Numbered from the stretch's first letter, positions 1-56,684 are shown. The stretch: DNA of 56,684 nt from a virus (IMGVR_UViG_3300026518_000013:1-56684); one strand, 5' to 3'. Notes: a model not told the origin generated them from the sequence alone. Numbers and translations are program-made.

Positions 1-135
1 AAAATTTTCATGCAATAATTGTGATAAATCATTTTCTAATACAGGAAAATATTTAAGTTCTAATTCAGCTTTTAACATCTTTTCAAAATTAAAAATTATA
101 AGTTTGGTTAACTTAATCCCCCCCCCTTCAAAAAA
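1..135. repeat. Terminal overlap, copy 1 (circular assembly)
   Basis: Identical to 56548-56684 except the poly-C run (9 C here, 11 C there). Confidence 0.97.
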
Positions 136-408
136 CTAACTACTTAATTGCCCAATGATATCATTGATATCACTGATAATTGTTTGTTGTTCAGTTGTTG
201 TCAAAATCTGATTAAAATTCAAAGAAAATTGATTATTGGCATATTTACCAAAATTACCAATTTGAGTTGAATTTTTACTAACTGAACCATCAATTCTCTT
301 TACAGTTGTTCCTTCTTTTTGAACAGAAATTGAATACATAAAATCTCCGTCATTAGTGGTATATAACGTTGTACTCGTTACATTACCTTTTTTTAGAACT
401 AAACTCAT
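136..408 (-). CDS. Hypothetical tail-region protein
   Basis: 90 aa ORF preceded by AAAGGAG-N6-ATG. Confidence 0.75.
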   Translation of the reverse strand: MSLVLKKGNVTSTTLYTTNDGDFMYSISVQKEGTTVKRIDGSVSKNSTQIGNFGKYANNQFSLNFNQILTTTEQQTIISDINDIIGQLSS

Positions 409-411
409 AAC

Positions 412-561
412 TTACTCCTTTCTTTTTGTTTGGGGTGAACCACCACCCACAGATTTAACATCATTTTCAATCTTTTTTCCTGTTTTGAAAATTTTCTTCC
501 AATTTCCAAGGACAATGCCAATTACAAAACCGACAATCAATCCAATAATCAAACTTTCCAT
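412..561 (-). CDS. Small single-TM membrane protein (49 aa, not in the ORF track)
   Basis: Manual translation MESLIIGLIVGFVIGIVLGNWKKIFKTGKK...KRKE*; fills the gap between 408 and 594. Confidence 0.7.
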   Translation of the reverse strand: MESLIIGLIVGFVIGIVLGNWKKIFKTGKKIENDVKSVGGGSPQTKRKE

Positions 562-593
562 AATACTTTAATTTTTAGTTAAACAATTAATTA

Positions 594-1742
594 CTAACTA
601 TTTGGAAACGTATGGTCAAGTATAATATAACTTGTTCCACTTGTTCCCGCTCTCATACTTACTACTATTCTTCTATTTGTTGTTGAACCAATTCCACAGG
701 CACCTAAACCTTTGTTATCAATTGTTGTTGAAGCATCATTATCTAACGTTACTAAATCAGCCCAATCACCAAGCTGGGAATCATTTGTTCCATCAGAATT
801 AGTCCAATAAGTATCAACTTTCATTTGAAAATCTGTACTATCACCAGCAGAATTATTTTGAACATAAACATCACCAGAAACAAAATTATTACTATCAATA
901 CTAAGGTTACTAATACTTGCATTGAATATTGGAGGAACATAAGGAATATCAACACTTAAAAATTGATTTGTTGGAATATTCACCCAGGTACTACCATCTG
1001 CCGACATAGCTCCTTTCACAGTATATGTTTGACTTGTATATACATTCACAGAAATATTAATATAATCATATGTTTGGGTACTCAAATCCTTCTGTACATA
1101 TGTAACTATATTTCCTGCACTATCTTCAATCCAAATTTTACTATACTGAAAACTTGTTCCTGATAACGCTTTGAATGCCTTACTTGCAACAGCTTGTACT
1201 ACCGCTGTAGATGTAGAACTTCCATCAGGTTGCCCGTATACCTCTCCACTACTTTCATCTTTCAACACCAATCCACATGGTGATGAATGAGCGTACCAGC
1301 GAAACTCACCCATTTGATATGGAGCAGCACCATCAGGACAAAATTGTGCACAAAAATTAACAGTTGAAACCAATTCCAAATCCCCTTCTTTTCTAAGATT
1401 ACTTCCGATAGCATTTCCTATCAATGTCATATCTATATGGTCACCCCCCAATGAATGATATACAATTGCCGAAACAGTTGCTGTCCCAGAAATACTTCCA
1501 TTTGCATCATGTGCTGTCCAAGCCACCGGAAAACTACAAGTGCTATCAGAAGCTGGATTGTCAGGCAACAGTGAAAGCGTTCCATCTTTAGAGCAACCAA
1601 CATAGACATTTGTAGAATCCGGGTCTGGCAAACTAATAGAATCTATTGTATAACCGGAATCAACATAGAACATAGTTGCATCAATTACAAATGCCACACC
1701 ACCTGTTGAAATTATATCCCCTATTTTTCTTAATGTTGCCAT
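594..1742 (-). CDS. Tail/adsorption structural protein, Ser/Thr/Asp-rich and beta-rich
   Basis: Directly downstream of the fibre; PYQMGEFRWYAH resembles the PYRLGDFRxYxH motif I recall from Bacteroidota phage tail proteins. Confidence 0.6.
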   Translation of the reverse strand: MATLRKIGDIISTGGVAFVIDATMFYVDSGYTIDSISLPDPDSTNVYVGCSKDGTLSLLPDNPASDSTCSFPVAWTAHDANGSISGTATVSAIVYHSLGGDHIDMTLIGNAIGSNLRKEGDLELVSTVNFCAQFCPDGAAPYQMGEFRWYAHSSPCGLVLKDESSGEVYGQPDGSSTSTAVVQAVASKAFKALSGTSFQYSKIWIEDSAGNIVTYVQKDLSTQTYDYINISVNVYTSQTYTVKGAMSADGSTWVNIPTNQFLSVDIPYVPPIFNASISNLSIDSNNFVSGDVYVQNNSAGDSTDFQMKVDTYWTNSDGTNDSQLGDWADLVTLDNDASTTIDNKGLGACGIGSTTNRRIVVSMRAGTSGTSYIILDHTFPNS

Positions 1743-1744
1743 GA

Positions 1745-4561
1745 TTAATTTTTATATTTTTTCAATTCATTTTCCAATTCACTTATCCTTTGTTCCAATT
1801 GTTTTATTTTCGCTTCATGTTCCTGTTCACCAGCTATCAGCAGCGGCACAAACGAAACATAATCAATGCTCAAATAATCATCATATAGCGGATGAACAAA
1901 CTCAGGTGCAATTGCCTGTACTTCCTGTGCTATCAAACCATAATTCAATCGGTTATCTTTTGCCGGGTTAAGTTCTTTTGCCAGACCATTCCAGTAATGC
2001 GTTACCGGTCTGAATTGGCCTATAAGTTGATTTGCATTTGTGATAGTTTGAACATTTTCTTTTAGGCGAATATCGGAGGCCGTCCATGCCGTTACTTCAC
2101 CTGTTGCTGTTACATTCCCTGCAAAGTACCCATTTCCATTAACAGCAAGTTTGTTTCCTGATGTTGGGTCGGAGGTGTAACCAAGAAAAGTGTTACCATC
2201 TATTATAGCCCCACCTTCCGTTCTTAATATCCCCGCAGAATTGCGATATAAGAATGTATCAGATGAAGCATTATTATTTGTAACAGAGGAAAATGAAAAC
2301 TTATAATCAGACGGAACCCTTATTTCTTTTACGGCATCCGATATATTTAATCCGATAACTCCTGATTCCCAAAATGAAAAATTTGTATCATTAGCACTAA
2401 AACCAGTGTCCGAATAAGAAGTAAAAGCAATCCCCGGCCCATCAGTAGCTATCACGCTACCATTCGGAAACCGAACTTGAGTAGGAAATGCACCCGCAAT
2501 ATCCAACAAGGCTGCCGGCGTCGTCCCAATCCCTACTTTAACCCCATCCGTATAAACAGGACTATTAACCAGACTTCCAGAAGATTTGTAAGGTAAGTAG
2601 CCTGTTGTTAAGTTTGTTGGGGTTATTGAACCAGTAGTGATTGAAGTAGCCCCCGTAATTGAGCCAGCGAGTGTTAAGTTTTTGGCTGACCAATCGACTG
2701 TTGTGAGATTAGATGTTCCAGAAGTATATATTTCTGTCCAGTCTGACCAACCCTGACAACAATCTCTTAAACTTCTTACATACAAAGGAGTTTTGTTTGT
2801 ATTACTCCAATTTGCAGCAATTTCAAATGCTTTTCCTGAATTATTAACAGATAATGTTATATCATATTTAGTTGGTCTTATAGAATCCGGATTATTATAA
2901 CCCGTATAAATTGCGATTCCTTTATAAATTTTTTGTGTTCTATCTCCACTACTTGTTGGGTCTGATGGTACATACAAAACATCGCTGCCTAAAATAGATA
3001 CTGGTTGGTCAGAAAGACTATTATAACTAACGCCCAAACCATTAACATAAGATTGTGTTACTTTTGCTGCAACCCTCGCATCAGTATAGTACAAATTTGT
3101 TGAACCTTCAGATACCTCATCAGTTGTATAACTTGGTTTTGTTGCAGCCTTAGCCCAAGCATATACATCCGATGCTGGTAATGTAGTAGGATAAGCTGGT
3201 AATCCATAACCACTTGTTGTTGTTGGATGTGCATCATATCCCCACACCTGACCCGTTGCTGTTCCAAAATCCTTGTTGAAAGCAGTGTTTTTCGTGAAAG
3301 CTGGTTCTTTCCCATTCAGTGCTGTTTGTAAGTCTGTCTGGTCTGATAATGTTCCCGTTATATTTCCCCAAATAGCAGCCGTTCCCCCTCCGGCAGTGGT
3401 TACCGACACAACACCATTCGCATCTACTGACAATCCAGAACCAATTTGCATGATACCTGTTGAAGTGGTTGTGGCAATTGGAAGTGCATCTAACAAGCTT
3501 GCCGGCAATCCAGAGCCATCATCAGCCCATGCCTGAATCTCACCGGTAGCGTATAAGTTACCAGTTACTTTTATGTTTCCATTAGCATCAACGGAAATAG
3601 GGCTATTAACAAGACTTCCATTCATGTAAGGTAAGTAGCCCGTTGATAGGTTTGTTGGGGTGATTGAACCTGTTGTAATTGAAGTTGCCCCCGTAATTGT
3701 TCCTGCAAGGGTTAGGTTTTGAGCTGCCCAATCAACAGAGGTGAGATTAGCGTTTCCAGAGTGATAGGCATAATACATTGCCCCGCCTGTCCCGTGTTCA
3801 AATTGTAAAAATAAATTAGGCGACCGACTCGCATCTACTGTCAATACCATCCCAGTACCAGATTGCTTTCTTAGATAATTATCAGAAAAAAATTGAATAC
3901 CCAAAGAATCAACTGAAAAAGTCAAATTACCTGTCATCGTATCCCCCGTAACATTCACAAACCTTGAATCTGCATCTGTTTTTGTGTAAGAATCTGTAAT
4001 ACCGTAACCAGACAATGTAGTATGATGCCAATCACCCCAGCCATAAGCAGTATTCCAATTATCTGAATTATCAGTTATTGACGTTCCCCATCCTGTACCT
4101 GTACTGACAGGAATGCCGGCAGCAGGAAAAACCATACCACCACCAGCCCCCGAGACAAGTGTTACAAGTCCATTTGCATCCACGGCAAAGTTAGATGCAC
4201 TGAATTGTGCAATACCGGTGCTGGTTGTACTTGCAATTGGCAACGCATCTAATAACGAGGCAGGTAAGCCAGTCCCATCATCACTCCATGCCTGAATTTC
4301 TTTTGTTGCGGCAAAATTACCGTCAAAAAGTAGAGTTCCAGCTGTTGGTATTGAGAAACCAAATTGGTCTAATATTTCCAATACATTTTTCTGTATAGTA
4401 TTAACATATAATCTATCTAACAAATTACCTTCAGGTATATTATCAGTTGTATAAGTTTGAGGATTCGTACTAACAACTTGATATACATTAGTAGGGTCAA
4501 AAGCCTTATAATAGTTTACATTACGAAATGATTTTTCTATTGTAACACCTAATGTAGCCAT
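1745..4561 (-). CDS. Tail fibre with C-terminal intramolecular chaperone (peptidase S74)
   Basis: Gly/Thr-rich repeats; SDIRLKENV...YGLIAQEVQ...DYLSIDY followed by a terminal coiled coil. Confidence 0.9.
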   Translation of the reverse strand: MATLGVTIEKSFRNVNYYKAFDPTNVYQVVSTNPQTYTTDNIPEGNLLDRLYVNTIQKNVLEILDQFGFSIPTAGTLLFDGNFAATKEIQAWSDDGTGLPASLLDALPIASTTSTGIAQFSASNFAVDANGLVTLVSGAGGGMVFPAAGIPVSTGTGWGTSITDNSDNWNTAYGWGDWHHTTLSGYGITDSYTKTDADSRFVNVTGDTMTGNLTFSVDSLGIQFFSDNYLRKQSGTGMVLTVDASRSPNLFLQFEHGTGGAMYYAYHSGNANLTSVDWAAQNLTLAGTITGATSITTGSITPTNLSTGYLPYMNGSLVNSPISVDANGNIKVTGNLYATGEIQAWADDGSGLPASLLDALPIATTTSTGIMQIGSGLSVDANGVVSVTTAGGGTAAIWGNITGTLSDQTDLQTALNGKEPAFTKNTAFNKDFGTATGQVWGYDAHPTTTSGYGLPAYPTTLPASDVYAWAKAATKPSYTTDEVSEGSTNLYYTDARVAAKVTQSYVNGLGVSYNSLSDQPVSILGSDVLYVPSDPTSSGDRTQKIYKGIAIYTGYNNPDSIRPTKYDITLSVNNSGKAFEIAANWSNTNKTPLYVRSLRDCCQGWSDWTEIYTSGTSNLTTVDWSAKNLTLAGSITGATSITTGSITPTNLTTGYLPYKSSGSLVNSPVYTDGVKVGIGTTPAALLDIAGAFPTQVRFPNGSVIATDGPGIAFTSYSDTGFSANDTNFSFWESGVIGLNISDAVKEIRVPSDYKFSFSSVTNNNASSDTFLYRNSAGILRTEGGAIIDGNTFLGYTSDPTSGNKLAVNGNGYFAGNVTATGEVTAWTASDIRLKENVQTITNANQLIGQFRPVTHYWNGLAKELNPAKDNRLNYGLIAQEVQAIAPEFVHPLYDDYLSIDYVSFVPLLIAGEQEHEAKIKQLEQRISELENELKKYKN
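2560..2722. repeat. Tail-fibre internal repeat B, copy 2 (partner ~3600-3760)
   Basis: SGTSNLTTVDWSAKNLTLAGSITGATSITTGSITPTNLTTGYLPY vs SGNANLTSVDWAAQNLTLAGTITGATSITTGSITPTNLSTGYLPY; 1038 bp offset, in frame. Confidence 0.9.
3450..3550. repeat. Tail-fibre internal repeat A, copy 2 (partner ~4209-4310)
   Basis: EIQAWADDGSGLPASLLDALPIATTTSTGI vs EIQAWSDDGTGLPASLLDALPIASTTSTGI; 759 bp offset, in frame. Confidence 0.9.
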
Positions 4562-4567
4562 AATTTA

Positions 4568-6583
4568 TTAACTCCCTGATTCAATCAAATATACTTGAGT
4601 ATCTGCATCATATTCTTCCAATATAATAGAATACTCATCCATCAAAGGATAGTGATTATATCCAGTTAATAAAAACTTTTTATCATCCTGTTTACTGTCA
4701 ATCCATTTATCAAAAATTTGAATTCTTTGTATTTCATTTTTTGGAATAATAACATCCGCTGTTATTTTTTGTCTTGGTTGATAATACAGTCTAAATTTTG
4801 CAAAAATAAACCATGTAACTATATCACGGACTATTGAACCACCATTAGTCCACTGTGTAGTTCTATCTTGTAAGTAAGAACCAGTTAAAATACCGTTTGA
4901 ATAATTAATATTTGAAACATCAACAACAGTTAAATCATATTTCTTAACATTATGTACCGAAGAATTAATAAGTGCATTAAAATGATTATCAATATTCTTA
5001 ACTGGTTGATTTGCCGTAATTAAGACATCACCATATAATTCAGAATAAAAAGTACCAAGTGCACCAGGAACTAACGGAACTTTGTTACTGTCATAAACTT
5101 CTGTAATACCTATTCCAAACACCAAATCTTGAATAGTACCAACAACACTTGAGCCTGCCTTACCTATACCTATGTTAATATTCAAAGTATAAGTACCATT
5201 TTTCAAATCAAAATCTTTACCTTCAACATGCACCGTATTATAAACAGGTGAACCAGCATCTACCTCCACCAATTCATATTCTCCACTACTTTCATTCTTG
5301 ATGAAATACATATAACTATTCCAATACTGGCGTAAAGACCAATGAAAATCAAAACTATGTTGTTTAAGAAAATCTGAAGTCCATTGACTATCATTTGTTC
5401 CAGTTAAAGGTGCGTATTTCCAAGTAATAGAAATAGTTGTATTCTCATCATTAACAAAAACTTTGAAAGCCGTCCAAAGCCCAATAGAATACCAATCTTT
5501 ATTCCCATTACAACCAACATCATTCTTCCAAATAGTATTAGTTATGTTATTGAAAGAAGGATAGTTAAGCCATGTAAATAATCCATCTTTTACCCATTCC
5601 CGAATATTAGGAATTGGTACACCACTACTTGCAACATCAGGAATATTATCAACATCAAATTTTGGGTCAATTAAATTAAGAAACAAATGATTAGCTGTAT
5701 CTACATCCACTTTTATATTTGAAACAGCTTTATTCATTCTCAATGTTTGACTTTGTCTTAGAAAAACAAAATCATGTAAATCTATTTGTTCCCGGTTTAT
5801 GGTAACAATATCAGCTTTTATTTGCCCATCATATATAACACCTGTTGTATATTCAACATAAGAAACAGTATCTTTCCAAAGGTCATCAAATTGTTCAATA
5901 TACCAGTAACCTTCCTTCCAGTATAAATAACAATTGAAACTTTTTAGAATTTCTTTCAAAATTTCATCATTATGTTTTCTTTTTACATTATCTTCCCAAA
6001 ATAATTCTGTATTAATTCCATTAACATCGAATAATGTATGCCCAGCTGTAACACTACCGTCTGATAACGAACAATTAACCCTAATATTATAAGAATCTAT
6101 TTCACTTAATATTGCATCAATCAAGTTAATAAAGCGAATATCTTGTTTTTGATTAATTAGTCCAATAGTCCAATTTTTAAGTTTTGAAAGTTGAGTAGAT
6201 GCTGTCAAATGTATTACACTATTTTTCAACATTTTTTGTGTAGTAGGAACCTGGTCAATATAACCAGTAAAGATATTACGTTCCATACCACTTGGACCTT
6301 CAATATCTAATCGTACCCTGTGAACAGCACCCACTTCAGTCATCAAAGGCAGCAAAGTATAAAAGTCAGAAAAATTATTAATTATTTGAAAAGATAAAGT
6401 CTTTCCAAGTATATATGAATCCCAACTATCCCAATGTTGAACTATTTGAAGAGCATTTCTTGATTTAGAAAGTTTAAGATTTGTAACACCCCCTGAATAA
6501 TATGCTTCATCAATGTATAGATGCCCATATAATCCTTGTCTTGAACCCCACTCAGCCTGATATTTCAAAGCAAATTCACTCAT
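4568..6583 (-). CDS. Tail tip/hub structural protein
   Basis: 671 aa aromatic, beta-rich ORF between the tape measure and the fibre. Confidence 0.7.
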   Translation of the reverse strand: MSEFALKYQAEWGSRQGLYGHLYIDEAYYSGGVTNLKLSKSRNALQIVQHWDSWDSYILGKTLSFQIINNFSDFYTLLPLMTEVGAVHRVRLDIEGPSGMERNIFTGYIDQVPTTQKMLKNSVIHLTASTQLSKLKNWTIGLINQKQDIRFINLIDAILSEIDSYNIRVNCSLSDGSVTAGHTLFDVNGINTELFWEDNVKRKHNDEILKEILKSFNCYLYWKEGYWYIEQFDDLWKDTVSYVEYTTGVIYDGQIKADIVTINREQIDLHDFVFLRQSQTLRMNKAVSNIKVDVDTANHLFLNLIDPKFDVDNIPDVASSGVPIPNIREWVKDGLFTWLNYPSFNNITNTIWKNDVGCNGNKDWYSIGLWTAFKVFVNDENTTISITWKYAPLTGTNDSQWTSDFLKQHSFDFHWSLRQYWNSYMYFIKNESSGEYELVEVDAGSPVYNTVHVEGKDFDLKNGTYTLNINIGIGKAGSSVVGTIQDLVFGIGITEVYDSNKVPLVPGALGTFYSELYGDVLITANQPVKNIDNHFNALINSSVHNVKKYDLTVVDVSNINYSNGILTGSYLQDRTTQWTNGGSIVRDIVTWFIFAKFRLYYQPRQKITADVIIPKNEIQRIQIFDKWIDSKQDDKKFLLTGYNHYPLMDEYSIILEEYDADTQVYLIESGS

Positions 6584-6584
6584 A

Positions 6585-9500
6585 CTAAAAATTCTCCATA
6601 AATAAATCTTCTTCTTTCAAAACTCCTACTAATTCTCTTCCTTGTATATGTAATACAACTTCTTTAGTTCCTGTATTTTTGTTAAGATTCAATAATTCCG
6701 GTAATTTTTTTAAAGGTATAACTACCTCCCTACTTTGTAACATTGCAGGAAATGAATCATTTGAAAAACCATCAGGAACGATCCCTCCATTTGCCATACG
6801 TGCTTTTGCCTTAGCCTTTGGAATTGACGATAAGGCGGCAATAACAGCGGCTACACCCATTACAATAGCGATTAAGTTCATAGGAAACGGTTGTCCTGCC
6901 CCTGACTTCACTGCCTTTGAAACAGCAGCACCAGAATCCGCAGCACTTTGTACATTTGCACTTGCAGCGTTTGCGATATTAGCCGCTGTATTACCCATTG
7001 TGGCCGCTGTATGTAAGGTTGTTTGTAATGCAGCGGCTTTATGCATCAATCCAAGTAATTTAATCATTCTAATAATTACCGGTAATTTATTCAACACATT
7101 AGCTATCCATTGTAACCAACTACCAGCCATACCACCTATTGATGCACCCAAACTATTAAAAGCAGAAGACATTTGATTAATCATTGCTGTTGTTTGATTA
7201 TATTGCTTCATGGTACCTTGTAACTGACTTAATTTTTCTGAATATTGCTTAATAAGTGTAATTTGTTGTGGCGTAAATATGCCTTTATAATTTTCTAATT
7301 GTTGTAAAGCATTACTATATATTTGAATTTGTGCATTAACAAAATTAAATGAATTACCAAATAACTTAACATTTCTTTTGGCAAGTTTAAGTTGTTCAGG
7401 GATGTTTGCAAATATTTTTCCTATATCTTGACTTTGTAATTGAGCTTGTAGTTGTTTTATTTGTTCTTTCAAATACTTATAAGAAGCAGCTGTTAACTGC
7501 CCTGTTTTTATCCCTTGTTCTAAAGCGTTATTGAATAACTGTAATTTCAACTGAGTTGAATCAAAACCTTTTCCAAGTAAAATTGATATAGCATTGATAT
7601 GAGCCAATTGAATAGATAAAACATTTAATGGACTTGTTGATTCTTCATATTGTTTAATTAGTTGTTTTTGTTTTGAGATTAATTCTTGCAAAATTCTATT
7701 ATTAGGTTCAATACCAGACTGTAATAAACTACCTATTGCATCTTTATACGCGTTAATTCTTTGTTTTGTTAAATTAACCTGATTTCCATAGGCTTTTTCA
7801 GTATTAGTTAAGATTTTAAGTTTTTGTTGTAATTGGTCATATATTTTACCTTGGGCAACATCTAATACTGCACCATGAATAGTTATTGTTTTTGGTGTTT
7901 TATGAAAATCTTTTAATCTTTCATCTACTTTCTTAAGAAAATCTTGTAATTCTTTTATTCTTTGATTATAAGTTTTTATTTCTATTTGTTTTTGTTTATT
8001 ACTTGTTTCTTGTTGTGTTTTAACTACTTGTTTTTGTATTTTGTCTGTTGTATAAACAATACGATTATACCTTTCAGAATCTAATTTTTTCTCATAATCA
8101 GCAACTTTTTGTAAAGCTTCTTTTCTAACAGCTAATTCTTTTATATGTAAATTAGTTTCTTTTTTAATTTGTGTAACAATTTTATTTTTTAGTGCAAGTA
8201 TCTGCTCTTTATTCATACTTGACAGGACATTAACATAAGATTTCAAACTATTAGTAGCCTCAGTTAGATTCTTAGCTCTTTCAAATTCATCATTCAAACT
8301 CTTTTGTGCTATACTTGCTTTTTTAGTATTATTCCAAAAAGTATAAATAACAGTAGCGGCAATACCAGCAACAGCAATCCAAGCAGTTAACGGGTCAGTT
8401 AATATGGCAAGTTTAAGTGCATCAAACATTTTTACTAACTTACTGCCAATCATTAATAAACCAGGTAATACGCTTGTAGTCAAAAACCCTAAAACAGTTA
8501 AGATAGGACCTAAAACTGCCGTAATTCCTACCGCAATTATAATGAAATGTTGTGTTGAAGCGGATAAACCAGTAAACCAATTAGCAATAGATTGTATTAA
8601 TTTTGAAAATTTAGTAATGATTGGAATCAAAGCCTTTGACGTAACTTGCCCAAGTTTTGTTAACGCTGTTTGCATTCCTGCAACTGCTACATTCCACTTA
8701 TGTTGTACTGTATTAGCAACAGCCGCAAAAGCCCTGTCTAAAGTACCTGTATTATCAGACATCCTCTTGAAAATACCAATTGTATTTTGAAGATTGGAAC
8801 CAACTAAACTTAAAACACCGGTAAGGGCACGTATATTAGGAAATACTTTAGACATTATTGTTGTTCCATATTTTTCACTTAGTTTTCTTAATTCAAGTAA
8901 TGCAGCAAGTAATCCTTTATCTTTAATAACCTCCCGAAAATGTTCGGCAGAGGTACCCATTTCTTTGAATCCATTTTGTACTTTTGCAAACGAAGTACCC
9001 ATAGATTCCAATACTTGTTCACTTTTAGTGGTAGGTTTCAAAAATGCAGCCAAAATTTGACGTAATTCCATAGCTGCAGTAGAAGCATGCGTACCGGTCC
9101 TGGTCATGGCAGCCATTGCAGCCCCTACCTGATTAAATTTCACACCCATAGCAGAAGCAATAGGTAGTACCATACCCATACTTGCCGCTAACTCTTGCGG
9201 TTCAGCCTTACCTTCCCTAACTGTAGCTACTAATGTACTTACAGCCTGTTTTGCCTTTAGATTTGCAGCACCATAAGCATTCATAGCAGAAGTAGCCAAA
9301 TCAGCAACTGTCTTTACATCACCTAAACCAGCTTGTGCGGCTTCAGCCGAGTATTTTAGAACATTCATAGCATGTTGACCACGTAAACCAGCAGACGTGA
9401 TAAAAAACATTGCTTTAGCCAATTTTGTTGGACCTTCACCAACAACTGGACCTAACTTGAGAATTTGTTTTTCCCAAACATCTACTTTATCTTTTGCAAC

Positions 9501-9770
9501 ACCAACTAAACCATTGATTTTTGCAAGTTCATACTCAAACTTTTTGAATGTTATGAAAGAACCAGCTCCTAAAGCAACAATAGGTAATGTAACATATCTA
9601 TTAAGATTAGAACCAATTGTTTTGAAACTTGCCCCTAACCTTTTTGAAGAAGCTTCAATACGCGTAAAAGTAGCATTAGCAGTAGCTTCAAACTCCTGCA
9701 TTTTCTTTTCTGCCTGATATAGTCCAACTGTATTAACACCTAACGTAGCAATTAATGAACCTATATTCAT
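6585..9770 (-). CDS. Tail tape measure protein (TP901-family-like)
   Basis: MNIGSLIATLGVN start, Ala-rich helical core, hydrophobic segments, MANGGIV motif near the C-terminus. Confidence 0.93.
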   Translation of the reverse strand: MNIGSLIATLGVNTVGLYQAEKKMQEFEATANATFTRIEASSKRLGASFKTIGSNLNRYVTLPIVALGAGSFITFKKFEYELAKINGLVGVAKDKVDVWEKQILKLGPVVGEGPTKLAKAMFFITSAGLRGQHAMNVLKYSAEAAQAGLGDVKTVADLATSAMNAYGAANLKAKQAVSTLVATVREGKAEPQELAASMGMVLPIASAMGVKFNQVGAAMAAMTRTGTHASTAAMELRQILAAFLKPTTKSEQVLESMGTSFAKVQNGFKEMGTSAEHFREVIKDKGLLAALLELRKLSEKYGTTIMSKVFPNIRALTGVLSLVGSNLQNTIGIFKRMSDNTGTLDRAFAAVANTVQHKWNVAVAGMQTALTKLGQVTSKALIPIITKFSKLIQSIANWFTGLSASTQHFIIIAVGITAVLGPILTVLGFLTTSVLPGLLMIGSKLVKMFDALKLAILTDPLTAWIAVAGIAATVIYTFWNNTKKASIAQKSLNDEFERAKNLTEATNSLKSYVNVLSSMNKEQILALKNKIVTQIKKETNLHIKELAVRKEALQKVADYEKKLDSERYNRIVYTTDKIQKQVVKTQQETSNKQKQIEIKTYNQRIKELQDFLKKVDERLKDFHKTPKTITIHGAVLDVAQGKIYDQLQQKLKILTNTEKAYGNQVNLTKQRINAYKDAIGSLLQSGIEPNNRILQELISKQKQLIKQYEESTSPLNVLSIQLAHINAISILLGKGFDSTQLKLQLFNNALEQGIKTGQLTAASYKYLKEQIKQLQAQLQSQDIGKIFANIPEQLKLAKRNVKLFGNSFNFVNAQIQIYSNALQQLENYKGIFTPQQITLIKQYSEKLSQLQGTMKQYNQTTAMINQMSSAFNSLGASIGGMAGSWLQWIANVLNKLPVIIRMIKLLGLMHKAAALQTTLHTAATMGNTAANIANAASANVQSAADSGAAVSKAVKSGAGQPFPMNLIAIVMGVAAVIAALSSIPKAKAKARMANGGIVPDGFSNDSFPAMLQSREVVIPLKKLPELLNLNKNTGTKEVVLHIQGRELVGVLKEEDLFMENF

Positions 9771-10160
9771 TTATTTTTTTCCTTATTTTTCTTTTGCTTT
9801 TGATTAACATTCGCAAGCCCCAACAAAATAGCTTTCATTTCTTCAACTGATTGCGGTTGTTCTTTTTGTTTTTCAATCATTTTTTGTTGTTCTTTACTCC
9901 AAATCAATAGAAAATCTCTTGGAGTAGTCAATTTTGTTTCCTTTTTTCCATAAACTTGAATAAACAAATTAGTTATATGTGAAAGTATAACAGATATTCT
10001 GTAATCATCCCTCCATTCACCAACTGGGTCTATTTCATCGTATGCAAGTAATTCAGTTAATTGAGTACTGGTTAACTGTTTTAACATTATATCAGGATGA
10101 ATATAACCAAGTTTTCTTGCCAACCGAAAATAAAATTGTCTTTCCGGCCGGCTAATTAGT
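9767..10160 (-). CDS. Tail assembly chaperone gpT portion (expressed as a G-T fusion by -1 frameshift)
   Basis: The -1 frame from the slippery site reads LISRPERQFYFRLARKLGYIHPD, in frame with the 9767..10123 ORF. Confidence 0.85.
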
Positions 10161-10527
10161 TTTTTACCATTTTTTCTTTGACCTGTTCATCCATAGCATT
10201 CAATCGCTGGGCTACTTCAATCACCTTTTCCAATTTTGCGGCAGACATCGAATTACTAAGTAATTCAATATCATTTGGTTTCAAAATCAAATTACCTTTT
10301 TCATCACAAATAGTTTGCACAGCAAGTTTTGCCCTAAAATCTTTAACGGAACGTTTATACTCCACCACCCCGTTAGGATGTTCAATTTCTTTTAGAAGAG
10401 ATTGTTCAAAACTATCTCTTTCATGTCCTGTCATTTGCCGAACAAATACAAAATCACCATTTCCCAAGTCTACTTTTTCAATACTTAGGTCATCCCTTTT
10501 CAATAATTTTTCCCTGGTTAATAACAT
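10156..10527 (-). CDS. Tail assembly chaperone (gpG-like)
   Basis: Lies between the tail tube and TMP; VFVRQMTGHERDSFE...TICDEKG. Confidence 0.85.
   Translation of the reverse strand: MLLTREKLLKRDDLSIEKVDLGNGDFVFVRQMTGHERDSFEQSLLKEIEHPNGVVEYKRSVKDFRAKLAVQTICDEKGNLILKPNDIELLSNSMSAAKLEKVIEVAQRLNAMDEQVKEKMVKN
10159..10165 (-). promoter_or_regulatory. Programmed -1 frameshift heptamer A AAA AAC
   Basis: GTA AAA AAC TAA ends the chaperone gene; matches X XXY YYZ. Confidence 0.85.
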
Positions 10528-10543
10528 AATTTTTTACTTTTTC

Positions 10544-10564
10544 AAAAAAACACTTGATTAGTGT
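10544..10564 (-). terminator. Hairpin ACACT-AATCA-AGTGT plus U-tract after the tail tube gene
   Basis: Its 18-mer core (10547-10564) is identical to 15087-15104. Confidence 0.6.
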
Positions 10565-10575
10565 GTTAATTAGAT

Positions 10576-11007
10576 TTAGGCGGGACTTGCAGAACCACCT
10601 GAAGAAACAGCAATATTACCTGTAATCTTAATTTTTACTTCCATTGTAATTGCTTCTGTACCCGTTATATTCAACGGACATTCCGTAACTAATCCTTCAA
10701 ATTCAACTGCAGTTTGGTCAACATCAGGTAAAACAATTTCATAGTTTTGTGTATCATCACTTTCAAAATCGGCTTTAAACATATCATACCCTTGACGGGT
10801 AAAATTCATATTCAAAGTCAAAGTACCACCATCTCGAAAACCAGCTATGAATCGTTTATACCCATCTACAGCATCCAAAGAAGTAGTTTCAATCACTTCC
10901 CTTGTAGGTTGAGGTCCTTGAATTGTTTTTACTTCTGCTATATCAGTCCAAGCGGAATTAACCCACTTTTTGAACTTTGTACCTACACCTGTTACTACAT
11001 CGCTCAT
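10576..11007 (-). CDS. Major tail tube protein
   Basis: IETTSLDAVDGYKRFIAGFRDGGTLTLNMNF motif; strong SD. Confidence 0.9.
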   Translation of the reverse strand: MSDVVTGVGTKFKKWVNSAWTDIAEVKTIQGPQPTREVIETTSLDAVDGYKRFIAGFRDGGTLTLNMNFTRQGYDMFKADFESDDTQNYEIVLPDVDQTAVEFEGLVTECPLNITGTEAITMEVKIKITGNIAVSSGGSASPA

Positions 11008-11010
11008 AGT

Positions 11011-11403
11011 TTACTCCTTGTTTATACTTATTATTTCATAATTTACAACAAATACAACTCTATTGTTTTGATCCCATTCCAAAAGAAACGGAAGACTTGT
11101 AGCCCGAATAGAATTGTACATCACACCGTTAACTTCAATATTCATTATTTTTGTTAACGTAAAAGAAATCGCCATTGCCAATTGATATCCCTCCAAATAC
11201 TTGTTATTTCTAACTTGTATTTGTATAGCAGGGGATTGAAAATCAGACTGGTTTAGCGTATAGTCCAGTTTACCCGGTGTATCAAAAATAGTTACGCAAT
11301 TATCAGGATGAACCGGGGTTCTACCAATAAACAAATTATTAGCAAAACTTAACCCCAAACTGGACTCATTAACCAACATATCTTTTATATCTTCACTTGT
11401 CAT
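11011..11403 (-). CDS. Tail terminator/completion protein
   Basis: PDNCVTIFDTPG...IQIQVR...DQNNRVVFVVNY; position. Confidence 0.75.
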   Translation of the reverse strand: MTSEDIKDMLVNESSLGLSFANNLFIGRTPVHPDNCVTIFDTPGKLDYTLNQSDFQSPAIQIQVRNNKYLEGYQLAMAISFTLTKIMNIEVNGVMYNSIRATSLPFLLEWDQNNRVVFVVNYEIISINKE

Positions 11404-11406
11404 TTT

Positions 11407-11775
11407 CTATATTTTTGCATCTTTCTCAATTATTTTTAACATTTTATTGTGATTTCTTTTCAAAGCAGCTTCAAACCATTTTGCACCTGCACCAGGACGC
11501 CGAAAATGAGCACCAACCATTTCATGAACATATACAGCATAATTAGCGGAAAAACCCATCACCAATCCTGGTCCTTTAGGCGTTTTAAAAGAACTTACAA
11601 ACCAACTTGCTCTTAATTTTCCGGTTTTACCTACTGGTATAAGGGGAGGTGTTTTATCCATATCATAACGAATTATACGGGCAGTTTCTTGCATAGCAGT
11701 AATAGATTTGAATTCTAACCCTTGTAAAGCGGCATGTAAATTTACATTTACTTCATCAATTCCTTTCAATTGCAT
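11407..11775 (-). CDS. Neck protein (HK97 gp10-like)
   Basis: PVGKTGKLRAS...ANYAVYVHE...AKWFE. Confidence 0.85.
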   Translation of the reverse strand: MQLKGIDEVNVNLHAALQGLEFKSITAMQETARIIRYDMDKTPPLIPVGKTGKLRASWFVSSFKTPKGPGLVMGFSANYAVYVHEMVGAHFRRPGAGAKWFEAALKRNHNKMLKIIEKDAKI

Positions 11776-11784
11776 AATTACCTC

Positions 11785-12162
11785 CTATACATATACATAC
11801 TTAACAAAAGCATTAGTAGCTTTGAATAATGGCGTTTTTTCAATGTTAATTATCCTGAAAGCATTTTCAACCTGTTTGGGGTCTTGCCAATTACTATTCA
11901 TAGCCTGTAAATCTGCCAATGAACCTAACCACAACCAACCACCTAAATCTAAATCATCCATAACTAAGATTTTGGCTTTACTTGTAACTTGTTCAGCATC
12001 TTTATTAACAACAATCTCCATTTTATCTTCCCAACGACAATTTATTTGTTTAATAATTGAAAATACTTCTCCACCATACCCATCCTTCATACCATCACCC
12101 CAGTAAACTGCAGATTGTACACAAATACTATTCAAAAACTTTAATATACCTGTTGTAGCCAT
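11785..12162 (-). CDS. Head closure protein
   Basis: QSAVYW...DGYGG...INCRWED; position. Confidence 0.7.
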   Translation of the reverse strand: MATTGILKFLNSICVQSAVYWGDGMKDGYGGEVFSIIKQINCRWEDKMEIVVNKDAEQVTSKAKILVMDDLDLGGWLWLGSLADLQAMNSNWQDPKQVENAFRIINIEKTPLFKATNAFVKYVYV

Positions 12163-12547
12163 AATTCAATCCATAATTAGGTGTTTTTATTGCCTTAGAA
12201 ATCAATCTTTTACCTTCTAATGTTCTCAAAATACCAGTTGTATCAATAACAAGTGCCATTTGTCCGTAAGGAGTTGAATCAAATCCTTTTCCCGATATAC
12301 CCATATAAGTTATTTCAGCACCGCCAGCACCTTCTTTTTGTGCCATCCTTTCCCGTAAAGATGCTAACAAATGAGCAGCAACATATTTTTCAACTTCTTC
12401 TTGAACTGTAATATCAACTGTTACATTAGCTTTAGCATAAGCATTAGTAACCAAAGTAGTAGCTGTATCAATAAAAGATTGAATACTTTTATCACTTGTT
12501 GTAATTGAGGAATCAAACAATAATCTTATATCATCCGGTGTAATCAT
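12128..12547 (-). CDS. Head-tail adaptor
   Basis: YVAAHLL...STPYGQMA motif. Confidence 0.75.
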   Translation of the reverse strand: MITPDDIRLLFDSSITTSDKSIQSFIDTATTLVTNAYAKANVTVDITVQEEVEKYVAAHLLASLRERMAQKEGAGGAEITYMGISGKGFDSTPYGQMALVIDTTGILRTLEGKRLISKAIKTPNYGLNYGYNRYIKVFE

Positions 12548-13204
12548 TTACTTTTCTCCTTTCCTGACTAACGGGTCAATAACATTGACAATATCCAAAT
12601 TCCATTTTAATCCTAACCAATTTAACATTTGATTAACTTGAGAATAATCACCTTCAACCATTCTTTCAGGCCAAACTATTTTTATATCTAAACCAGCCTG
12701 AATCATTTCTACCCAATCTTTTTCATACTGATGAACCAACCATAACCACCCTTCAGCTTCATTTTTCAGATTTAATCTTTCCAAATTTTCTTTATTTTTG
12801 AAAAGTTTCATATATCCCGTTTTTATACAGGAATTAATTATATCAGAAGTTTTACGTCTAACAATTACCCATTGAGCACTGGGGTACAATTGATTCCAAA
12901 TTTTCCAAGTAGGTGTTAATAATGAACTTTTTAGAAAAAGTTTTGATTTGTAATGACGTAAAAAACTAAAGTTATTTTCAACATTAATTGGAATAACGTT
13001 CAACTGAGGATACAATGTATTCTTTGAGTATTGACTAATCAAACCATTTAAAATATCATGAATTGCTTTACTTTCCAAAAGATTGTTAACTGGTTCTACC
13101 GTTTTTACCCCTACAATAGAAAAAATTCTTGCAATAAGGGCAACCCCGCTTCTTTCAGCCCCAGTTAATAAAATCGGTGTACTATTTTTTGTTTTTATGT
13201 TCAT
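12548..13204 (-). CDS. Sulfotransferase-fold protein
   Basis: PILLTGAERSGV resembles the GxxRSGT PAPS loop; YPSAQWVIVRR...IINS resembles the 3'-phosphate motif. Confidence 0.7.
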   Translation of the reverse strand: MNIKTKNSTPILLTGAERSGVALIARIFSIVGVKTVEPVNNLLESKAIHDILNGLISQYSKNTLYPQLNVIPINVENNFSFLRHYKSKLFLKSSLLTPTWKIWNQLYPSAQWVIVRRKTSDIINSCIKTGYMKLFKNKENLERLNLKNEAEGWLWLVHQYEKDWVEMIQAGLDIKIVWPERMVEGDYSQVNQMLNWLGLKWNLDIVNVIDPLVRKGEK

Positions 13205-13920
13205 AATACTTTATTCTGTTCAAAATATCTAAAATCTTGACCAACAATAGTTCTAAAATACTGCAAATTAGAATCAGGCATTCTACAGCCATCTCTATGC
13301 CCAATACCAATACCAGGGCGTCCAGGTAATCCTTTTATCCCAACTGAAAGAGGATGTCCATTAGTATAGAATAACTTTTTACTTGTATTCAACCCTTTCC
13401 ATATATTCATATCAATGAAACCAGTTGATTTTTCAACTAATTTCCTAATTTCTGATAATAATGTTATATCAAAGGCTGTTTGGAAAAGACTTGAATGTTT
13501 TGAATTAACATTCAATCTATACTTTCTTTGAGGTATGTTATAATACACCGTATTTGCCTCGCCAACCATCTTGTATTTTTTTAAATAATCCAGCATCTTT
13601 TCCAAATAAATTGATGAATAATAATCATCATCCTCAACTATGAATACTTTATCAATAACAAACAAACTAATTATGTCAAACGCCAATAACAAGTTTCTTT
13701 TTTGTGTATTCATTCCCGGCTTCCATTCAGGAACCGGATGACGTTTAACCACAATCCAATTCTTACCAAATGGTTCTTCAATAATATTTGAAGTTATTGG
13801 TATACAATCATCCACAATAATCCAAAGAACTTTTCCTCGATATGTTTGATTAAGCATCCATTGTTTGCATAACTTCAATTGTTTTGCTCTTCCACCCGTC
13901 AATGTAATTATCCCTACCAT
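13201..13920 (-). CDS. GT-A (GT2-like) glycosyltransferase
   Basis: IITLTGGR, WIIVDD, IVEDDDYY (DxD-type) motifs. Confidence 0.8.
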   Translation of the reverse strand: MVGIITLTGGRAKQLKLCKQWMLNQTYRGKVLWIIVDDCIPITSNIIEEPFGKNWIVVKRHPVPEWKPGMNTQKRNLLLAFDIISLFVIDKVFIVEDDDYYSSIYLEKMLDYLKKYKMVGEANTVYYNIPQRKYRLNVNSKHSSLFQTAFDITLLSEIRKLVEKSTGFIDMNIWKGLNTSKKLFYTNGHPLSVGIKGLPGRPGIGIGHRDGCRMPDSNLQYFRTIVGQDFRYFEQNKVL

Positions 13921-14626
13921 TTTTCCTTGTACTTAACTCATACATACGCTTAAAATCAATTTTTTCAAACACATTAATATTACTATAAGGATTAACGTTG
14001 TAAACGCTTACATCGCTTAATTTTGCTTCATCAGCAATCTTTTGAAAAGGCTTGATATGGATATTAAAAGGTAACACCCTTCTTGCCACTTGTTCATCAT
14101 GTTCCCTGCGATAAGCATTATGCCAATGTTGATGGTTCTGCTCATCTAAATTCATATCAAAACCTAAAAGAAAAATACGTTTTGCTCCCAAATGAACAGC
14201 TAAATCAATCGCGGCCGCACCAGAACTATTATTCCAACAAATCTTTGCAGGATTTGGTGAAATACCTGTAACATGATTTCTATCTTTATCGATATAAATA
14301 AAGTTATCATCCTTTGCAACAGTTGAACTACAAGTCATCACATAGTTTGGAAATGCTTCCAATTCTTTTCTGTATTTCAAACCAAAAGTCCTGTCGCCGA
14401 AAAACACAATATCAATCCAATTACCAAGTTTAAAAGCAATATTAACACCAATTACATTTTTGTTTCTAAGAAATGACATATATTCCGAAAAAATTGACAT
14501 TGGTTTTTGATAATTCCTTACAGCCAGTACAACCTCCTTTGGAATATCAAAAATTTTATTAATTGATGAACCACCACCAATAATCCAAACATCTTCACCT
14601 TGCCATATTTTCGGGATATATGTCAT
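13850..14626 (-). CDS. Maf/DUF115 (sialyltransferase-like) family protein
   Basis: IIGGGSS, IGVN, NSSGAAAIDLAVHLGAKRIFLLGFDM, VYNVNP. Confidence 0.7.
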   Translation of the reverse strand: MTYIPKIWQGEDVWIIGGGSSINKIFDIPKEVVLAVRNYQKPMSIFSEYMSFLRNKNVIGVNIAFKLGNWIDIVFFGDRTFGLKYRKELEAFPNYVMTCSSTVAKDDNFIYIDKDRNHVTGISPNPAKICWNNSSGAAAIDLAVHLGAKRIFLLGFDMNLDEQNHQHWHNAYRREHDEQVARRVLPFNIHIKPFQKIADEAKLSDVSVYNVNPYSNINVFEKIDFKRMYELSTRKNGRDNYIDGWKSKTIEVMQTMDA

Positions 14627-14646
14627 TACTTTCCCTTTTGAATTTA

Positions 14647-15066
14647 TTAGTTGTTGTTTAATTTTTTTTTATTCAAAATTTCGGCTAATGTTGAATTAGC
14701 TTCATCTTCCGGTAAAGCTTGTTTGTTTAAAACATTACCTTTAGAATCAACAATATCATACAAAATAGTGGAACTGGTTGAACTTTCCTCATTCTTAACT
14801 ATTTTGTATGTAACATCTTCTTTTTGTGTAACTTTTCCTTGGTCTTTTTTACCGGTGATATCTTTTTCAATTTTTTCAAATTCTTTCTTTACCGGTTCTT
14901 CAATCAATTCAAACAAATCACGAAAAGCTTCAGGAATTTTTTCAATATCTAACCAAAGGGTTTCTCCTGGCTTAATAATTTTGTTAGGTAAATGAAGACT
15001 CCCTCCACCTATTTTACGCCATTTCTTTTCACCAGGTTTTGGTTTATAAGTTTTTGTCCTTTCCAT
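14647..15066 (-). CDS. Lys/Glu-rich hypothetical protein after the capsid gene
   Basis: 139 aa ORF starting MERTK. Confidence 0.75.
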   Translation of the reverse strand: MERTKTYKPKPGEKKWRKIGGGSLHLPNKIIKPGETLWLDIEKIPEAFRDLFELIEEPVKKEFEKIEKDITGKKDQGKVTQKEDVTYKIVKNEESSTSSTILYDIVDSKGNVLNKQALPEDEANSTLAEILNKKKLNNN

Positions 15067-15086
15067 TTTTTTTTCAGATTAAAAAT

Positions 15087-15106
15087 AAAACACTTGATTA
15101 GTGTTT
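15087..15106 (-). terminator. Hairpin AAACACT-AATCA-AGTGTTT after the major capsid gene
   Basis: Same 18-mer core as 10547-10564. Confidence 0.6.
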
Positions 15107-15127
15107 CAACGTTATGAGAAAAATTAA

Positions 15128-16237
15128 TTAAGCCAAATGAACAATTCCAGTTTTTCCACTCTGATCAGAACGAATCTGCGGAACTTGAATGGTAATAACT
15201 TTGAAATGATTAACAAACTTGCCTTCAGTCTGCCATTGAATATTCTGAATAGGTAAACCACGTACCAAACGAACCACATCACTGGTCATCTGAACAAGTA
15301 ACACATTGTTTGCCGGCAAAGTATCAATAACTTTGATTCCTTTGATTCCAGAAATCTTTAAAATCCTTTCACGAATGGTCATGTTATTTGCCCCGGTTAC
15401 TGAATAATCTTCATCAATAATAGTTTCATATGCAGTAGGGATATATAACATCCAAGGACCATAATGCCAAGCATCAATACTTTTTTGTTTCATTTTCCGC
15501 ACATCTTCTACAATCTGTGCCGGCGTTTTACCTGACTCATCCCAAGCAACAGTCAATGGTACAGGTAATCTATCAGGATAATTAATATATGAAAAAATAG
15601 TATTTCTTCCTTTACTATCTTTTGCACCAAAGGAATACTTAGTATCAGTGAATAGCATTTGTTCAAGTTTTACCAAAACTTTACGTCCTGCCCTTTCCAC
15701 CATTGTAGTATCCAAAGGATTACCAAGTGCCCGACTGGCAGCCAAAACCCTTGCATTGATTTCATAATCTGCATGAATTATTGGAATTGGCAAATAATTG
15801 TGTGTATAAACCACCCGGTCATTTTTACCACGTGAAATACCATCCATGGTCAACTCGGCTTCCAAGGCATCACTAACATCATGCCATTCCAATACAGTGG
15901 TTCCCATTGCATTTCCAAGGTTATACACCAAACCATTTGCCACCAAATCAGCAACACCACCCAAACGGATTGTTGAAATTTGCTGCAAAGCCCGGTCTAA
16001 AGCAACCCATTCAAACCTTTCCAAAGTTGCCCCACCATCATGTACAATCAACTTGTAATGTTTTGGATTACTGGGGTCAGTACCTGTGAAAACAGAAATA
16101 TAAGATTTCCCTGTTTTCGGGTCATAGAAAGGACGCATCCTTTCAGGAGCAAGTTGTCCATTTGCAGAAAGCATTTGAGCCACTTCCCCATTTACACCAT
16201 TTCTTGTTATAACATCAACATTTACATTATGTTCCAT
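15128..16237 (-). CDS. Major capsid protein (HK97 fold, Linocin-M18/encapsulin-like)
   Basis: LPIPIIHADYEINARVLAASR, YGPWMLYIP; follows protease and decoration genes; strong SD. Confidence 0.9.
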   Translation of the reverse strand: MEHNVNVDVITRNGVNGEVAQMLSANGQLAPERMRPFYDPKTGKSYISVFTGTDPSNPKHYKLIVHDGGATLERFEWVALDRALQQISTIRLGGVADLVANGLVYNLGNAMGTTVLEWHDVSDALEAELTMDGISRGKNDRVVYTHNYLPIPIIHADYEINARVLAASRALGNPLDTTMVERAGRKVLVKLEQMLFTDTKYSFGAKDSKGRNTIFSYINYPDRLPVPLTVAWDESGKTPAQIVEDVRKMKQKSIDAWHYGPWMLYIPTAYETIIDEDYSVTGANNMTIRERILKISGIKGIKVIDTLPANNVLLVQMTSDVVRLVRGLPIQNIQWQTEGKFVNHFKVITIQVPQIRSDQSGKTGIVHLA

Positions 16238-16258
16238 TTTTCTTCTCCTTTCTTTTTT

Positions 16259-16684
16259 TTAGATTACGCGAATTTGAATACGTCCTGAATTAGATTCACC
16301 GGAAAGGTCAACATTTTCCATTGCCTGTCCAATAATCCAACCACCTGCACTTGCATTATATTTTTTCAAAGTACCATCTCCGGCACTAACCAAAAAATCA
16401 CCAACAACAACATTTTCACCTGATGCTAAAAATGCGTATACCATATCACCACGTGTAGGTAACCAAACTTGGGCAACATCATCAACAACATATTGGTCAT
16501 CAATGCCACCTCCCTGTAACTCATCTTCCAAGGCAAACATTAAACCTGCAGGACCACCTTCTACTGTATGCGGTTTAAGCTTGGCATTGGAATCAAATTC
16601 CAATAACATACCCGGTATAAAAGCAGTCCCTACCGTATGTTCTTCTTGTACACTCAAATAATCTTTAATTTTTACTGTATTCAT
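16259..16684 (-). CDS. Head decoration/cement protein
   Basis: Small Gly-rich beta protein (GDFLVSAGDGTLK) between the protease and MCP. Confidence 0.75.
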   Translation of the reverse strand: MNTVKIKDYLSVQEEHTVGTAFIPGMLLEFDSNAKLKPHTVEGGPAGLMFALEDELQGGGIDDQYVVDDVAQVWLPTRGDMVYAFLASGENVVVGDFLVSAGDGTLKKYNASAGGWIIGQAMENVDLSGESNSGRIQIRVI

Positions 16685-16721
16685 AATTTATTCCTTCCTT
16701 CATTTTTAATTGTTAATCATT

Positions 16722-18557
16722 TTATTTTTCATCTTTCTTATCAAAAGAATAACCCACTAACGGAAGTGGTTCTACTTCGGGTTCCTGATTAACTTCAGGT
16801 TCAGCAACATTATTGCCCAACAACGAAAAATCCAAACCTTCTCTTTTCTTATTAACAGAAATTGATTTCTGAAGTTTCTGCAATGTTTCAAAAGGCATGT
16901 TTTCTAATTCTTCTTTTGACCAAACATTTTCAGTATCAGCCAAAATAGAATTAACAGCCAAAGCTCTTTGAGACTTGTATAATCCCAATCCAAAACGCAT
17001 TTGTTCTTCAAATTCTTTGGGATTGCTTATACCCAAAGCTTTGTAAGCCTGTTCTTTTGAAATATTCACCTGCATAGGTTTTTTTTCAGGTTCCGGTTTC
17101 GGTTTAGGGTCCGGATTTTTCTTTTGAACAACAGGTTGTAGTTTTTCCAATGTTTCAACCTCTAATCCCATCAACCAATCTTTTTCAGCGTCTGTAAATT
17201 GAGTAAATTTATTGGCAATCAAACTACTAACCAATTCATCTTTGTTTTTCATACTTTTTTCTCCTTTCGTACTTTTGTTATTAATAATCCCTGATTTCTG
17301 CGTAACTATCGGGGTATATGTTACATTTCTTTTTACTTGTACCGGTGTCCCATCTAATACTATCTGAACATTATCATCATCTCCTTCAACATTGTATTTT
17401 TGGGAATAAAATTTACTTCCACCTGTTTCAGCATTTCTATTTTCATATATATACTCGTTTGGATACACTTCCAATAACAAATATATCTCATTTTCTGTAT
17501 CTAACGCATTAACTTTCGTTCTAATAGCATTAACAATATCCATATAATCTTTTTGAGCATTGATTTGTACTGTTGCGTAACCATCAATATTCATTAATTT
17601 TGCTTCTTCCAAAACTGTTGGAATTTTAAGTTTTGCATTGAATTCACTATTCAACAATCGATAAGCCCTTCTTCTTGCAGCACTTCTTTGTTCAGCACTT
17701 ATACCAGTTACCTGGGCACCACGTCCACTAATTACAGCCCTCAATGCATGTTCATTCAATTTACCTGTTTTGGGATTGACAACTGGTAACTTCAAATCAC
17801 CAAATGTTGGAGCAGTAGAAGACCCAACTAAGAAATGTGAAGCAATTCTTGCCTTTTCTGTTCTGTTTAATTGGTTCCAATTACCATTTACACCAAAATC
17901 AGACAAAGTTGGACTTCTCCAAACATCGCTTTCTTTGCCATTGTATTTCAATGCGTTAATAACTAAACTAACATTAACATTCATATTTTCTCCTTTCTTG
18001 TTTACCCGGATACCACAACCGTCTTCAATAGAACAAGCTCCTTTATCTTTCGATAACAAAGCCAAATGGTCCGGGCGATGATTTGTTGCAATTGCCGTAT
18101 AATGTTCACCATTCCAATCACCTTCTTGTGGTATTTCATCTGAAAAAACACCAACAGAAACTTCAATTATTTCACCAGCCCTAATCTTTGTTAATAATTC
18201 ATTATCAACATTAGAAAGTTTATCAGGATTTATCCAGGCTTCCGCTTTCAACTTATTATCAACAAATTGAGTATTAAAAACAAAACCAACTGCATTATCT
18301 TCCAATACTTCAGGAATATTTGCCGAAATATAGTTACCAAACGCATCTTTAGGATGATTAACCACTACTGGTCGGCCATCCCAACTTGCAGGAATCTTGC
18401 CCAACTCCTGGGCTGTGTGTAATAATGGTCCATGAGAACCATTATGAACACCTTCAACCATCATAACAACAGGAACAACAATGTAATCTTTTTCTTCAAA
18501 TTGTTTATTAATTCCCTGATAACTGGTAGTATTTCTATAAATATTTAGATTTTTCAT
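16722..18557 (-). CDS. Prohead protease (DUF2213-like) fused to an inserted domain and scaffold
   Basis: PVVVNHP, EVSVG, PDHLALL...GACSIEDGCG; internal SD-led Met at 17984 and 17252. Confidence 0.85.
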   Translation of the reverse strand: MKNLNIYRNTTSYQGINKQFEEKDYIVVPVVMMVEGVHNGSHGPLLHTAQELGKIPASWDGRPVVVNHPKDAFGNYISANIPEVLEDNAVGFVFNTQFVDNKLKAEAWINPDKLSNVDNELLTKIRAGEIIEVSVGVFSDEIPQEGDWNGEHYTAIATNHRPDHLALLSKDKGACSIEDGCGIRVNKKGENMNVNVSLVINALKYNGKESDVWRSPTLSDFGVNGNWNQLNRTEKARIASHFLVGSSTAPTFGDLKLPVVNPKTGKLNEHALRAVISGRGAQVTGISAEQRSAARRRAYRLLNSEFNAKLKIPTVLEEAKLMNIDGYATVQINAQKDYMDIVNAIRTKVNALDTENEIYLLLEVYPNEYIYENRNAETGGSKFYSQKYNVEGDDDNVQIVLDGTPVQVKRNVTYTPIVTQKSGIINNKSTKGEKSMKNKDELVSSLIANKFTQFTDAEKDWLMGLEVETLEKLQPVVQKKNPDPKPKPEPEKKPMQVNISKEQAYKALGISNPKEFEEQMRFGLGLYKSQRALAVNSILADTENVWSKEELENMPFETLQKLQKSISVNKKREGLDFSLLGNNVAEPEVNQEPEVEPLPLVGYSFDKKDEK

Positions 18558-18662
18558 TATAACTCATTTAATTTACCGCAAATTTGCGGTAAATTTGATT
18601 ACAATACACCATTGTTTTTATACAAACTAACTTAATATTGAAAAACAAAAACAATTTTAACT

Positions 18663-18872
18663 TTATTTTTTCTTTAATCGATACATAGGTATATGAGCCA
18701 TTTTTCGAGCTTCTTTTAATTTACCAGCCTTTATTAATCTACCATAAACAAAAGGGTCAGCACTGGCCAAATCAGCTCCAATGTTAAATACCATTTTTCC
18801 TGAAGAATCTTGTTCTTCTACAGGTACTTTTTCATATTGTACCTTTTTCTCTGGTTGTTTTGTTCGTTGCAT
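18663..18872 (-). CDS. Small hypothetical protein downstream of MuF
   Basis: 69 aa ORF starting MQRTKQ. Confidence 0.65.
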   Translation of the reverse strand: MQRTKQPEKKVQYEKVPVEEQDSSGKMVFNIGADLASADPFVYGRLIKAGKLKEARKMAHIPMYRLKKK

Positions 18873-18890
18873 AATTTCTTAAATTTATTT

Positions 18891-20891
18891 TTATAATACA
18901 GTTTGTCTAAAACCAGACGACCCTATTTTTGATTCCCAGCTTTCTAATATAACGCCACCATCTTCTTTTGAAAAAATAGTTAATACTGTACGTAAATCTT
19001 TTAAATTGTAGACCCCTGTTTCTCCTATAACTATATACTCACGTTCTTTTATAAATCGACGGGTTAACCAGGAAAATAATTGAGTCGGTGCAAACACTTG
19101 ATTTATTGGTATTTCTTTTTTAACAACTAATTCGTAATTTAACAATCTTTTTTTTCCTTTATATAGTATAACACCTTTTGACGCCCCAAAATCATCAGCA
19201 ATTAAATAATTTGAAGAATACCCAACCAAGGTCATATCTTTATAATGCAATAAAGTTCTTGCCATATTACCATTAATTATTTTTAACACATTCTTAGATA
19301 TTTCCGTACCAACATCTCCACTAATACCTCGATAAAGTGTTATTTTACCAGCCGGAAAAACTCGTTCCAAATATGCTTGTGAAAATGCCCTAAATCTCAA
19401 ATAAACTTGTTGCATTTCTTCTTCATTTTTAAATTGTTTTTGAACATATTTTTCAACCCATGCAATTCCTTTTCTTTTTGGGTCACTAAATACCATATCT
19501 GGTAAATCTTTTTCATATTTTTTAGCCATATAACGAATTAATTGGCCTCCTTTTGATTGAGTGGTTTGACCCCATTGCCCTAACCAATCTTTCCACATAC
19601 CCTTATCAGGATATATTTCACGAATTTTATATGAAAAATCTTTCAAAGAATGTTCACCATCAATAAAATTATATGGATTATCTTGTTCATTATCAAAAAA
19701 AGCTTTTCTAATTAATTGCCAATCTTTTTCATCAGAAATAGAATCAATTTTTGAAGAAAAATCATCATAATACTTCAAAAATTGTTTAGCATTTTGTTCA
19801 TTAACAAATGAATTATATACTTTTTGAATTGCATCAGGATAATTTGACAAATCAATTTCTGGTCTATTCAATTTTATATTTACTTTTTCTTTTAACTTAA
19901 CTTGTTGACCTTCAGGTTTCTGTAATACCTTTTTCGTTGGAATTGCCACACATCTACATAATGGATGAGCAGGTATCATATTTTGTATTTGGTTCAAAGT
20001 CCAAACACTACCTTCCATACTTGAACATATATCACATACATGAATATCACCAGCTGTTGCCCACTCAGCCTTAACAATAACATTATTTGCCTTCCAATTT
20101 TTGTATTCTTGAACCATAGCAATATGATGGGCACGCATTACTTCCGTACGGGCAAGTAATTCAGCCCTTCTTTGTGCCGGAATAAATCTTCCTAAAGTAT
20201 CTTTAATTGCCAACGTACCCATACCTGTACCATCAATAACAGCAACCAATTTTTTCGCAAGTAAAGTTGTTCCATCGCCATCTATCATTCCTTGTGAAAG
20301 CACCTGGGATATTTGATTACTCATTGCACTGGTTATTCCTTTTAATCCTTCAAATGTTCTTGTATACAATACACCCACTACATCCATGTTAAAAGGTGTT
20401 GACATAGATGCTTCAACACCACCTGTTTCATTCATACCAGGAACATTATAACCAGCCTTCTTTAATTCATATCGTGCCCTTAACAAACCCCGTTTATAAC
20501 TATCAGCTATCCATCTATCAGTCCAAGCTTGATTTATACTACCACCAATTCTTTGCATTGTTTTAACCTGTAACAAATCATCATCAATTTGTTTATTCAA
20601 CCAATTCATGAAATTCTCTACTTTCTGTTGACTGGTAGCAAAATCAAAAGCATGCCAACCCGGGCTACCCGGTAAAACAATAGCCTGTGCAATTAACTGT
20701 TTTTTCAAACCAAAAACATCATCCTGAATAATTGCCTTTCGTATAGATGCCTTTAACTTGTAAAACTTTGCATTCATAGCCTTTACAAACGCATTCTGCA
20801 AAGGTAAAGTCTTTGAAGGGTCAACGCGTCCATAATAAGTTCTACTTTGTTTAGAAGCATTAATAATCGGTATATCAATAACTTTTTCCAT
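18891..20891 (-). CDS. Head morphogenesis protein (MuF/SPP1 gp7) with C-terminal ADP-ribosyltransferase-like extension
   Basis: RAELLARTE, VCDIC...PAHPLCRC; C-terminal LYRG...YSS...EREYIV. Confidence 0.85.
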   Translation of the reverse strand: MEKVIDIPIINASKQSRTYYGRVDPSKTLPLQNAFVKAMNAKFYKLKASIRKAIIQDDVFGLKKQLIAQAIVLPGSPGWHAFDFATSQQKVENFMNWLNKQIDDDLLQVKTMQRIGGSINQAWTDRWIADSYKRGLLRARYELKKAGYNVPGMNETGGVEASMSTPFNMDVVGVLYTRTFEGLKGITSAMSNQISQVLSQGMIDGDGTTLLAKKLVAVIDGTGMGTLAIKDTLGRFIPAQRRAELLARTEVMRAHHIAMVQEYKNWKANNVIVKAEWATAGDIHVCDICSSMEGSVWTLNQIQNMIPAHPLCRCVAIPTKKVLQKPEGQQVKLKEKVNIKLNRPEIDLSNYPDAIQKVYNSFVNEQNAKQFLKYYDDFSSKIDSISDEKDWQLIRKAFFDNEQDNPYNFIDGEHSLKDFSYKIREIYPDKGMWKDWLGQWGQTTQSKGGQLIRYMAKKYEKDLPDMVFSDPKRKGIAWVEKYVQKQFKNEEEMQQVYLRFRAFSQAYLERVFPAGKITLYRGISGDVGTEISKNVLKIINGNMARTLLHYKDMTLVGYSSNYLIADDFGASKGVILYKGKKRLLNYELVVKKEIPINQVFAPTQLFSWLTRRFIKEREYIVIGETGVYNLKDLRTVLTIFSKEDGGVILESWESKIGSSGFRQTVL

Positions 20892-20895
20892 TTTA

Positions 20896-22266
20896 TTATT
20901 CTTCTTGTATATTCGGTGGACTTTGTAAACCTGTACCTTGCATCTGTGTAATCTGACTCAATTGTTCTTCTGATAAACCAAGGAAAAACTTCAAAAATGC
21001 CTCAGGCGAAACAATACCTTCCGACATTGGTTGTGAAGTATAATCTTTTAATGCAGTAGCCCTTTGAACACCAATGTCAACCCTATCTTTTTCTGACAAC
21101 AAAAACAAATCTTCCCAAACAATTTCATAACCATTTTTAGGTTCCGGCAAAATACCAAATTTTATCAATCTGTCTAAGAATGGTCGCAAAATCATTTCTG
21201 TTGCATAAGTATTTCTCCTGTTTTGAATCAATTCTTTCCATTCTTGTGTATCCTGTGTACTGGCCAATTTAGCCCTTTCACTACCTATCAAAATTCTTTT
21301 TGGTATACCTGTTTCTGCACTAATAAGTTGTAATTGTATATCAATATGATTAATTGGGTCTGCCACTTGTTGTGCAAGTGCCTTGTATTCAATACCTTCA
21401 TTAACTAAAAAACGTCTCAAGTTATGTTCATACTCATCCAATTGTTTTTCCAAATCATCAATCATTTCATCTGTTAATTGGTAATCTTTATCAACATTTC
21501 CAGTATAACCAGGACGGGCACCACGCCAAAACATTTCAGCGTCACCCCCACTAATCTTTTCAATGTCCATTAATCGATTATATACAGCTTTTAATCTTGG
21601 TATTCCTTCTAACTCATTGTCTAACACTTCATCAACCACATGAATAACCCGAGTCCAATGAATTGGTATATCTTTACCCCCAATTAGGTAATTCAAAGGT
21701 AACCCAAAACGTGGGTCTTTTGGGTCTGTTATTGTTTTATTCACCTGTGCATTGTTTTCATTGTATGGTTTGATGAATATTAACTTTAGATTTTTACTTT
21801 TTTGAATTGGTTTAGACCAACTATCTTGTGTAACTAAATCATTAGTCCCCAACAATAGAACAGCATATTTACCAATTCCAACCATTTTATCTAATCGTGT
21901 AAAAACAGAACGAAGCTTAAACTGTTTTTTCAATTCATCCACTGCAAGTTCAAACTGTGTTTTTTCATTCCCTTCTTTTTCTAAAATTTCCTGTACATTC
22001 CAACCTTGCCCCTGCCATGTTGCCTTAACTGGCTTATCAATTATTGCTTTCGCTATTTCTTGACGCGAATAACGATTATAATAATCCCTATACCTAATAA
22101 TCTGCGGATAACCAAGTGCATTGAATAGATTTCGAGCTCCATTGTAATTATCCCAACCAAACTTATTGAAAAAATCTAAACGCCCTGCCAAAGCCGACAT
22201 AATTTGCAACCTACTAAATCTTTCCAAAACATTTATTTGTCTTGTTTTGTCATTTGTTTTTTCCAT
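20896..22266 (-). CDS. Portal protein (DUF1073-like)
   Basis: DPKDPRFGLP, IHWTRVIH, ETGIPKRILIGSE; follows TerL. Confidence 0.9.
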   Translation of the reverse strand: MEKTNDKTRQINVLERFSRLQIMSALAGRLDFFNKFGWDNYNGARNLFNALGYPQIIRYRDYYNRYSRQEIAKAIIDKPVKATWQGQGWNVQEILEKEGNEKTQFELAVDELKKQFKLRSVFTRLDKMVGIGKYAVLLLGTNDLVTQDSWSKPIQKSKNLKLIFIKPYNENNAQVNKTITDPKDPRFGLPLNYLIGGKDIPIHWTRVIHVVDEVLDNELEGIPRLKAVYNRLMDIEKISGGDAEMFWRGARPGYTGNVDKDYQLTDEMIDDLEKQLDEYEHNLRRFLVNEGIEYKALAQQVADPINHIDIQLQLISAETGIPKRILIGSERAKLASTQDTQEWKELIQNRRNTYATEMILRPFLDRLIKFGILPEPKNGYEIVWEDLFLLSEKDRVDIGVQRATALKDYTSQPMSEGIVSPEAFLKFFLGLSEEQLSQITQMQGTGLQSPPNIQEE

Positions 22267-23831
22267 TATCGTATCCTCCTAACTTGTTTTTTTCTAACTA
22301 ACGCATGAAAAGCACCTGAGGAAGCATCCACCTGGTCTTTATATGTACCATTTGGAAAATATTTCAATTCATCAATATAATCTTTATTCCAAGGTGCTTG
22401 CATCAAATATACATTACCTACTTCAACTTGTACTGAATAAGGGTCAGCCCTATATACTTTATCTCCTGATGGTCTTTCTGCATATACACGAAAACCAGCT
22501 AAATTTCGTATTGTATTTTCTGCACTTTCTTTTCCACCACTTCCAGGTTCTTGTTCAATCCAAATCTCAACATGAACACCATCAGCCTCTGCAGTTGCTC
22601 TTATAATTCGTTCACGTTCCCCTGTTGACCATTGACCACGCTTAACATCCTCAACAATAAATTTTCCATTACGCAATTTGGACATCTTAACACCAACCGT
22701 ATAAGCACCACCATCTTTTGTCCCTGCCTTATCCCAGTATCTAACTGTTTGTACATAGTTAACTTCTGCAAATGGATGAGTTATATATTGAAACATATCT
22801 ACTTTAAACATTCCCCCTGTTAATGGAACCGGATTTTGCCCTATTTGACCAGCATAACCATATTGACCTAACTTTTTTCGCATATTTTCCAAAACCAAAA
22901 AAGGTAACCGATTTGGGTCTAATAAACCATTCTTATAATTAATTTTTAAATATGCAGGTTTTAACACTTTTTCATAATTAACAATTTCACCTGGTAAACA
23001 AATATGTTTTACCGGTGTTCCTTGTTTTAGTATATGACCTGTTGGGTCATCCTGGTTTAATCTTTGCATAATTAATATCATAACAGAAACCTTTTTATCA
23101 ATTAGCCGTGTTGATAATGTTTGATCAAGCCAATTATTAACTGTTTTTAACATTGTTTCTGACATCGCTTGTTTTGGGTTAATCGGATCATCAACCAATA
23201 ACAAATCACCATGAAATCCAGTTAACGTTCCACCCACCGATGTAGTGTATCTACTACCACCATTTTTTATACTGTAAGCTTTGCCTTTGTTAGTCCGTAA
23301 CTTCCTGATAACCTGAAAGTTGGATTTTGTATCTTTATCCACACGAATCATCAATTCCGGATACATCTCCCTAAATTTATCGCTATCAAGTAAATCCCGT
23401 ACCTTATCACTAACTTCCATAGACAAAGACGAAGAATAAGAAGCACTGGCAAATTTTAACTTAAAATATTTAGTCCATGCCCATGCATTCAGCATAATAT
23501 TAACAATAGTGGTTTTAGTAGTTCCAGGAGGTACATTAATTATTAAATCATATAATTTTGGTTTTCCTGCCGCTACCCTTTCTACTACTTTTTGTAATTC
23601 ATCACATAAATATTCTATATGCCAATTATCCTGTAATGATGTAGTGGAAACTTCATCCCAAAAATATCTAAAAAAATGATAAAACCTTTTATTATTTAAA
23701 TTTCTTTGGATGGTTAATGGATTTAATAAAGCCTGTTTTACCCTTTCCCTTTGGGGAGGTTTTGTACGAATCATAGTTCCCACTGTAATAGGAACTTGTT
23801 CAGGAAGTAATATATCAGCTTGTGGTAACAT
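22266..23831 (-). CDS. terL: Terminase large subunit
   Basis: NVPPGTTKT Walker A, LLVDDP Walker B, YWDKAG and DQVDA nuclease motifs. Confidence 0.95.
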   Translation of the reverse strand: MLPQADILLPEQVPITVGTMIRTKPPQRERVKQALLNPLTIQRNLNNKRFYHFFRYFWDEVSTTSLQDNWHIEYLCDELQKVVERVAAGKPKLYDLIINVPPGTTKTTIVNIMLNAWAWTKYFKLKFASASYSSSLSMEVSDKVRDLLDSDKFREMYPELMIRVDKDTKSNFQVIRKLRTNKGKAYSIKNGGSRYTTSVGGTLTGFHGDLLLVDDPINPKQAMSETMLKTVNNWLDQTLSTRLIDKKVSVMILIMQRLNQDDPTGHILKQGTPVKHICLPGEIVNYEKVLKPAYLKINYKNGLLDPNRLPFLVLENMRKKLGQYGYAGQIGQNPVPLTGGMFKVDMFQYITHPFAEVNYVQTVRYWDKAGTKDGGAYTVGVKMSKLRNGKFIVEDVKRGQWSTGERERIIRATAEADGVHVEIWIEQEPGSGGKESAENTIRNLAGFRVYAERPSGDKVYRADPYSVQVEVGNVYLMQAPWNKDYIDELKYFPNGTYKDQVDASSGAFHALVRKKQVRRIR

Positions 23832-24471
23832 GATTTTCTTCTTCTTTTTGATATTGTGTTATATTATCATTGGAATCTATTTCTTCTGCTTCCTGAACAT
23901 CCTGATTTTCCGGTATTTGAACTAATTTTTTATTGGTTCCAATTTTCCCTGTCAATTTTTGAAGCAAAAGCAATTCTTTTTCCGATAAATCGGATAAATC
24001 CAATGTAGCAAGGTCTAATGCCTGTTTTTCCTGCCATTCCAATGAAAAATCCACACGATCAGACCAGGTAAATTCATTCATTCTGGTCCTATTTTTTAAC
24101 CAAAATATGGCAGCCTGTGTATCAGGGGGAAAATATTTCATCATTTGCACAATTTCTGATTGTTTATTTTTGGAAATAATGACCTCCACCGGTTGATAAA
24201 ATCCGGTTGCTTTCCGATATATAGCACGTGCCACATTGGCATCTGCAATACGTTGACCCTCCCGTAATGATTCCAATAATTCAGAATGTTGCATTATCCA
24301 TTTTTCAAAACTATCCACCCGAATATGAAAAGCTGCTGCAATTTCCCGTCTGGTCAACCCAAGTAAAGCCAAACGATGTGCCATTTTTGGATGAAAATTC
24401 GGATCATATTTACTTTTTGGACCAGTTTTTCCCGTTATTGGTTGTAATTTTGGTTTTCTTGTTCTAATCAT
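23815..24471 (-). CDS. terS: Terminase small subunit
   Basis: HTH; ADANVARAIYRKATG...PPDTQAAIFWLKNR. Confidence 0.9.
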   Translation of the reverse strand: MIRTRKPKLQPITGKTGPKSKYDPNFHPKMAHRLALLGLTRREIAAAFHIRVDSFEKWIMQHSELLESLREGQRIADANVARAIYRKATGFYQPVEVIISKNKQSEIVQMMKYFPPDTQAAIFWLKNRTRMNEFTWSDRVDFSLEWQEKQALDLATLDLSDLSEKELLLLQKLTGKIGTNKKLVQIPENQDVQEAEEIDSNDNITQYQKEEENHVTTS

Positions 24472-24604
24472 TTTTCCATTTTTTGGTTAACCCTTAAAAA
24501 TTTTGGTTAGCCAAAAATAAAAATTTCATAAAAAATAGCAACCTGAATTTTTATTTTAGTTTAAAAATAAAGCCTATTTTGAACATATTTTTAATTAACA
24601 AAGC

Positions 24605-24657
24605 AAAATAAAGCGATTTAAACAATTGATATAGCTTTTCAATATAAACTATTGACC
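24605..24657. repeat. Degenerate non-coding element, copy 1 (partner 54427-54479)
   Basis: 39/53 ungapped identity in spaced blocks. Confidence 0.55.
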
Positions 24658-24703
24658 TAATAATAAAAATGCCGGAAATCGCTATTTCCTCGCATCAAGG
24701 CAT

Positions 24704-24730
24704 AAAAAAAGCCGGCTTATAAATGCCGGC
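24704..24730 (-). terminator. Rho-independent terminator
   Basis: GCCGGC-8 nt-GCCGGC followed by T7 on the minus strand, after ORF 24752..25051. Confidence 0.8.
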
Positions 24731-24751
24731 ATTTATAATAAAACAAATAAA

Positions 24752-25051
24752 TTAATCTTCCAAATGTAACACCCTTATAAAATTTCCAGTTTTACCTCCA
24801 CGTGGAGCATCATTTCCAAATACATATTTAACATTAAGCAAATCCAATAACCTACGAACATCATATGTATAATCCAAAATACGGGTAAATCTTCCGGTAC
24901 CGGAAACAATAGCCGGCCAAATTGTATTTGCATGAACCTGTCCGAAAATAGTTTGACCATCAGCAATTGCCTTTACTAATTGGTATGCCTTAGCATTTTT
25001 ACTACCGGTATACCTTTTTTCCAACCTTTTTTTAATTGTAATGCGTTTCAT
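24752..25051 (-). CDS. Early hypothetical protein
   Basis: 99 aa; GNDAPRGGKTGNFI; has its own promoter and terminator. Confidence 0.8.
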   Translation of the reverse strand: MKRITIKKRLEKRYTGSKNAKAYQLVKAIADGQTIFGQVHANTIWPAIVSGTGRFTRILDYTYDVRRLLDLLNVKYVFGNDAPRGGKTGNFIRVLHLED

Positions 25052-25081
25052 GACTTTTTGTTTTTTGGTTAATTACTAATG

Positions 25082-25113
25082 CAAATATACTATCATTTGT
25101 TACCAGAAATCAA
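25082..25113 (-). promoter_or_regulatory. Early promoter TTG-N21-TATATTTG (Bacteroidota -33/-7 type)
   Basis: Matches TAnnTTTG; 25046-25098 is identical to 50616-50668. Confidence 0.8.
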
Positions 25114-25146
25114 GTTTTTTGATACTTTTTTTCATCATTTTTGTTA

Positions 25147-25165
25147 ATTTATACTTATTCTAAGT
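25147..25165. promoter_or_regulatory. Degenerate 19-bp palindromic operator
   Basis: ATTTATACTTATTCTAAGT vs consensus ATTTAGAATnATTCTAAAT. Confidence 0.45.
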
Positions 25166-25325
25166 AACTAACAAAAAAACCTATCATAAAATTAACAAAT
25201 CTTTTTCACTAAATAACTAAGTACACTAAATACTAATAAATAAACTAAAAACAATCAATTTACTATTACATAAAATAACTATACTACCCTTTTATTAATT
25301 ATCCCACTACCAACTACATATAAAC
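25165..25325. repeat. G-depleted ACTA-repeat tract
   Basis: One G in 161 nt on the plus strand; about 11 ACTA units. Confidence 0.65.
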
Positions 25326-25341
25326 GTAATATTATATGCAA

Positions 25342-25509
25342 TTAAGAATTAATCAACGCAAAAGCATCTTCGTTAGATATAGGCATTAAATTGCTATATC
25401 CATCTTGAAAATTTAATCTGAAGAATTTACCATTCTTTACTTGAACTAACATAATGTACCCGGTTAGATTTAACGGGTCTGATACTACAAATTGTTTTAT
25501 TATTTCCAT
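25342..25509 (-). CDS. Small hypothetical protein (55 aa, not in the ORF track)
   Basis: Manual translation MEIIKQFVVSDPLNLTGYIMLVQVKNGKFFRLNF...LINS*. Confidence 0.6.
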   Translation of the reverse strand: MEIIKQFVVSDPLNLTGYIMLVQVKNGKFFRLNFQDGYSNLMPISNEDAFALINS

Positions 25510-25586
25510 AATTCAAAAATTTATTGTTAATCATTTAATATCTTTTAAGCATACACTAAACTTATATATATTAATTATGTGTAATA

Positions 25587-25793
25587 TTAAATTCTATCGC
25601 CTGCATCATCGTGAAATAAATCATAACCAGGTTCTGCTTCATCATTAATTTTTGCTTCTATTAAAATATCATCGGGTATATCAACAGAATTAACATTTTC
25701 ATTCAACCATAAAATATATGAAACGTCTTCATAATCAATTAATATTTCTCTAAATGTTTTTCCCTTATATTTTCCAAATGTTAATTTTTCCAT
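25587..25793 (-). CDS. DUF3820/ExoX C-terminal-like small protein
   Basis: LTFGKYKGKTFREI...YILWL motif. Confidence 0.75.
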   Translation of the reverse strand: MEKLTFGKYKGKTFREILIDYEDVSYILWLNENVNSVDIPDDILIEAKINDEAEPGYDLFHDDAGDRI

Positions 25794-25956
25794 ATAATTA
25801 AATTTATTAGTTAATAATCACATTCCTCAAACAACACCATACACGGATTGTTAATATACAATAAGGCACCCTCCTCAAAGTACTGCTATTTGCTTCCGAA
25901 TAGGACGCCACCGCTTGCCCTTCTGCAGTAAACTGACAACCAACTCCAGATATAGT

Positions 25957-26166
25957 TCATGGGTTGCTATTTGTTATTTTAAAAGGCTTAGAATCTAATT
26001 GCCCCTGATGATAAATAAATATAGCCCCAACAGCCATAATTACACATTTTAATAAATAATCCCAACCAGAAAGATTATTAGCAAAAAATTTATCAGCAAA
26101 AACTATAATTAAAATACCTAACATAAGTGGACTAAATAATTTTCTAACAATGTATTTCATATTCAT
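25957..26166 (-). CDS. Two-TM membrane protein
   Basis: Two hydrophobic segments. Confidence 0.65.
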   Translation of the reverse strand: MNMKYIVRKLFSPLMLGILIIVFADKFFANNLSGWDYLLKCVIMAVGAIFIYHQGQLDSKPFKITNSNP

Positions 26167-26549
26167 AGATTTTTAATTATTTTGTTTAATTTACTTTTTT
26201 TTACTAACAAATAACGAACAACTGCAGTAGCCGGCAAAGGACTGGGAACCCACCTTGAATAAAGATAATAACCATACTTAGCAAAATAATTTAATACAGT
26301 TATTTGATTACAAAATTTAGCACCATGAACCTTACCCCTTTTATTATATACTGGTTTAACCCAATAATTATAACAACTTCCTACATTCATAGTTACTTCT
26401 ATTCCTCTATATGGACCACCAGAACTTAAACTTGTTACATACATCGTAATAGAAATATACTTAACATTCAAAGTTTGCAAATTTACCGATTCCTGACCAA
26501 TAACAAAAATTGGTAAAACCAAAAATAAAAAAATAACTAACTTTTTCAT
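26163..26549 (-). CDS. Exported protein with Sec signal peptide (likely start MKKLVIF)
   Basis: MKKLVIFLFLVLPIFVIG|QES; Gln at +1 as in Bacteroidota signal peptides. Confidence 0.7.
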   Translation of the reverse strand: MKKLVIFLFLVLPIFVIGQESVNLQTLNVKYISITMYVTSLSSGGPYRGIEVTMNVGSCYNYWVKPVYNKRGKVHGAKFCNQITVLNYFAKYGYYLYSRWVPSPLPATAVVRYLLVKKSKLNKIIKNL

Positions 26550-26553
26550 ATTC

Positions 26554-26790
26554 TTATCGTTTATTTTTTCGATTATCTTGTTTAACACTATCAACAGTCA
26601 TACCAACAACCTCAAACAATTCTGGATAATTGAAACTTTTTAAATACCTCTCGGCATCTTTTTTATGAAAAAACCAATAACCTACATATACTTTTTCATC
26701 ATCAAAAAAAGTTATTACATCTTCAGGAACCAAATTGTCTTTTTGAGTAGCACCTTTCCTTTTTATTGTATACAAACGTAGTTTTGCCAT
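26554..26790 (-). CDS. Hypothetical protein
   Basis: 78 aa ORF in a packed operon. Confidence 0.7.
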   Translation of the reverse strand: MAKLRLYTIKRKGATQKDNLVPEDVITFFDDEKVYVGYWFFHKKDAERYLKSFNYPELFEVVGMTVDSVKQDNRKNKR

Positions 26791-26827
26791 ATCATTTATT
26801 TTTTAGATTATTAATATTTTCATTTTA

Positions 26828-27169
26828 TTATACATTTCTAAACCGTAAATCACAAAATTGCAAAATATAATAAATAGCTGCAATCCAAGCCTTATACTCA
26901 CTGTTATAAAACGCAGATGAACAAGCATATACACAATAACGTCTTTCCCTTACATCAAAAACATAGTATAACCAATTTTGAGACGTTTTACGCACATTTA
27001 AACGATAGCCATATATATTTATAAGCCACTTCCGAATATCTTCGATTGTAGCCTCTTTATAAGCCTTTGTATAGCCAAAACGTTTAATAAAATTAAACAA
27101 ACGTAAATCACCAAGTTTCAACATCTTCTTAATAAAATTGAAGATAAATAACAGGGAATCCTTTTTCAA
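26828..27169 (-). CDS. Hypothetical protein
   Basis: 113 aa ORF; start uncertain. Confidence 0.6.
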   Translation of the reverse strand: MKKDSLLFIFNFIKKMLKLGDLRLFNFIKRFGYTKAYKEATIEDIRKWLINIYGYRLNVRKTSQNWLYYVFDVRERRYCVYACSSAFYNSEYKAWIAAIYYILQFCDLRFRNV

Positions 27170-27386
27170 TAGTTATATAACTATTGTACATTGTATTCAC
27201 CCTTTCCTTACAAAATTCTTTGGCTGTATCAATCAATTCTTCAATATTCACAATATCTAAATTACTACTATTTGAAATGATACGTAACCACTCAGAATTA
27301 TCATTTCTAAGAAATCTAAAACTACTTAAATTAACTGAATGAAAAAATTCAATATTCAATCTAATTACATTTGCCTTTGTTTTCAT
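27129..27386 (-). CDS. Early hypothetical protein
   Basis: AAAGTC-ATGAAA leader shared with other early genes. Confidence 0.65.
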   Translation of the reverse strand: MKTKANVIRLNIEFFHSVNLSSFRFLRNDNSEWLRIISNSSNLDIVNIEELIDTAKEFCKERVNTMYNSYITIEKGFPVIYLQFY

Positions 27387-27398
27387 GACTTTATGTTA

Positions 27399-27647
27399 CT
27401 ATAAGGATTTAAAAAATCTATCATAATTTTCAAACTGAGTTGAATAATAAAAATACCATTTATTATCCTTTGGAAGTTCAATTTCCGATTCATAAAAACC
27501 ATAAATAATACCAGTTATTCCTGCAACCTTAATTTGATGAATAAGGCGTTCTTCATTAGTTTTGATTTCACTTGCTTGATTAAAAAGACTTACTTGCTTT
27601 TCTAATGCCTTTTCAATTTGTTCAATTTGTTTTTTTGTTGCTTTCAT
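27399..27647 (-). CDS. Early hypothetical protein
   Basis: First gene after an early promoter. Confidence 0.75.
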   Translation of the reverse strand: MKATKKQIEQIEKALEKQVSLFNQASEIKTNEERLIHQIKVAGITGIIYGFYESEIELPKDNKWYFYYSTQFENYDRFFKSL

Positions 27648-27672
27648 GACTTTTTATTTTTAAATTATAATG

Positions 27673-27703
27673 CAAATATACTATGATATTTTACAAAAAG
27701 CAA
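27673..27703 (-). promoter_or_regulatory. Early promoter TTG-N20-TATATTTG
   Basis: 27642-27720 matches 54303-54381 at 78/79 nt. Confidence 0.8.
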
Positions 27704-27715
27704 GTATTTTTTAAA

Positions 27716-27734
27716 ATTTATAATCATTTTAAAT
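27716..27734. promoter_or_regulatory. 19-bp palindromic operator
   Basis: ATTTATAATCATTTTAAAT. Confidence 0.55.
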
Positions 27735-27753
27735 AAGAAAACAGATAAATAGT

Positions 27754-28056
27754 CTAAAGAATAGAATAATACCATTTACCAACTTTACGTGATTTTGTAC
27801 ATTGTCTTTCCATATACTCAATATCATTCAATTTAGTTATAAAGCTTTCTTCTTTTCGTGGAATATTAAACAAGGTAATTTCGTAATAATTAACATTATT
27901 AGAAACATAATTTTGTTCCTTTACATTTTCAGGAATCATAAAATAAGCAAGGCGACGAAAAAGAAAAAACCCTTTTATGACACGTTCATTATTAATAATA
28001 TGAACCAATCGGTATACTGGAAAACCAGAAACAACAGGAATATTTTTTCTTTGCAT
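27754..28056 (-). CDS. Hypothetical protein
   Basis: 100 aa ORF starting MQRKN. Confidence 0.65.
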   Translation of the reverse strand: MQRKNIPVVSGFPVYRLVHIINNERVIKGFFLFRRLAYFMIPENVKEQNYVSNNVNYYEITLFNIPRKEESFITKLNDIEYMERQCTKSRKVGKWYYSIL

Positions 28057-28059
28057 AAA

Positions 28060-28482
28060 TCAAATCTTTGACATTATCAACTTTGGTTGAGCAAATGTAT
28101 ATTTAACATACTTTATCTTCTTCTTCTCTAACTCTAAACCAACATTATACACCAATTCATCAATTTCTACCCTTACTTGTTCATTAACTTGATATTGCAT
28201 GGCAAGTATTTCAAAAGCTCTTTGTATTGCATGGTAACTATGATTAGTTGTTAATTCACCCACGTATTTCAAACTTACACCCGTAAACCAATACAAAACA
28301 TACCACCAATAACGCCTTAATTTGATAGCCTCATAATTATTTTGAATATTTAGAAAAGAAAAATTTTTTGAATATGTTTTTAAAATTACATTCTTTATAA
28401 CATAGGCTATTTTATATGTTTTAATTGTTGGTACTAAATAACCCCCAAAAATGTTTAATTTTTGTAAACTTTCTAAACTCAT
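28060..28482 (-). CDS. DnaA C-terminal (domain IV)-like HTH protein
   Basis: RRYWWYVLYWFTGVSLKYVG...HSYHAIQRAF resembles R..amYL....t..SL..IG....H.TV. Confidence 0.55.
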   Translation of the reverse strand: MSLESLQKLNIFGGYLVPTIKTYKIAYVIKNVILKTYSKNFSFLNIQNNYEAIKLRRYWWYVLYWFTGVSLKYVGELTTNHSYHAIQRAFEILAMQYQVNEQVRVEIDELVYNVGLELEKKKIKYVKYTFAQPKLIMSKI

Positions 28483-28673
28483 CTTTGCCCTATCTTTTTT
28501 CTATTCAAAGAAACAAAACGTAATCGTACATAAAAACTACGAAGTTCTGTAACCTTAACAAAAATTTTTGCATGATTAAGTTGTTTAAATTTTAACGCTA
28601 TATTTTTATCTTTTGTAACATCCAATTTTTTATTCTTCAACCATATACCTTTTTCCAACTCAATGATATACAT
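28479..28673 (-). CDS. Hypothetical protein
   Basis: 64 aa ORF in an operon. Confidence 0.6.
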   Translation of the reverse strand: MYIIELEKGIWLKNKKLDVTKDKNIALKFKQLNHAKIFVKVTELRSFYVRLRFVSLNRKKIGQR

Positions 28674-28679
28674 AACAAA

Positions 28680-29333
28680 TTATTTTAATTCAACATAACT
28701 TTGCCCATTTCTTTGACGTACAACAAATAATCTATCTGCCGCTTCAGTCAATTCCTCTTCATGAGTAACAATAATAAATTGAATATCTAACTGATTAGAT
28801 AACTCACTAATAATTAATGATGCTTTTTCTTGTAAATCTTTACTTAAAAACCGTAATGGTTCATCTAATATGATTACATTTCTCAATTTTGGCCTTTTCA
28901 TAGACCAAACAGCAACCCTCAAAGCAAAAGAAGCTAAATCAACAACACCACCCCCACTTGCTTCCATAGGAGAAAATTTCTTACCATCCCTAACAAAATA
29001 TAAATCACATTCCGTCTTATTACGCCGTTCCACAAATTCAATTTGCAATTCATAAGAATCCTCTCCAAAAACTGCTTTTAATGCGTTAGTAACCACATGA
29101 GAAATATGATACTGCAAACTTTTTTGAGTTTCCAAACCAACTACACGAGCAATTTGTAATGCTTCATCTATATCATTTTGTTGAATAGATAAATTTTGCA
29201 ATCTTTTCCGGGATTGTTTTATCAAATTAATTACTTTATTTTGTTGTCCTTTTAAATGATTGACTTTGGCAATTAATTTAGTAATCGAGATATTTGCCGT
29301 ATTGTTCCATAATAGTGTCATAATCTTTTCCAA
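28680..29333 (-). CDS. sbcC: SbcC/Rad50-like ATPase, C-terminal half
   Basis: ASGG signature, IILDEP Walker B, IIVTH H-loop. Confidence 0.88.
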   Translation of the reverse strand: MEKIMTLLWNNTANISITKLIAKVNHLKGQQNKVINLIKQSRKRLQNLSIQQNDIDEALQIARVVGLETQKSLQYHISHVVTNALKAVFGEDSYELQIEFVERRNKTECDLYFVRDGKKFSPMEASGGGVVDLASFALRVAVWSMKRPKLRNVIILDEPLRFLSKDLQEKASLIISELSNQLDIQFIIVTHEEELTEAADRLFVVRQRNGQSYVELK

Positions 29334-29523
29334 TTTGATTTTCCAAAATTTGTAAATCTTTTTGCATAGACTTTAATTCCTTTTCCGCTGCACCAATAGA
29401 ATCAATTCCAAATTCATCTTTTAACGTTTTTAACAACTGCTTCTTTTCCCCTTCTAATTGTGCCAATTGTTGTTCTGCATCTTTAATTTTTTCTTGTAAT
29501 TGCAAAAGCTTATTTGTATCCAT
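29278..29523 (-). CDS. Coiled-coil protein within the SbcCD cluster
   Basis: Heptad-rich 81 aa ORF. Confidence 0.75.
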   Translation of the reverse strand: MDTNKLLQLQEKIKDAEQQLAQLEGEKKQLLKTLKDEFGIDSIGAAEKELKSMQKDLQILENQIGKDYDTIMEQYGKYLDY

Positions 29524-29531
29524 AATTATAA

Positions 29532-30386
29532 CTAATTAAATGTTTTCCAAATATAATCCTGAACCCTCTTTGGTATTTTATTTGCTGCAAAATACACCCG
29601 TAAATTATTTGCATAATCCAAATCAGACTTAAATTCCCCTTGTAAACCCGAAATAAACGCTTGTACGTCCATATCTTGCTTTATTGGATGCCTTATATCC
29701 TGCACCCATACATCTTGCCGTATAGGCAAAGGAATTAATTCAATTTCTTTAGTTTCCAAATCATATAAAAATACCTGTGGTTGAAAATCTTTTTGTTGAC
29801 TGGTTAATCGCATCATACTACCAGGATTAACCAATAATTTATCCCCAAATTTAACAAAAAAAGATTGGTGATTATCCCCCGTCACAATAACATCAGCTAA
29901 ATCTTTATACTTACGCAAAATACGCACGGCATTTGTACCTATATCAGCTTGCCAAGTTTCTACCTTTCCAGGCTTATATACAAATTTATGCCAAACCAAA
30001 AACCGGGTATTACCAAAAACAATAATATCTTGTTCATTTGGTTCCCTGTCCCAATGACATCCAGATAATACCTTCAAAACACCAGCTTGTTGTAAGGTAT
30101 AAATACCAGTCATTTCTTTCAATTCTAAATTATGTTGAGGTAAATCATGATTACCATACAAAGTATAAAATTGGTCTGGTAAATACCCAATTGTATAAGA
30201 CAATAATCGAGGAGAAGGTTTCCAATGATCAAATAAATCGCCAGCATGAATAACTGAACAATTATACTTTTTTTGCAATTTAGAAATAAAATGTACCTTT
30301 TCCCACATATCATTCCAAAAAGACCCTGTACGAGATATCGGGGTCTTTTCACGTAAATGCCAATCACTGGTTAAAATCACCTTCAT
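29532..30386 (-). CDS. sbcD: SbcD/Mre11-like metallophosphoesterase nuclease
   Basis: SDWH, AGDLFD, GNHD, GDNH, NPGS. Confidence 0.9.
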   Translation of the reverse strand: MKVILTSDWHLREKTPISRTGSFWNDMWEKVHFISKLQKKYNCSVIHAGDLFDHWKPSPRLLSYTIGYLPDQFYTLYGNHDLPQHNLELKEMTGIYTLQQAGVLKVLSGCHWDREPNEQDIIVFGNTRFLVWHKFVYKPGKVETWQADIGTNAVRILRKYKDLADVIVTGDNHQSFFVKFGDKLLVNPGSMMRLTSQQKDFQPQVFLYDLETKEIELIPLPIRQDVWVQDIRHPIKQDMDVQAFISGLQGEFKSDLDYANNLRVYFAANKIPKRVQDYIWKTFN

Positions 30387-30735
30387 CTTTCATGTTTATT
30401 TTGATTGAATTATTCATAAGTAACTCTTTTCCCATCAACCTTATACCAGCTTCTACTATCTCTTCTGGTTTTGGATTTACCTGACGATGTAAACTAATCA
30501 AAAGATCAATTAACATTTCCCGAGAAACTTTTCCAACAATTCTTTGAATTTCTTTATTTTTCCCGTCACCCCTCACATACAAAAACGCAGTAAAATTCAT
30601 TTCTTGCAATTCTTGTTCCGATATACTATCAGTAAAATCAGGTAACAACTTTTTATACAAATCCAAAGTTTCCATTAACCTTTTCATCAAAAATTTACCC
30701 TCTATATCTATATCTTTGTAATTTTTATTTTCCAT
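30364..30735 (-). CDS. Hypothetical protein
   Basis: 123 aa ORF. Confidence 0.7.
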   Translation of the reverse strand: MENKNYKDIDIEGKFLMKRLMETLDLYKKLLPDFTDSISEQELQEMNFTAFLYVRGDGKNKEIQRIVGKVSREMLIDLLISLHRQVNPKPEEIVEAGIRLMGKELLMNNSIKINMKDEGDFNQ

Positions 30736-30740
30736 AATTA

Positions 30741-31013
30741 CTATTTGAAATGTTCCATCAAAGCTTGTAACATATGCAAAGCATCTTTCTTACCCATTCG
30801 GGCTACCTTTCGTAAGGCTACCGGTTTTTTCCCAATTCTTTCAACAACCATAACCATAACAGCCAAATTATCAACTCCCTGATGAACAGAATCTTTATAC
30901 TTTTCAATCAAAGGTAAATCATTCTCAACATCATCAATTGGACAAATTTTATCTACGAAATCTTCAATATCTTTTTGTAAGATATCATTAGTTAATTCTA
31001 ATTCTTGCATCAT
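30741..31013 (-). CDS. Hypothetical protein
   Basis: 90 aa ORF downstream of a TGTATAATA motif. Confidence 0.7.
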   Translation of the reverse strand: MMQELELTNDILQKDIEDFVDKICPIDDVENDLPLIEKYKDSVHQGVDNLAVMVMVVERIGKKPVALRKVARMGKKDALHMLQALMEHFK

Positions 31014-31038
31014 TTTTAATTTTTTAATTTATATAATA

Positions 31039-31063
31039 TATTATACAAAACAAATCTATTTAC
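31039..31063 (-). promoter_or_regulatory. Putative middle promoter GTAAAT-N10-TGTATAATA
   Basis: TGTATAATA recurs at 26826, 37222, 43864 and 45473. Confidence 0.6.
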
Positions 31064-32122
31064 TTAATGAGTACATTTAGAAACTTGACAACCACATAAC
31101 GGACAAATATCAGGAAATTCCCTGTTAAATAGTTGTTTAAGTTGATTATGAGTAGTATACTGTATTCTCCAAACTGAAATATTATCTTTCAATTGTAAAA
31201 TTAATTTTTGCAATTTCTTAACTTTTGTTTGCAAATTAACATATTGATTCCAATTTTCATTTAATAAAATAATCTTATTTTTAGCAGAAAGCAAATCTTG
31301 ATATCCGGATATTTCTTGTTCCAAATTCCAGAAATCATTCTTTATACGATACAATTTTTGTTTACGAGTAATTAATTTTTCCCAATCTTGTCGTTTCTTT
31401 ATTAATTTTTTAACCTGCGGACTTATCTTTAATATTTTTTGCTGTACAACATAATTTCCTTCGATTTCCCGGACTTTATTAATTAATACGACCAAAGTAT
31501 TAATATTGCGTTTTAATTCGTCTAATCGCTTTAATTTAGCTTGTAAATTTTTTACCTCTTTTTCCAACCCTGGTAAAAAAGAATATTGCTTCCGCTGTTC
31601 CCGATATTCTTGTAATTTTGCTTTTTCAAATTTATATTCTTGGTTTACTTCAAATAACTGATGATTTAATGACTTTAATGTAGTATGAATTTGCTCCAAA
31701 TGAGCTACTCGATTAAAAAATAAAGCAACCTCGCCGGGTGTATTAGAAAATAAAAAAGAATTATCCATTTGATGTTGAATATTTACTTTATCCAAATTCA
31801 ATAATTCTTTAACAGAATCCGGCACATCAATTTTTAATGCTTTTAATAATAAATTATCATTAATAATATATTCATTTTCATTTTTGGTTCTTTTTCTTTC
31901 AATTTTTCCATTATCTAAATCTAAAATAACCCGAGTATCACCACCCCAATAACTCCTAAATTCATCTCCTGATGGACGATTAAAAACAAGCCAACGAATA
32001 GCCCGTATAATAGCAGTTTTTCCTGAATCACTTGAACCCAAAATAATATTAACACCAGGATGAAAATCAAGTTCAGTTTCTTTATGACTTTGAAAATTTT
32101 TTATTCTAATACTTTTAATCAT
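31064..32122 (-). CDS. sbcC: SbcC/Rad50-like ATPase, N-terminal half with terminal zinc hook
   Basis: IKNFQSH, GSSDSGKT Walker A, Q-loop, coiled coil, CPLCG. Confidence 0.9.
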   Translation of the reverse strand: MIKSIRIKNFQSHKETELDFHPGVNIILGSSDSGKTAIIRAIRWLVFNRPSGDEFRSYWGGDTRVILDLDNGKIERKRTKNENEYIINDNLLLKALKIDVPDSVKELLNLDKVNIQHQMDNSFLFSNTPGEVALFFNRVAHLEQIHTTLKSLNHQLFEVNQEYKFEKAKLQEYREQRKQYSFLPGLEKEVKNLQAKLKRLDELKRNINTLVVLINKVREIEGNYVVQQKILKISPQVKKLIKKRQDWEKLITRKQKLYRIKNDFWNLEQEISGYQDLLSAKNKIILLNENWNQYVNLQTKVKKLQKLILQLKDNISVWRIQYTTHNQLKQLFNREFPDICPLCGCQVSKCTH

Positions 32123-32589
32123 TTTGTTCTTTTTAACAATTTTGTATGATACAACGTTTTCTCTGTCAAATGAAGTAAATGTAAAGCATCAGCCTCGTTA
32201 TCATCATTACCCAAATAATTATACAGTTTCTTGGCAGCTTCAATCATTGCAAGTTTACCACAATTACCTTTTCCCGTAGCGAATTTTTTTATTTCAGACG
32301 CAGAAAAAGCTATATATTCCAATTCATAATCAATAACAACACTTTCAATAATCCCGATTATTTTAGATTGTGTAATAATTGCCCTCGTATTACGCCCCGC
32401 CGGACGTTCATAAGCAATCACTTTTATTTCCGGATAAGCTTCTAATATTTCAGTTAATTTACTTCGAAAACGAATCAATTTCATACCCCAACTTTCATCC
32501 GTCCTGGTATGTAGATTCCATGTACCGTAAATTTCCTTACTCAAAGCCCAACCACTTATTGTTGCAGGATCAATCGCCAGTATTCTCAT
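32119..32589 (-). CDS. ruvC: RuvC-like Holliday junction resolvase
   Basis: ILAIDP, IAYE, IKKFATGKGN, DDNEADA. Confidence 0.9.
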   Translation of the reverse strand: MRILAIDPATISGWALSKEIYGTWNLHTRTDESWGMKLIRFRSKLTEILEAYPEIKVIAYERPAGRNTRAIITQSKIIGIIESVVIDYELEYIAFSASEIKKFATGKGNCGKLAMIEAAKKLYNYLGNDDNEADALHLLHLTEKTLYHTKLLKRTK

Positions 32590-32592
32590 TTT

Positions 32593-32913
32593 TTAATTAT
32601 TTTCTTTATTTTTATACATGTTAATCAAACCAGCTATCCATTCTGATTGATTAATTAATTTTTCAACTTGTTGATAAGTAATTCTTTCACTTCTTGCTTC
32701 TTGCATTAACAAAACCTTCTGTAAAGCTAATGTTAATGTTCCTTGCAATTTTTTAAGCTGTATACCATACTTCTTAGATATATCCTTTTCTTCATCAAAT
32801 CTTTCAAAAGCCAAATCAATAGCCACTACAAAATAATGCAAAGGATACTTAACAAGCATTCTTTGAACCCTACTATCTTTCTTTTTTTCTTCCACTTGCA
32901 AATTTTTTTTCAA
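32593..32913 (-). CDS. Hypothetical protein
   Basis: 106 aa ORF. Confidence 0.65.
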   Translation of the reverse strand: MKKNLQVEEKKKDSRVQRMLVKYPLHYFVVAIDLAFERFDEEKDISKKYGIQLKKLQGTLTLALQKVLLMQEARSERITYQQVEKLINQSEWIAGLINMYKNKENN

Positions 32914-33913
32914 TTAATTCCCACAAATCAATTACCTGTTCCCGTAAATCTTTTTCCCATCCATTCTCTTCAATAATTTGAATAGATTTTTCCAAACTTC
33001 GATCCAAATTCTCACCATTAAATGTATATACTGACGAACCATTATATTGTTTAATAAACTTTAAATTCTCCCTAATATCATCAATTCCATAATCAAATAA
33101 AATAGTTAAATCTGCTTCCCTATATGGTGCCCAAACAGAATTTTTAAACACTTGTATTCTTGATGTAACACCTATTACTTTTTTAATTTGTTTTCCTTTT
33201 ATTGTAACTACTTTTTTAATTTTTTCCAACAAATTTACTTTCAATCGAACAGACGAATAAAAACCAATCGCTTCACCACCCGGAGAAACATATTTCTGAC
33301 CAAACATGCCGGCATTTGCATTAATCCTAACTTGATTGGAAGCTACTAATAAATAATTTTTTTGCTTCAAAATACGAGCAGTTTTACGTAATTCCTCAGA
33401 AAATTCTTTTGCCCGACGCATTCCCATCTTATCCCCCTCTTGATTATCCATTTCCAAATTAGTAGATAATGCAGCTAATGAATCGGCCATAATCCCATTA
33501 ATTTTTGTAGGGTCATTTGGTTGCCAATTACGAATTGAGGAAAAAACTTCCGGAATAGTATCAGGAGTAGTATAATCCATTTCATCAATTTGCAAATCAA
33601 ATAAACGAGCAAAAGTAGTATTCAATCTTGCTTCCGGGTCATGAAAGAGAATACCCCCACCTAATCGTTGAATATTACCGGCAATTTCACACAACATAAC
33701 AGTCTTTCCAGAACCAGATGGACCGAATATTTCCACCATAATACCACCCAGTAAACCACCCCCACGAATACGACCACCAGAAATCGCCAAATCTAATAAA
33801 GTAGAACCAGTTGAAATAACTTGTGAAATATTTCCATCATATTGAAAATTTTTATCATTAATTTGGGAAATACTATTACTTATTTTTTCTGCTAAATTTG
33901 TACGTCGTATCAT
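32873..33913 (-). CDS. recA: RecA-family recombinase
   Basis: ISTGSTLLDLAI, GPSGSGKT, DSLAAL, NQVR, GGEAIGFYSSVRL. Confidence 0.95.
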   Translation of the reverse strand: MIRRTNLAEKISNSISQINDKNFQYDGNISQVISTGSTLLDLAISGGRIRGGGLLGGIMVEIFGPSGSGKTVMLCEIAGNIQRLGGGILFHDPEARLNTTFARLFDLQIDEMDYTTPDTIPEVFSSIRNWQPNDPTKINGIMADSLAALSTNLEMDNQEGDKMGMRRAKEFSEELRKTARILKQKNYLLVASNQVRINANAGMFGQKYVSPGGEAIGFYSSVRLKVNLLEKIKKVVTIKGKQIKKVIGVTSRIQVFKNSVWAPYREADLTILFDYGIDDIRENLKFIKQYNGSSVYTFNGENLDRSLEKSIQIIEENGWEKDLREQVIDLWELIEKKFASGRKKER

Positions 33914-34275
33914 TTAATTATATGGTTTAAAATATAATCTTCATCTTGTTTAGTTAATCGCAAAATAGATAAATCAATTTTTACACTCTCTAAAAAATCA
34001 TTAAATTCAACATCAATTAAATTAATTTTTCCTTGTTCAATTAAAGAATTTCTCTTTTTAGCCCAATTTGATGAATAATTTTGGGTAATAGCTATTCGAG
34101 CTTCCTGTAACTTATTAGAATAATCACTAAAATAAGTATGAAGAACTACCCGAATCAAAGCTGACCGGGTAGTTCCTGAAGCTCTTTTCAAAAGATTCAA
34201 ACGATAAACATCCTCTTTTGAAAGATAAACACCAATAAAATCAAAATTTTTTATTTTCATTTTTTCCTCCATCAA
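33910..34275 (-). CDS. Ribbon-helix-helix DNA-binding protein
   Basis: IGVYLSKEDVYRL...TTRSALIR. Confidence 0.6.
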   Translation of the reverse strand: MMEEKMKIKNFDFIGVYLSKEDVYRLNLLKRASGTTRSALIRVVLHTYFSDYSNKLQEARIAITQNYSSNWAKKRNSLIEQGKINLIDVEFNDFLESVKIDLSILRLTKQDEDYILNHIIK

Positions 34276-35375
34276 TTAGCTTCTTTTTTTTCAATACAAC
34301 TATCCCAAATTTCACAAGTATCACATTCTTCAAATTTATCGGTATCTATTCCAAATTTATGACCATATGGACAAATATGTTCATTAACTTGCATTTGTGA
34401 TTCTTCCATTTTTTCCGGTTCCTCTACTTGCTTTTCAACTACCAATTTTTTACGTCTAATCGGTTTCTCTTCTTTCGGTTGCAATTCCTTCTCCTGATGA
34501 ATAATTTTTTTCCGGCGTCTGACCAATTTTTCTTCTTCCGGTTCCTCTATTTCCTCTTTAATTACTGATTTCCGGCGTCTGACCAATTTTTCTTCTTCCG
34601 GTTCTTCCTGTTCTTCTTTTAATTGTTTAACATCATCATCATCCAATTCAAAGAAAAGTTTTGTTAATTCATCATAAGATATTTCATGCAAAATTTCATC
34701 CAACTTAGGAACTTTACTTAAAATATCATCTTCATACACCGCATCCCTCTCCAAAAAATCAATACGACTTGCTTTTGCAAAAGGTTTTCCCCCTCCAAAT
34801 GAATCACTATCAAAACGAATTTTCAATGTATATCCTTCCTCCAAATCCGGAAAAGCAGCCATATCCGGATCTTCATTTAATTCATCATCCAGTAAATCCT
34901 GAAACAAATAATGAGACATATCCCAAATATGAATTTTTTCATCAAAATCTTTATTCCCAATAGGAATAATAACATAAAGTATACGTTTAGAAGTTTTTAA
35001 AACATCAGTTTCCGACTTTTCAGCTCCTTCCCGAAATAATTTTGCCCGATATTCACAAATTGGACATTTTTTACCAAAACTTGTAGGACAAATAACTGTA
35101 CTCTTTTCCGGTCCAATATTACGATGAATCTTAAAAGGACGCCTATACCAATAAGTACCCGGAACAGCAATTTCATTTTCATCATCACGATCAGGATGTT
35201 TCTCAACAGTTACCTGATATGGTAAAATATCTATTAATACCCTACTACCAGGTTTTGGGGAAAAAATAGGAATACCATGAGGTAAATCCAAATACCCAAA
35301 TCCTGTTGTTTCATTTTTTGCTTTTTCTGCAGTTTTCCGAATTTTATCACGGAAACCCATTCTTTTTTTTGCCAT
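34272..35375 (-). CDS. gp32-like single-stranded DNA-binding protein with charged repeats and a Cys4 C-terminal domain
   Basis: H...CPTSFGKKCPICE zinc site; DLEEGYTLKI; CPYGH...CDTC...C. Confidence 0.75.
   Translation of the reverse strand: MAKKRMGFRDKIRKTAEKAKNETTGFGYLDLPHGIPIFSPKPGSRVLIDILPYQVTVEKHPDRDDENEIAVPGTYWYRRPFKIHRNIGPEKSTVICPTSFGKKCPICEYRAKLFREGAEKSETDVLKTSKRILYVIIPIGNKDFDEKIHIWDMSHYLFQDLLDDELNEDPDMAAFPDLEEGYTLKIRFDSDSFGGGKPFAKASRIDFLERDAVYEDDILSKVPKLDEILHEISYDELTKLFFELDDDDVKQLKEEQEEPEEEKLVRRRKSVIKEEIEEPEEEKLVRRRKKIIHQEKELQPKEEKPIRRKKLVVEKQVEEPEKMEESQMQVNEHICPYGHKFGIDTDKFEECDTCEIWDSCIEKKEAN
34509..34604. repeat. 36-bp perfect direct repeat with a 60-bp period in the SSB gene
   Basis: 34509-34544 = 34569-34604; encodes EPEEEKLVRRRK. 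Confidence 0.95.
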
Positions 35376-35401
35376 TTTAATTTAATTTTTAGTTATACAA
35401 T

Positions 35402-35902
35402 CTATTTTTTACGTTGCATCATTCTTGAAGCAATCACTTCATTTACTCTTTTTTCCTTTGCTTTTTTCTCCCATTCCCGATTTATATTATTAGGAATTGA
35501 AGGACCAGCAAAATACTGTTGACCAAATAATCGTACCAAATTTTCCAAAGCACTTTTCCTATGGTCCATTGCATCAACTGCAGCTTGTGCCACATTTTGT
35601 TCATATTTAGAATTAATTACATCTAAATTTGCCTCAATATAATTCGGTTGTTTTAATATAGTATTAAAAATAACTGTTTCAGTCAATTTAGTATTTATTT
35701 CAAAACTTTCCGGATTTTCTCGAATTTCCCGATCTAATTGTGCTTTTACTAATTCTAACTGTGTCTTTGCTTTTTCAACTCGCCTCTTCCAAAAAGCCAA
35801 ATTCTTGGCATATTTCAACATCAACATAGGTTGCTCTAACCATTCCAAATCTAACGCATCCTGGTCAATTTCAATGTCATGTTCATAATCTAAATTTTCC
35901 AT
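35402..35902 (-). CDS. UvsY-like recombination mediator
   Basis: Helical; KLTETVI...A(V)DAMDHRKSALENL; next to SSB and RecA. Confidence 0.6.
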   Translation of the reverse strand: MENLDYEHDIEIDQDALDLEWLEQPMLMLKYAKNLAFWKRRVEKAKTQLELVKAQLDREIRENPESFEINTKLTETVIFNTILKQPNYIEANLDVINSKYEQNVAQAAVDAMDHRKSALENLVRLFGQQYFAGPSIPNNINREWEKKAKEKRVNEVIASRMMQRKK

Positions 35903-35904
35903 AT

Positions 35905-36120
35905 CTAATCAAAATTAAATTTAAAACGTTCTTCATTTTTTTGCATACATAAAACAGCATATTCATTTAACACTGACTTAGGTAATTCCCGCCAATCAAA
36001 CTGAGCCTCTTCCATAGCATAGAAAAGTAATTCTTTACCTACTTTTGCTGTTGAAGGAAAAGCCGAATCCGCAGGATAAAGTTTTTCAATTACATCAATT
36101 AATTCCTGTTTTGTCTTCAT
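35905..36120 (-). CDS. Hypothetical protein
   Basis: 71 aa ORF. Confidence 0.65.
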   Translation of the reverse strand: MKTKQELIDVIEKLYPADSAFPSTAKVGKELLFYAMEEAQFDWRELPKSVLNEYAVLCMQKNEERFKFNFD

Positions 36121-36298
36121 TTCTACATTTATTATATAAAGTTAACAATCTATCAGAATATATTCCCATACTAAATTGCCTACCTAATACACCACAATTC
36201 TTACATTTATATACCCAAACATTTTGTCCATGTTTATCAATTTTTTCTTTTATTTTTTGCCAATCATGTACACCATTATGTAATCTATCAATAAACAT
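36095..36298 (-). CDS. Small zinc-ribbon-like protein
   Basis: HDW...YKCKNCG. Confidence 0.6.
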   Translation of the reverse strand: MFIDRLHNGVHDWQKIKEKIDKHGQNVWVYKCKNCGVLGRQFSMGIYSDRLLTLYNKCRNEDKTGIN

Positions 36299-36301
36299 TA
36301 A

Positions 36302-37207
36302 TTAACTTTTCACTACCGTATAACAAGCTAAAATCAATCGAGCAAATCCACCAGAATAAAAATAATCAGAAAATTCATCAATAACAATTGCAGCCCGATC
36401 ACTTGTTTTATTAAGTAGCACACTTTGGGAATAACCTAAAACATGCCGGCGAATACTTTCCGGGTCTTCATCTTTTAATCCTTTCAAAATATTAGAAACC
36501 TTTTTCCAAGGACTACCATCAATAAGTGCCCGACACAATTCAATACTTTGTGATTGTGCTTCCGCTGTTTGTTTTGCTATTTGCAATCGTTGGTCTTCCG
36601 GAGAAGCCAATACTTTTTCCAAAATTTGCAAAGCATTACGCGGATGACCAAAACTATCCTGAATTATTTGCTCATATACCAATTTTTGCAAATTTTCCCC
36701 CTCTTGCCGGACCACTCGACGAAGCAAATGCATCATTTCATTATCATTGAAAACCTTCACTTCAAAAATAGTAGTCCTACCTTTTATTGTAGAAATCAAT
36801 TTTTGAGGGTCAGTAGTAGCCAAAATAAAATAAACATGTTTTGGGGTATCCTCCAATATTTTTAACATTGCATTTTGAGCATCATTACTTAATTTATGAC
36901 ATTCATCCAAAAGAAATACCCGACATTTACCATTCATTGGAGCATATTGCGCCCGTTTCCGGATTTCACGAATAGTATCAATCCCCCTAAAATCAGCACT
37001 ATCAATTTCAACAAAATCACCTCCCGCACCCAATTCATCAGCTATAATACGAGCAAGCGTAGTTTTGCCACAACCTGTTGGTCCAGTCAATAAAGAAGAA
37101 TGAGGAAATTTACCAGTTTTCAATAAACTTTTAATAGTATAAACAACCGCTTTATTTCCAATAACTTCATCAAAATTTTTTGGTCGATATTTCAAATATA
37201 AACTCAT
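36302..37207 (-). CDS. dnaX: Clamp loader (DnaX gamma/tau-like AAA+)
   Basis: LYLKYRPKNFDEVIG, GPTGCGKTT, LDECH, AQNAMLKILE. Confidence 0.93.
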   Translation of the reverse strand: MSLYLKYRPKNFDEVIGNKAVVYTIKSLLKTGKFPHSSLLTGPTGCGKTTLARIIADELGAGGDFVEIDSADFRGIDTIREIRKRAQYAPMNGKCRVFLLDECHKLSNDAQNAMLKILEDTPKHVYFILATTDPQKLISTIKGRTTIFEVKVFNDNEMMHLLRRVVRQEGENLQKLVYEQIIQDSFGHPRNALQILEKVLASPEDQRLQIAKQTAEAQSQSIELCRALIDGSPWKKVSNILKGLKDEDPESIRRHVLGYSQSVLLNKTSDRAAIVIDEFSDYFYSGGFARLILACYTVVKS

Positions 37208-37221
37208 AATCTTATTTTTAT

Positions 37222-37230
37222 TATTATACA
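37222..37230 (-). promoter_or_regulatory. Putative middle promoter TGTATAATA
   Basis: Intergenic copy of the repeated motif. Confidence 0.55.
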
Positions 37231-37249
37231 GTAAATTTAATGATTCATT

Positions 37250-38638
37250 TTAAACTTCATACTCATATTTATCAGCCCAAGGTTTATCCACGTCTGTTAT
37301 TTCAAAAGAAATGTCTAACGGGACAATAATCCAATCCCAAGTAGCAGGTAATTGTTGAGTAGTGATTTCCCTTATTTTTTGATAAACTTTTTGCAATTCA
37401 TTCGGGTTAACATCCAAAACCATAGCATCATGAATCTGACCAATTAATTTAGTATCCATATTATTTTCAAACAACCACTTATCCATCTGAATAAAACTCC
37501 AAAGTAAACAATGAAATGCAGCGCCTTGTACCGGATAATTGATAACTTGATTGCGTCTATAAATCCCCCTATAACGAAAACCAGTCAATGAATCAAAATA
37601 ACCTTTTCTTTGATAAGCTGCTAACCACCGGTCTTTCCATTGTTGATATACCTTAAACCGACGATTCCAGAAATCATCTTCAACTTGCTTTATATGATTT
37701 TCAAACTGGTTATAATTTTTTATACCCTGGTTAATTAAATGTGAAGAAATAGGAATACCATTTGGTAAAGTCACTCCTTCTTTACCACTAAAACGGGAAT
37801 GTGGTAACTTAGTCCATTTAGCCAAACTATCCGCACATCCAACATAATAATCACCATAAAATTGCGGAAAAACAAAACCATTTTTTGCCGCAGAACGTAA
37901 ATACCCGTATTCTGGAATATGCCGGTCAAAATCATCAATCTTAAATAATTGTGCAGCTAAATCCCTGTGCATATCATTATGCTCACTGGTTAAATATTTT
38001 AACATTGTTGGGTCTTTATGATAACAAGCAGCGATAGATACTTCTAATTTTGAAAAGTCAGCTTCCATCAATAAATGTCCCGGACGAGCATAAATAGCCC
38101 TACGAACTGCTTTCATTGCTTCTTTATCCCGTTTTGGTATATTCTGAAAATTTGGCCTATCACTACTACTACGAAAAGTTATAACATTATGTAAATTAAA
38201 AAACGGGTGAATATATCCATCAACTTGTTCGCGTTCAAAATTCTCCAAATAAGTATCCCGAATTTTTTGTAATTTACGTATTTTCAAAATTAAATCTAAT
38301 CCCAATACATCTATTTGTGATAATGTCTCATCATCAGTCTTTCCAAATCCTGCGGCCGTAGTATTAATTGGTTTTAATTTATACTTGTTATATAAAATGT
38401 CACGTAACTGTAAAGAAGAATTGATATTTATTTTTGCACCAAAATACTTTTCCCAATCTTTATATAATTTTGTCTGATGTAATTCCCGTTCTAAATGTTT
38501 AACTTTAAATGTAATACGCTTTTTTTCCTTATGTAAATAATTCAAATCAATACGCATTCCTACCTGCTCCGCCTTAGATAAAGCAAGTACCCCCTCATGA
38601 AATAACTCATACGCGTCTTTTTGAGTTAACTTACTCAT
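37250..38638 (-). CDS. polA: Family A DNA polymerase, polymerase domain
   Basis: RSSSDRPNFQNIP, ADFSKLE (motif A), RSAAK...YG (B), NYPVQG, QIHDA (C). Confidence 0.93.
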   Translation of the reverse strand: MSKLTQKDAYELFHEGVLALSKAEQVGMRIDLNYLHKEKKRITFKVKHLERELHQTKLYKDWEKYFGAKININSSLQLRDILYNKYKLKPINTTAAGFGKTDDETLSQIDVLGLDLILKIRKLQKIRDTYLENFEREQVDGYIHPFFNLHNVITFRSSSDRPNFQNIPKRDKEAMKAVRRAIYARPGHLLMEADFSKLEVSIAACYHKDPTMLKYLTSEHNDMHRDLAAQLFKIDDFDRHIPEYGYLRSAAKNGFVFPQFYGDYYVGCADSLAKWTKLPHSRFSGKEGVTLPNGIPISSHLINQGIKNYNQFENHIKQVEDDFWNRRFKVYQQWKDRWLAAYQRKGYFDSLTGFRYRGIYRRNQVINYPVQGAAFHCLLWSFIQMDKWLFENNMDTKLIGQIHDAMVLDVNPNELQKVYQKIREITTQQLPATWDWIIVPLDISFEITDVDKPWADKYEYEV

Positions 38639-39851
38639 ACCCCAACTCCTTTCGTTGTTTTTGCATTAATTTAAAAGTAAATAAAGAATCCAACCCACAA
38701 TACAACATCATTTTATGTCGGTTAATAGGATTAGAAATGATTTGTCTTATTTGATTTAATGCATTTGAGTCTTTTTCATCTTTCGATTTTAACCAATCTT
38801 CAATATCAGAATCATAATCATATACCCCAAAATTAACAAAAGTTTGAAATTTCAAACCAACCGTACCCGGAATATTATTAAGTAAATGAGCAGCCTGCAT
38901 AGAATCCCAAAACCAACCTTTAACTTGAATACCAACAATTTGTCTCATCCAAAGATTTTCATATTTCATATTATGAGCAACCTTTTTTATTATTGGTTTT
39001 TCCATAATTCTACGCAATAACTTTAAATTCTTTATATCATTTGGAAAAGGGATAACAAAAGCCTGGTTAGGTGAAATAGCAAAAGAAATAATTTCAATAG
39101 AATGCCCTGGTTTATATGGTTTCAAACCAGTTGTTTCCAAATCAAAAGCAATTATTTCCTGTTTAAGTAAATGTAATAATAATTTTCGGACCGGTTGCAC
39201 CCCTTCAATAATCTTAATCTTGCTTGTATAATCAATTTTATATAGTTGTAAAGCATTTTCTTTTGCCTTGCCTATATAATACTTAACTAATACCTCAATC
39301 TCTTTATACTTGCGGAAATTAAATAAATAATCCCTCCCCCAAATAGGTAATACAAAAGTTTGCAAATCAAAATCAGGTATCAAATAACCAACCCACCGGT
39401 CCAAAAACCCCAATCCTTTTTGCCAACGATTTTCATATAATACTTTTAATGGTAAATCACCAAAAGTAATAATAAGCCGTGGTTTTAATTTTTTAATCAA
39501 TGAAATTAACTTAATCTGACAACTTTGAATAACTTTTGTAATTTTTGATTTCTTTGAAATATGACAAAAAACCGCAGAAGCAATAACTATTTCCTCTTCT
39601 AATAAACCAACTTTTTTCAAAAATTGCTTAAAAAAAGCACCTTGTGAACCTGACAATAATTTACCCCGCAAATCTTCTTTTTCAGTAGGGGAATCAATTA
39701 AAACCAAAATTTTACCGGACCCGGAACCAATAATTGGTATTTGTGGGGTCTTGCAATACTTAGATAATCCACAAGTCACGCAATTATTATATCCAACAAA
39801 TCCAAAAGAAGCCCGTGATTCCTTTTTTGAAAATAATTCCATATCATTCAA
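38631..39851 (-). CDS. UDG family 4-like domain fused to a 3'-5' exonuclease (N-terminal part of the split PolA)
   Basis: CxxC plus two further Cys; EDLRGKLLSGSQG; DLETTG, HNMKYE, YCGLD exonuclease motifs. Confidence 0.85.
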   Translation of the reverse strand: MNDMELFSKKESRASFGFVGYNNCVTCGLSKYCKTPQIPIIGSGSGKILVLIDSPTEKEDLRGKLLSGSQGAFFKQFLKKVGLLEEEIVIASAVFCHISKKSKITKVIQSCQIKLISLIKKLKPRLIITFGDLPLKVLYENRWQKGLGFLDRWVGYLIPDFDLQTFVLPIWGRDYLFNFRKYKEIEVLVKYYIGKAKENALQLYKIDYTSKIKIIEGVQPVRKLLLHLLKQEIIAFDLETTGLKPYKPGHSIEIISFAISPNQAFVIPFPNDIKNLKLLRRIMEKPIIKKVAHNMKYENLWMRQIVGIQVKGWFWDSMQAAHLLNNIPGTVGLKFQTFVNFGVYDYDSDIEDWLKSKDEKDSNALNQIRQIISNPINRHKMMLYCGLDSLFTFKLMQKQRKELGYE

Positions 39852-40865
39852 CTATTCAATAAGTGCAGCCGAACCATAATACCAATGATCTGTTTTAAAA
39901 GAAATGAAATTATTACCAATAACCATTATATTGACTTCTTGTAAAACAGCCATCAAAAAATTAGGATTAATTTGCATTTCCAACGGGTCAAAATTATACT
40001 TAACATTCAATTCTTCCTGAAACCAACCATTGTCAGTTTCGATTGAAACTTTAAGACGATTATTGTTAAAATACAAATTAACAAGCGGGTCAAATTTCAA
40101 AGTTTTAGAAAAAACCATTGCCTTTTCCAAAGTCACCGTCAAACTGGATGGAATCTTAACTTTGGGTCCTTCATTATTCAAAAAAGGAGTAAAATCAACA
40201 AACTCCGCATCGTATAATTTAACTGATAAAATTGCATTATCTGCAGTCTTAAAATATGCCCATTCTTTAACCACATAAATATGAGTCAATTCCAATACCA
40301 ACAACCGGTCTAAAATATCCGCCGTAATAAGAAAATCAAAATCAGCTAACTTCTGACCAATATTAGCCTGAAATAAACGAAAACCATCAGTAGCCTGAAT
40401 AACACCATCTGATTTAAAATTAACTGCTCGCAAATTCATCCGGGTCATATCCCGGGAACAATTTTCTTTTGCTTTTAAAAGTAAAGAAATAAACTTATCC
40501 CCTAATTTAATCCAATCAAAATCAATATCTTCAAACCGATCATATAATTCTAAGGCCAACGCAGAAACCGGAAAACCAGCCCTTGTTCTTTTTTGCTTAC
40601 AAAGCAATTCATTTTCTTTTATTTTCATTTCCAATGGTATATCATTTTTTAATTTGCTTAAAAATGATTCAAAAATTACACCATCTGTCATTGCTTCAAA
40701 ATCAAATTGCATAGGATACCTTGCAATCATCATTTCATTAAAAGCAATCAAATATTTTTTTGTAAACGCTATTTGACTGGCGTCTCCTAATATATTACTG
40801 GTTGAAATAGCGCTTTTACAAACGCTCATTGCGTCTCTTAATCGTTGCACCTCTTTTATTTCCAT
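39852..40865 (-). CDS. dnaN: DNA sliding clamp (DnaN-like)
   Basis: ATDGFRL motif, INPNFL, size, adjacent clamp loader. Confidence 0.85.
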   Translation of the reverse strand: MEIKEVQRLRDAMSVCKSAISTSNILGDASQIAFTKKYLIAFNEMMIARYPMQFDFEAMTDGVIFESFLSKLKNDIPLEMKIKENELLCKQKRTRAGFPVSALALELYDRFEDIDFDWIKLGDKFISLLLKAKENCSRDMTRMNLRAVNFKSDGVIQATDGFRLFQANIGQKLADFDFLITADILDRLLVLELTHIYVVKEWAYFKTADNAILSVKLYDAEFVDFTPFLNNEGPKVKIPSSLTVTLEKAMVFSKTLKFDPLVNLYFNNNRLKVSIETDNGWFQEELNVKYNFDPLEMQINPNFLMAVLQEVNIMVIGNNFISFKTDHWYYGSAALIE

Positions 40866-41001
40866 TTTTTTTATTTTTAATCATTTGTAATTGCTTATGA
40901 TGAATGTTATCCTTTATTATATTGTAATAACTTAATAATCCGTGAGAATACTCAAAATCTAATAATTCTTTAATGTCAAATGTCCCTAAATAAATTTTCA
41001 T
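40816..41001 (-). CDS. Mini protein resembling the DpdA N-terminus
   Basis: MKIYLG...LLSYY vs DpdA MILYQSG...LISYF. Confidence 0.55.
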   Translation of the reverse strand: MKIYLGTFDIKELLDFEYSHGLLSYYNIIKDNIHHKQLQMIKNKKNGNKRGATIKRRNERL

Positions 41002-41003
41002 AA

Positions 41004-42047
41004 CTAAAAAAGCATATTTAATCCAGTAAATTTAAACCGCGTTGGATATTCCGGCATATGAGAAATTAAATCCTCATAATACTTAACATTGAATAAATCC
41101 CGTTGTGGATAATTATTAGAAACACCAGATTCTTTAATAAATTCCGCTAAACGCTTTTCCCTTTTACTTTTTGGTTTTCTTTCCGCCCAACGTATATTTT
41201 GACCATCTACTTTTGTGTCTTGTGAAATTTTACGAAAATAAGATTTTCCAACTTTGAACCCCATTTGATTGATATAATCAATCAAAAACTTCTTTTCTTT
41301 ATCCGGTAAAGTAAATAAATGTTTTGCCAATTGTTTAACCTTTGGACTACGTGATGACACCCCAATAACCATAGCATCATGATAATCAAAAGACCCATTT
41401 ACATATTTTGGAACTATAAGATTCCCCATACGAGCCTGTAATACCCAACTGGTTGAATCCACAGAATACCAAGGATAACGCCACATTAAATTTATACGCG
41501 TCATACCAAATCCATGAACTTTAATTTTTGGATAACCCTTTTCATCACAAATATAGTTAGTAAATAAATAATCCAAAAAATTAGTCACATTAGGAACCCT
41601 GACCATTCCACCAATACCAATAAAATCATACTTTTCAACCAATGGTTTCAAATATTTATCCGGATTTTCACCATAATGAAATACAGGTAACGGGTGTAAT
41701 CCGGCTTCCTCCATAATTTGTAAATTTTTTAAAGAATTATCCGGATTATCAATATCATCTAAATTTGCATAGACATCAATTTTATCTTCATACTGCTTAA
41801 TAAAATCAATGTAATCATAAATATCAATTGACACCCCCCGTGTTTTTGCGGAAAAAGCCCCAGAATCCAAAAAAAGTTGAATATTTTTCTCCATAACTTC
41901 AATGTAAAAAAGGTGTTGCACTAAACCACCAGGCTGCGCATAAAAATAACTAATCAATCGTGGTTTATTTTCAAAAACATTAATAAGTGGGTAATACTTT
42001 TGACTAATATTACCCACTACATAATTGCCTGATTGATAAAGTATCAT
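41004..42047 (-). CDS. dpdA: DNA 7-deazaguanine transglycosylase (TGT-like)
   Basis: LFLDSGAFS, NLDD, PVFHYGE, IGIGGM, HGFG, YSVDSTSW; adjacent to folE/que genes. Confidence 0.85.
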   Translation of the reverse strand: MILYQSGNYVVGNISQKYYPLINVFENKPRLISYFYAQPGGLVQHLFYIEVMEKNIQLFLDSGAFSAKTRGVSIDIYDYIDFIKQYEDKIDVYANLDDIDNPDNSLKNLQIMEEAGLHPLPVFHYGENPDKYLKPLVEKYDFIGIGGMVRVPNVTNFLDYLFTNYICDEKGYPKIKVHGFGMTRINLMWRYPWYSVDSTSWVLQARMGNLIVPKYVNGSFDYHDAMVIGVSSRSPKVKQLAKHLFTLPDKEKKFLIDYINQMGFKVGKSYFRKISQDTKVDGQNIRWAERKPKSKREKRLAEFIKESGVSNNYPQRDLFNVKYYEDLISHMPEYPTRFKFTGLNMLF

Positions 42048-42048
42048 G

Positions 42049-42603
42049 TTACTTGTTTATTAAACGCATCAATTCCTGCCGTGCTGCAAGGTCAGAACGA
42101 AAAACACCTTGCATAGATGAAGTAACCATTGTTGAATTTTGTTTTTGAACCCCACGCATTCGCATACACATATGTTGTGCTTCAATAATACAAGCTGCAC
42201 CTTTTGGTTGCAAAAACTGCATCAAAGCAGTTGTAACTTGGTCACCAATACGTTCCTGTATTTGAAGACGTCGAGAATAAATTTCAACCAATCGAGCAAG
42301 CTTGGAAATACCAATAACCCGTTTATTAGGAATATAAGCAACATGAGCTTTACCTACAAAAGGTAACATATGATGTTCACACATTGAATACAATTCAATG
42401 TCTTTCAAAAGAACAATTTGGTCATACCCATCTGCAGCAAAAGTAGTCAGAATATCTTCCGGTTTTTTATTATATCCTGAAAATATTTCATCAAACATTT
42501 TAACAACCCGATGTGGTGTTTTTAATAAACCTTCCCGGTCAGAATTTTCCCCAATAATTTGCAATAATTGTTTAATAACTACTTCTTTTTCTTCTTTTTT
42601 CAT
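42049..42603 (-). CDS. folE: GTP cyclohydrolase I
   Basis: [33 protein letters not shown]. Confidence 0.97.
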
Positions 42604-42609
42604 AACTAA

Positions 42610-43287
42610 TTAATTTTCATATTCAATTGGGTCTTTTAAACCATTTAATTCAAATGCTTCCAAACGCTCCACACAACTACCACACTTACCACAAGCAATA
42701 GCTTGGTCTTTATAGCAAGTCCGGGTGTATTCATAAGGAACTTGTAATGAATGTCCAATAGCTACCAAATCTGCTTTACTTTTTTGCAAAAAAGGAGCAC
42801 GTAACATAATTTTTTGGTCTGTAGAATACCAAATTGCTTGTTGTGCAGCATTAATAAATTCCGGACGACAATCTGGATAAATATGATGATCACCAGAATG
42901 TACCCCTATATAAATGTCATAAGCACCAATAGATTCCGCAATAGAAGCCATAATAGAAATAAAAAGCATATTACGCCCCGGAACTACTGTTTTTTTCATA
43001 ATTTCTGCTTCATAATGACCCTCCGGAATTTCCCCTCCTGAAAGTAATAAATCAGAAGAAACATGTTGAAAAATATTCTGCAAATCAATTTTATGTAATA
43101 CCAATTTATGATTTTGAGAGTAATATTTCACTAACTTAGTAATAGCAATTTGTTCATACTTATTTTGTTTGCTACCATAAAAAAAATTACATATATGTAA
43201 TTCAATTGATGGCACGTCGTTTAAAATACGTGCCATCAAAGTAGCGGAATCCAATCCACCGGATAAAGAAATAACAGCTTTTTTCAT
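42610..43287 (-). CDS. queC: 7-cyano-7-deazaguanine synthase
   Basis: SGGLDS, VPGRN, YPDCR, TCY...CGKCGSC. Confidence 0.97.
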   Translation of the reverse strand: MKKAVISLSGGLDSATLMARILNDVPSIELHICNFFYGSKQNKYEQIAITKLVKYYSQNHKLVLHKIDLQNIFQHVSSDLLLSGGEIPEGHYEAEIMKKTVVPGRNMLFISIMASIAESIGAYDIYIGVHSGDHHIYPDCRPEFINAAQQAIWYSTDQKIMLRAPFLQKSKADLVAIGHSLQVPYEYTRTCYKDQAIACGKCGSCVERLEAFELNGLKDPIEYEN

Positions 43288-43289
43288 AA

Positions 43290-43802
43290 TTAAGCTTTTA
43301 CAAATTTACCATTTTCCAATTTTTTGACTTCAAATTTTTCCTTTGAAATCCGACCCGGTACTTGTACATTCACAGTTTTACGCATTGATTCCGGGTCACG
43401 TTCCGGAAAATTTTTCACCAACAAAGCATGAATCTCATCTTTGGAAATGCCTTCTTCATCAGCATCTTCAATTGCCTTAACAATAGTAGCAATAACTCCT
43501 ACTTTTTTAACCAATTTTTCCTTTTTAACCGATTTTTCTTTCTTAGCCGATTTTTGTGCAGTAGCAATCTTTTCCTTTTTAGCCGGTGTCTCTTCTACTT
43601 CAACTTTTTCAGCAATTTCATACCAACCTTTTTCAGTCAAATAAGCAATAGTTGCATCAGACAAATTATCTTCCGGAACAATCATTTCAGCAGCTTCCTG
43701 AATTTTAGCTTCCACTTCTTTTTGAGGTGCTTTAATATCAATTGCCGGTTCAATTCCTAATACCTGATTTAGCTCTTTAGCTACTTCTTGATACTTTTTC
43801 AT
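43290..43802 (-). CDS. Lys/Glu-rich protein, possible C-terminal winged helix
   Basis: Linker-separated domains; inserted between queE and queC. Confidence 0.7.
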   Translation of the reverse strand: MKKYQEVAKELNQVLGIEPAIDIKAPQKEVEAKIQEAAEMIVPEDNLSDATIAYLTEKGWYEIAEKVEVEETPAKKEKIATAQKSAKKEKSVKKEKLVKKVGVIATIVKAIEDADEEGISKDEIHALLVKNFPERDPESMRKTVNVQVPGRISKEKFEVKKLENGKFVKA

Positions 43803-43863
43803 TTGTTTAAAATTTTAAAAAATTAATAAATACTTTTTTGATTAAATCGCTTAATCTTTGATA

Positions 43864-43888
43864 TATTATACATAAAAAAATGATTTAC
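43864..43888 (-). promoter_or_regulatory. Putative middle promoter GTAAAT-N10-TGTATAATA
   Basis: Same layout as 31039-31063. Confidence 0.6.
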
Positions 43889-43906
43889 GTTAACAAAAAA
43901 TTAACA

Positions 43907-44677
43907 TTATACCGATTTTTTATTATTCCACAAAACAACCTGTAATCGGTCTGTATACTTAAAACCAAAACGAATAGCTAATCTAACTACTTTCTCCCGA
44001 ACATTTCTTAATTCTTCCCGCGTAGCACCCTCAGGCATTAACCAAACATTTTTTCTCGAAATTATTCCAGTTTCAATGTATCGAACCTGAATACCCATAA
44101 CATCATCCAAATTACGTACAACAAACTTAAAAATAGAATTTGATAAATCATTCATATGAGACAAAACATCCTCCTTACAAATAGAAAGAAATGAATTACC
44201 AGAATTGATTAACTTTGGACTATTATTCCAAGCATCCACTAATAATTCTAACTCTTTTTCAGGCATCAATACAGCTTCATTTTCAACTTCAATAAAAGGT
44301 AAAAATAAAAGTTTTGCTTCTAACACACGTAAAAATTTAATTAAATTTTTTTGTTGTAACAAAGGACTACCACCAGTAATAACAAAATGAACACCATCTC
44401 GAAATAATTCAAAAATTTTAGTTTTTGACATTATATCAACTAATTCATCAACCCCAATAAAAAATCCATTTTTCCATATATCCTTTGTATCACACCAAGT
44501 ACAATTCAAAGTACAACCAGCCAATCTTAAAAAAACAGCCGGATAACCGGCATACGGTCCTTCACCCTGAATTGTATCATAGAATAACTCTGAAACATTC
44601 AATTTTGGACCAACTATTTTTTGATTACGAGCAATTATACGCTCATACTCATTGGCATTAAAAACAACCTTACTCAT
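43907..44677 (-). CDS. queE: 7-carboxy-7-deazaguanine synthase (radical SAM)
   Basis: TIQGEG, FLRLAGCTLNCTWCDT, ITGG, SPK. Confidence 0.95.
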   Translation of the reverse strand: MSKVVFNANEYERIIARNQKIVGPKLNVSELFYDTIQGEGPYAGYPAVFLRLAGCTLNCTWCDTKDIWKNGFFIGVDELVDIMSKTKIFELFRDGVHFVITGGSPLLQQKNLIKFLRVLEAKLLFLPFIEVENEAVLMPEKELELLVDAWNNSPKLINSGNSFLSICKEDVLSHMNDLSNSIFKFVVRNLDDVMGIQVRYIETGIISRKNVWLMPEGATREELRNVREKVVRLAIRFGFKYTDRLQVVLWNNKKSV

Positions 44678-45036
44678 AATTCAAAGTATTTTGCACTGGT
44701 TTTAGGTGTTTCCTTGACTTCAATAGAATAAAGTTCCGGATACTTATCACGCCAAACATCAAAAATAAATTTCGCAATATTCTCAGCACTGGGATTCATA
44801 CCTATCGGTAAACGCTCATTTAAGTACCTATGGTCAAACAGGTCATCCAACCATTGTTTAAATTCAGACAAATCTCTATAATCTCGAATAAATCCAGCTT
44901 CATTCAAATTTTCACCACGTAATGTAATTGTAACATGATAATCATGTCCATGTAAACGCGTACAAGGATGAGTACTCGGCAAATGTTCTAACGAATGGGC
45001 AGCCGAAAACATAAATTGCTTTGAAATTTCATACAT
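44674..45036 (-). CDS. queD: 6-carboxytetrahydropterin synthase
   Basis: FSAAH, CTRLHGH, FDHRYLN, PSAENIA, VKETP. Confidence 0.96.
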   Translation of the reverse strand: MYEISKQFMFSAAHSLEHLPSTHPCTRLHGHDYHVTITLRGENLNEAGFIRDYRDLSEFKQWLDDLFDHRYLNERLPIGMNPSAENIAKFIFDVWRDKYPELYSIEVKETPKTSAKYFEL

Positions 45037-45052
45037 ATCAATAAATTTTAAG

Positions 45053-45262
45053 TTAACTATTTCTTTTTAAAATCTTTATATCTTTATACATATAATAAAC
45101 TATGTAAAAACAACCAAATGTAATAACAAACAAAAGGGTGACGGCAAAAATCGGAGGCTTGTTAGAAACAGCCAAACGGTAAGTCATGAAAGCAAAGCCG
45201 CCACCCAAAATTGTAAGAATACACAAAAATAACCAATCAAAGAAAACAATAAAATTTTTCAT
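45053..45262 (-). CDS. Two-TM membrane protein
   Basis: Two hydrophobic helices. Confidence 0.65.
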   Translation of the reverse strand: MKNFIVFFDWLFLCILTILGGGFAFMTYRLAVSNKPPIFAVTLLFVITFGCFYIVYYMYKDIKILKRNS

Positions 45263-45453
45263 TTCACCAATTCTTTTAATTCCCTTTCTAAAGTTGTTAC
45301 TTTTCTACGCAAATTACTAATAAGTTGGTCTTTTTCAATATCCAAGTTATTCTTTTCTGCGTATTTAAGATTGGCTTTCAAAACAGCCATTGTACTTTCC
45401 CAAAGTTTATACAACTTAACTATTTTATTAATTTTTTTGATAACTTCCTTCAT
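45259..45453 (-). CDS. Hypothetical coiled-coil protein
   Basis: 64 aa ORF. Confidence 0.6.
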   Translation of the reverse strand: MKEVIKKINKIVKLYKLWESTMAVLKANLKYAEKNNLDIEKDQLISNLRRKVTTLERELKELVK

Positions 45454-45472
45454 AACACAAATATTTTCTAAT

Positions 45473-45481
45473 TATTATACA
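45473..45481 (-). promoter_or_regulatory. Putative middle promoter TGTATAATA
   Basis: Intergenic copy upstream of the que/dpd operon. Confidence 0.55.
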
Positions 45482-45498
45482 AATTAATTTAACTTCCT

Positions 45499-47079
45499 TC
45501 AAAAATAACTGGTAATAACTGGGCGTCCACGTTTTAAATCTTGTAAAACATATACCATTTTATGAGTTAAACCCCCCTCCCTAACCAATAATTCATTTAT
45601 ACGCAAAACACCTAATTTCTTTTCCCGGCCACTTTTATCCTGACTCATTCCATACATTGCTGTTACATGGGCGTATTTACGTTTATCCTCCGAATAATTA
45701 CTTAAACTTATAGTGTCAGAATCATATGCTTTCGCGTCTGTTTGAGTCGCTGTGATTAATAAACAATTATATTTTTGTGACAATCCACGTAATTGTTTCC
45801 ATATTTCATTCTGAGACTGTCTAAAATCCCGATATTTATTACACACCAACAAATCAGCATAATCAATTATAATAATATCCGGTACATAATTATTTTCTAA
45901 TTTCCATTGCTTTATTTGTTGGTCTATCAAAGAAACTGTTAATGTTCCATTAGAGTAAGTTAATAACTTAAATTGATGCTTATTTTTAATAAAAAATTTA
46001 CGATACTTTATTTTTGCTTGTTTTAATGTTAATGGATTACCCAAATCAATTGGTTTTAATAACACTGTTCCCCAATTACTACTTTTAAATTGCTTACAAT
46101 TATAACAAGCCTTGTATTCTGGTTGTTCTTTTATTGCCTCTATCAAATCCTCATATGTTACTTTTACCCGTAAATCTTGTGGCATGTAATTAGCATCTAA
46201 AAATAATCCAAAATTACATTCTCTTTCTGAACGATTACATTGGTCCAGTTGATTATATATACAATCCTTTACAGGAGTATATTGTTTACCTACAAATTCA
46301 GACATCGAACTTTTTCTTGCTAAATAAGTAGCAATACGGATTAATTGTTGATTTTGACTCATATCTCCGGCCTGTATAAATAATACCTTACGATGTTGAT
46401 GCAAAGCAAGCATCCCCAAATGCAATAACATAAAAGTCTTTCCCCGCTTTTCTGGTGCCATTAATCCAACAAAAGCACCTCGAACCATTTGATTATTCCA
46501 TAATTCTCCCAATGCCCCAGATGACTTAATTAAATTTTGTCGATCAGTTGTAAATGCTTCCACTAAATTTTTAATTGAATTAGAATTACTTAAATCTAAT
46601 TCTTGTACCAAATCATCATCTTTTTGGACCTGTGACAAATACTCTAATATAGACTTATCTGCTTGTTGTATATCATTTTTTTCGAGATACTCCTGTAATT
46701 TCTCCTGTAATAACTCTAATTTACGCCTTTGAATAAATTGATCTGTGACCTGTTCCAAGTAATCCCGGGAAATTAATAAACCTTCAATAAATTTTTGTAA
46801 GTCCTCAAAAATATCTTGTTCAATTTCAGAGGCTATAACTTCCGGAATAGCATCTAACTTTACCTGTTGGTAATACCAAACTTGAAAATCATTACCAAAT
46901 ACTTGCCCAGTTTGTAAATAGTGTTTTCTAACAACACTAAATAAAAAACGAGCGGTATCAACTTGAAAAAAATCCTTTTGAAGAATATCAATATATTTTT
47001 TTATGTACTCTAAACTCCCTACCAGTCCCAAAATAACATATTTTTCAATTGAAACCGGTTCATCATTTTGCTTCTTCAT
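45499..47079 (-). CDS. dnaB: DnaB-like replicative helicase with Cys-rich insertion
   Basis: APEKRGKT, IIIDYADLL, LITATQ. Confidence 0.85.
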   Translation of the reverse strand: MKKQNDEPVSIEKYVILGLVGSLEYIKKYIDILQKDFFQVDTARFLFSVVRKHYLQTGQVFGNDFQVWYYQQVKLDAIPEVIASEIEQDIFEDLQKFIEGLLISRDYLEQVTDQFIQRRKLELLQEKLQEYLEKNDIQQADKSILEYLSQVQKDDDLVQELDLSNSNSIKNLVEAFTTDRQNLIKSSGALGELWNNQMVRGAFVGLMAPEKRGKTFMLLHLGMLALHQHRKVLFIQAGDMSQNQQLIRIATYLARKSSMSEFVGKQYTPVKDCIYNQLDQCNRSERECNFGLFLDANYMPQDLRVKVTYEDLIEAIKEQPEYKACYNCKQFKSSNWGTVLLKPIDLGNPLTLKQAKIKYRKFFIKNKHQFKLLTYSNGTLTVSLIDQQIKQWKLENNYVPDIIIIDYADLLVCNKYRDFRQSQNEIWKQLRGLSQKYNCLLITATQTDAKAYDSDTISLSNYSEDKRKYAHVTAMYGMSQDKSGREKKLGVLRINELLVREGGLTHKMVYVLQDLKRGRPVITSYF

Positions 47080-47704
47080 AATGCCTCAAATCTTCATTTT
47101 CTAAACTAACCAATAAACAAGTCTCTTTTATACGACTGGTAATACGCCGGTCATTCAAATGTTTTACCAAATCCGGTAAAGTATAATTACTGGTAATGAT
47201 GATTGGTTTCATATTTTCATATCTATTATTAATTATCAAATATAAAACTTGATATACCCATTGACTAACTTTCTCCACACCCAAATCATCCAAAACCAAT
47301 AAATTCAATTGAGAATACTTTTCAATCAATTGTTTTTCACTTAACTCCTGACCATCTTCAAAACTGGAACGTATATCTAAAAATAAATCAGGGACAGATA
47401 TAAAAGCCCAAGTTAAATTTAACCCAGTGTCAACATAAGCATTTTTAAGCGTTGTAAGCAATATTTTGGCCGCTAATATAGTTTTACCTGACCCAACAGG
47501 TCCAAATAAAAAGTAACCCTGTTTCCTCGCGTCATACATAGTGTTTTCGTATTGACCAATAATAGACTTAATGCGTGGGGTTAATTTATCCAATAATTTT
47601 GGATAAATTAACTTTTCCCACTTATTGCTACGATTACAAAATTCACAATATTGCCGGAAATACTCTCGACCACATACCTGACATATTTTTGATTTTACCA
47701 TCAT
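47063..47704 (-). CDS. dnaC: DnaC/IstB-like helicase loader
   Basis: N-terminal Cys4, GPVGSGKT, LVLDDLG, IITSN, RITSRI. Confidence 0.9.
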   Translation of the reverse strand: MMVKSKICQVCGREYFRQYCEFCNRSNKWEKLIYPKLLDKLTPRIKSIIGQYENTMYDARKQGYFLFGPVGSGKTILAAKILLTTLKNAYVDTGLNLTWAFISVPDLFLDIRSSFEDGQELSEKQLIEKYSQLNLLVLDDLGVEKVSQWVYQVLYLIINNRYENMKPIIITSNYTLPDLVKHLNDRRITSRIKETCLLVSLENEDLRHYEEAK

Positions 47705-47710
47705 ATTTTT

Positions 47711-48529
47711 TTATTTTTGAATTTTTGTTGTAATTACTTTGGCTCCATTCATTATACCCTCAATTTCATTATCATCCAAATTATCCCAACCGGAAGAGTA
47801 ATCATTTAACCAACCATAATTATTTAACCAAGTGGTCGGATGTGGTATATATTTTTCATTTTGCCATTGTTTAGTTTTTTTCTGTCGTTCTAATGCATTT
47901 CTAATTTGGTCAAATGTTGGTTTATCTTTTTTATTACATAATTTTTCCCAACTTTTAAGTGCTTTACCTTTATTAATTTTTCTTGGATATATTTCCCAAA
48001 ATTTATCAAATATTTTATTTGTTATTTTTGGTAATTGACGTTTAAGTTTTTGGGAATTTTTGTTATTTTGACCAATAAAAAATTTATTATTATTATTTTT
48101 ATTATTATTATAATAGGTCAGTTCCGCGATTCCCACGGGACCAGTTCCGTGATTTTCACGGGTCTTGACCTTTGAATTTCGCGGAACTGACGGTTCCCGT
48201 AATATCGATAAGGTTTCTAAAATTTTATCTTCATTAATTTTGTAATAATTTTTTGCTGGTACACCTTGTTTTTTAATAAGAAGAAATCCACTTTTTTGTA
48301 AATTATTAATTAGTAACCGGAGTTTATATTCACCAATATCTAATTGTTGTTGTAGTTCCTGCTGTAAATTAAAAAAATAACCATCGTCGGTTAACATATT
48401 TTTTTTCTTAAAATATTCCTGCTTACTTATTAGGTCGGCTAATAAAATTGTTTCCATTAGCCCAATTTTTTTGGCTAACTTTTTATTTACTGTCCAATAA
48501 GCATCGGACGATAAAATATGGTATAACAT
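47711..48529 (-). CDS. Replication initiator (lambda O / replisome organiser-like)
   Basis: N-terminal wHTH (GVPAKNYY); FDKFWEIYPRK...IPHPTTWLN; internal iterons. Confidence 0.85.
   Translation of the reverse strand: MLYHILSSDAYWTVNKKLAKKIGLMETILLADLISKQEYFKKKNMLTDDGYFFNLQQELQQQLDIGEYKLRLLINNLQKSGFLLIKKQGVPAKNYYKINEDKILETLSILREPSVPRNSKVKTRENHGTGPVGIAELTYYNNNKNNNNKFFIGQNNKNSQKLKRQLPKITNKIFDKFWEIYPRKINKGKALKSWEKLCNKKDKPTFDQIRNALERQKKTKQWQNEKYIPHPTTWLNNYGWLNDYSSGWDNLDDNEIEGIMNGAKVITTKIQK
48050..48200. promoter_or_regulatory. Putative replication origin: three 21-bp iterons plus an AT-rich tract
   Basis: CAGTTCCGYGAtt.cacgg at 48119 and 48142 (direct) and 48169-48189 (inverted); adjacent (TTA)n run. 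Confidence 0.75.
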
Positions 48530-48595
48530 ATGTTTAAAAATTTGATTTTAACTCATAATATATATTACCGTTAATTTTTCTTTCCTTATTTAACA

Positions 48596-49516
48596 TTATA
48601 TAACTAATTGACCGGCATATTGATTTAAAATTTCATTAACTATTTTTTGAGCCTGTAAATTGGTTAATTCGCCGGGGTCTTTTGCCGGTACCCTATATCT
48701 AAAAGCATTAACACCGGCAAATTTTAATTTAGCAATCAATTGTTGTGCTTTTGCTTCCGCTTGTGGTTCATTGTCATACATAACCACAATAGTATCAAAA
48801 TACTTAACCATTTGCCTAACTTGTTCCCGGGTAAACTCAATACCAAAAGTAGCAAATGATAAAGGACCAATTTTCCAAACGTCAGTTACCCCTTCAACAC
48901 AAATTCCAAAACGCAACCAATGACTTTGTTTGCCATATAAAATATGTTTATGATGAATTTTTTCATAATTTTCCGGACATACTAAATAACGATAACTGGT
49001 TTTACCTGTAAAATCACGGGCAACAAACGACACATTTTCTCCTTCCCATTCAATTGGAATTATTAACCGGTTTGCATAATTATGTGTACCTAACATAGAA
49101 ACTGGTCCGGAAGCTTTAACCCCCCAAAATTGTTTAATATAGATAGGATCAAATCCTCTATTATGCAAATATTTTCTATGTGTTTTTAAAAAATAAGGAA
49201 ATAAATTTGATGGGAATTTAAAATCATTTTTAGTTATCTTTTTTTGAATTACCTTATTTTTGCCACCATATTCATTAATAATATCCCTTGCTTCTAAATA
49301 AGGAATATTCAAAAGAGCGGAAATAGTTTTGATAACCGGATGAAAACCACAGCGCCAACAATAAAAATAATTGTGACGCAAATTATACCCTAAATGATAA
49401 CCCGGATTTCCAGTACAAAAGGGACATTCCACATTAACCCATCCAGGCCTACAATGTTTATGTCCCTCCGTTTTGTAATCCAGGTTATAATCCTGATATA
49501 AATCAATTATTTTCAT
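48596..49516 (-). CDS. DNA primase (Zn finger + TOPRIM)
   Basis: CPFC...CWRC, CVEGVTD, YDNE, KDPGE. Confidence 0.88.
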   Translation of the reverse strand: MKIIDLYQDYNLDYKTEGHKHCRPGWVNVECPFCTGNPGYHLGYNLRHNYFYCWRCGFHPVIKTISALLNIPYLEARDIINEYGGKNKVIQKKITKNDFKFPSNLFPYFLKTHRKYLHNRGFDPIYIKQFWGVKASGPVSMLGTHNYANRLIIPIEWEGENVSFVARDFTGKTSYRYLVCPENYEKIHHKHILYGKQSHWLRFGICVEGVTDVWKIGPLSFATFGIEFTREQVRQMVKYFDTIVVMYDNEPQAEAKAQQLIAKLKFAGVNAFRYRVPAKDPGELTNLQAQKIVNEILNQYAGQLVI

Positions 49517-50009
49517 ATAATACCTGTTTCATGTCTCGAAATGCACTGTAAATTCGTGGCCAAGTCCAACCTTTTTCTCTCAATTCTTTTTTTAATTGTC
49601 CCCGAATATATTTTGGAGGTTTTCCAATATATTGATGAGGATTAGTGATAATCATATTAGCTATGATTTTTGCATCTTTTGAAAATTGGTCTTCCAATTC
49701 CCAATAATACCCAACTTTCGTGCTTTGATTGACCTGATTTAATTCTACTTGAACCGGCATTTTTTCCTGATGTGCAAAATTAATAAGGGCACTTTTTATG
49801 CGAATATAAGCCCAAGTTGAAAATTTGGTTTTAGATTCCGGTTCATACGTATTTATTGCTTCGGCGTAGGCTAACATTGCTTCGGCGTATAATTCGTCAT
49901 ATTCAATTCCAGTGGTAGAATTAAATGACCAAGCAAGTTGTCGGGCAATACCTAAATCTTTTAATTGAACTTTTGATTTTGATTGAGGAAATTTTGTACG
50001 TTTCATCAT
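49503..50009 (-). CDS. Sigma-70 region 2-like phage sigma factor
   Basis: EYDELYAEAMLAYAEAINTYEP...KFSTWAYIRIKSAL. Confidence 0.8.
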   Translation of the reverse strand: MMKRTKFPQSKSKVQLKDLGIARQLAWSFNSTTGIEYDELYAEAMLAYAEAINTYEPESKTKFSTWAYIRIKSALINFAHQEKMPVQVELNQVNQSTKVGYYWELEDQFSKDAKIIANMIITNPHQYIGKPPKYIRGQLKKELREKGWTWPRIYSAFRDMKQVLYENN

Positions 50010-50010
50010 T

Positions 50011-50229
50011 TTAATACTTTATTTCAAAAACATCTAAAATCTCATACCCTTGTTCTACAAGGGTATCTTTCCCCTCCAATGAATTGAAGAGGAATAATTC
50101 AGCCCCTTCCCAGGAATCTGGATGATGGGCTATAATGGCAAACTTCTCAGAATGCCCCACTATTTCATCCCCAAAGGGGGTAAGTGGGGTTTCTTTTTCA
50201 AAAATGTCATTATAATTTATTTTTTTCAT
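50011..50229 (-). CDS. Hypothetical protein
   Basis: 72 aa ORF. Confidence 0.7.
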   Translation of the reverse strand: MKKINYNDIFEKETPLTPFGDEIVGHSEKFAIIAHHPDSWEGAELFLFNSLEGKDTLVEQGYEILDVFEIKY

Positions 50230-50249
50230 GATTTTTTTGTTTTTGATTA

Positions 50250-50378
50250 TTAAAATTTTATTTGCGAAGGTTTACAATCAAAATAAATAACAATTCCTGG
50301 GAAATTTAAACTTTTAGAATAATAACCCACTTGAATAACATGTGGAAGCTTACGAATTGGTGATTTTTGCGTTTTCAT
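50250..50378 (-). CDS. Small hypothetical protein (42 aa, not in the ORF track)
   Basis: MKTQKSPIRKLPHVIQVGYY...; AAAAAGCC-ATGAAA leader like the other early genes. Confidence 0.55.
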   Translation of the reverse strand: MKTQKSPIRKLPHVIQVGYYSKSLNFPGIVIYFDCKPSQIKF

Positions 50379-50390
50379 GGCTTTTTGTTT

Positions 50391-50621
50391 TTATAATTCA
50401 TTAACTATTTTTACTAAGTCTACTTTATGTAATGTATAATTTTTTGGAAGTTGTACAACTTCCTGATTAGCCAATTTAATAGCTTTAAATTCATTATCTG
50501 AATAATTACCTAAAAACATATAAATTGTATCACTATAAAGAGTGTGTTTTGCATCAATATAAAACAGGTCTTTTAATTTTAAAGTTTCCCAATTTTTGAA
50601 GTTTGATTTTTGTGCTTTCAT
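50391..50621 (-). CDS. Early protein, paralogue of the C-terminal half of 53199..53669
   Basis: W..LK..DLFY...YMFLG....FKAI shared. Confidence 0.8.
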   Translation of the reverse strand: MKAQKSNFKNWETLKLKDLFYIDAKHTLYSDTIYMFLGNYSDNEFKAIKLANQEVVQLPKNYTLHKVDLVKIVNEL

Positions 50622-50651
50622 GACTTTTTGTTTTTTGGTTAATTACTAATG

Positions 50652-50683
50652 CAAATATACTATCATTTTTATATAAAAAGCAA
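50652..50683 (-). promoter_or_regulatory. Early promoter TTG-N21-TATATTTG
   Basis: 53 bp identical to 25046-25098. Confidence 0.8.
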
Positions 50684-50716
50684 GTCATTTGGTTAAAAAT
50701 TTAGTTAAAAAGTAAA

Positions 50717-50735
50717 ATTTATAATAATTCTAAAT
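50717..50735. promoter_or_regulatory. 19-bp palindromic operator
   Basis: ATTTATAATAATTCTAAAT. Confidence 0.55.
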
Positions 50736-50739
50736 AACA

Positions 50740-52368
50740 TCAACTAATTAACTTATCAACCAACAAATTGAACAAATTATTTTCATCAATACCTTTGCCA
50801 TCCACCACACTATTTATAACTTTCTTTTTTTCAGCTAACAATTGGGCAAGTGTTTGATCAATGGTTCCTTTTGCTAATAAATAATGTATCATTACCGGAT
50901 TTTTCTGACCAATACGATGACATCTATTCTCAGCCTGCTCCAATTCACCTGGTGTCCAAGGTAATTCTACAAAAGCAATATTTGAAGCTGCAGTTAAAGT
51001 AATTCCCACACCAGCCGCTTGTATATTTCCAATGAATAATTTAATACCAGGTTCATTTTGAAAAATATCTACCAAATCTTGTTTTTTACGACTATTAATA
51101 TTTCCATTTACTTTAACACTAATATTAGAAAATTTTTTATTTATAGTATTTAGTAATTCCTGATGAATGCCAAATACTACTAATTTTTGATCTGAATCTT
51201 CTAAAAAATTAGAAATCCAATTAATAACATTTTTTTGTTTACCTTTTGCTGCCAAAGACCGTAAGTAAGTTATTTTAACTAATGTTTCAGCATTAACAGC
51301 TTTTTGTGCAGCTTTTTGACTTTTAGTATGTTTCAACCAATTAACTAAATCATATTCTGCAGTTTTATATTCTTGAAAATTATCTATTTCTAAAGGAATA
51401 TAATTCCAATTTTTTTCAGGCAATTGTTTTAATACTTGCTGTTTAGTATGTCGTATCATTAAAATACCATTGATCATTTGATGTAATTCTTTTGTATGAG
51501 AAGCCCCAGAAAAATCCCAACCATAACCATTATGTTTTGCATTACAATAACGCATTGCATATTGAAATCGATTTGGAAATAGATTCGGTTTTAAAATTTT
51601 CAATAAATTATAAAATTCGATAGGACGAGAAGTGATAGGGGTACCAGTCAACGCAATAAAATGAGAAGTATTTTTAGCAAGTATTTTTATTGCTTTAGTT
51701 CGTTTAGTATTATTATTTTTATAATAATGTGCTTCATCAGTAATTATAATTTGAAAATTTTTTTGTTTTAAAATTGATACCCAATCAAATAAAATATCAT
51801 AATTTATAATATAATAATCTGCTTTAGGTAATAAACCAGGGGTCCTGCTCGATATTATATATGTTTCCTTTTTTATTGGGAACCATTTATTAATTTCATT
51901 TTCCCAATTATATTTTACAACAGCCGGACATATTATGAGAACCGGCATCAATTCCGGATGCATATATGACCAAGCGAGTGCCTGAATAGTTTTTCCCAAT
52001 CCCATTTCATCAGCAATTAAAGCCCGTCCTTTTCTTTTTTCTAAAAAAAGAATTCCACTTTTTTGATAAGGATATAATTCAAAATTAAATTTTGGAATTT
52101 GAGCAAAACTATATTTTTTAATTTCTTTTTTATTTTTTAAATACCAATTATTTAAATCAATTGAAAAATTAAAACCTAATTCTTTTAAAACCATTAAATT
52201 TTCAATATTTAAAGGGGCTTCCCAATTTTTAGTTAAAGAATTAAAACTACGTCCCTTAATTTCAGCTTTTATAAATGCAATTATTTGATAATCAAAAGAA
52301 AATTTAATTTCAATTAAATTTTTTTCTTTATTATAACTAACAAATTTACCAGAATATGTAATACTCAT
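50740..52368 (-). CDS. SNF2-family helicase (HARP/SMARCAL1-like)
   Basis: ADEMGLGKT, DEAH, LTGTP, QAENRCHRIGQ. Confidence 0.93.
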   Translation of the reverse strand: MSITYSGKFVSYNKEKNLIEIKFSFDYQIIAFIKAEIKGRSFNSLTKNWEAPLNIENLMVLKELGFNFSIDLNNWYLKNKKEIKKYSFAQIPKFNFELYPYQKSGILFLEKRKGRALIADEMGLGKTIQALAWSYMHPELMPVLIICPAVVKYNWENEINKWFPIKKETYIISSRTPGLLPKADYYIINYDILFDWVSILKQKNFQIIITDEAHYYKNNNTKRTKAIKILAKNTSHFIALTGTPITSRPIEFYNLLKILKPNLFPNRFQYAMRYCNAKHNGYGWDFSGASHTKELHQMINGILMIRHTKQQVLKQLPEKNWNYIPLEIDNFQEYKTAEYDLVNWLKHTKSQKAAQKAVNAETLVKITYLRSLAAKGKQKNVINWISNFLEDSDQKLVVFGIHQELLNTINKKFSNISVKVNGNINSRKKQDLVDIFQNEPGIKLFIGNIQAAGVGITLTAASNIAFVELPWTPGELEQAENRCHRIGQKNPVMIHYLLAKGTIDQTLAQLLAEKKKVINSVVDGKGIDENNLFNLLVDKLIS

Positions 52369-52664
52369 TTTAATTGATTATTTAAATAATATTTTTTTAT
52401 TTGTTTTTCAAAATTTTTTCTTTTTCGATATACTTGTTGAGGATGATAAAGTAAAATATGTCTACCATGCCATTTTTGTATTGCATTTTTAGAAATCATT
52501 GCGTAATTTGCAATATAATAACGACATATTTGTTGAACTTGTTTCAATTTTTGTTGACATTGCAAAAATTTAATATGTTCCTGCCTATACTTATAATTTT
52601 GTTGTATAGCGGCAGCAAAAACAATGAATATAATTAACCAAACTGTAATACTAATTTTTTTCAT
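52365..52664 (-). CDS. Membrane-anchored hypothetical protein
   Basis: N-terminal hydrophobic segment. Confidence 0.6.
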   Translation of the reverse strand: MKKISITVWLIIFIVFAAAIQQNYKYRQEHIKFLQCQQKLKQVQQICRYYIANYAMISKNAIQKWHGRHILLYHPQQVYRKRKNFEKQIKKYYLNNQLK

Positions 52665-52936
52665 AGAGCGTAATATTTGAAACCATTCTTAAAAATAGTT
52701 TTATGTTTTATCTTCAATAACGCATAAAATTGTTCTGCATTAGCCCTTGCCATTGCAGTTGAATAGTCACCACTAAGAACAGCTTTCCAAAACCAACTAT
52801 TTGTTTCAATGTATTGATTTTTGGCAAGTTTTCTTAAAAACATTTTTGCGGTATAACTTGATTTTTTAGTCTTTACTAAAACATGTAACATTTGATGTTT
52901 TAATTTTTGTTTGTTAGCAGGTTTTGTACGTATCAT
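52661..52936 (-). CDS. Hypothetical protein
   Basis: Starts MIRTK; FWKAVLSGDYSTAMARA. Confidence 0.7.
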   Translation of the reverse strand: MIRTKPANKQKLKHQMLHVLVKTKKSSYTAKMFLRKLAKNQYIETNSWFWKAVLSGDYSTAMARANAEQFYALLKIKHKTIFKNGFKYYAL

Positions 52937-53190
52937 AATTCAATAATAACTTTTACATTTTTATAAATAAAACCATTTTTTATCAAAAAAATCTGCGTTG
53001 GAAATTCCCTTTTTAATTGTATATAAGTTTTACGCAATATTTTACGCGTAATATGTAAAGAAGGAAAATATACTTTATATGTATCCGCTATTTTTTCAAA
53101 CATACCAAAAATGTCAACCCGGAGTACAATATCAAATTGTACTTCCGGATTTATTTTTGCATTATTTAATATAATTATATTTGTTCTCAT
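52933..53190 (-). CDS. Hypothetical protein
   Basis: 85 aa ORF starting MRTN. Confidence 0.65.
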   Translation of the reverse strand: MRTNIIILNNAKINPEVQFDIVLRVDIFGMFEKIADTYKVYFPSLHITRKILRKTYIQLKREFPTQIFLIKNGFIYKNVKVIIEL

Positions 53191-53198
53191 TTTTATTT

Positions 53199-53669
53199 TT
53201 ATTTTGTTCGCATTAAAGTAGTTATACCAAATTTACGTCTTAATTGAATATAATCAATTTTATAAATAGAAAAATTCTTTGCTAAACCAATAGCACTCTG
53301 AGTATTAATATCAATTGCTTTAAAATAAGCCGGCGACCGATCCCCTAAAAACATATAAGTACTTTTGAAATTCTCTACATAAAACAAATCACCTGGTTTT
53401 AATTTATTCCATTCAATAGACTTTTTATTAAAATTTTCATCAAATCCAACAATTGCCACAATATATGGTTTTGAATTAATAGGATTACGATAAACAGGAA
53501 CCCGAATTGAATCTCCATTTTCCCGAATCGCTATAAAACGGGAACGATTCATTTTAACAAAAGTAACAATTTCACCATCAATTAATTTAACGCAAGTACC
53601 AGTTTTAATGTCCTTAAATTGAACTTTACCTTGTATCCCTACTGGTAATAAATAAGTTTGTGCTTTCAT
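53199..53669 (-). CDS. Early two-domain (SH3-like) protein
   Basis: Paralogous to 50391..50621; ends LMRTK. Confidence 0.75.
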   Translation of the reverse strand: MKAQTYLLPVGIQGKVQFKDIKTGTCVKLIDGEIVTFVKMNRSRFIAIRENGDSIRVPVYRNPINSKPYIVAIVGFDENFNKKSIEWNKLKPGDLFYVENFKSTYMFLGDRSPAYFKAIDINTQSAIGLAKNFSIYKIDYIQLRRKFGITTLMRTK

Positions 53670-53685
53670 GATTTTAAATTTTTAT

Positions 53686-54009
53686 TTATTTTCTCATTGT
53701 TATAAATTCCTGAATGCTATATTTTTTGTAATTTTTGAAGGGGTACATTTCTTTTTGGAATTCTCTATAATATTTTGATTTTTCCGTAGCACCAGCCCAA
53801 GTTGGCAAGGAATAAATATATTGGAATTGATTAAGACCACTATCATAAAAATAATAATGATAAATATTACCCCAATTTCCACCAGGAGCAGACTTAATTA
53901 CAACTGCAGATGGATAAACCCATCCGTTTTTAACATTTTCAACAACCCGGTCCATATAAGAACCTGTGTTTGCAATTTTGCGATTTTCTTTTTTAATTTG
54001 TGATTTCAT
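53686..54009 (-). CDS. Early hypothetical protein
   Basis: AAAAGTC-ATGAAA leader. Confidence 0.75.
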   Translation of the reverse strand: MKSQIKKENRKIANTGSYMDRVVENVKNGWVYPSAVVIKSAPGGNWGNIYHYYFYDSGLNQFQYIYSLPTWAGATEKSKYYREFQKEMYPFKNYKKYSIQEFITMRK

Positions 54010-54017
54010 GACTTTTT

Positions 54018-54308
54018 TTATTTATGGTAAATCTTTTTGATTGCTTGCTTAAACATAACATTGAGTGATTCTGCATAAGTCTTACGTTGACTTTCAGGAC
54101 TAACATAACTTAAACTTTTAAGCCAGTTAGAAACTGGTAAATCGGCAGGAAATAAAATAACTTCCAATCCATTATCGGTAAATAAATATACTTTAGAAGG
54201 ATTGAGACCGTTACGTAATCCGGTCACAATCTTAAATTTTTTACCATTAAACTCAACGATTTCCCGGAGCTCTTTTCCATTCCATTGTTTTTCTAATAAT
54301 GTTTTCAT
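54018..54308 (-). CDS. Early hypothetical protein
   Basis: First gene after an early promoter. Confidence 0.75.
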   Translation of the reverse strand: MKTLLEKQWNGKELREIVEFNGKKFKIVTGLRNGLNPSKVYLFTDNGLEVILFPADLPVSNWLKSLSYVSPESQRKTYAESLNVMFKQAIKKIYHK

Positions 54309-54333
54309 GACTTTTTATTTTTAAATTCTAATG

Positions 54334-54364
54334 CAAATATACTATGATATTTTACAAAAAGCAA
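54334..54364 (-). promoter_or_regulatory. Early promoter TTG-N20-TATATTTG
   Basis: Near-identical to 27673-27703. Confidence 0.8.
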
Positions 54365-54376
54365 GTATTTTTTAAA

Positions 54377-54395
54377 ATTTAGAATGATTCTAAAT
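54377..54395. promoter_or_regulatory. Perfect 9-1-9 palindromic operator
   Basis: ATTTAGAAT-G-ATTCTAAAT. Confidence 0.65.
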
Positions 54396-54426
54396 AAAAT
54401 AAATAACATAAAAAAATGACAAACTT

Positions 54427-54479
54427 AAAATAAAACGATTTGCCATATTGATACCTTATTTTAATATAAAATATTAACC
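54427..54479. repeat. Degenerate non-coding element, copy 2 (partner 24605-24657)
   Basis: 39/53 ungapped identity. Confidence 0.55.
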
Positions 54480-54522
54480 CTAATAAAAAATTTTAATACA
54501 ACGCCTAAAAATTAGTTTACAT

Positions 54523-55200
54523 TTAATTTTTAAATATATTTACTTGCGTAGCCTTAATCAAACTTTTAGGATTATTTGATTTTATATGAACTTGTATTTT
54601 CCAACGTGGAACAAACCATCTTGCAAGGAAAAATCTTTTTTTTCCTTTTTTAGTTTTCATATCCCTTTTTTTGATAGTCCATACATATACTTTTTCTTTA
54701 TACAAGTAATTCCAATGTATACTATCATTCATTAACCAAGTAGCATGAAAAAACAAATAACCATCACTAACTTTGAATGAATGTTTACGTAATGAATCAA
54801 TTATTGTGTCATGAATAACTGACACCCCTGAATTGTTACTTGAAATATTAGCAGAAATAAATTTTTTAAGATGTCTTATTTTTATTCTGGATGCCTGTAT
54901 TTCTTTCAAATACTTATGCAAAATAGTATTTTTGTTCTCTAATTGTTGTTTAAACTGACGAGTCGTAAATTGTAATTGTTTTATAATATATTGTTTTCTC
55001 CCAAGCAAATCTAAACTACTATCTACTTTACTTTGTGTTGTTTGAAAATTTGCCTTCCATTGTTTTGCTTGTTTTCTTTGATGAACATATAAAACATGAT
55101 TAGTATAACCATAACCAACGAGAATAATAAAAACTAAAATGATCCAAGTCCATTTGTTTTTGAAAATTTTCAGTAACCATTCAAATAAGAAACCATACAT
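54523..55200 (-). CDS. Membrane-anchored coiled-coil protein, putative spanin-like lysis protein
   Basis: N-terminal TM, coiled coil, directly after the endolysin. Confidence 0.6.
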   Translation of the reverse strand: MYGFLFEWLLKIFKNKWTWIILVFIILVGYGYTNHVLYVHQRKQAKQWKANFQTTQSKVDSSLDLLGRKQYIIKQLQFTTRQFKQQLENKNTILHKYLKEIQASRIKIRHLKKFISANISSNNSGVSVIHDTIIDSLRKHSFKVSDGYLFFHATWLMNDSIHWNYLYKEKVYVWTIKKRDMKTKKGKKRFFLARWFVPRWKIQVHIKSNNPKSLIKATQVNIFKN

Positions 55201-55204
55201 TTTT

Positions 55205-55645
55205 TTAAATTTTTGTTTTTATATTTTTTGAATTAAGTATATGAATAACACCCTTCCCTGGTAAAACAGACATTAATTCATCAAAAGCACGTTTACTCTT
55301 AGTAACATCAATTAATCCATTATGATTAATATCAGCCATTCCAATCCCAATAGCAATACAACCAAGTAATTCTTGTACATAATTTGCAACATGTATTTCT
55401 ATACCTTCCCTACCAGGAACATTTTCAAGTAAAACAACTTCATAACCATGATCAGGTGATAGATATTTATGCCAATGATATGTACCTGTTGGAATACAAC
55501 TTATATTATTTTTGTTTCCTTTCCATGGTAATTCTAACGAATCATATATATAACTACGCAAACCATTGAAAAAAGATAATTTTCCAAGTGTTTCTTTGTT
55601 AGTTCCTATTAATCGGTATATAAATATTTCATTGTAATTATTCAT
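55205..55645 (-). CDS. Putative endolysin (DUF5675-like)
   Basis: SLELPW...SCIPTGTY...VPGREGIEIH.AN....LLGCI. Confidence 0.8.
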   Translation of the reverse strand: MNNYNEIFIYRLIGTNKETLGKLSFFNGLRSYIYDSLELPWKGNKNNISCIPTGTYHWHKYLSPDHGYEVVLLENVPGREGIEIHVANYVQELLGCIAIGIGMADINHNGLIDVTKSKRAFDELMSVLPGKGVIHILNSKNIKTKI

Positions 55646-55657
55646 TATTTTTGATTT

Positions 55658-56002
55658 TTAGTATATTCCAATTACTTTTTTGATTTTCTGTAAATCAATA
55701 GAATCTTTTTTACTTCTAATTGTATTAGGATGAATTTCAGCTTGATAAATTCTATCAATTTTTTTATCAGACTGTTTAGTTTTTTTCAGTATTTGTTGAA
55801 CTGTATTATAAGTTTGCACCCTGAAATCATACGACCTTTCAGCATAATAATTAATAGAAAGTAATACTTTCAAAGTCACAACAAATACAGCTATTAGAAT
55901 AGTCAGGAGAACTTTATTGACCAATCCTATATTTTTCATTTGCTTTTTCATTTGTTCATGTTCAAGTTTATTTGTTTTTCTTAATTCTTCAATCTCACTC
56001 AT
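55658..56002 (-). CDS. Single-TM lysis-cassette protein
   Basis: One TM; SD AAGGAGGT. Confidence 0.65.
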   Translation of the reverse strand: MSEIEELRKTNKLEHEQMKKQMKNIGLVNKVLLTILIAVFVVTLKVLLSINYYAERSYDFRVQTYNTVQQILKKTKQSDKKIDRIYQAEIHPNTIRSKKDSIDLQKIKKVIGIY

Positions 56003-56016
56003 TTCTACCTCCTTTC

Positions 56017-56259
56017 CTATTCAAGTTGTTTTTGTTTAATTTTTCCAAAAACAGCTACCCCATACATAGTTGATAATGAAGTAATGAAAGCAGCGGCACC
56101 CAACCAATCAGGATGCCGTCCCAATATTACCATATATACTGATAATGCCATGATTATAAACATAGAAAACAAAATCATCAAAATAATAGAAATCATTCCA
56201 AAACGAATTGAACTTTCTTTTGTATCTAAACGAATAAGTTTACTAATGTATTGAAACAT
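56017..56259 (-). CDS. Putative holin (2 TM)
   Basis: Two TM helices, basic C-terminus, upstream of the endolysin. Confidence 0.65.
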   Translation of the reverse strand: MFQYISKLIRLDTKESSIRFGMISIILMILFSMFIIMALSVYMVILGRHPDWLGAAAFITSLSTMYGVAVFGKIKQKQLE

Positions 56260-56265
56260 AATTCT

Positions 56266-56625
56266 CTATTTTACAAAAATTTTCAATAAAACATAATAAG
56301 GATAACTTGACTTTATATCTTCAATTTCTTTCCATGAAATAGAACTTATTATAACTTTTTCTTTTTTATTTTGAAATTCTTCTAACTCCTTTTTTAACTC
56401 ATCAGAAAGATCTGAAGGCAAAATATACTGTCCATTTTTTTCTGTACCATGTTTTTCATAAAATTCTCTTTGGAATTTTTGAAACATTTCTACTTTAGGT
56501 TTAATTTTTTGAATATCTTTGTAAATATCCCCCTTTTTTTTCAACTTAAAATTTTCATGCAATAATTGTGATAAATCATTTTCTAATACAGGAAAATATT
56601 TAAGTTCTAATTCAGCTTTTAACAT
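56266..56625 (-). CDS. Hypothetical tail-region protein
   Basis: 119 aa ORF following 136..408 across the circular join. Confidence 0.7.
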   Translation of the reverse strand: MLKAELELKYFPVLENDLSQLLHENFKLKKKGDIYKDIQKIKPKVEMFQKFQREFYEKHGTEKNGQYILPSDLSDELKKELEEFQNKKEKVIISSISWKEIEDIKSSYPYYVLLKIFVK

Positions 56626-56684
56626 CTTTTCAAAATTAAAAATTATAAGTTTGGTTAACTTAATCCCCCCCCCCCTTCAAAAAA
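56548..56684. repeat. Terminal overlap, copy 2
   Basis: Equals 1-135 with two extra C. Confidence 0.97.

Follow-up and report, generated by a model that had tools for sequence, protein, structure and literature searches.

A short Arg-Thr-Lys tag at the termini of unrelated DNA-processing and packaging proteins of uncultured phages

The window analysed here, a stretch of 56,684 nucleotides, is an entire phage genome (56.7 kb), in which a first-pass annotation had pointed out a short peptide shared by the ends of many unrelated proteins. All of the instances and variants that it quoted were found where it had placed them, on the minus strand. The consensus of this peptide, called the RTK tag below, is phi-x-Arg-Thr-Lys, phi being a hydrophobic residue, and its commonest form is Met-Glu/Lys-Arg-Thr-Lys as the first residues of the protein, where phi is usually the initiator Met (M-[E/K]-R-T-K). 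MERTK (15052-15066) begins a 139-aa protein whose gene (14647-15066) immediately follows that of the major capsid protein, and MQRTK (18858-18872) a 69-aa protein whose gene (18663-18872) lies between those of the MuF-like protein and the protease. MIRTK (23760-23774) is located at Met20 of the TerL ORF (22266-23831), which is possibly the true start, while MIRTR (24457-24471) is the N-terminus of TerS (gene 23815-24471), M-MKRTK (49992-50009) that of a sigma-70 region-2 protein (gene 49503-50009) and a second MIRTK (52922-52936) that of a 91-aa protein (gene 52661-52936). Two copies are C-terminal and are followed by the stop codon: LKRTK (32122-32136) in RuvC (gene 32119-32589), whose stop codon (32119) overlaps the ATG of the next gene, and LMRTK (53202-53216) in a 156-aa protein (gene 53199-53669).

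Several variants accompany these copies. RecA/UvsX (gene 32873-33913) starts with MIRRTN (33896-33913), an 85-aa protein (gene 52933-53190) with the shortened form MRTN (53179-53190) and the portal (gene 20896-22266) with the degenerate copy MEKTN (22252-22266); MQRKN occurs at 28056, MQRKK followed by a stop at 35402, and LVRRRK twice in the gp32-like SSB, which has an acidic C-terminal region. The SbcD-like nuclease (29532-30386) is untagged in the window (it starts with MKVILTSDWH), and its relatives are the commonest carriers of the tag. Neither terminus of the window's DNA polymerase carries it. The assignments of TerL, TerS, the sigma factor, RecA/UvsX and RuvC were all upheld. No family match was obtained for the 69-aa protein, whose sole homologue found (in L010) has no tag, or for the 91-aa protein, and the search gave no relatives of the 156-aa protein.

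We then counted the motif in a set of 84 ORFs obtained with a crude caller (first ATG, GTG or TTG of each ORF, greedy by length). RT[KR] was present 13 times in 17,979 aa, and seven or eight of the 13 copies were terminal. The N-terminal form M{1,2}xRT[KR] was found on 5 of the 84 proteins when 0.024 were expected from within-protein shuffles, of which none in 20,000 reached five and the maximum was two; the C-terminal form phi-x-RT[KR] was found on two proteins when 0.007 were expected (0/20,000 shuffles). The terminal frequency is therefore above that of shuffled proteins, which is the comparison that the first-pass annotation had proposed. Among non-gene ORFs, none of 61 carried the tag in the window, and 10 of 1,434 matched the pattern in its relatives. 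The possibility that these are simply the basic, A-rich N-termini of an AT-rich phage, arising by chance or composition, draws on these 10 matches, on the general abundance of Lys and Arg at N-termini and on an unbiased test preserving column composition, in which the occurrence of any tripeptide in at least three copies at positions 3-5 reached only P = 0.042 for the window alone. However, four of the 10 matches were real post-MCP genes displaced by the caller and four others were a single conserved antisense stretch.

Among relatives, where the counts of homologues include related sequences and are not counts of independent events, M{1,2}xRT[KR] was the start of 40/120 and 23/72 SbcD-like homologues in two sets, borne on an N-terminal extension of about 10 aa, and of 20/67 RecA/UvsX proteins. 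Further tagged nucleases were endonuclease VII, PD-(D/E)XK and GIY-YIG proteins. In a set of 120 RuvC homologues, 66 of which had no extension at all, the tag was N-terminal in eight by the strict pattern (11 by a looser reading) and C-terminal in seven. These seven, out of only 10 homologues with a C-terminal extension, were the five closest homologues (73-96% identity) and two at 57-58% identity; they ended in phi-x-R-T-[KR] after divergent linkers, and the residue at -5 was hydrophobic in all seven. Two others of the 10 extensions ended in Q[RN]SLF, which resembles the bacterial clamp-binding pentapeptide. The N-tagged RuvC P0083 and the C-tagged P0103 were sisters in a quick tree made from the core only (SH-aLRT 89). 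The tag is indeed a terminal add-on, N-terminal in some RuvC members and C-terminal in others. Its placement was also apparent from interior matches, of which there were none per 14,086 aa of RuvC, one per 31,096 aa of SbcD and three per 23,858 aa of TerS, against terminal matches on 15/120, 40/120 and 8/150 proteins, respectively. The tags of SbcD and RecA co-occurred by locus (15/16/10/32, odds ratio 3.0, P = 0.045, uncorrected for relatedness).

The head and packaging proteins of relatives were tagged as well. For the protein encoded after the capsid gene, 15 of 46 orthologues started with M{1,2}xRT[KR] and, by reading, 31 of 46 with phi-x-R-T; M1 and R3 were at least 90% conserved (alignment A3), the linker from the tag to the folded part ranged from 0 to about 45 aa, and residues 1-13 were without secondary structure in the AF2 model. 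Portal orthologues had the strict tag at the start in 6/20 and within the first 40 residues in 9/20, those of relatives reading MERTK or MKRTK where the window has MEKTN, and the portals of L019, L021 and L036 carried C-terminal copies. In the TerL of L001 (94% identity), the 15 nucleotides of the tag were identical to those of the window while the next four codons differed (PPQR versus SSKK). TerL homologues and phrog_38 aligned only from residue 17-23 on. All five related TerLs (four distinct) had phi-x-R-T-[KVI] no more than 25 residues from the start, with ATG, TTA or ATA as the phi codon. The TerS of L001 keeps MIRTRKPKLQPITG, and in three of five related TerS proteins MxRTK was located slightly inside a longer called ORF; 7 of 150 distant TerS representatives started with the tag, and TerS carriers were only 30-47% identical to the TerS of the window. 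In the DUF2213 protease-scaffold relatives, [hydrophobic or His]-x-R-T was found at one linker position in 22/38, with TTA, TTT, CAT and GTA as codons of the hydrophobic position, some 15 residues upstream of an internal Met that all of them conserve; NKGG before this Met, encoding a AAAGGAGG-like ribosome-binding site, probably marks a nested scaffold start. The linker of the window's own protease-scaffold protein is without the motif. Co-occurrence of the tag within the head module was a trend only (P about 0.08-0.09, n = 14).

Orthologues were seen to keep the tag while the flanking residues diverge, for example in TerL and RuvC, but not every orthologue does so: the sigma factor, which keeps the tag in P0002 (86% identity), is without it in P0003 (54%) and L006 (82%), and in L006 a fused upstream ORF replaces the N-terminus. 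Absence from close relatives, which would have spoken against the tag, was accordingly seen for this protein and not overall. The tag load per related whole contig was uneven, with 8-10 copies in the window, three in G001, one in G002 and none or one in G003. The statement that every recognisable carrier acts on DNA stood, and the carriers seen in relatives extend it to nucleases of five structurally unrelated folds, to RecA, to both subunits of terminase and to the portal.

The tag was also restricted to certain proteins. In the loci of the carriers, the strict tag was found on 0/392 SbcC, SSB, UvsY-like, clamp-loader, DNA polymerase and 81-aa proteins. Polymerase pieces (0/49) and clamp loaders (0/48) were untagged, and none of 71 MCP, 61 decoration, 24 MuF and 49 glycosyltransferase-like proteins carried it. 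Tagged and untagged loci, whose GC content ranged from 26 to 55%, were alike in this respect (0.411 versus 0.387 and 0.367 versus 0.370), and the tag is therefore not an effect of composition. With tagged loci reaching 55% GC, with 40/120 SbcD and 20/67 RecA proteins tagged against none of the 392 neighbouring replication proteins, and with the observed count never reached by shuffling, we give almost no credence to an origin by chance. The RTK tag is confirmed as real, non-random and common to unrelated DNA-cutting, recombination and packaging proteins, and the comparison showed that selection acts on the motif as a peptide, that either terminus and unrelated folds can bear it and that only certain classes of protein do. 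A literature search turned up no description of this motif, in agreement with the first-pass annotation, which knew of no system of this form; terminal short linear motifs are a known kind.

The codons of the tag bear on the level at which selection acts. In 45 distinct tag DNAs, Arg was encoded by AGA (19), CGA (12), AGG (10), CGC (2), CGG (1) and CGT (1), and Thr by ACA (25), ACT (12), ACC (5) and ACG (3). Within the window, Arg was encoded by AGG, CGA, CGT and AGA, and Thr by ACA throughout although ACA makes up only 41% of Thr codons; that Thr is always ACA, as had been remarked, is true of the window genome but not of its relatives, which use all four codons. Selection on the peptide, which had been proposed from the Arg codons, was borne out by this variation and by the persistence of the tag beside diverging flanks. 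In internal copies phi came from the non-start codons TTA, TTT, ATA and GTA. An Arg at position 3 was followed by Thr in 44/112 proteins, while no enrichment of Thr was seen after a Lys at position 3, and Glu was the commonest residue at position 2 (31/74 distinct tags).

These same codons could be read as a translation-start module, in which the A-rich codons of M-[E/K]-R-T-K would aid initiation or early elongation of genes that lack a Shine-Dalgarno sequence or have catalytically fixed first codons (RuvC Asp7, SbcD Asp8/His10), the C-terminal copies arising incidentally from the A-rich surroundings of the start codon that follows. A Shine-Dalgarno sequence was indeed rarer before tagged genes (5/36 versus 306/912, P = 0.017), and ACA was over-used for Thr in the tags (73% versus 31-40%), so that a translational component is possible. 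Moreover, ACAAA was enriched in the window at +6 to +12 in several frames, the tags of RuvC and SbcD were on short extensions ahead of an N-terminal catalytic motif, and three of the four C-terminal tags with DNA sequence were 0-17 nt before the next start codon, adjoining or overlapping it. However, the ACAAA peak of the relatives was confined to the in-frame position +9 (27 versus 2 and 4 in the adjoining frames), the Arg codons belonged to the CGN as well as the AGR family and all four Thr codons were in use. The motif was also conserved away from starts, in the protease linker and in TerL 3-11 residues past the first ATG, the C-terminal tags of RuvC held their hydrophobic residue at -5, and the highly expressed MCP and decoration genes were never tagged. 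We consider such a module, as the explanation of the tag, distinctly improbable.

The head-module carriers invite comparison with the T4 capsid-targeting signal (CTS), which is N-terminal only, is carried by internal proteins that are packaged into the head and is lost through cleavage by the prohead protease. The RTK tag resembles it as a short N-terminal peptide on unrelated phage proteins with a link to the head module, and recognition by the prohead protease could be imagined, the linker motif then being a maturation cleavage site and the N-terminal copies directing proteins to the procapsid; the 22/38 protease-scaffold linkers and the tagged portal and post-capsid-gene protein would fit. 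But within the first or the last five residues of a protein, the extreme positions where most of the other copies are located, there would be nothing to cleave; the window's protease linker has no motif and the MCP was tagged in 0/71. A signal of the T4 type would be strictly N-terminal, which disagrees with the two C-terminal copies of the window, those of 7/120 RuvC proteins and of the L019, L021 and L036 portals, and the linker copies. A label of packaged internal head proteins likewise disagrees with the identity of the carriers, which are SbcD, RecA, RuvC, endonuclease VII, PD-(D/E)XK and GIY-YIG nucleases, TerS, TerL and sigma. Capsid targeting of the T4 kind, one of the functions suggested in the first-pass annotation, is thus unlikely, since cytoplasmic DNA enzymes and subunits of terminase make up the majority of the carriers and copies are also C-terminal or internal, and the protease-recognition reading as a whole is very improbable.

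The tag could instead regulate its carriers, as a degron, an inhibitor or chaperone site or a site of Thr, Arg or Lys modification on dangerous or low-copy enzymes, through which one host or phage factor would control how much of the nucleases, recombinase, terminase and sigma is present, or when. The carriers are mostly nucleases of five folds and terminase, all needed in small amounts, and their genes mostly lack a Shine-Dalgarno sequence, that is, they are weakly expressed; Thr is strongly favoured over Ser, as expected of a specific enzyme or pocket. ClpX recognition signals and adaptor tethering tails are likewise short, portable, found at either terminus and read by one machine. Unlike these, the RTK tag has a different consensus, and no Clp-type unfoldase, kinase or ADP-ribosyltransferase was recognised among the scanned proteins, which were part of the ORFs. 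A degron also fits the structural carriers poorly (portal, post-capsid-gene protein, protease-scaffold linker). On balance we hold this regulatory role to be unlikely.

The presence of the tag on unrelated proteins points to one common reader. It is short, without predicted secondary structure, kept amid varying flanks and linkers, and repeatedly gained and lost on unrelated folds, as short linear motifs are. The reading that we favour, tentatively and with somewhat less than an even chance of its being right, is that the RTK tag is a portable tethering or docking handle by which proteins that process or package DNA are brought to a common DNA-associated ligand. The handle would be carried on flexible segments, at either terminus or in a linker, of the proteins responsible for cutting, recombining or packaging phage DNA, namely resolvases of several folds, the SbcD-like nuclease, RecA/UvsX, TerS, TerL and the portal, and further on the sigma factor, the post-capsid-gene protein and the protease-scaffold linker. 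Its Arg and Lys, flanked by the beta-branched Thr and the hydrophobic residue, would bind one phosphate-rich or acidic ligand located where replicated phage DNA is debranched and packaged. We infer both that such a shared ligand would be bound and what it may be; the candidates are the DNA backbone, the acidic tail of the gp32-like SSB and the portal or packaging complex. With DNA as the ligand, SSB, UvsY, polymerase and clamp loader ought to be tagged too, and none of them was; a position 2 rich in Glu is odd for a plain DNA-binding arm. A protein ligand would need to be conserved across very divergent phages, given the 30-47% identity of the TerS carriers, and no conserved phage partner stood out across these phages. 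The acidic tail of SSB was equally present in tagged and untagged loci.

Other systems offer partial precedents for such a docking handle. The beta-clamp consensus is Q-L-[S/D]-L-F or a related hydrophobic penta- or hexapeptide, and polymerase and clamp loader are the classic clamp clients. In the loci of the RTK carriers these two proteins were tagged in 0/97, portal and head proteins are no clamp clients, and the sequence is unrelated and basic, not hydrophobic. The identity of the tag with a beta-clamp motif was therefore rejected, the consensus phi-x-R-T-K being different and the replicative polymerase untagged. The likeness is one of design: clamp-binding and PCNA PIP/APIM motifs are short, occur at any position in many unrelated proteins of replication, repair and transposition, and are read by one DNA-bound hub (10.64898/2026.05.27.728225, PMC4549789). 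The RTK tag is similarly short, portable and N-terminal, C-terminal or internal, and Q[RN]SLF shares its extension site on RuvC. T4 gp32 has an N-terminal Lys-Arg-Lys-Ser-Thr that docks on an acidic surface of the neighbouring gp32, and near-identical residues line its ssDNA trough (PMC12893549). Like the tag, this LAST motif, (Lys/Arg)3(Ser/Thr)2, combines basic and hydroxyl residues in five positions at the very N-terminus of a phage protein of DNA metabolism. It serves the self-cooperativity of one protein, whereas the RTK tag is common to many unrelated proteins and has two basic residues, one Thr, one hydrophobic residue and often Glu at position 2. By eye, none of the eight strict window tags had the LAST composition in residues 2-6 or the last five, and some relatives do fit it (MKRTKT, for example). 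In the arm of the engrailed homeodomain, Arg5 is inserted into the minor groove and Thr6 touches backbone phosphate (PMC2853105). The likeness goes no further than two residues, the Arg-Thr pair of a flexible and basic arm at the N-terminus, and that arm is eukaryotic and fold-specific, while the RTK tag is portable; no homeodomain is present in the window phage.

T4 endonuclease VII reportedly associates with the portal gp20, and in the same manner resolvases of three folds share the RTK tag with the portal, TerL and TerS; we know of no peptide shared by T4 endonuclease VII and gp20. To our knowledge, recruitment of resolvases and repair nucleases to packaging DNA is known only anecdotally, that T4 pair being an example. 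It is possible, although doubtful, that the tag is an addressing code of a large uncultured-phage group, in which a dedicated reader of M-[E/K]-R-T-K, either a phage protein (portal or SSB tail) or a conserved host factor, builds a DNA-maturation factory. Debranching nucleases of any fold, SbcD, RecA, terminase and portal would then be held on the concatemer, and the gain of five terminal residues would plug an enzyme into the machine.

In annotation, the tag is useful for the choice of true starts (Met20 of TerL and the mis-called starts of TerS and portal), and hypothetical ORFs that bear it can be singled out as DNA-processing proteins. A handle of five residues, functional at either end of a protein, could also be developed into a means of bringing cargo to phage DNA or heads. 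If one reader recognises the pentapeptide, a simple recruitment or control system would link the nucleases of recombination and debranching, the recombinase and the packaging motor, and such a recruitment system, if true, would span a very large group of uncultured phages.

The tag discussed here, phi-x-Arg-Thr-[Lys/Arg], usually reads M-[E/K]-R-T-K at an N-terminus, and its strict form is M{1,2}xRT[KR]. Every instance listed in the first-pass annotation was confirmed in the window sequence. Gene starts were set by a crude caller, which in the relatives lost at least four genuine tagged genes to antisense ORFs. Among the 84 ORFs that it called in the window, five started with M(M)xRT[K/R] when 0.024 were expected and two ended with phi-x-RT[K/R] when 0.007 were expected; none of 20,000 shuffles reached five starts, and the C-terminal count was likewise matched in 0/20,000. 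RT[KR] occurred 13 times in the 17,979 residues of the window ORFs, and 7-8 of these copies were terminal. A stricter test, in which the composition of positions 3-5 was kept and any tripeptide with at least three copies was counted, gave P = 0.042, so the window alone is suggestive, not overwhelming, and it is the relatives that settle the reality of the tag. AIRTK inside the window protease (residue 346) aligned with nothing conserved and was treated as chance.

The window, a complete virus record, spans 56,684 bases, has a GC content of 26-37% and carries all its long ORFs on the minus strand. Family searches identified packaging and head genes (TerS, TerL, DUF1073-type portal, MuF-like, decoration-like, major capsid protein and tail genes, with a DUF2213 prohead protease fused to a scaffold-like part), replication genes (primase, DnaB and DnaC-like proteins, clamp, clamp loader and a split DNA polymerase), T4-like recombination genes (gp32-like SSB, UvsX/RecA, UvsY-like, SbcCD and RuvC), a 7-deazaguanine cluster and a sigma-70 region-2 protein. 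The polymerase consists of two adjacent ORFs of 406 and 462 aa (37250-39851, minus strand), and SbcC is encoded in two parts on the minus strand, the N-terminal one at 31064-32122 and the C-terminal ATPase at 28680-29333, with SbcD between them. No close cultured relative was found in the phage collection, megablast with window positions 20000-34000 returned zero matches, and the best protein identities to cultured phages were at most 40% (tblastn with TerL, portal, SbcD and RuvC). Two distant cultured phages, Vibrio 1.247.A and Brevundimonas StAshley, lacked the tag. Scans of viral contigs found zero relatives of the 139-aa and 156-aa proteins and, with RecA, loci at 28% identity only. The MAG labels of related contigs were mixed (Bacteroidota-type in 6-7 of 16).

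A metagenome scan with the capsid protein kept 80 of 222 MCP relatives as loci, at 57-69% identity. Strict tag starts were found in 25 of the 1,026 ORFs called in these loci, RTK was the commonest tripeptide at positions 3-5, and the tag was restricted to certain orthologue groups. The post-capsid protein, which in the window begins MERTK (15066, minus strand), showed the strict tag in 15/46 and, by our reading, a phi-x-R-T start in 31/46, with M1 and R3 at least 90% conserved and a linker whose length ranges from 0 to roughly 45 aa. The portal carried the strict tag in 6/20 and a tag within 40 residues in 9/20, TerS had it in 3/5, slightly inside over-long ORF calls, and TerL had phi-x-R-T-[KVI] near its start in 5/5 (four distinct). 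The strict tag was absent from MCP (0/71), the decoration protein (0/61), MuF (0/24) and the glycosyltransferase-like protein (0/49). At one linker position of the protease-scaffold proteins, [hydrophobic or His]-x-R-T was present in 22/38, the window's own linker being without it; the hydrophobic residue was encoded by ATG 14 times and also by TTA, TTG, TTT, GTA, GTG and ATA. A prohead-protease site or CTS-like signal is a very unlikely reading of the tag; it could apply to this linker copy only.

Several other features of the head module were recorded. In the DUF2213 protease gene (16722-18557, minus strand, with relatives in contigs L010-L089) an internal Met was kept in 39/39 aligned sequences and is preceded by N-K-G-G-type codons reading like AAAGGAGG; it looks like a nested in-frame scaffold start. 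In the gap between the capsid and MERTK genes, just ahead of the latter, an inverted repeat leads into a T run (aaacact...agtgttttattttt, about 15080-15106, minus strand), probably a terminator lowering downstream expression. The post-capsid protein was predicted to fold with an AF2 pLDDT of 80; it had no PDB match at E <= 0.001, and its protein-atlas hits were all viral hypothetical clusters. An MptE/Maf or alpha-2,3-sialyltransferase-like gene (13850-14626, minus strand; 49 homologues in the 80 loci) and a sulfotransferase-like gene (12548-13204, minus strand) each gave a weak family match, and virion modification by their products is possible.

We also kept 80 of 248 SbcD relatives as loci, comprising viral contigs with 1,750 distinct proteins. 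Strict N-terminal tags were present on SbcD (23/72), RecA/UvsX (20/67) and RuvC (3/13) and on none of 392 neighbouring proteins (123 SbcC halves, 64 SSB, 59 UvsY-like, 48 clamp loader, 49 polymerase pieces and 49 copies of an 81-aa protein). That the tag reflects chance or composition is hardly credible, being contradicted by the shuffles, the homologue-set counts and these 392 proteins. A Pfam search of ten of the 20 tagged proteins that had no window homologue found three RuvC, one endonuclease VII, one GIY-YIG/NUMOD3 nuclease, two PD-(D/E)XK endonucleases (one below the curated cut-off) and one weak DUF3882 match, and two gave no match. In a related 56-kb contig SbcD is tagged N-terminally and an IS110-type protein C-terminally, and the post-capsid protein also bears the tag. 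Taken together, the counts of carriers and non-carriers indicate that the tag is a mark of nucleases with at least five unrelated folds, of the recombinase, of TerS and TerL, and of the portal, while the replication machinery is unmarked. The tag could instead be a regulatory handle (a degron, an inhibitor or a modification site) for dangerous low-copy enzymes, which we consider unlikely.

The tag was also followed across protein families. Start positions of database proteins are as given by their sources, and the counts, here as above, contain related sequences and so do not represent independent events. Among the 120 best RuvC homologues, 66 began directly at the catalytic core, 8 had an N-terminal extension beginning with the strict tag (11 by a looser reading) and 7 ended with phi-x-R-T-[KR] after divergent linkers. 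In a core-only tree an N-tagged and a C-tagged protein were sisters (SH-aLRT 89), although this was a quick search and the starred branches are compatible with fewer origins. SbcD-like nucleases showed the strict tag in 40/120 and an MxRT start in 52/120; the extension bearing it, roughly 10 aa long, is missing from the window nuclease. Among distant TerS representatives 7/150 began with the tag. Interior occurrences in the same homologue sets numbered 0 for RuvC, 1 for SbcD and 3 for TerS. Other phage RuvC proteins bear different additions, MPKLPN-type N-termini in 4-5 and C-terminal Q[RN]SLF in 2 (P0020, P0056, P0082, P0120, P0104; P0009, P0024), and the choice of tag on this enzyme seems to differ between phage groups. 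Because Q[RN]SLF, which we take to resemble a clamp-binding pentapeptide, occupies in those two homologues the C-terminal extension that bears the tag in others, such extensions appear to be places for recruitment motifs.

The expectation that orthologues keep the tag while their flanks diverge held for the RuvC C-termini and for TerL in L001, a 94%-identical contig, where the tag was the same and the next four codons had changed. It held only in part for the sigma factor, whose tag was kept at 86% identity and was missing in a 54% relative and in the 82%-identical contig L006. In L006 (1165-1866) an in-frame fusion joins the sigma factor to a homologue of the window small gene 27399-27647 (MKATKKQIEQIEKA...), and the fusion takes the place of the tag.

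Selection acts at the peptide level. Among 45 distinct tag DNAs of SbcD, RecA and RuvC, Arg used six codons of both families and Thr all four; the earlier statement that Thr is always ACA thus stood within this genome and not elsewhere. Thr followed Arg3 in 44/112 proteins and was not enriched after Lys3. ACAAA in the relatives peaked only in frame, at +9 (27 vs 2 and 4 in the neighbouring frames), and an RNA or DNA motif as the main cause was rejected on k-mer positions and codons, notwithstanding the window's extra ACAAA. A nucleotide-level component near start codons nevertheless exists, since ACA was over-used in tags (73% vs 31-40%) and the window has a surplus of ACAAA shortly after start codons in several frames. 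A translation-start leader would fit the scarcity of Shine-Dalgarno sequences before tagged genes (5/36 vs 306/912) and the short distance from C-terminal tags to the following start codon, but leaves the internal copies and the codon diversity unexplained, and we judge it improbable. An explanation through AT-richness or the minor groove was discarded, as GC did not differ between tagged and untagged loci (range 26-55%).

Eight small genes beginning MK[AT][QK] share the start context AAAAAGTCATGAAA (five exact, three with one mismatch), at 25046-25059, 27381-27394, 27642-27655, 50224-50237, 50373-50386, 50616-50629, 54004-54017 and 54303-54316, all on the minus strand. The context had 9 matches vs 3.9 expected, a number reached in 4/100 shuffles, and may be a repeated early-gene leader. 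The 7-deazaguanine (queuosine-precursor) set (41004-45036, minus strand), comprising TGT/DpdA-like, GTP cyclohydrolase, QueC, an unassigned 170-aa protein, QueE and QueD, suggests modified DNA. A tie between this set and the tag was rejected, as the related contigs G001-G004, which still carry tags, had no blastp match to these genes.

The search for a reader of the tag identified none by co-occurrence or SSB-tail comparison. Co-occurrence in the portal, protease and post-MCP proteins of 14 loci was only a trend (P 0.075-0.09), and that of SbcD and RecA tags gave an odds ratio of 3.0 with P = 0.045, uncorrected for relatedness. In the gp32-like SSB (34272-35375, minus strand) the C-terminal region is long and acidic, includes EEPEEEKLVRRRK as a repeat in two copies and is Cys-rich at its end. 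Neither the acidity of the SSB tail nor the internal phi-x-R[RK][RK]K motifs distinguished tagged (39) from untagged (31) loci. A complex prediction of two phage clamp copies with the RuvC tail (residues 117-156) returned no verdict (score 0.00, without controls) and is evidence on binding in neither direction. A generic DNA-binding arm would be expected on SSB, UvsY and polymerase as well, and the lack of the tag there argues against it; a fast-evolving phage partner is disfavoured by the presence of the tag in very divergent phages.

Judged from sequence, the tag has the character of a short linear motif recognised by a single partner. The tag-bearing segment has no predicted structure, and the tag was repeatedly gained on unrelated folds with a common task. 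No description of the motif was found in the literature searched, which excluded supplementary files. Two systems come closest as precedents. One is T4 gp32, whose N-terminal Lys-Arg-Lys-Ser-Thr docks on an adjacent gp32 molecule and resembles the residues with which the protein contacts ssDNA (PMC12893549); the other is the Arg5-Thr6 pair of homeodomain arms (PMC2853105). We tentatively favour a tethering or docking handle, a reading somewhat short of probable, because the five residues stand at either end or in linkers, are kept amid varying flanks and were gained repeatedly on unrelated folds sharing a task. Such a handle would bring nucleases for debranching and repair, together with the recombinase and packaging proteins, to replicated phage DNA, with the DNA backbone, the gp32-like SSB (through its acidic tail) or the portal/packaging complex as the candidate ligand.
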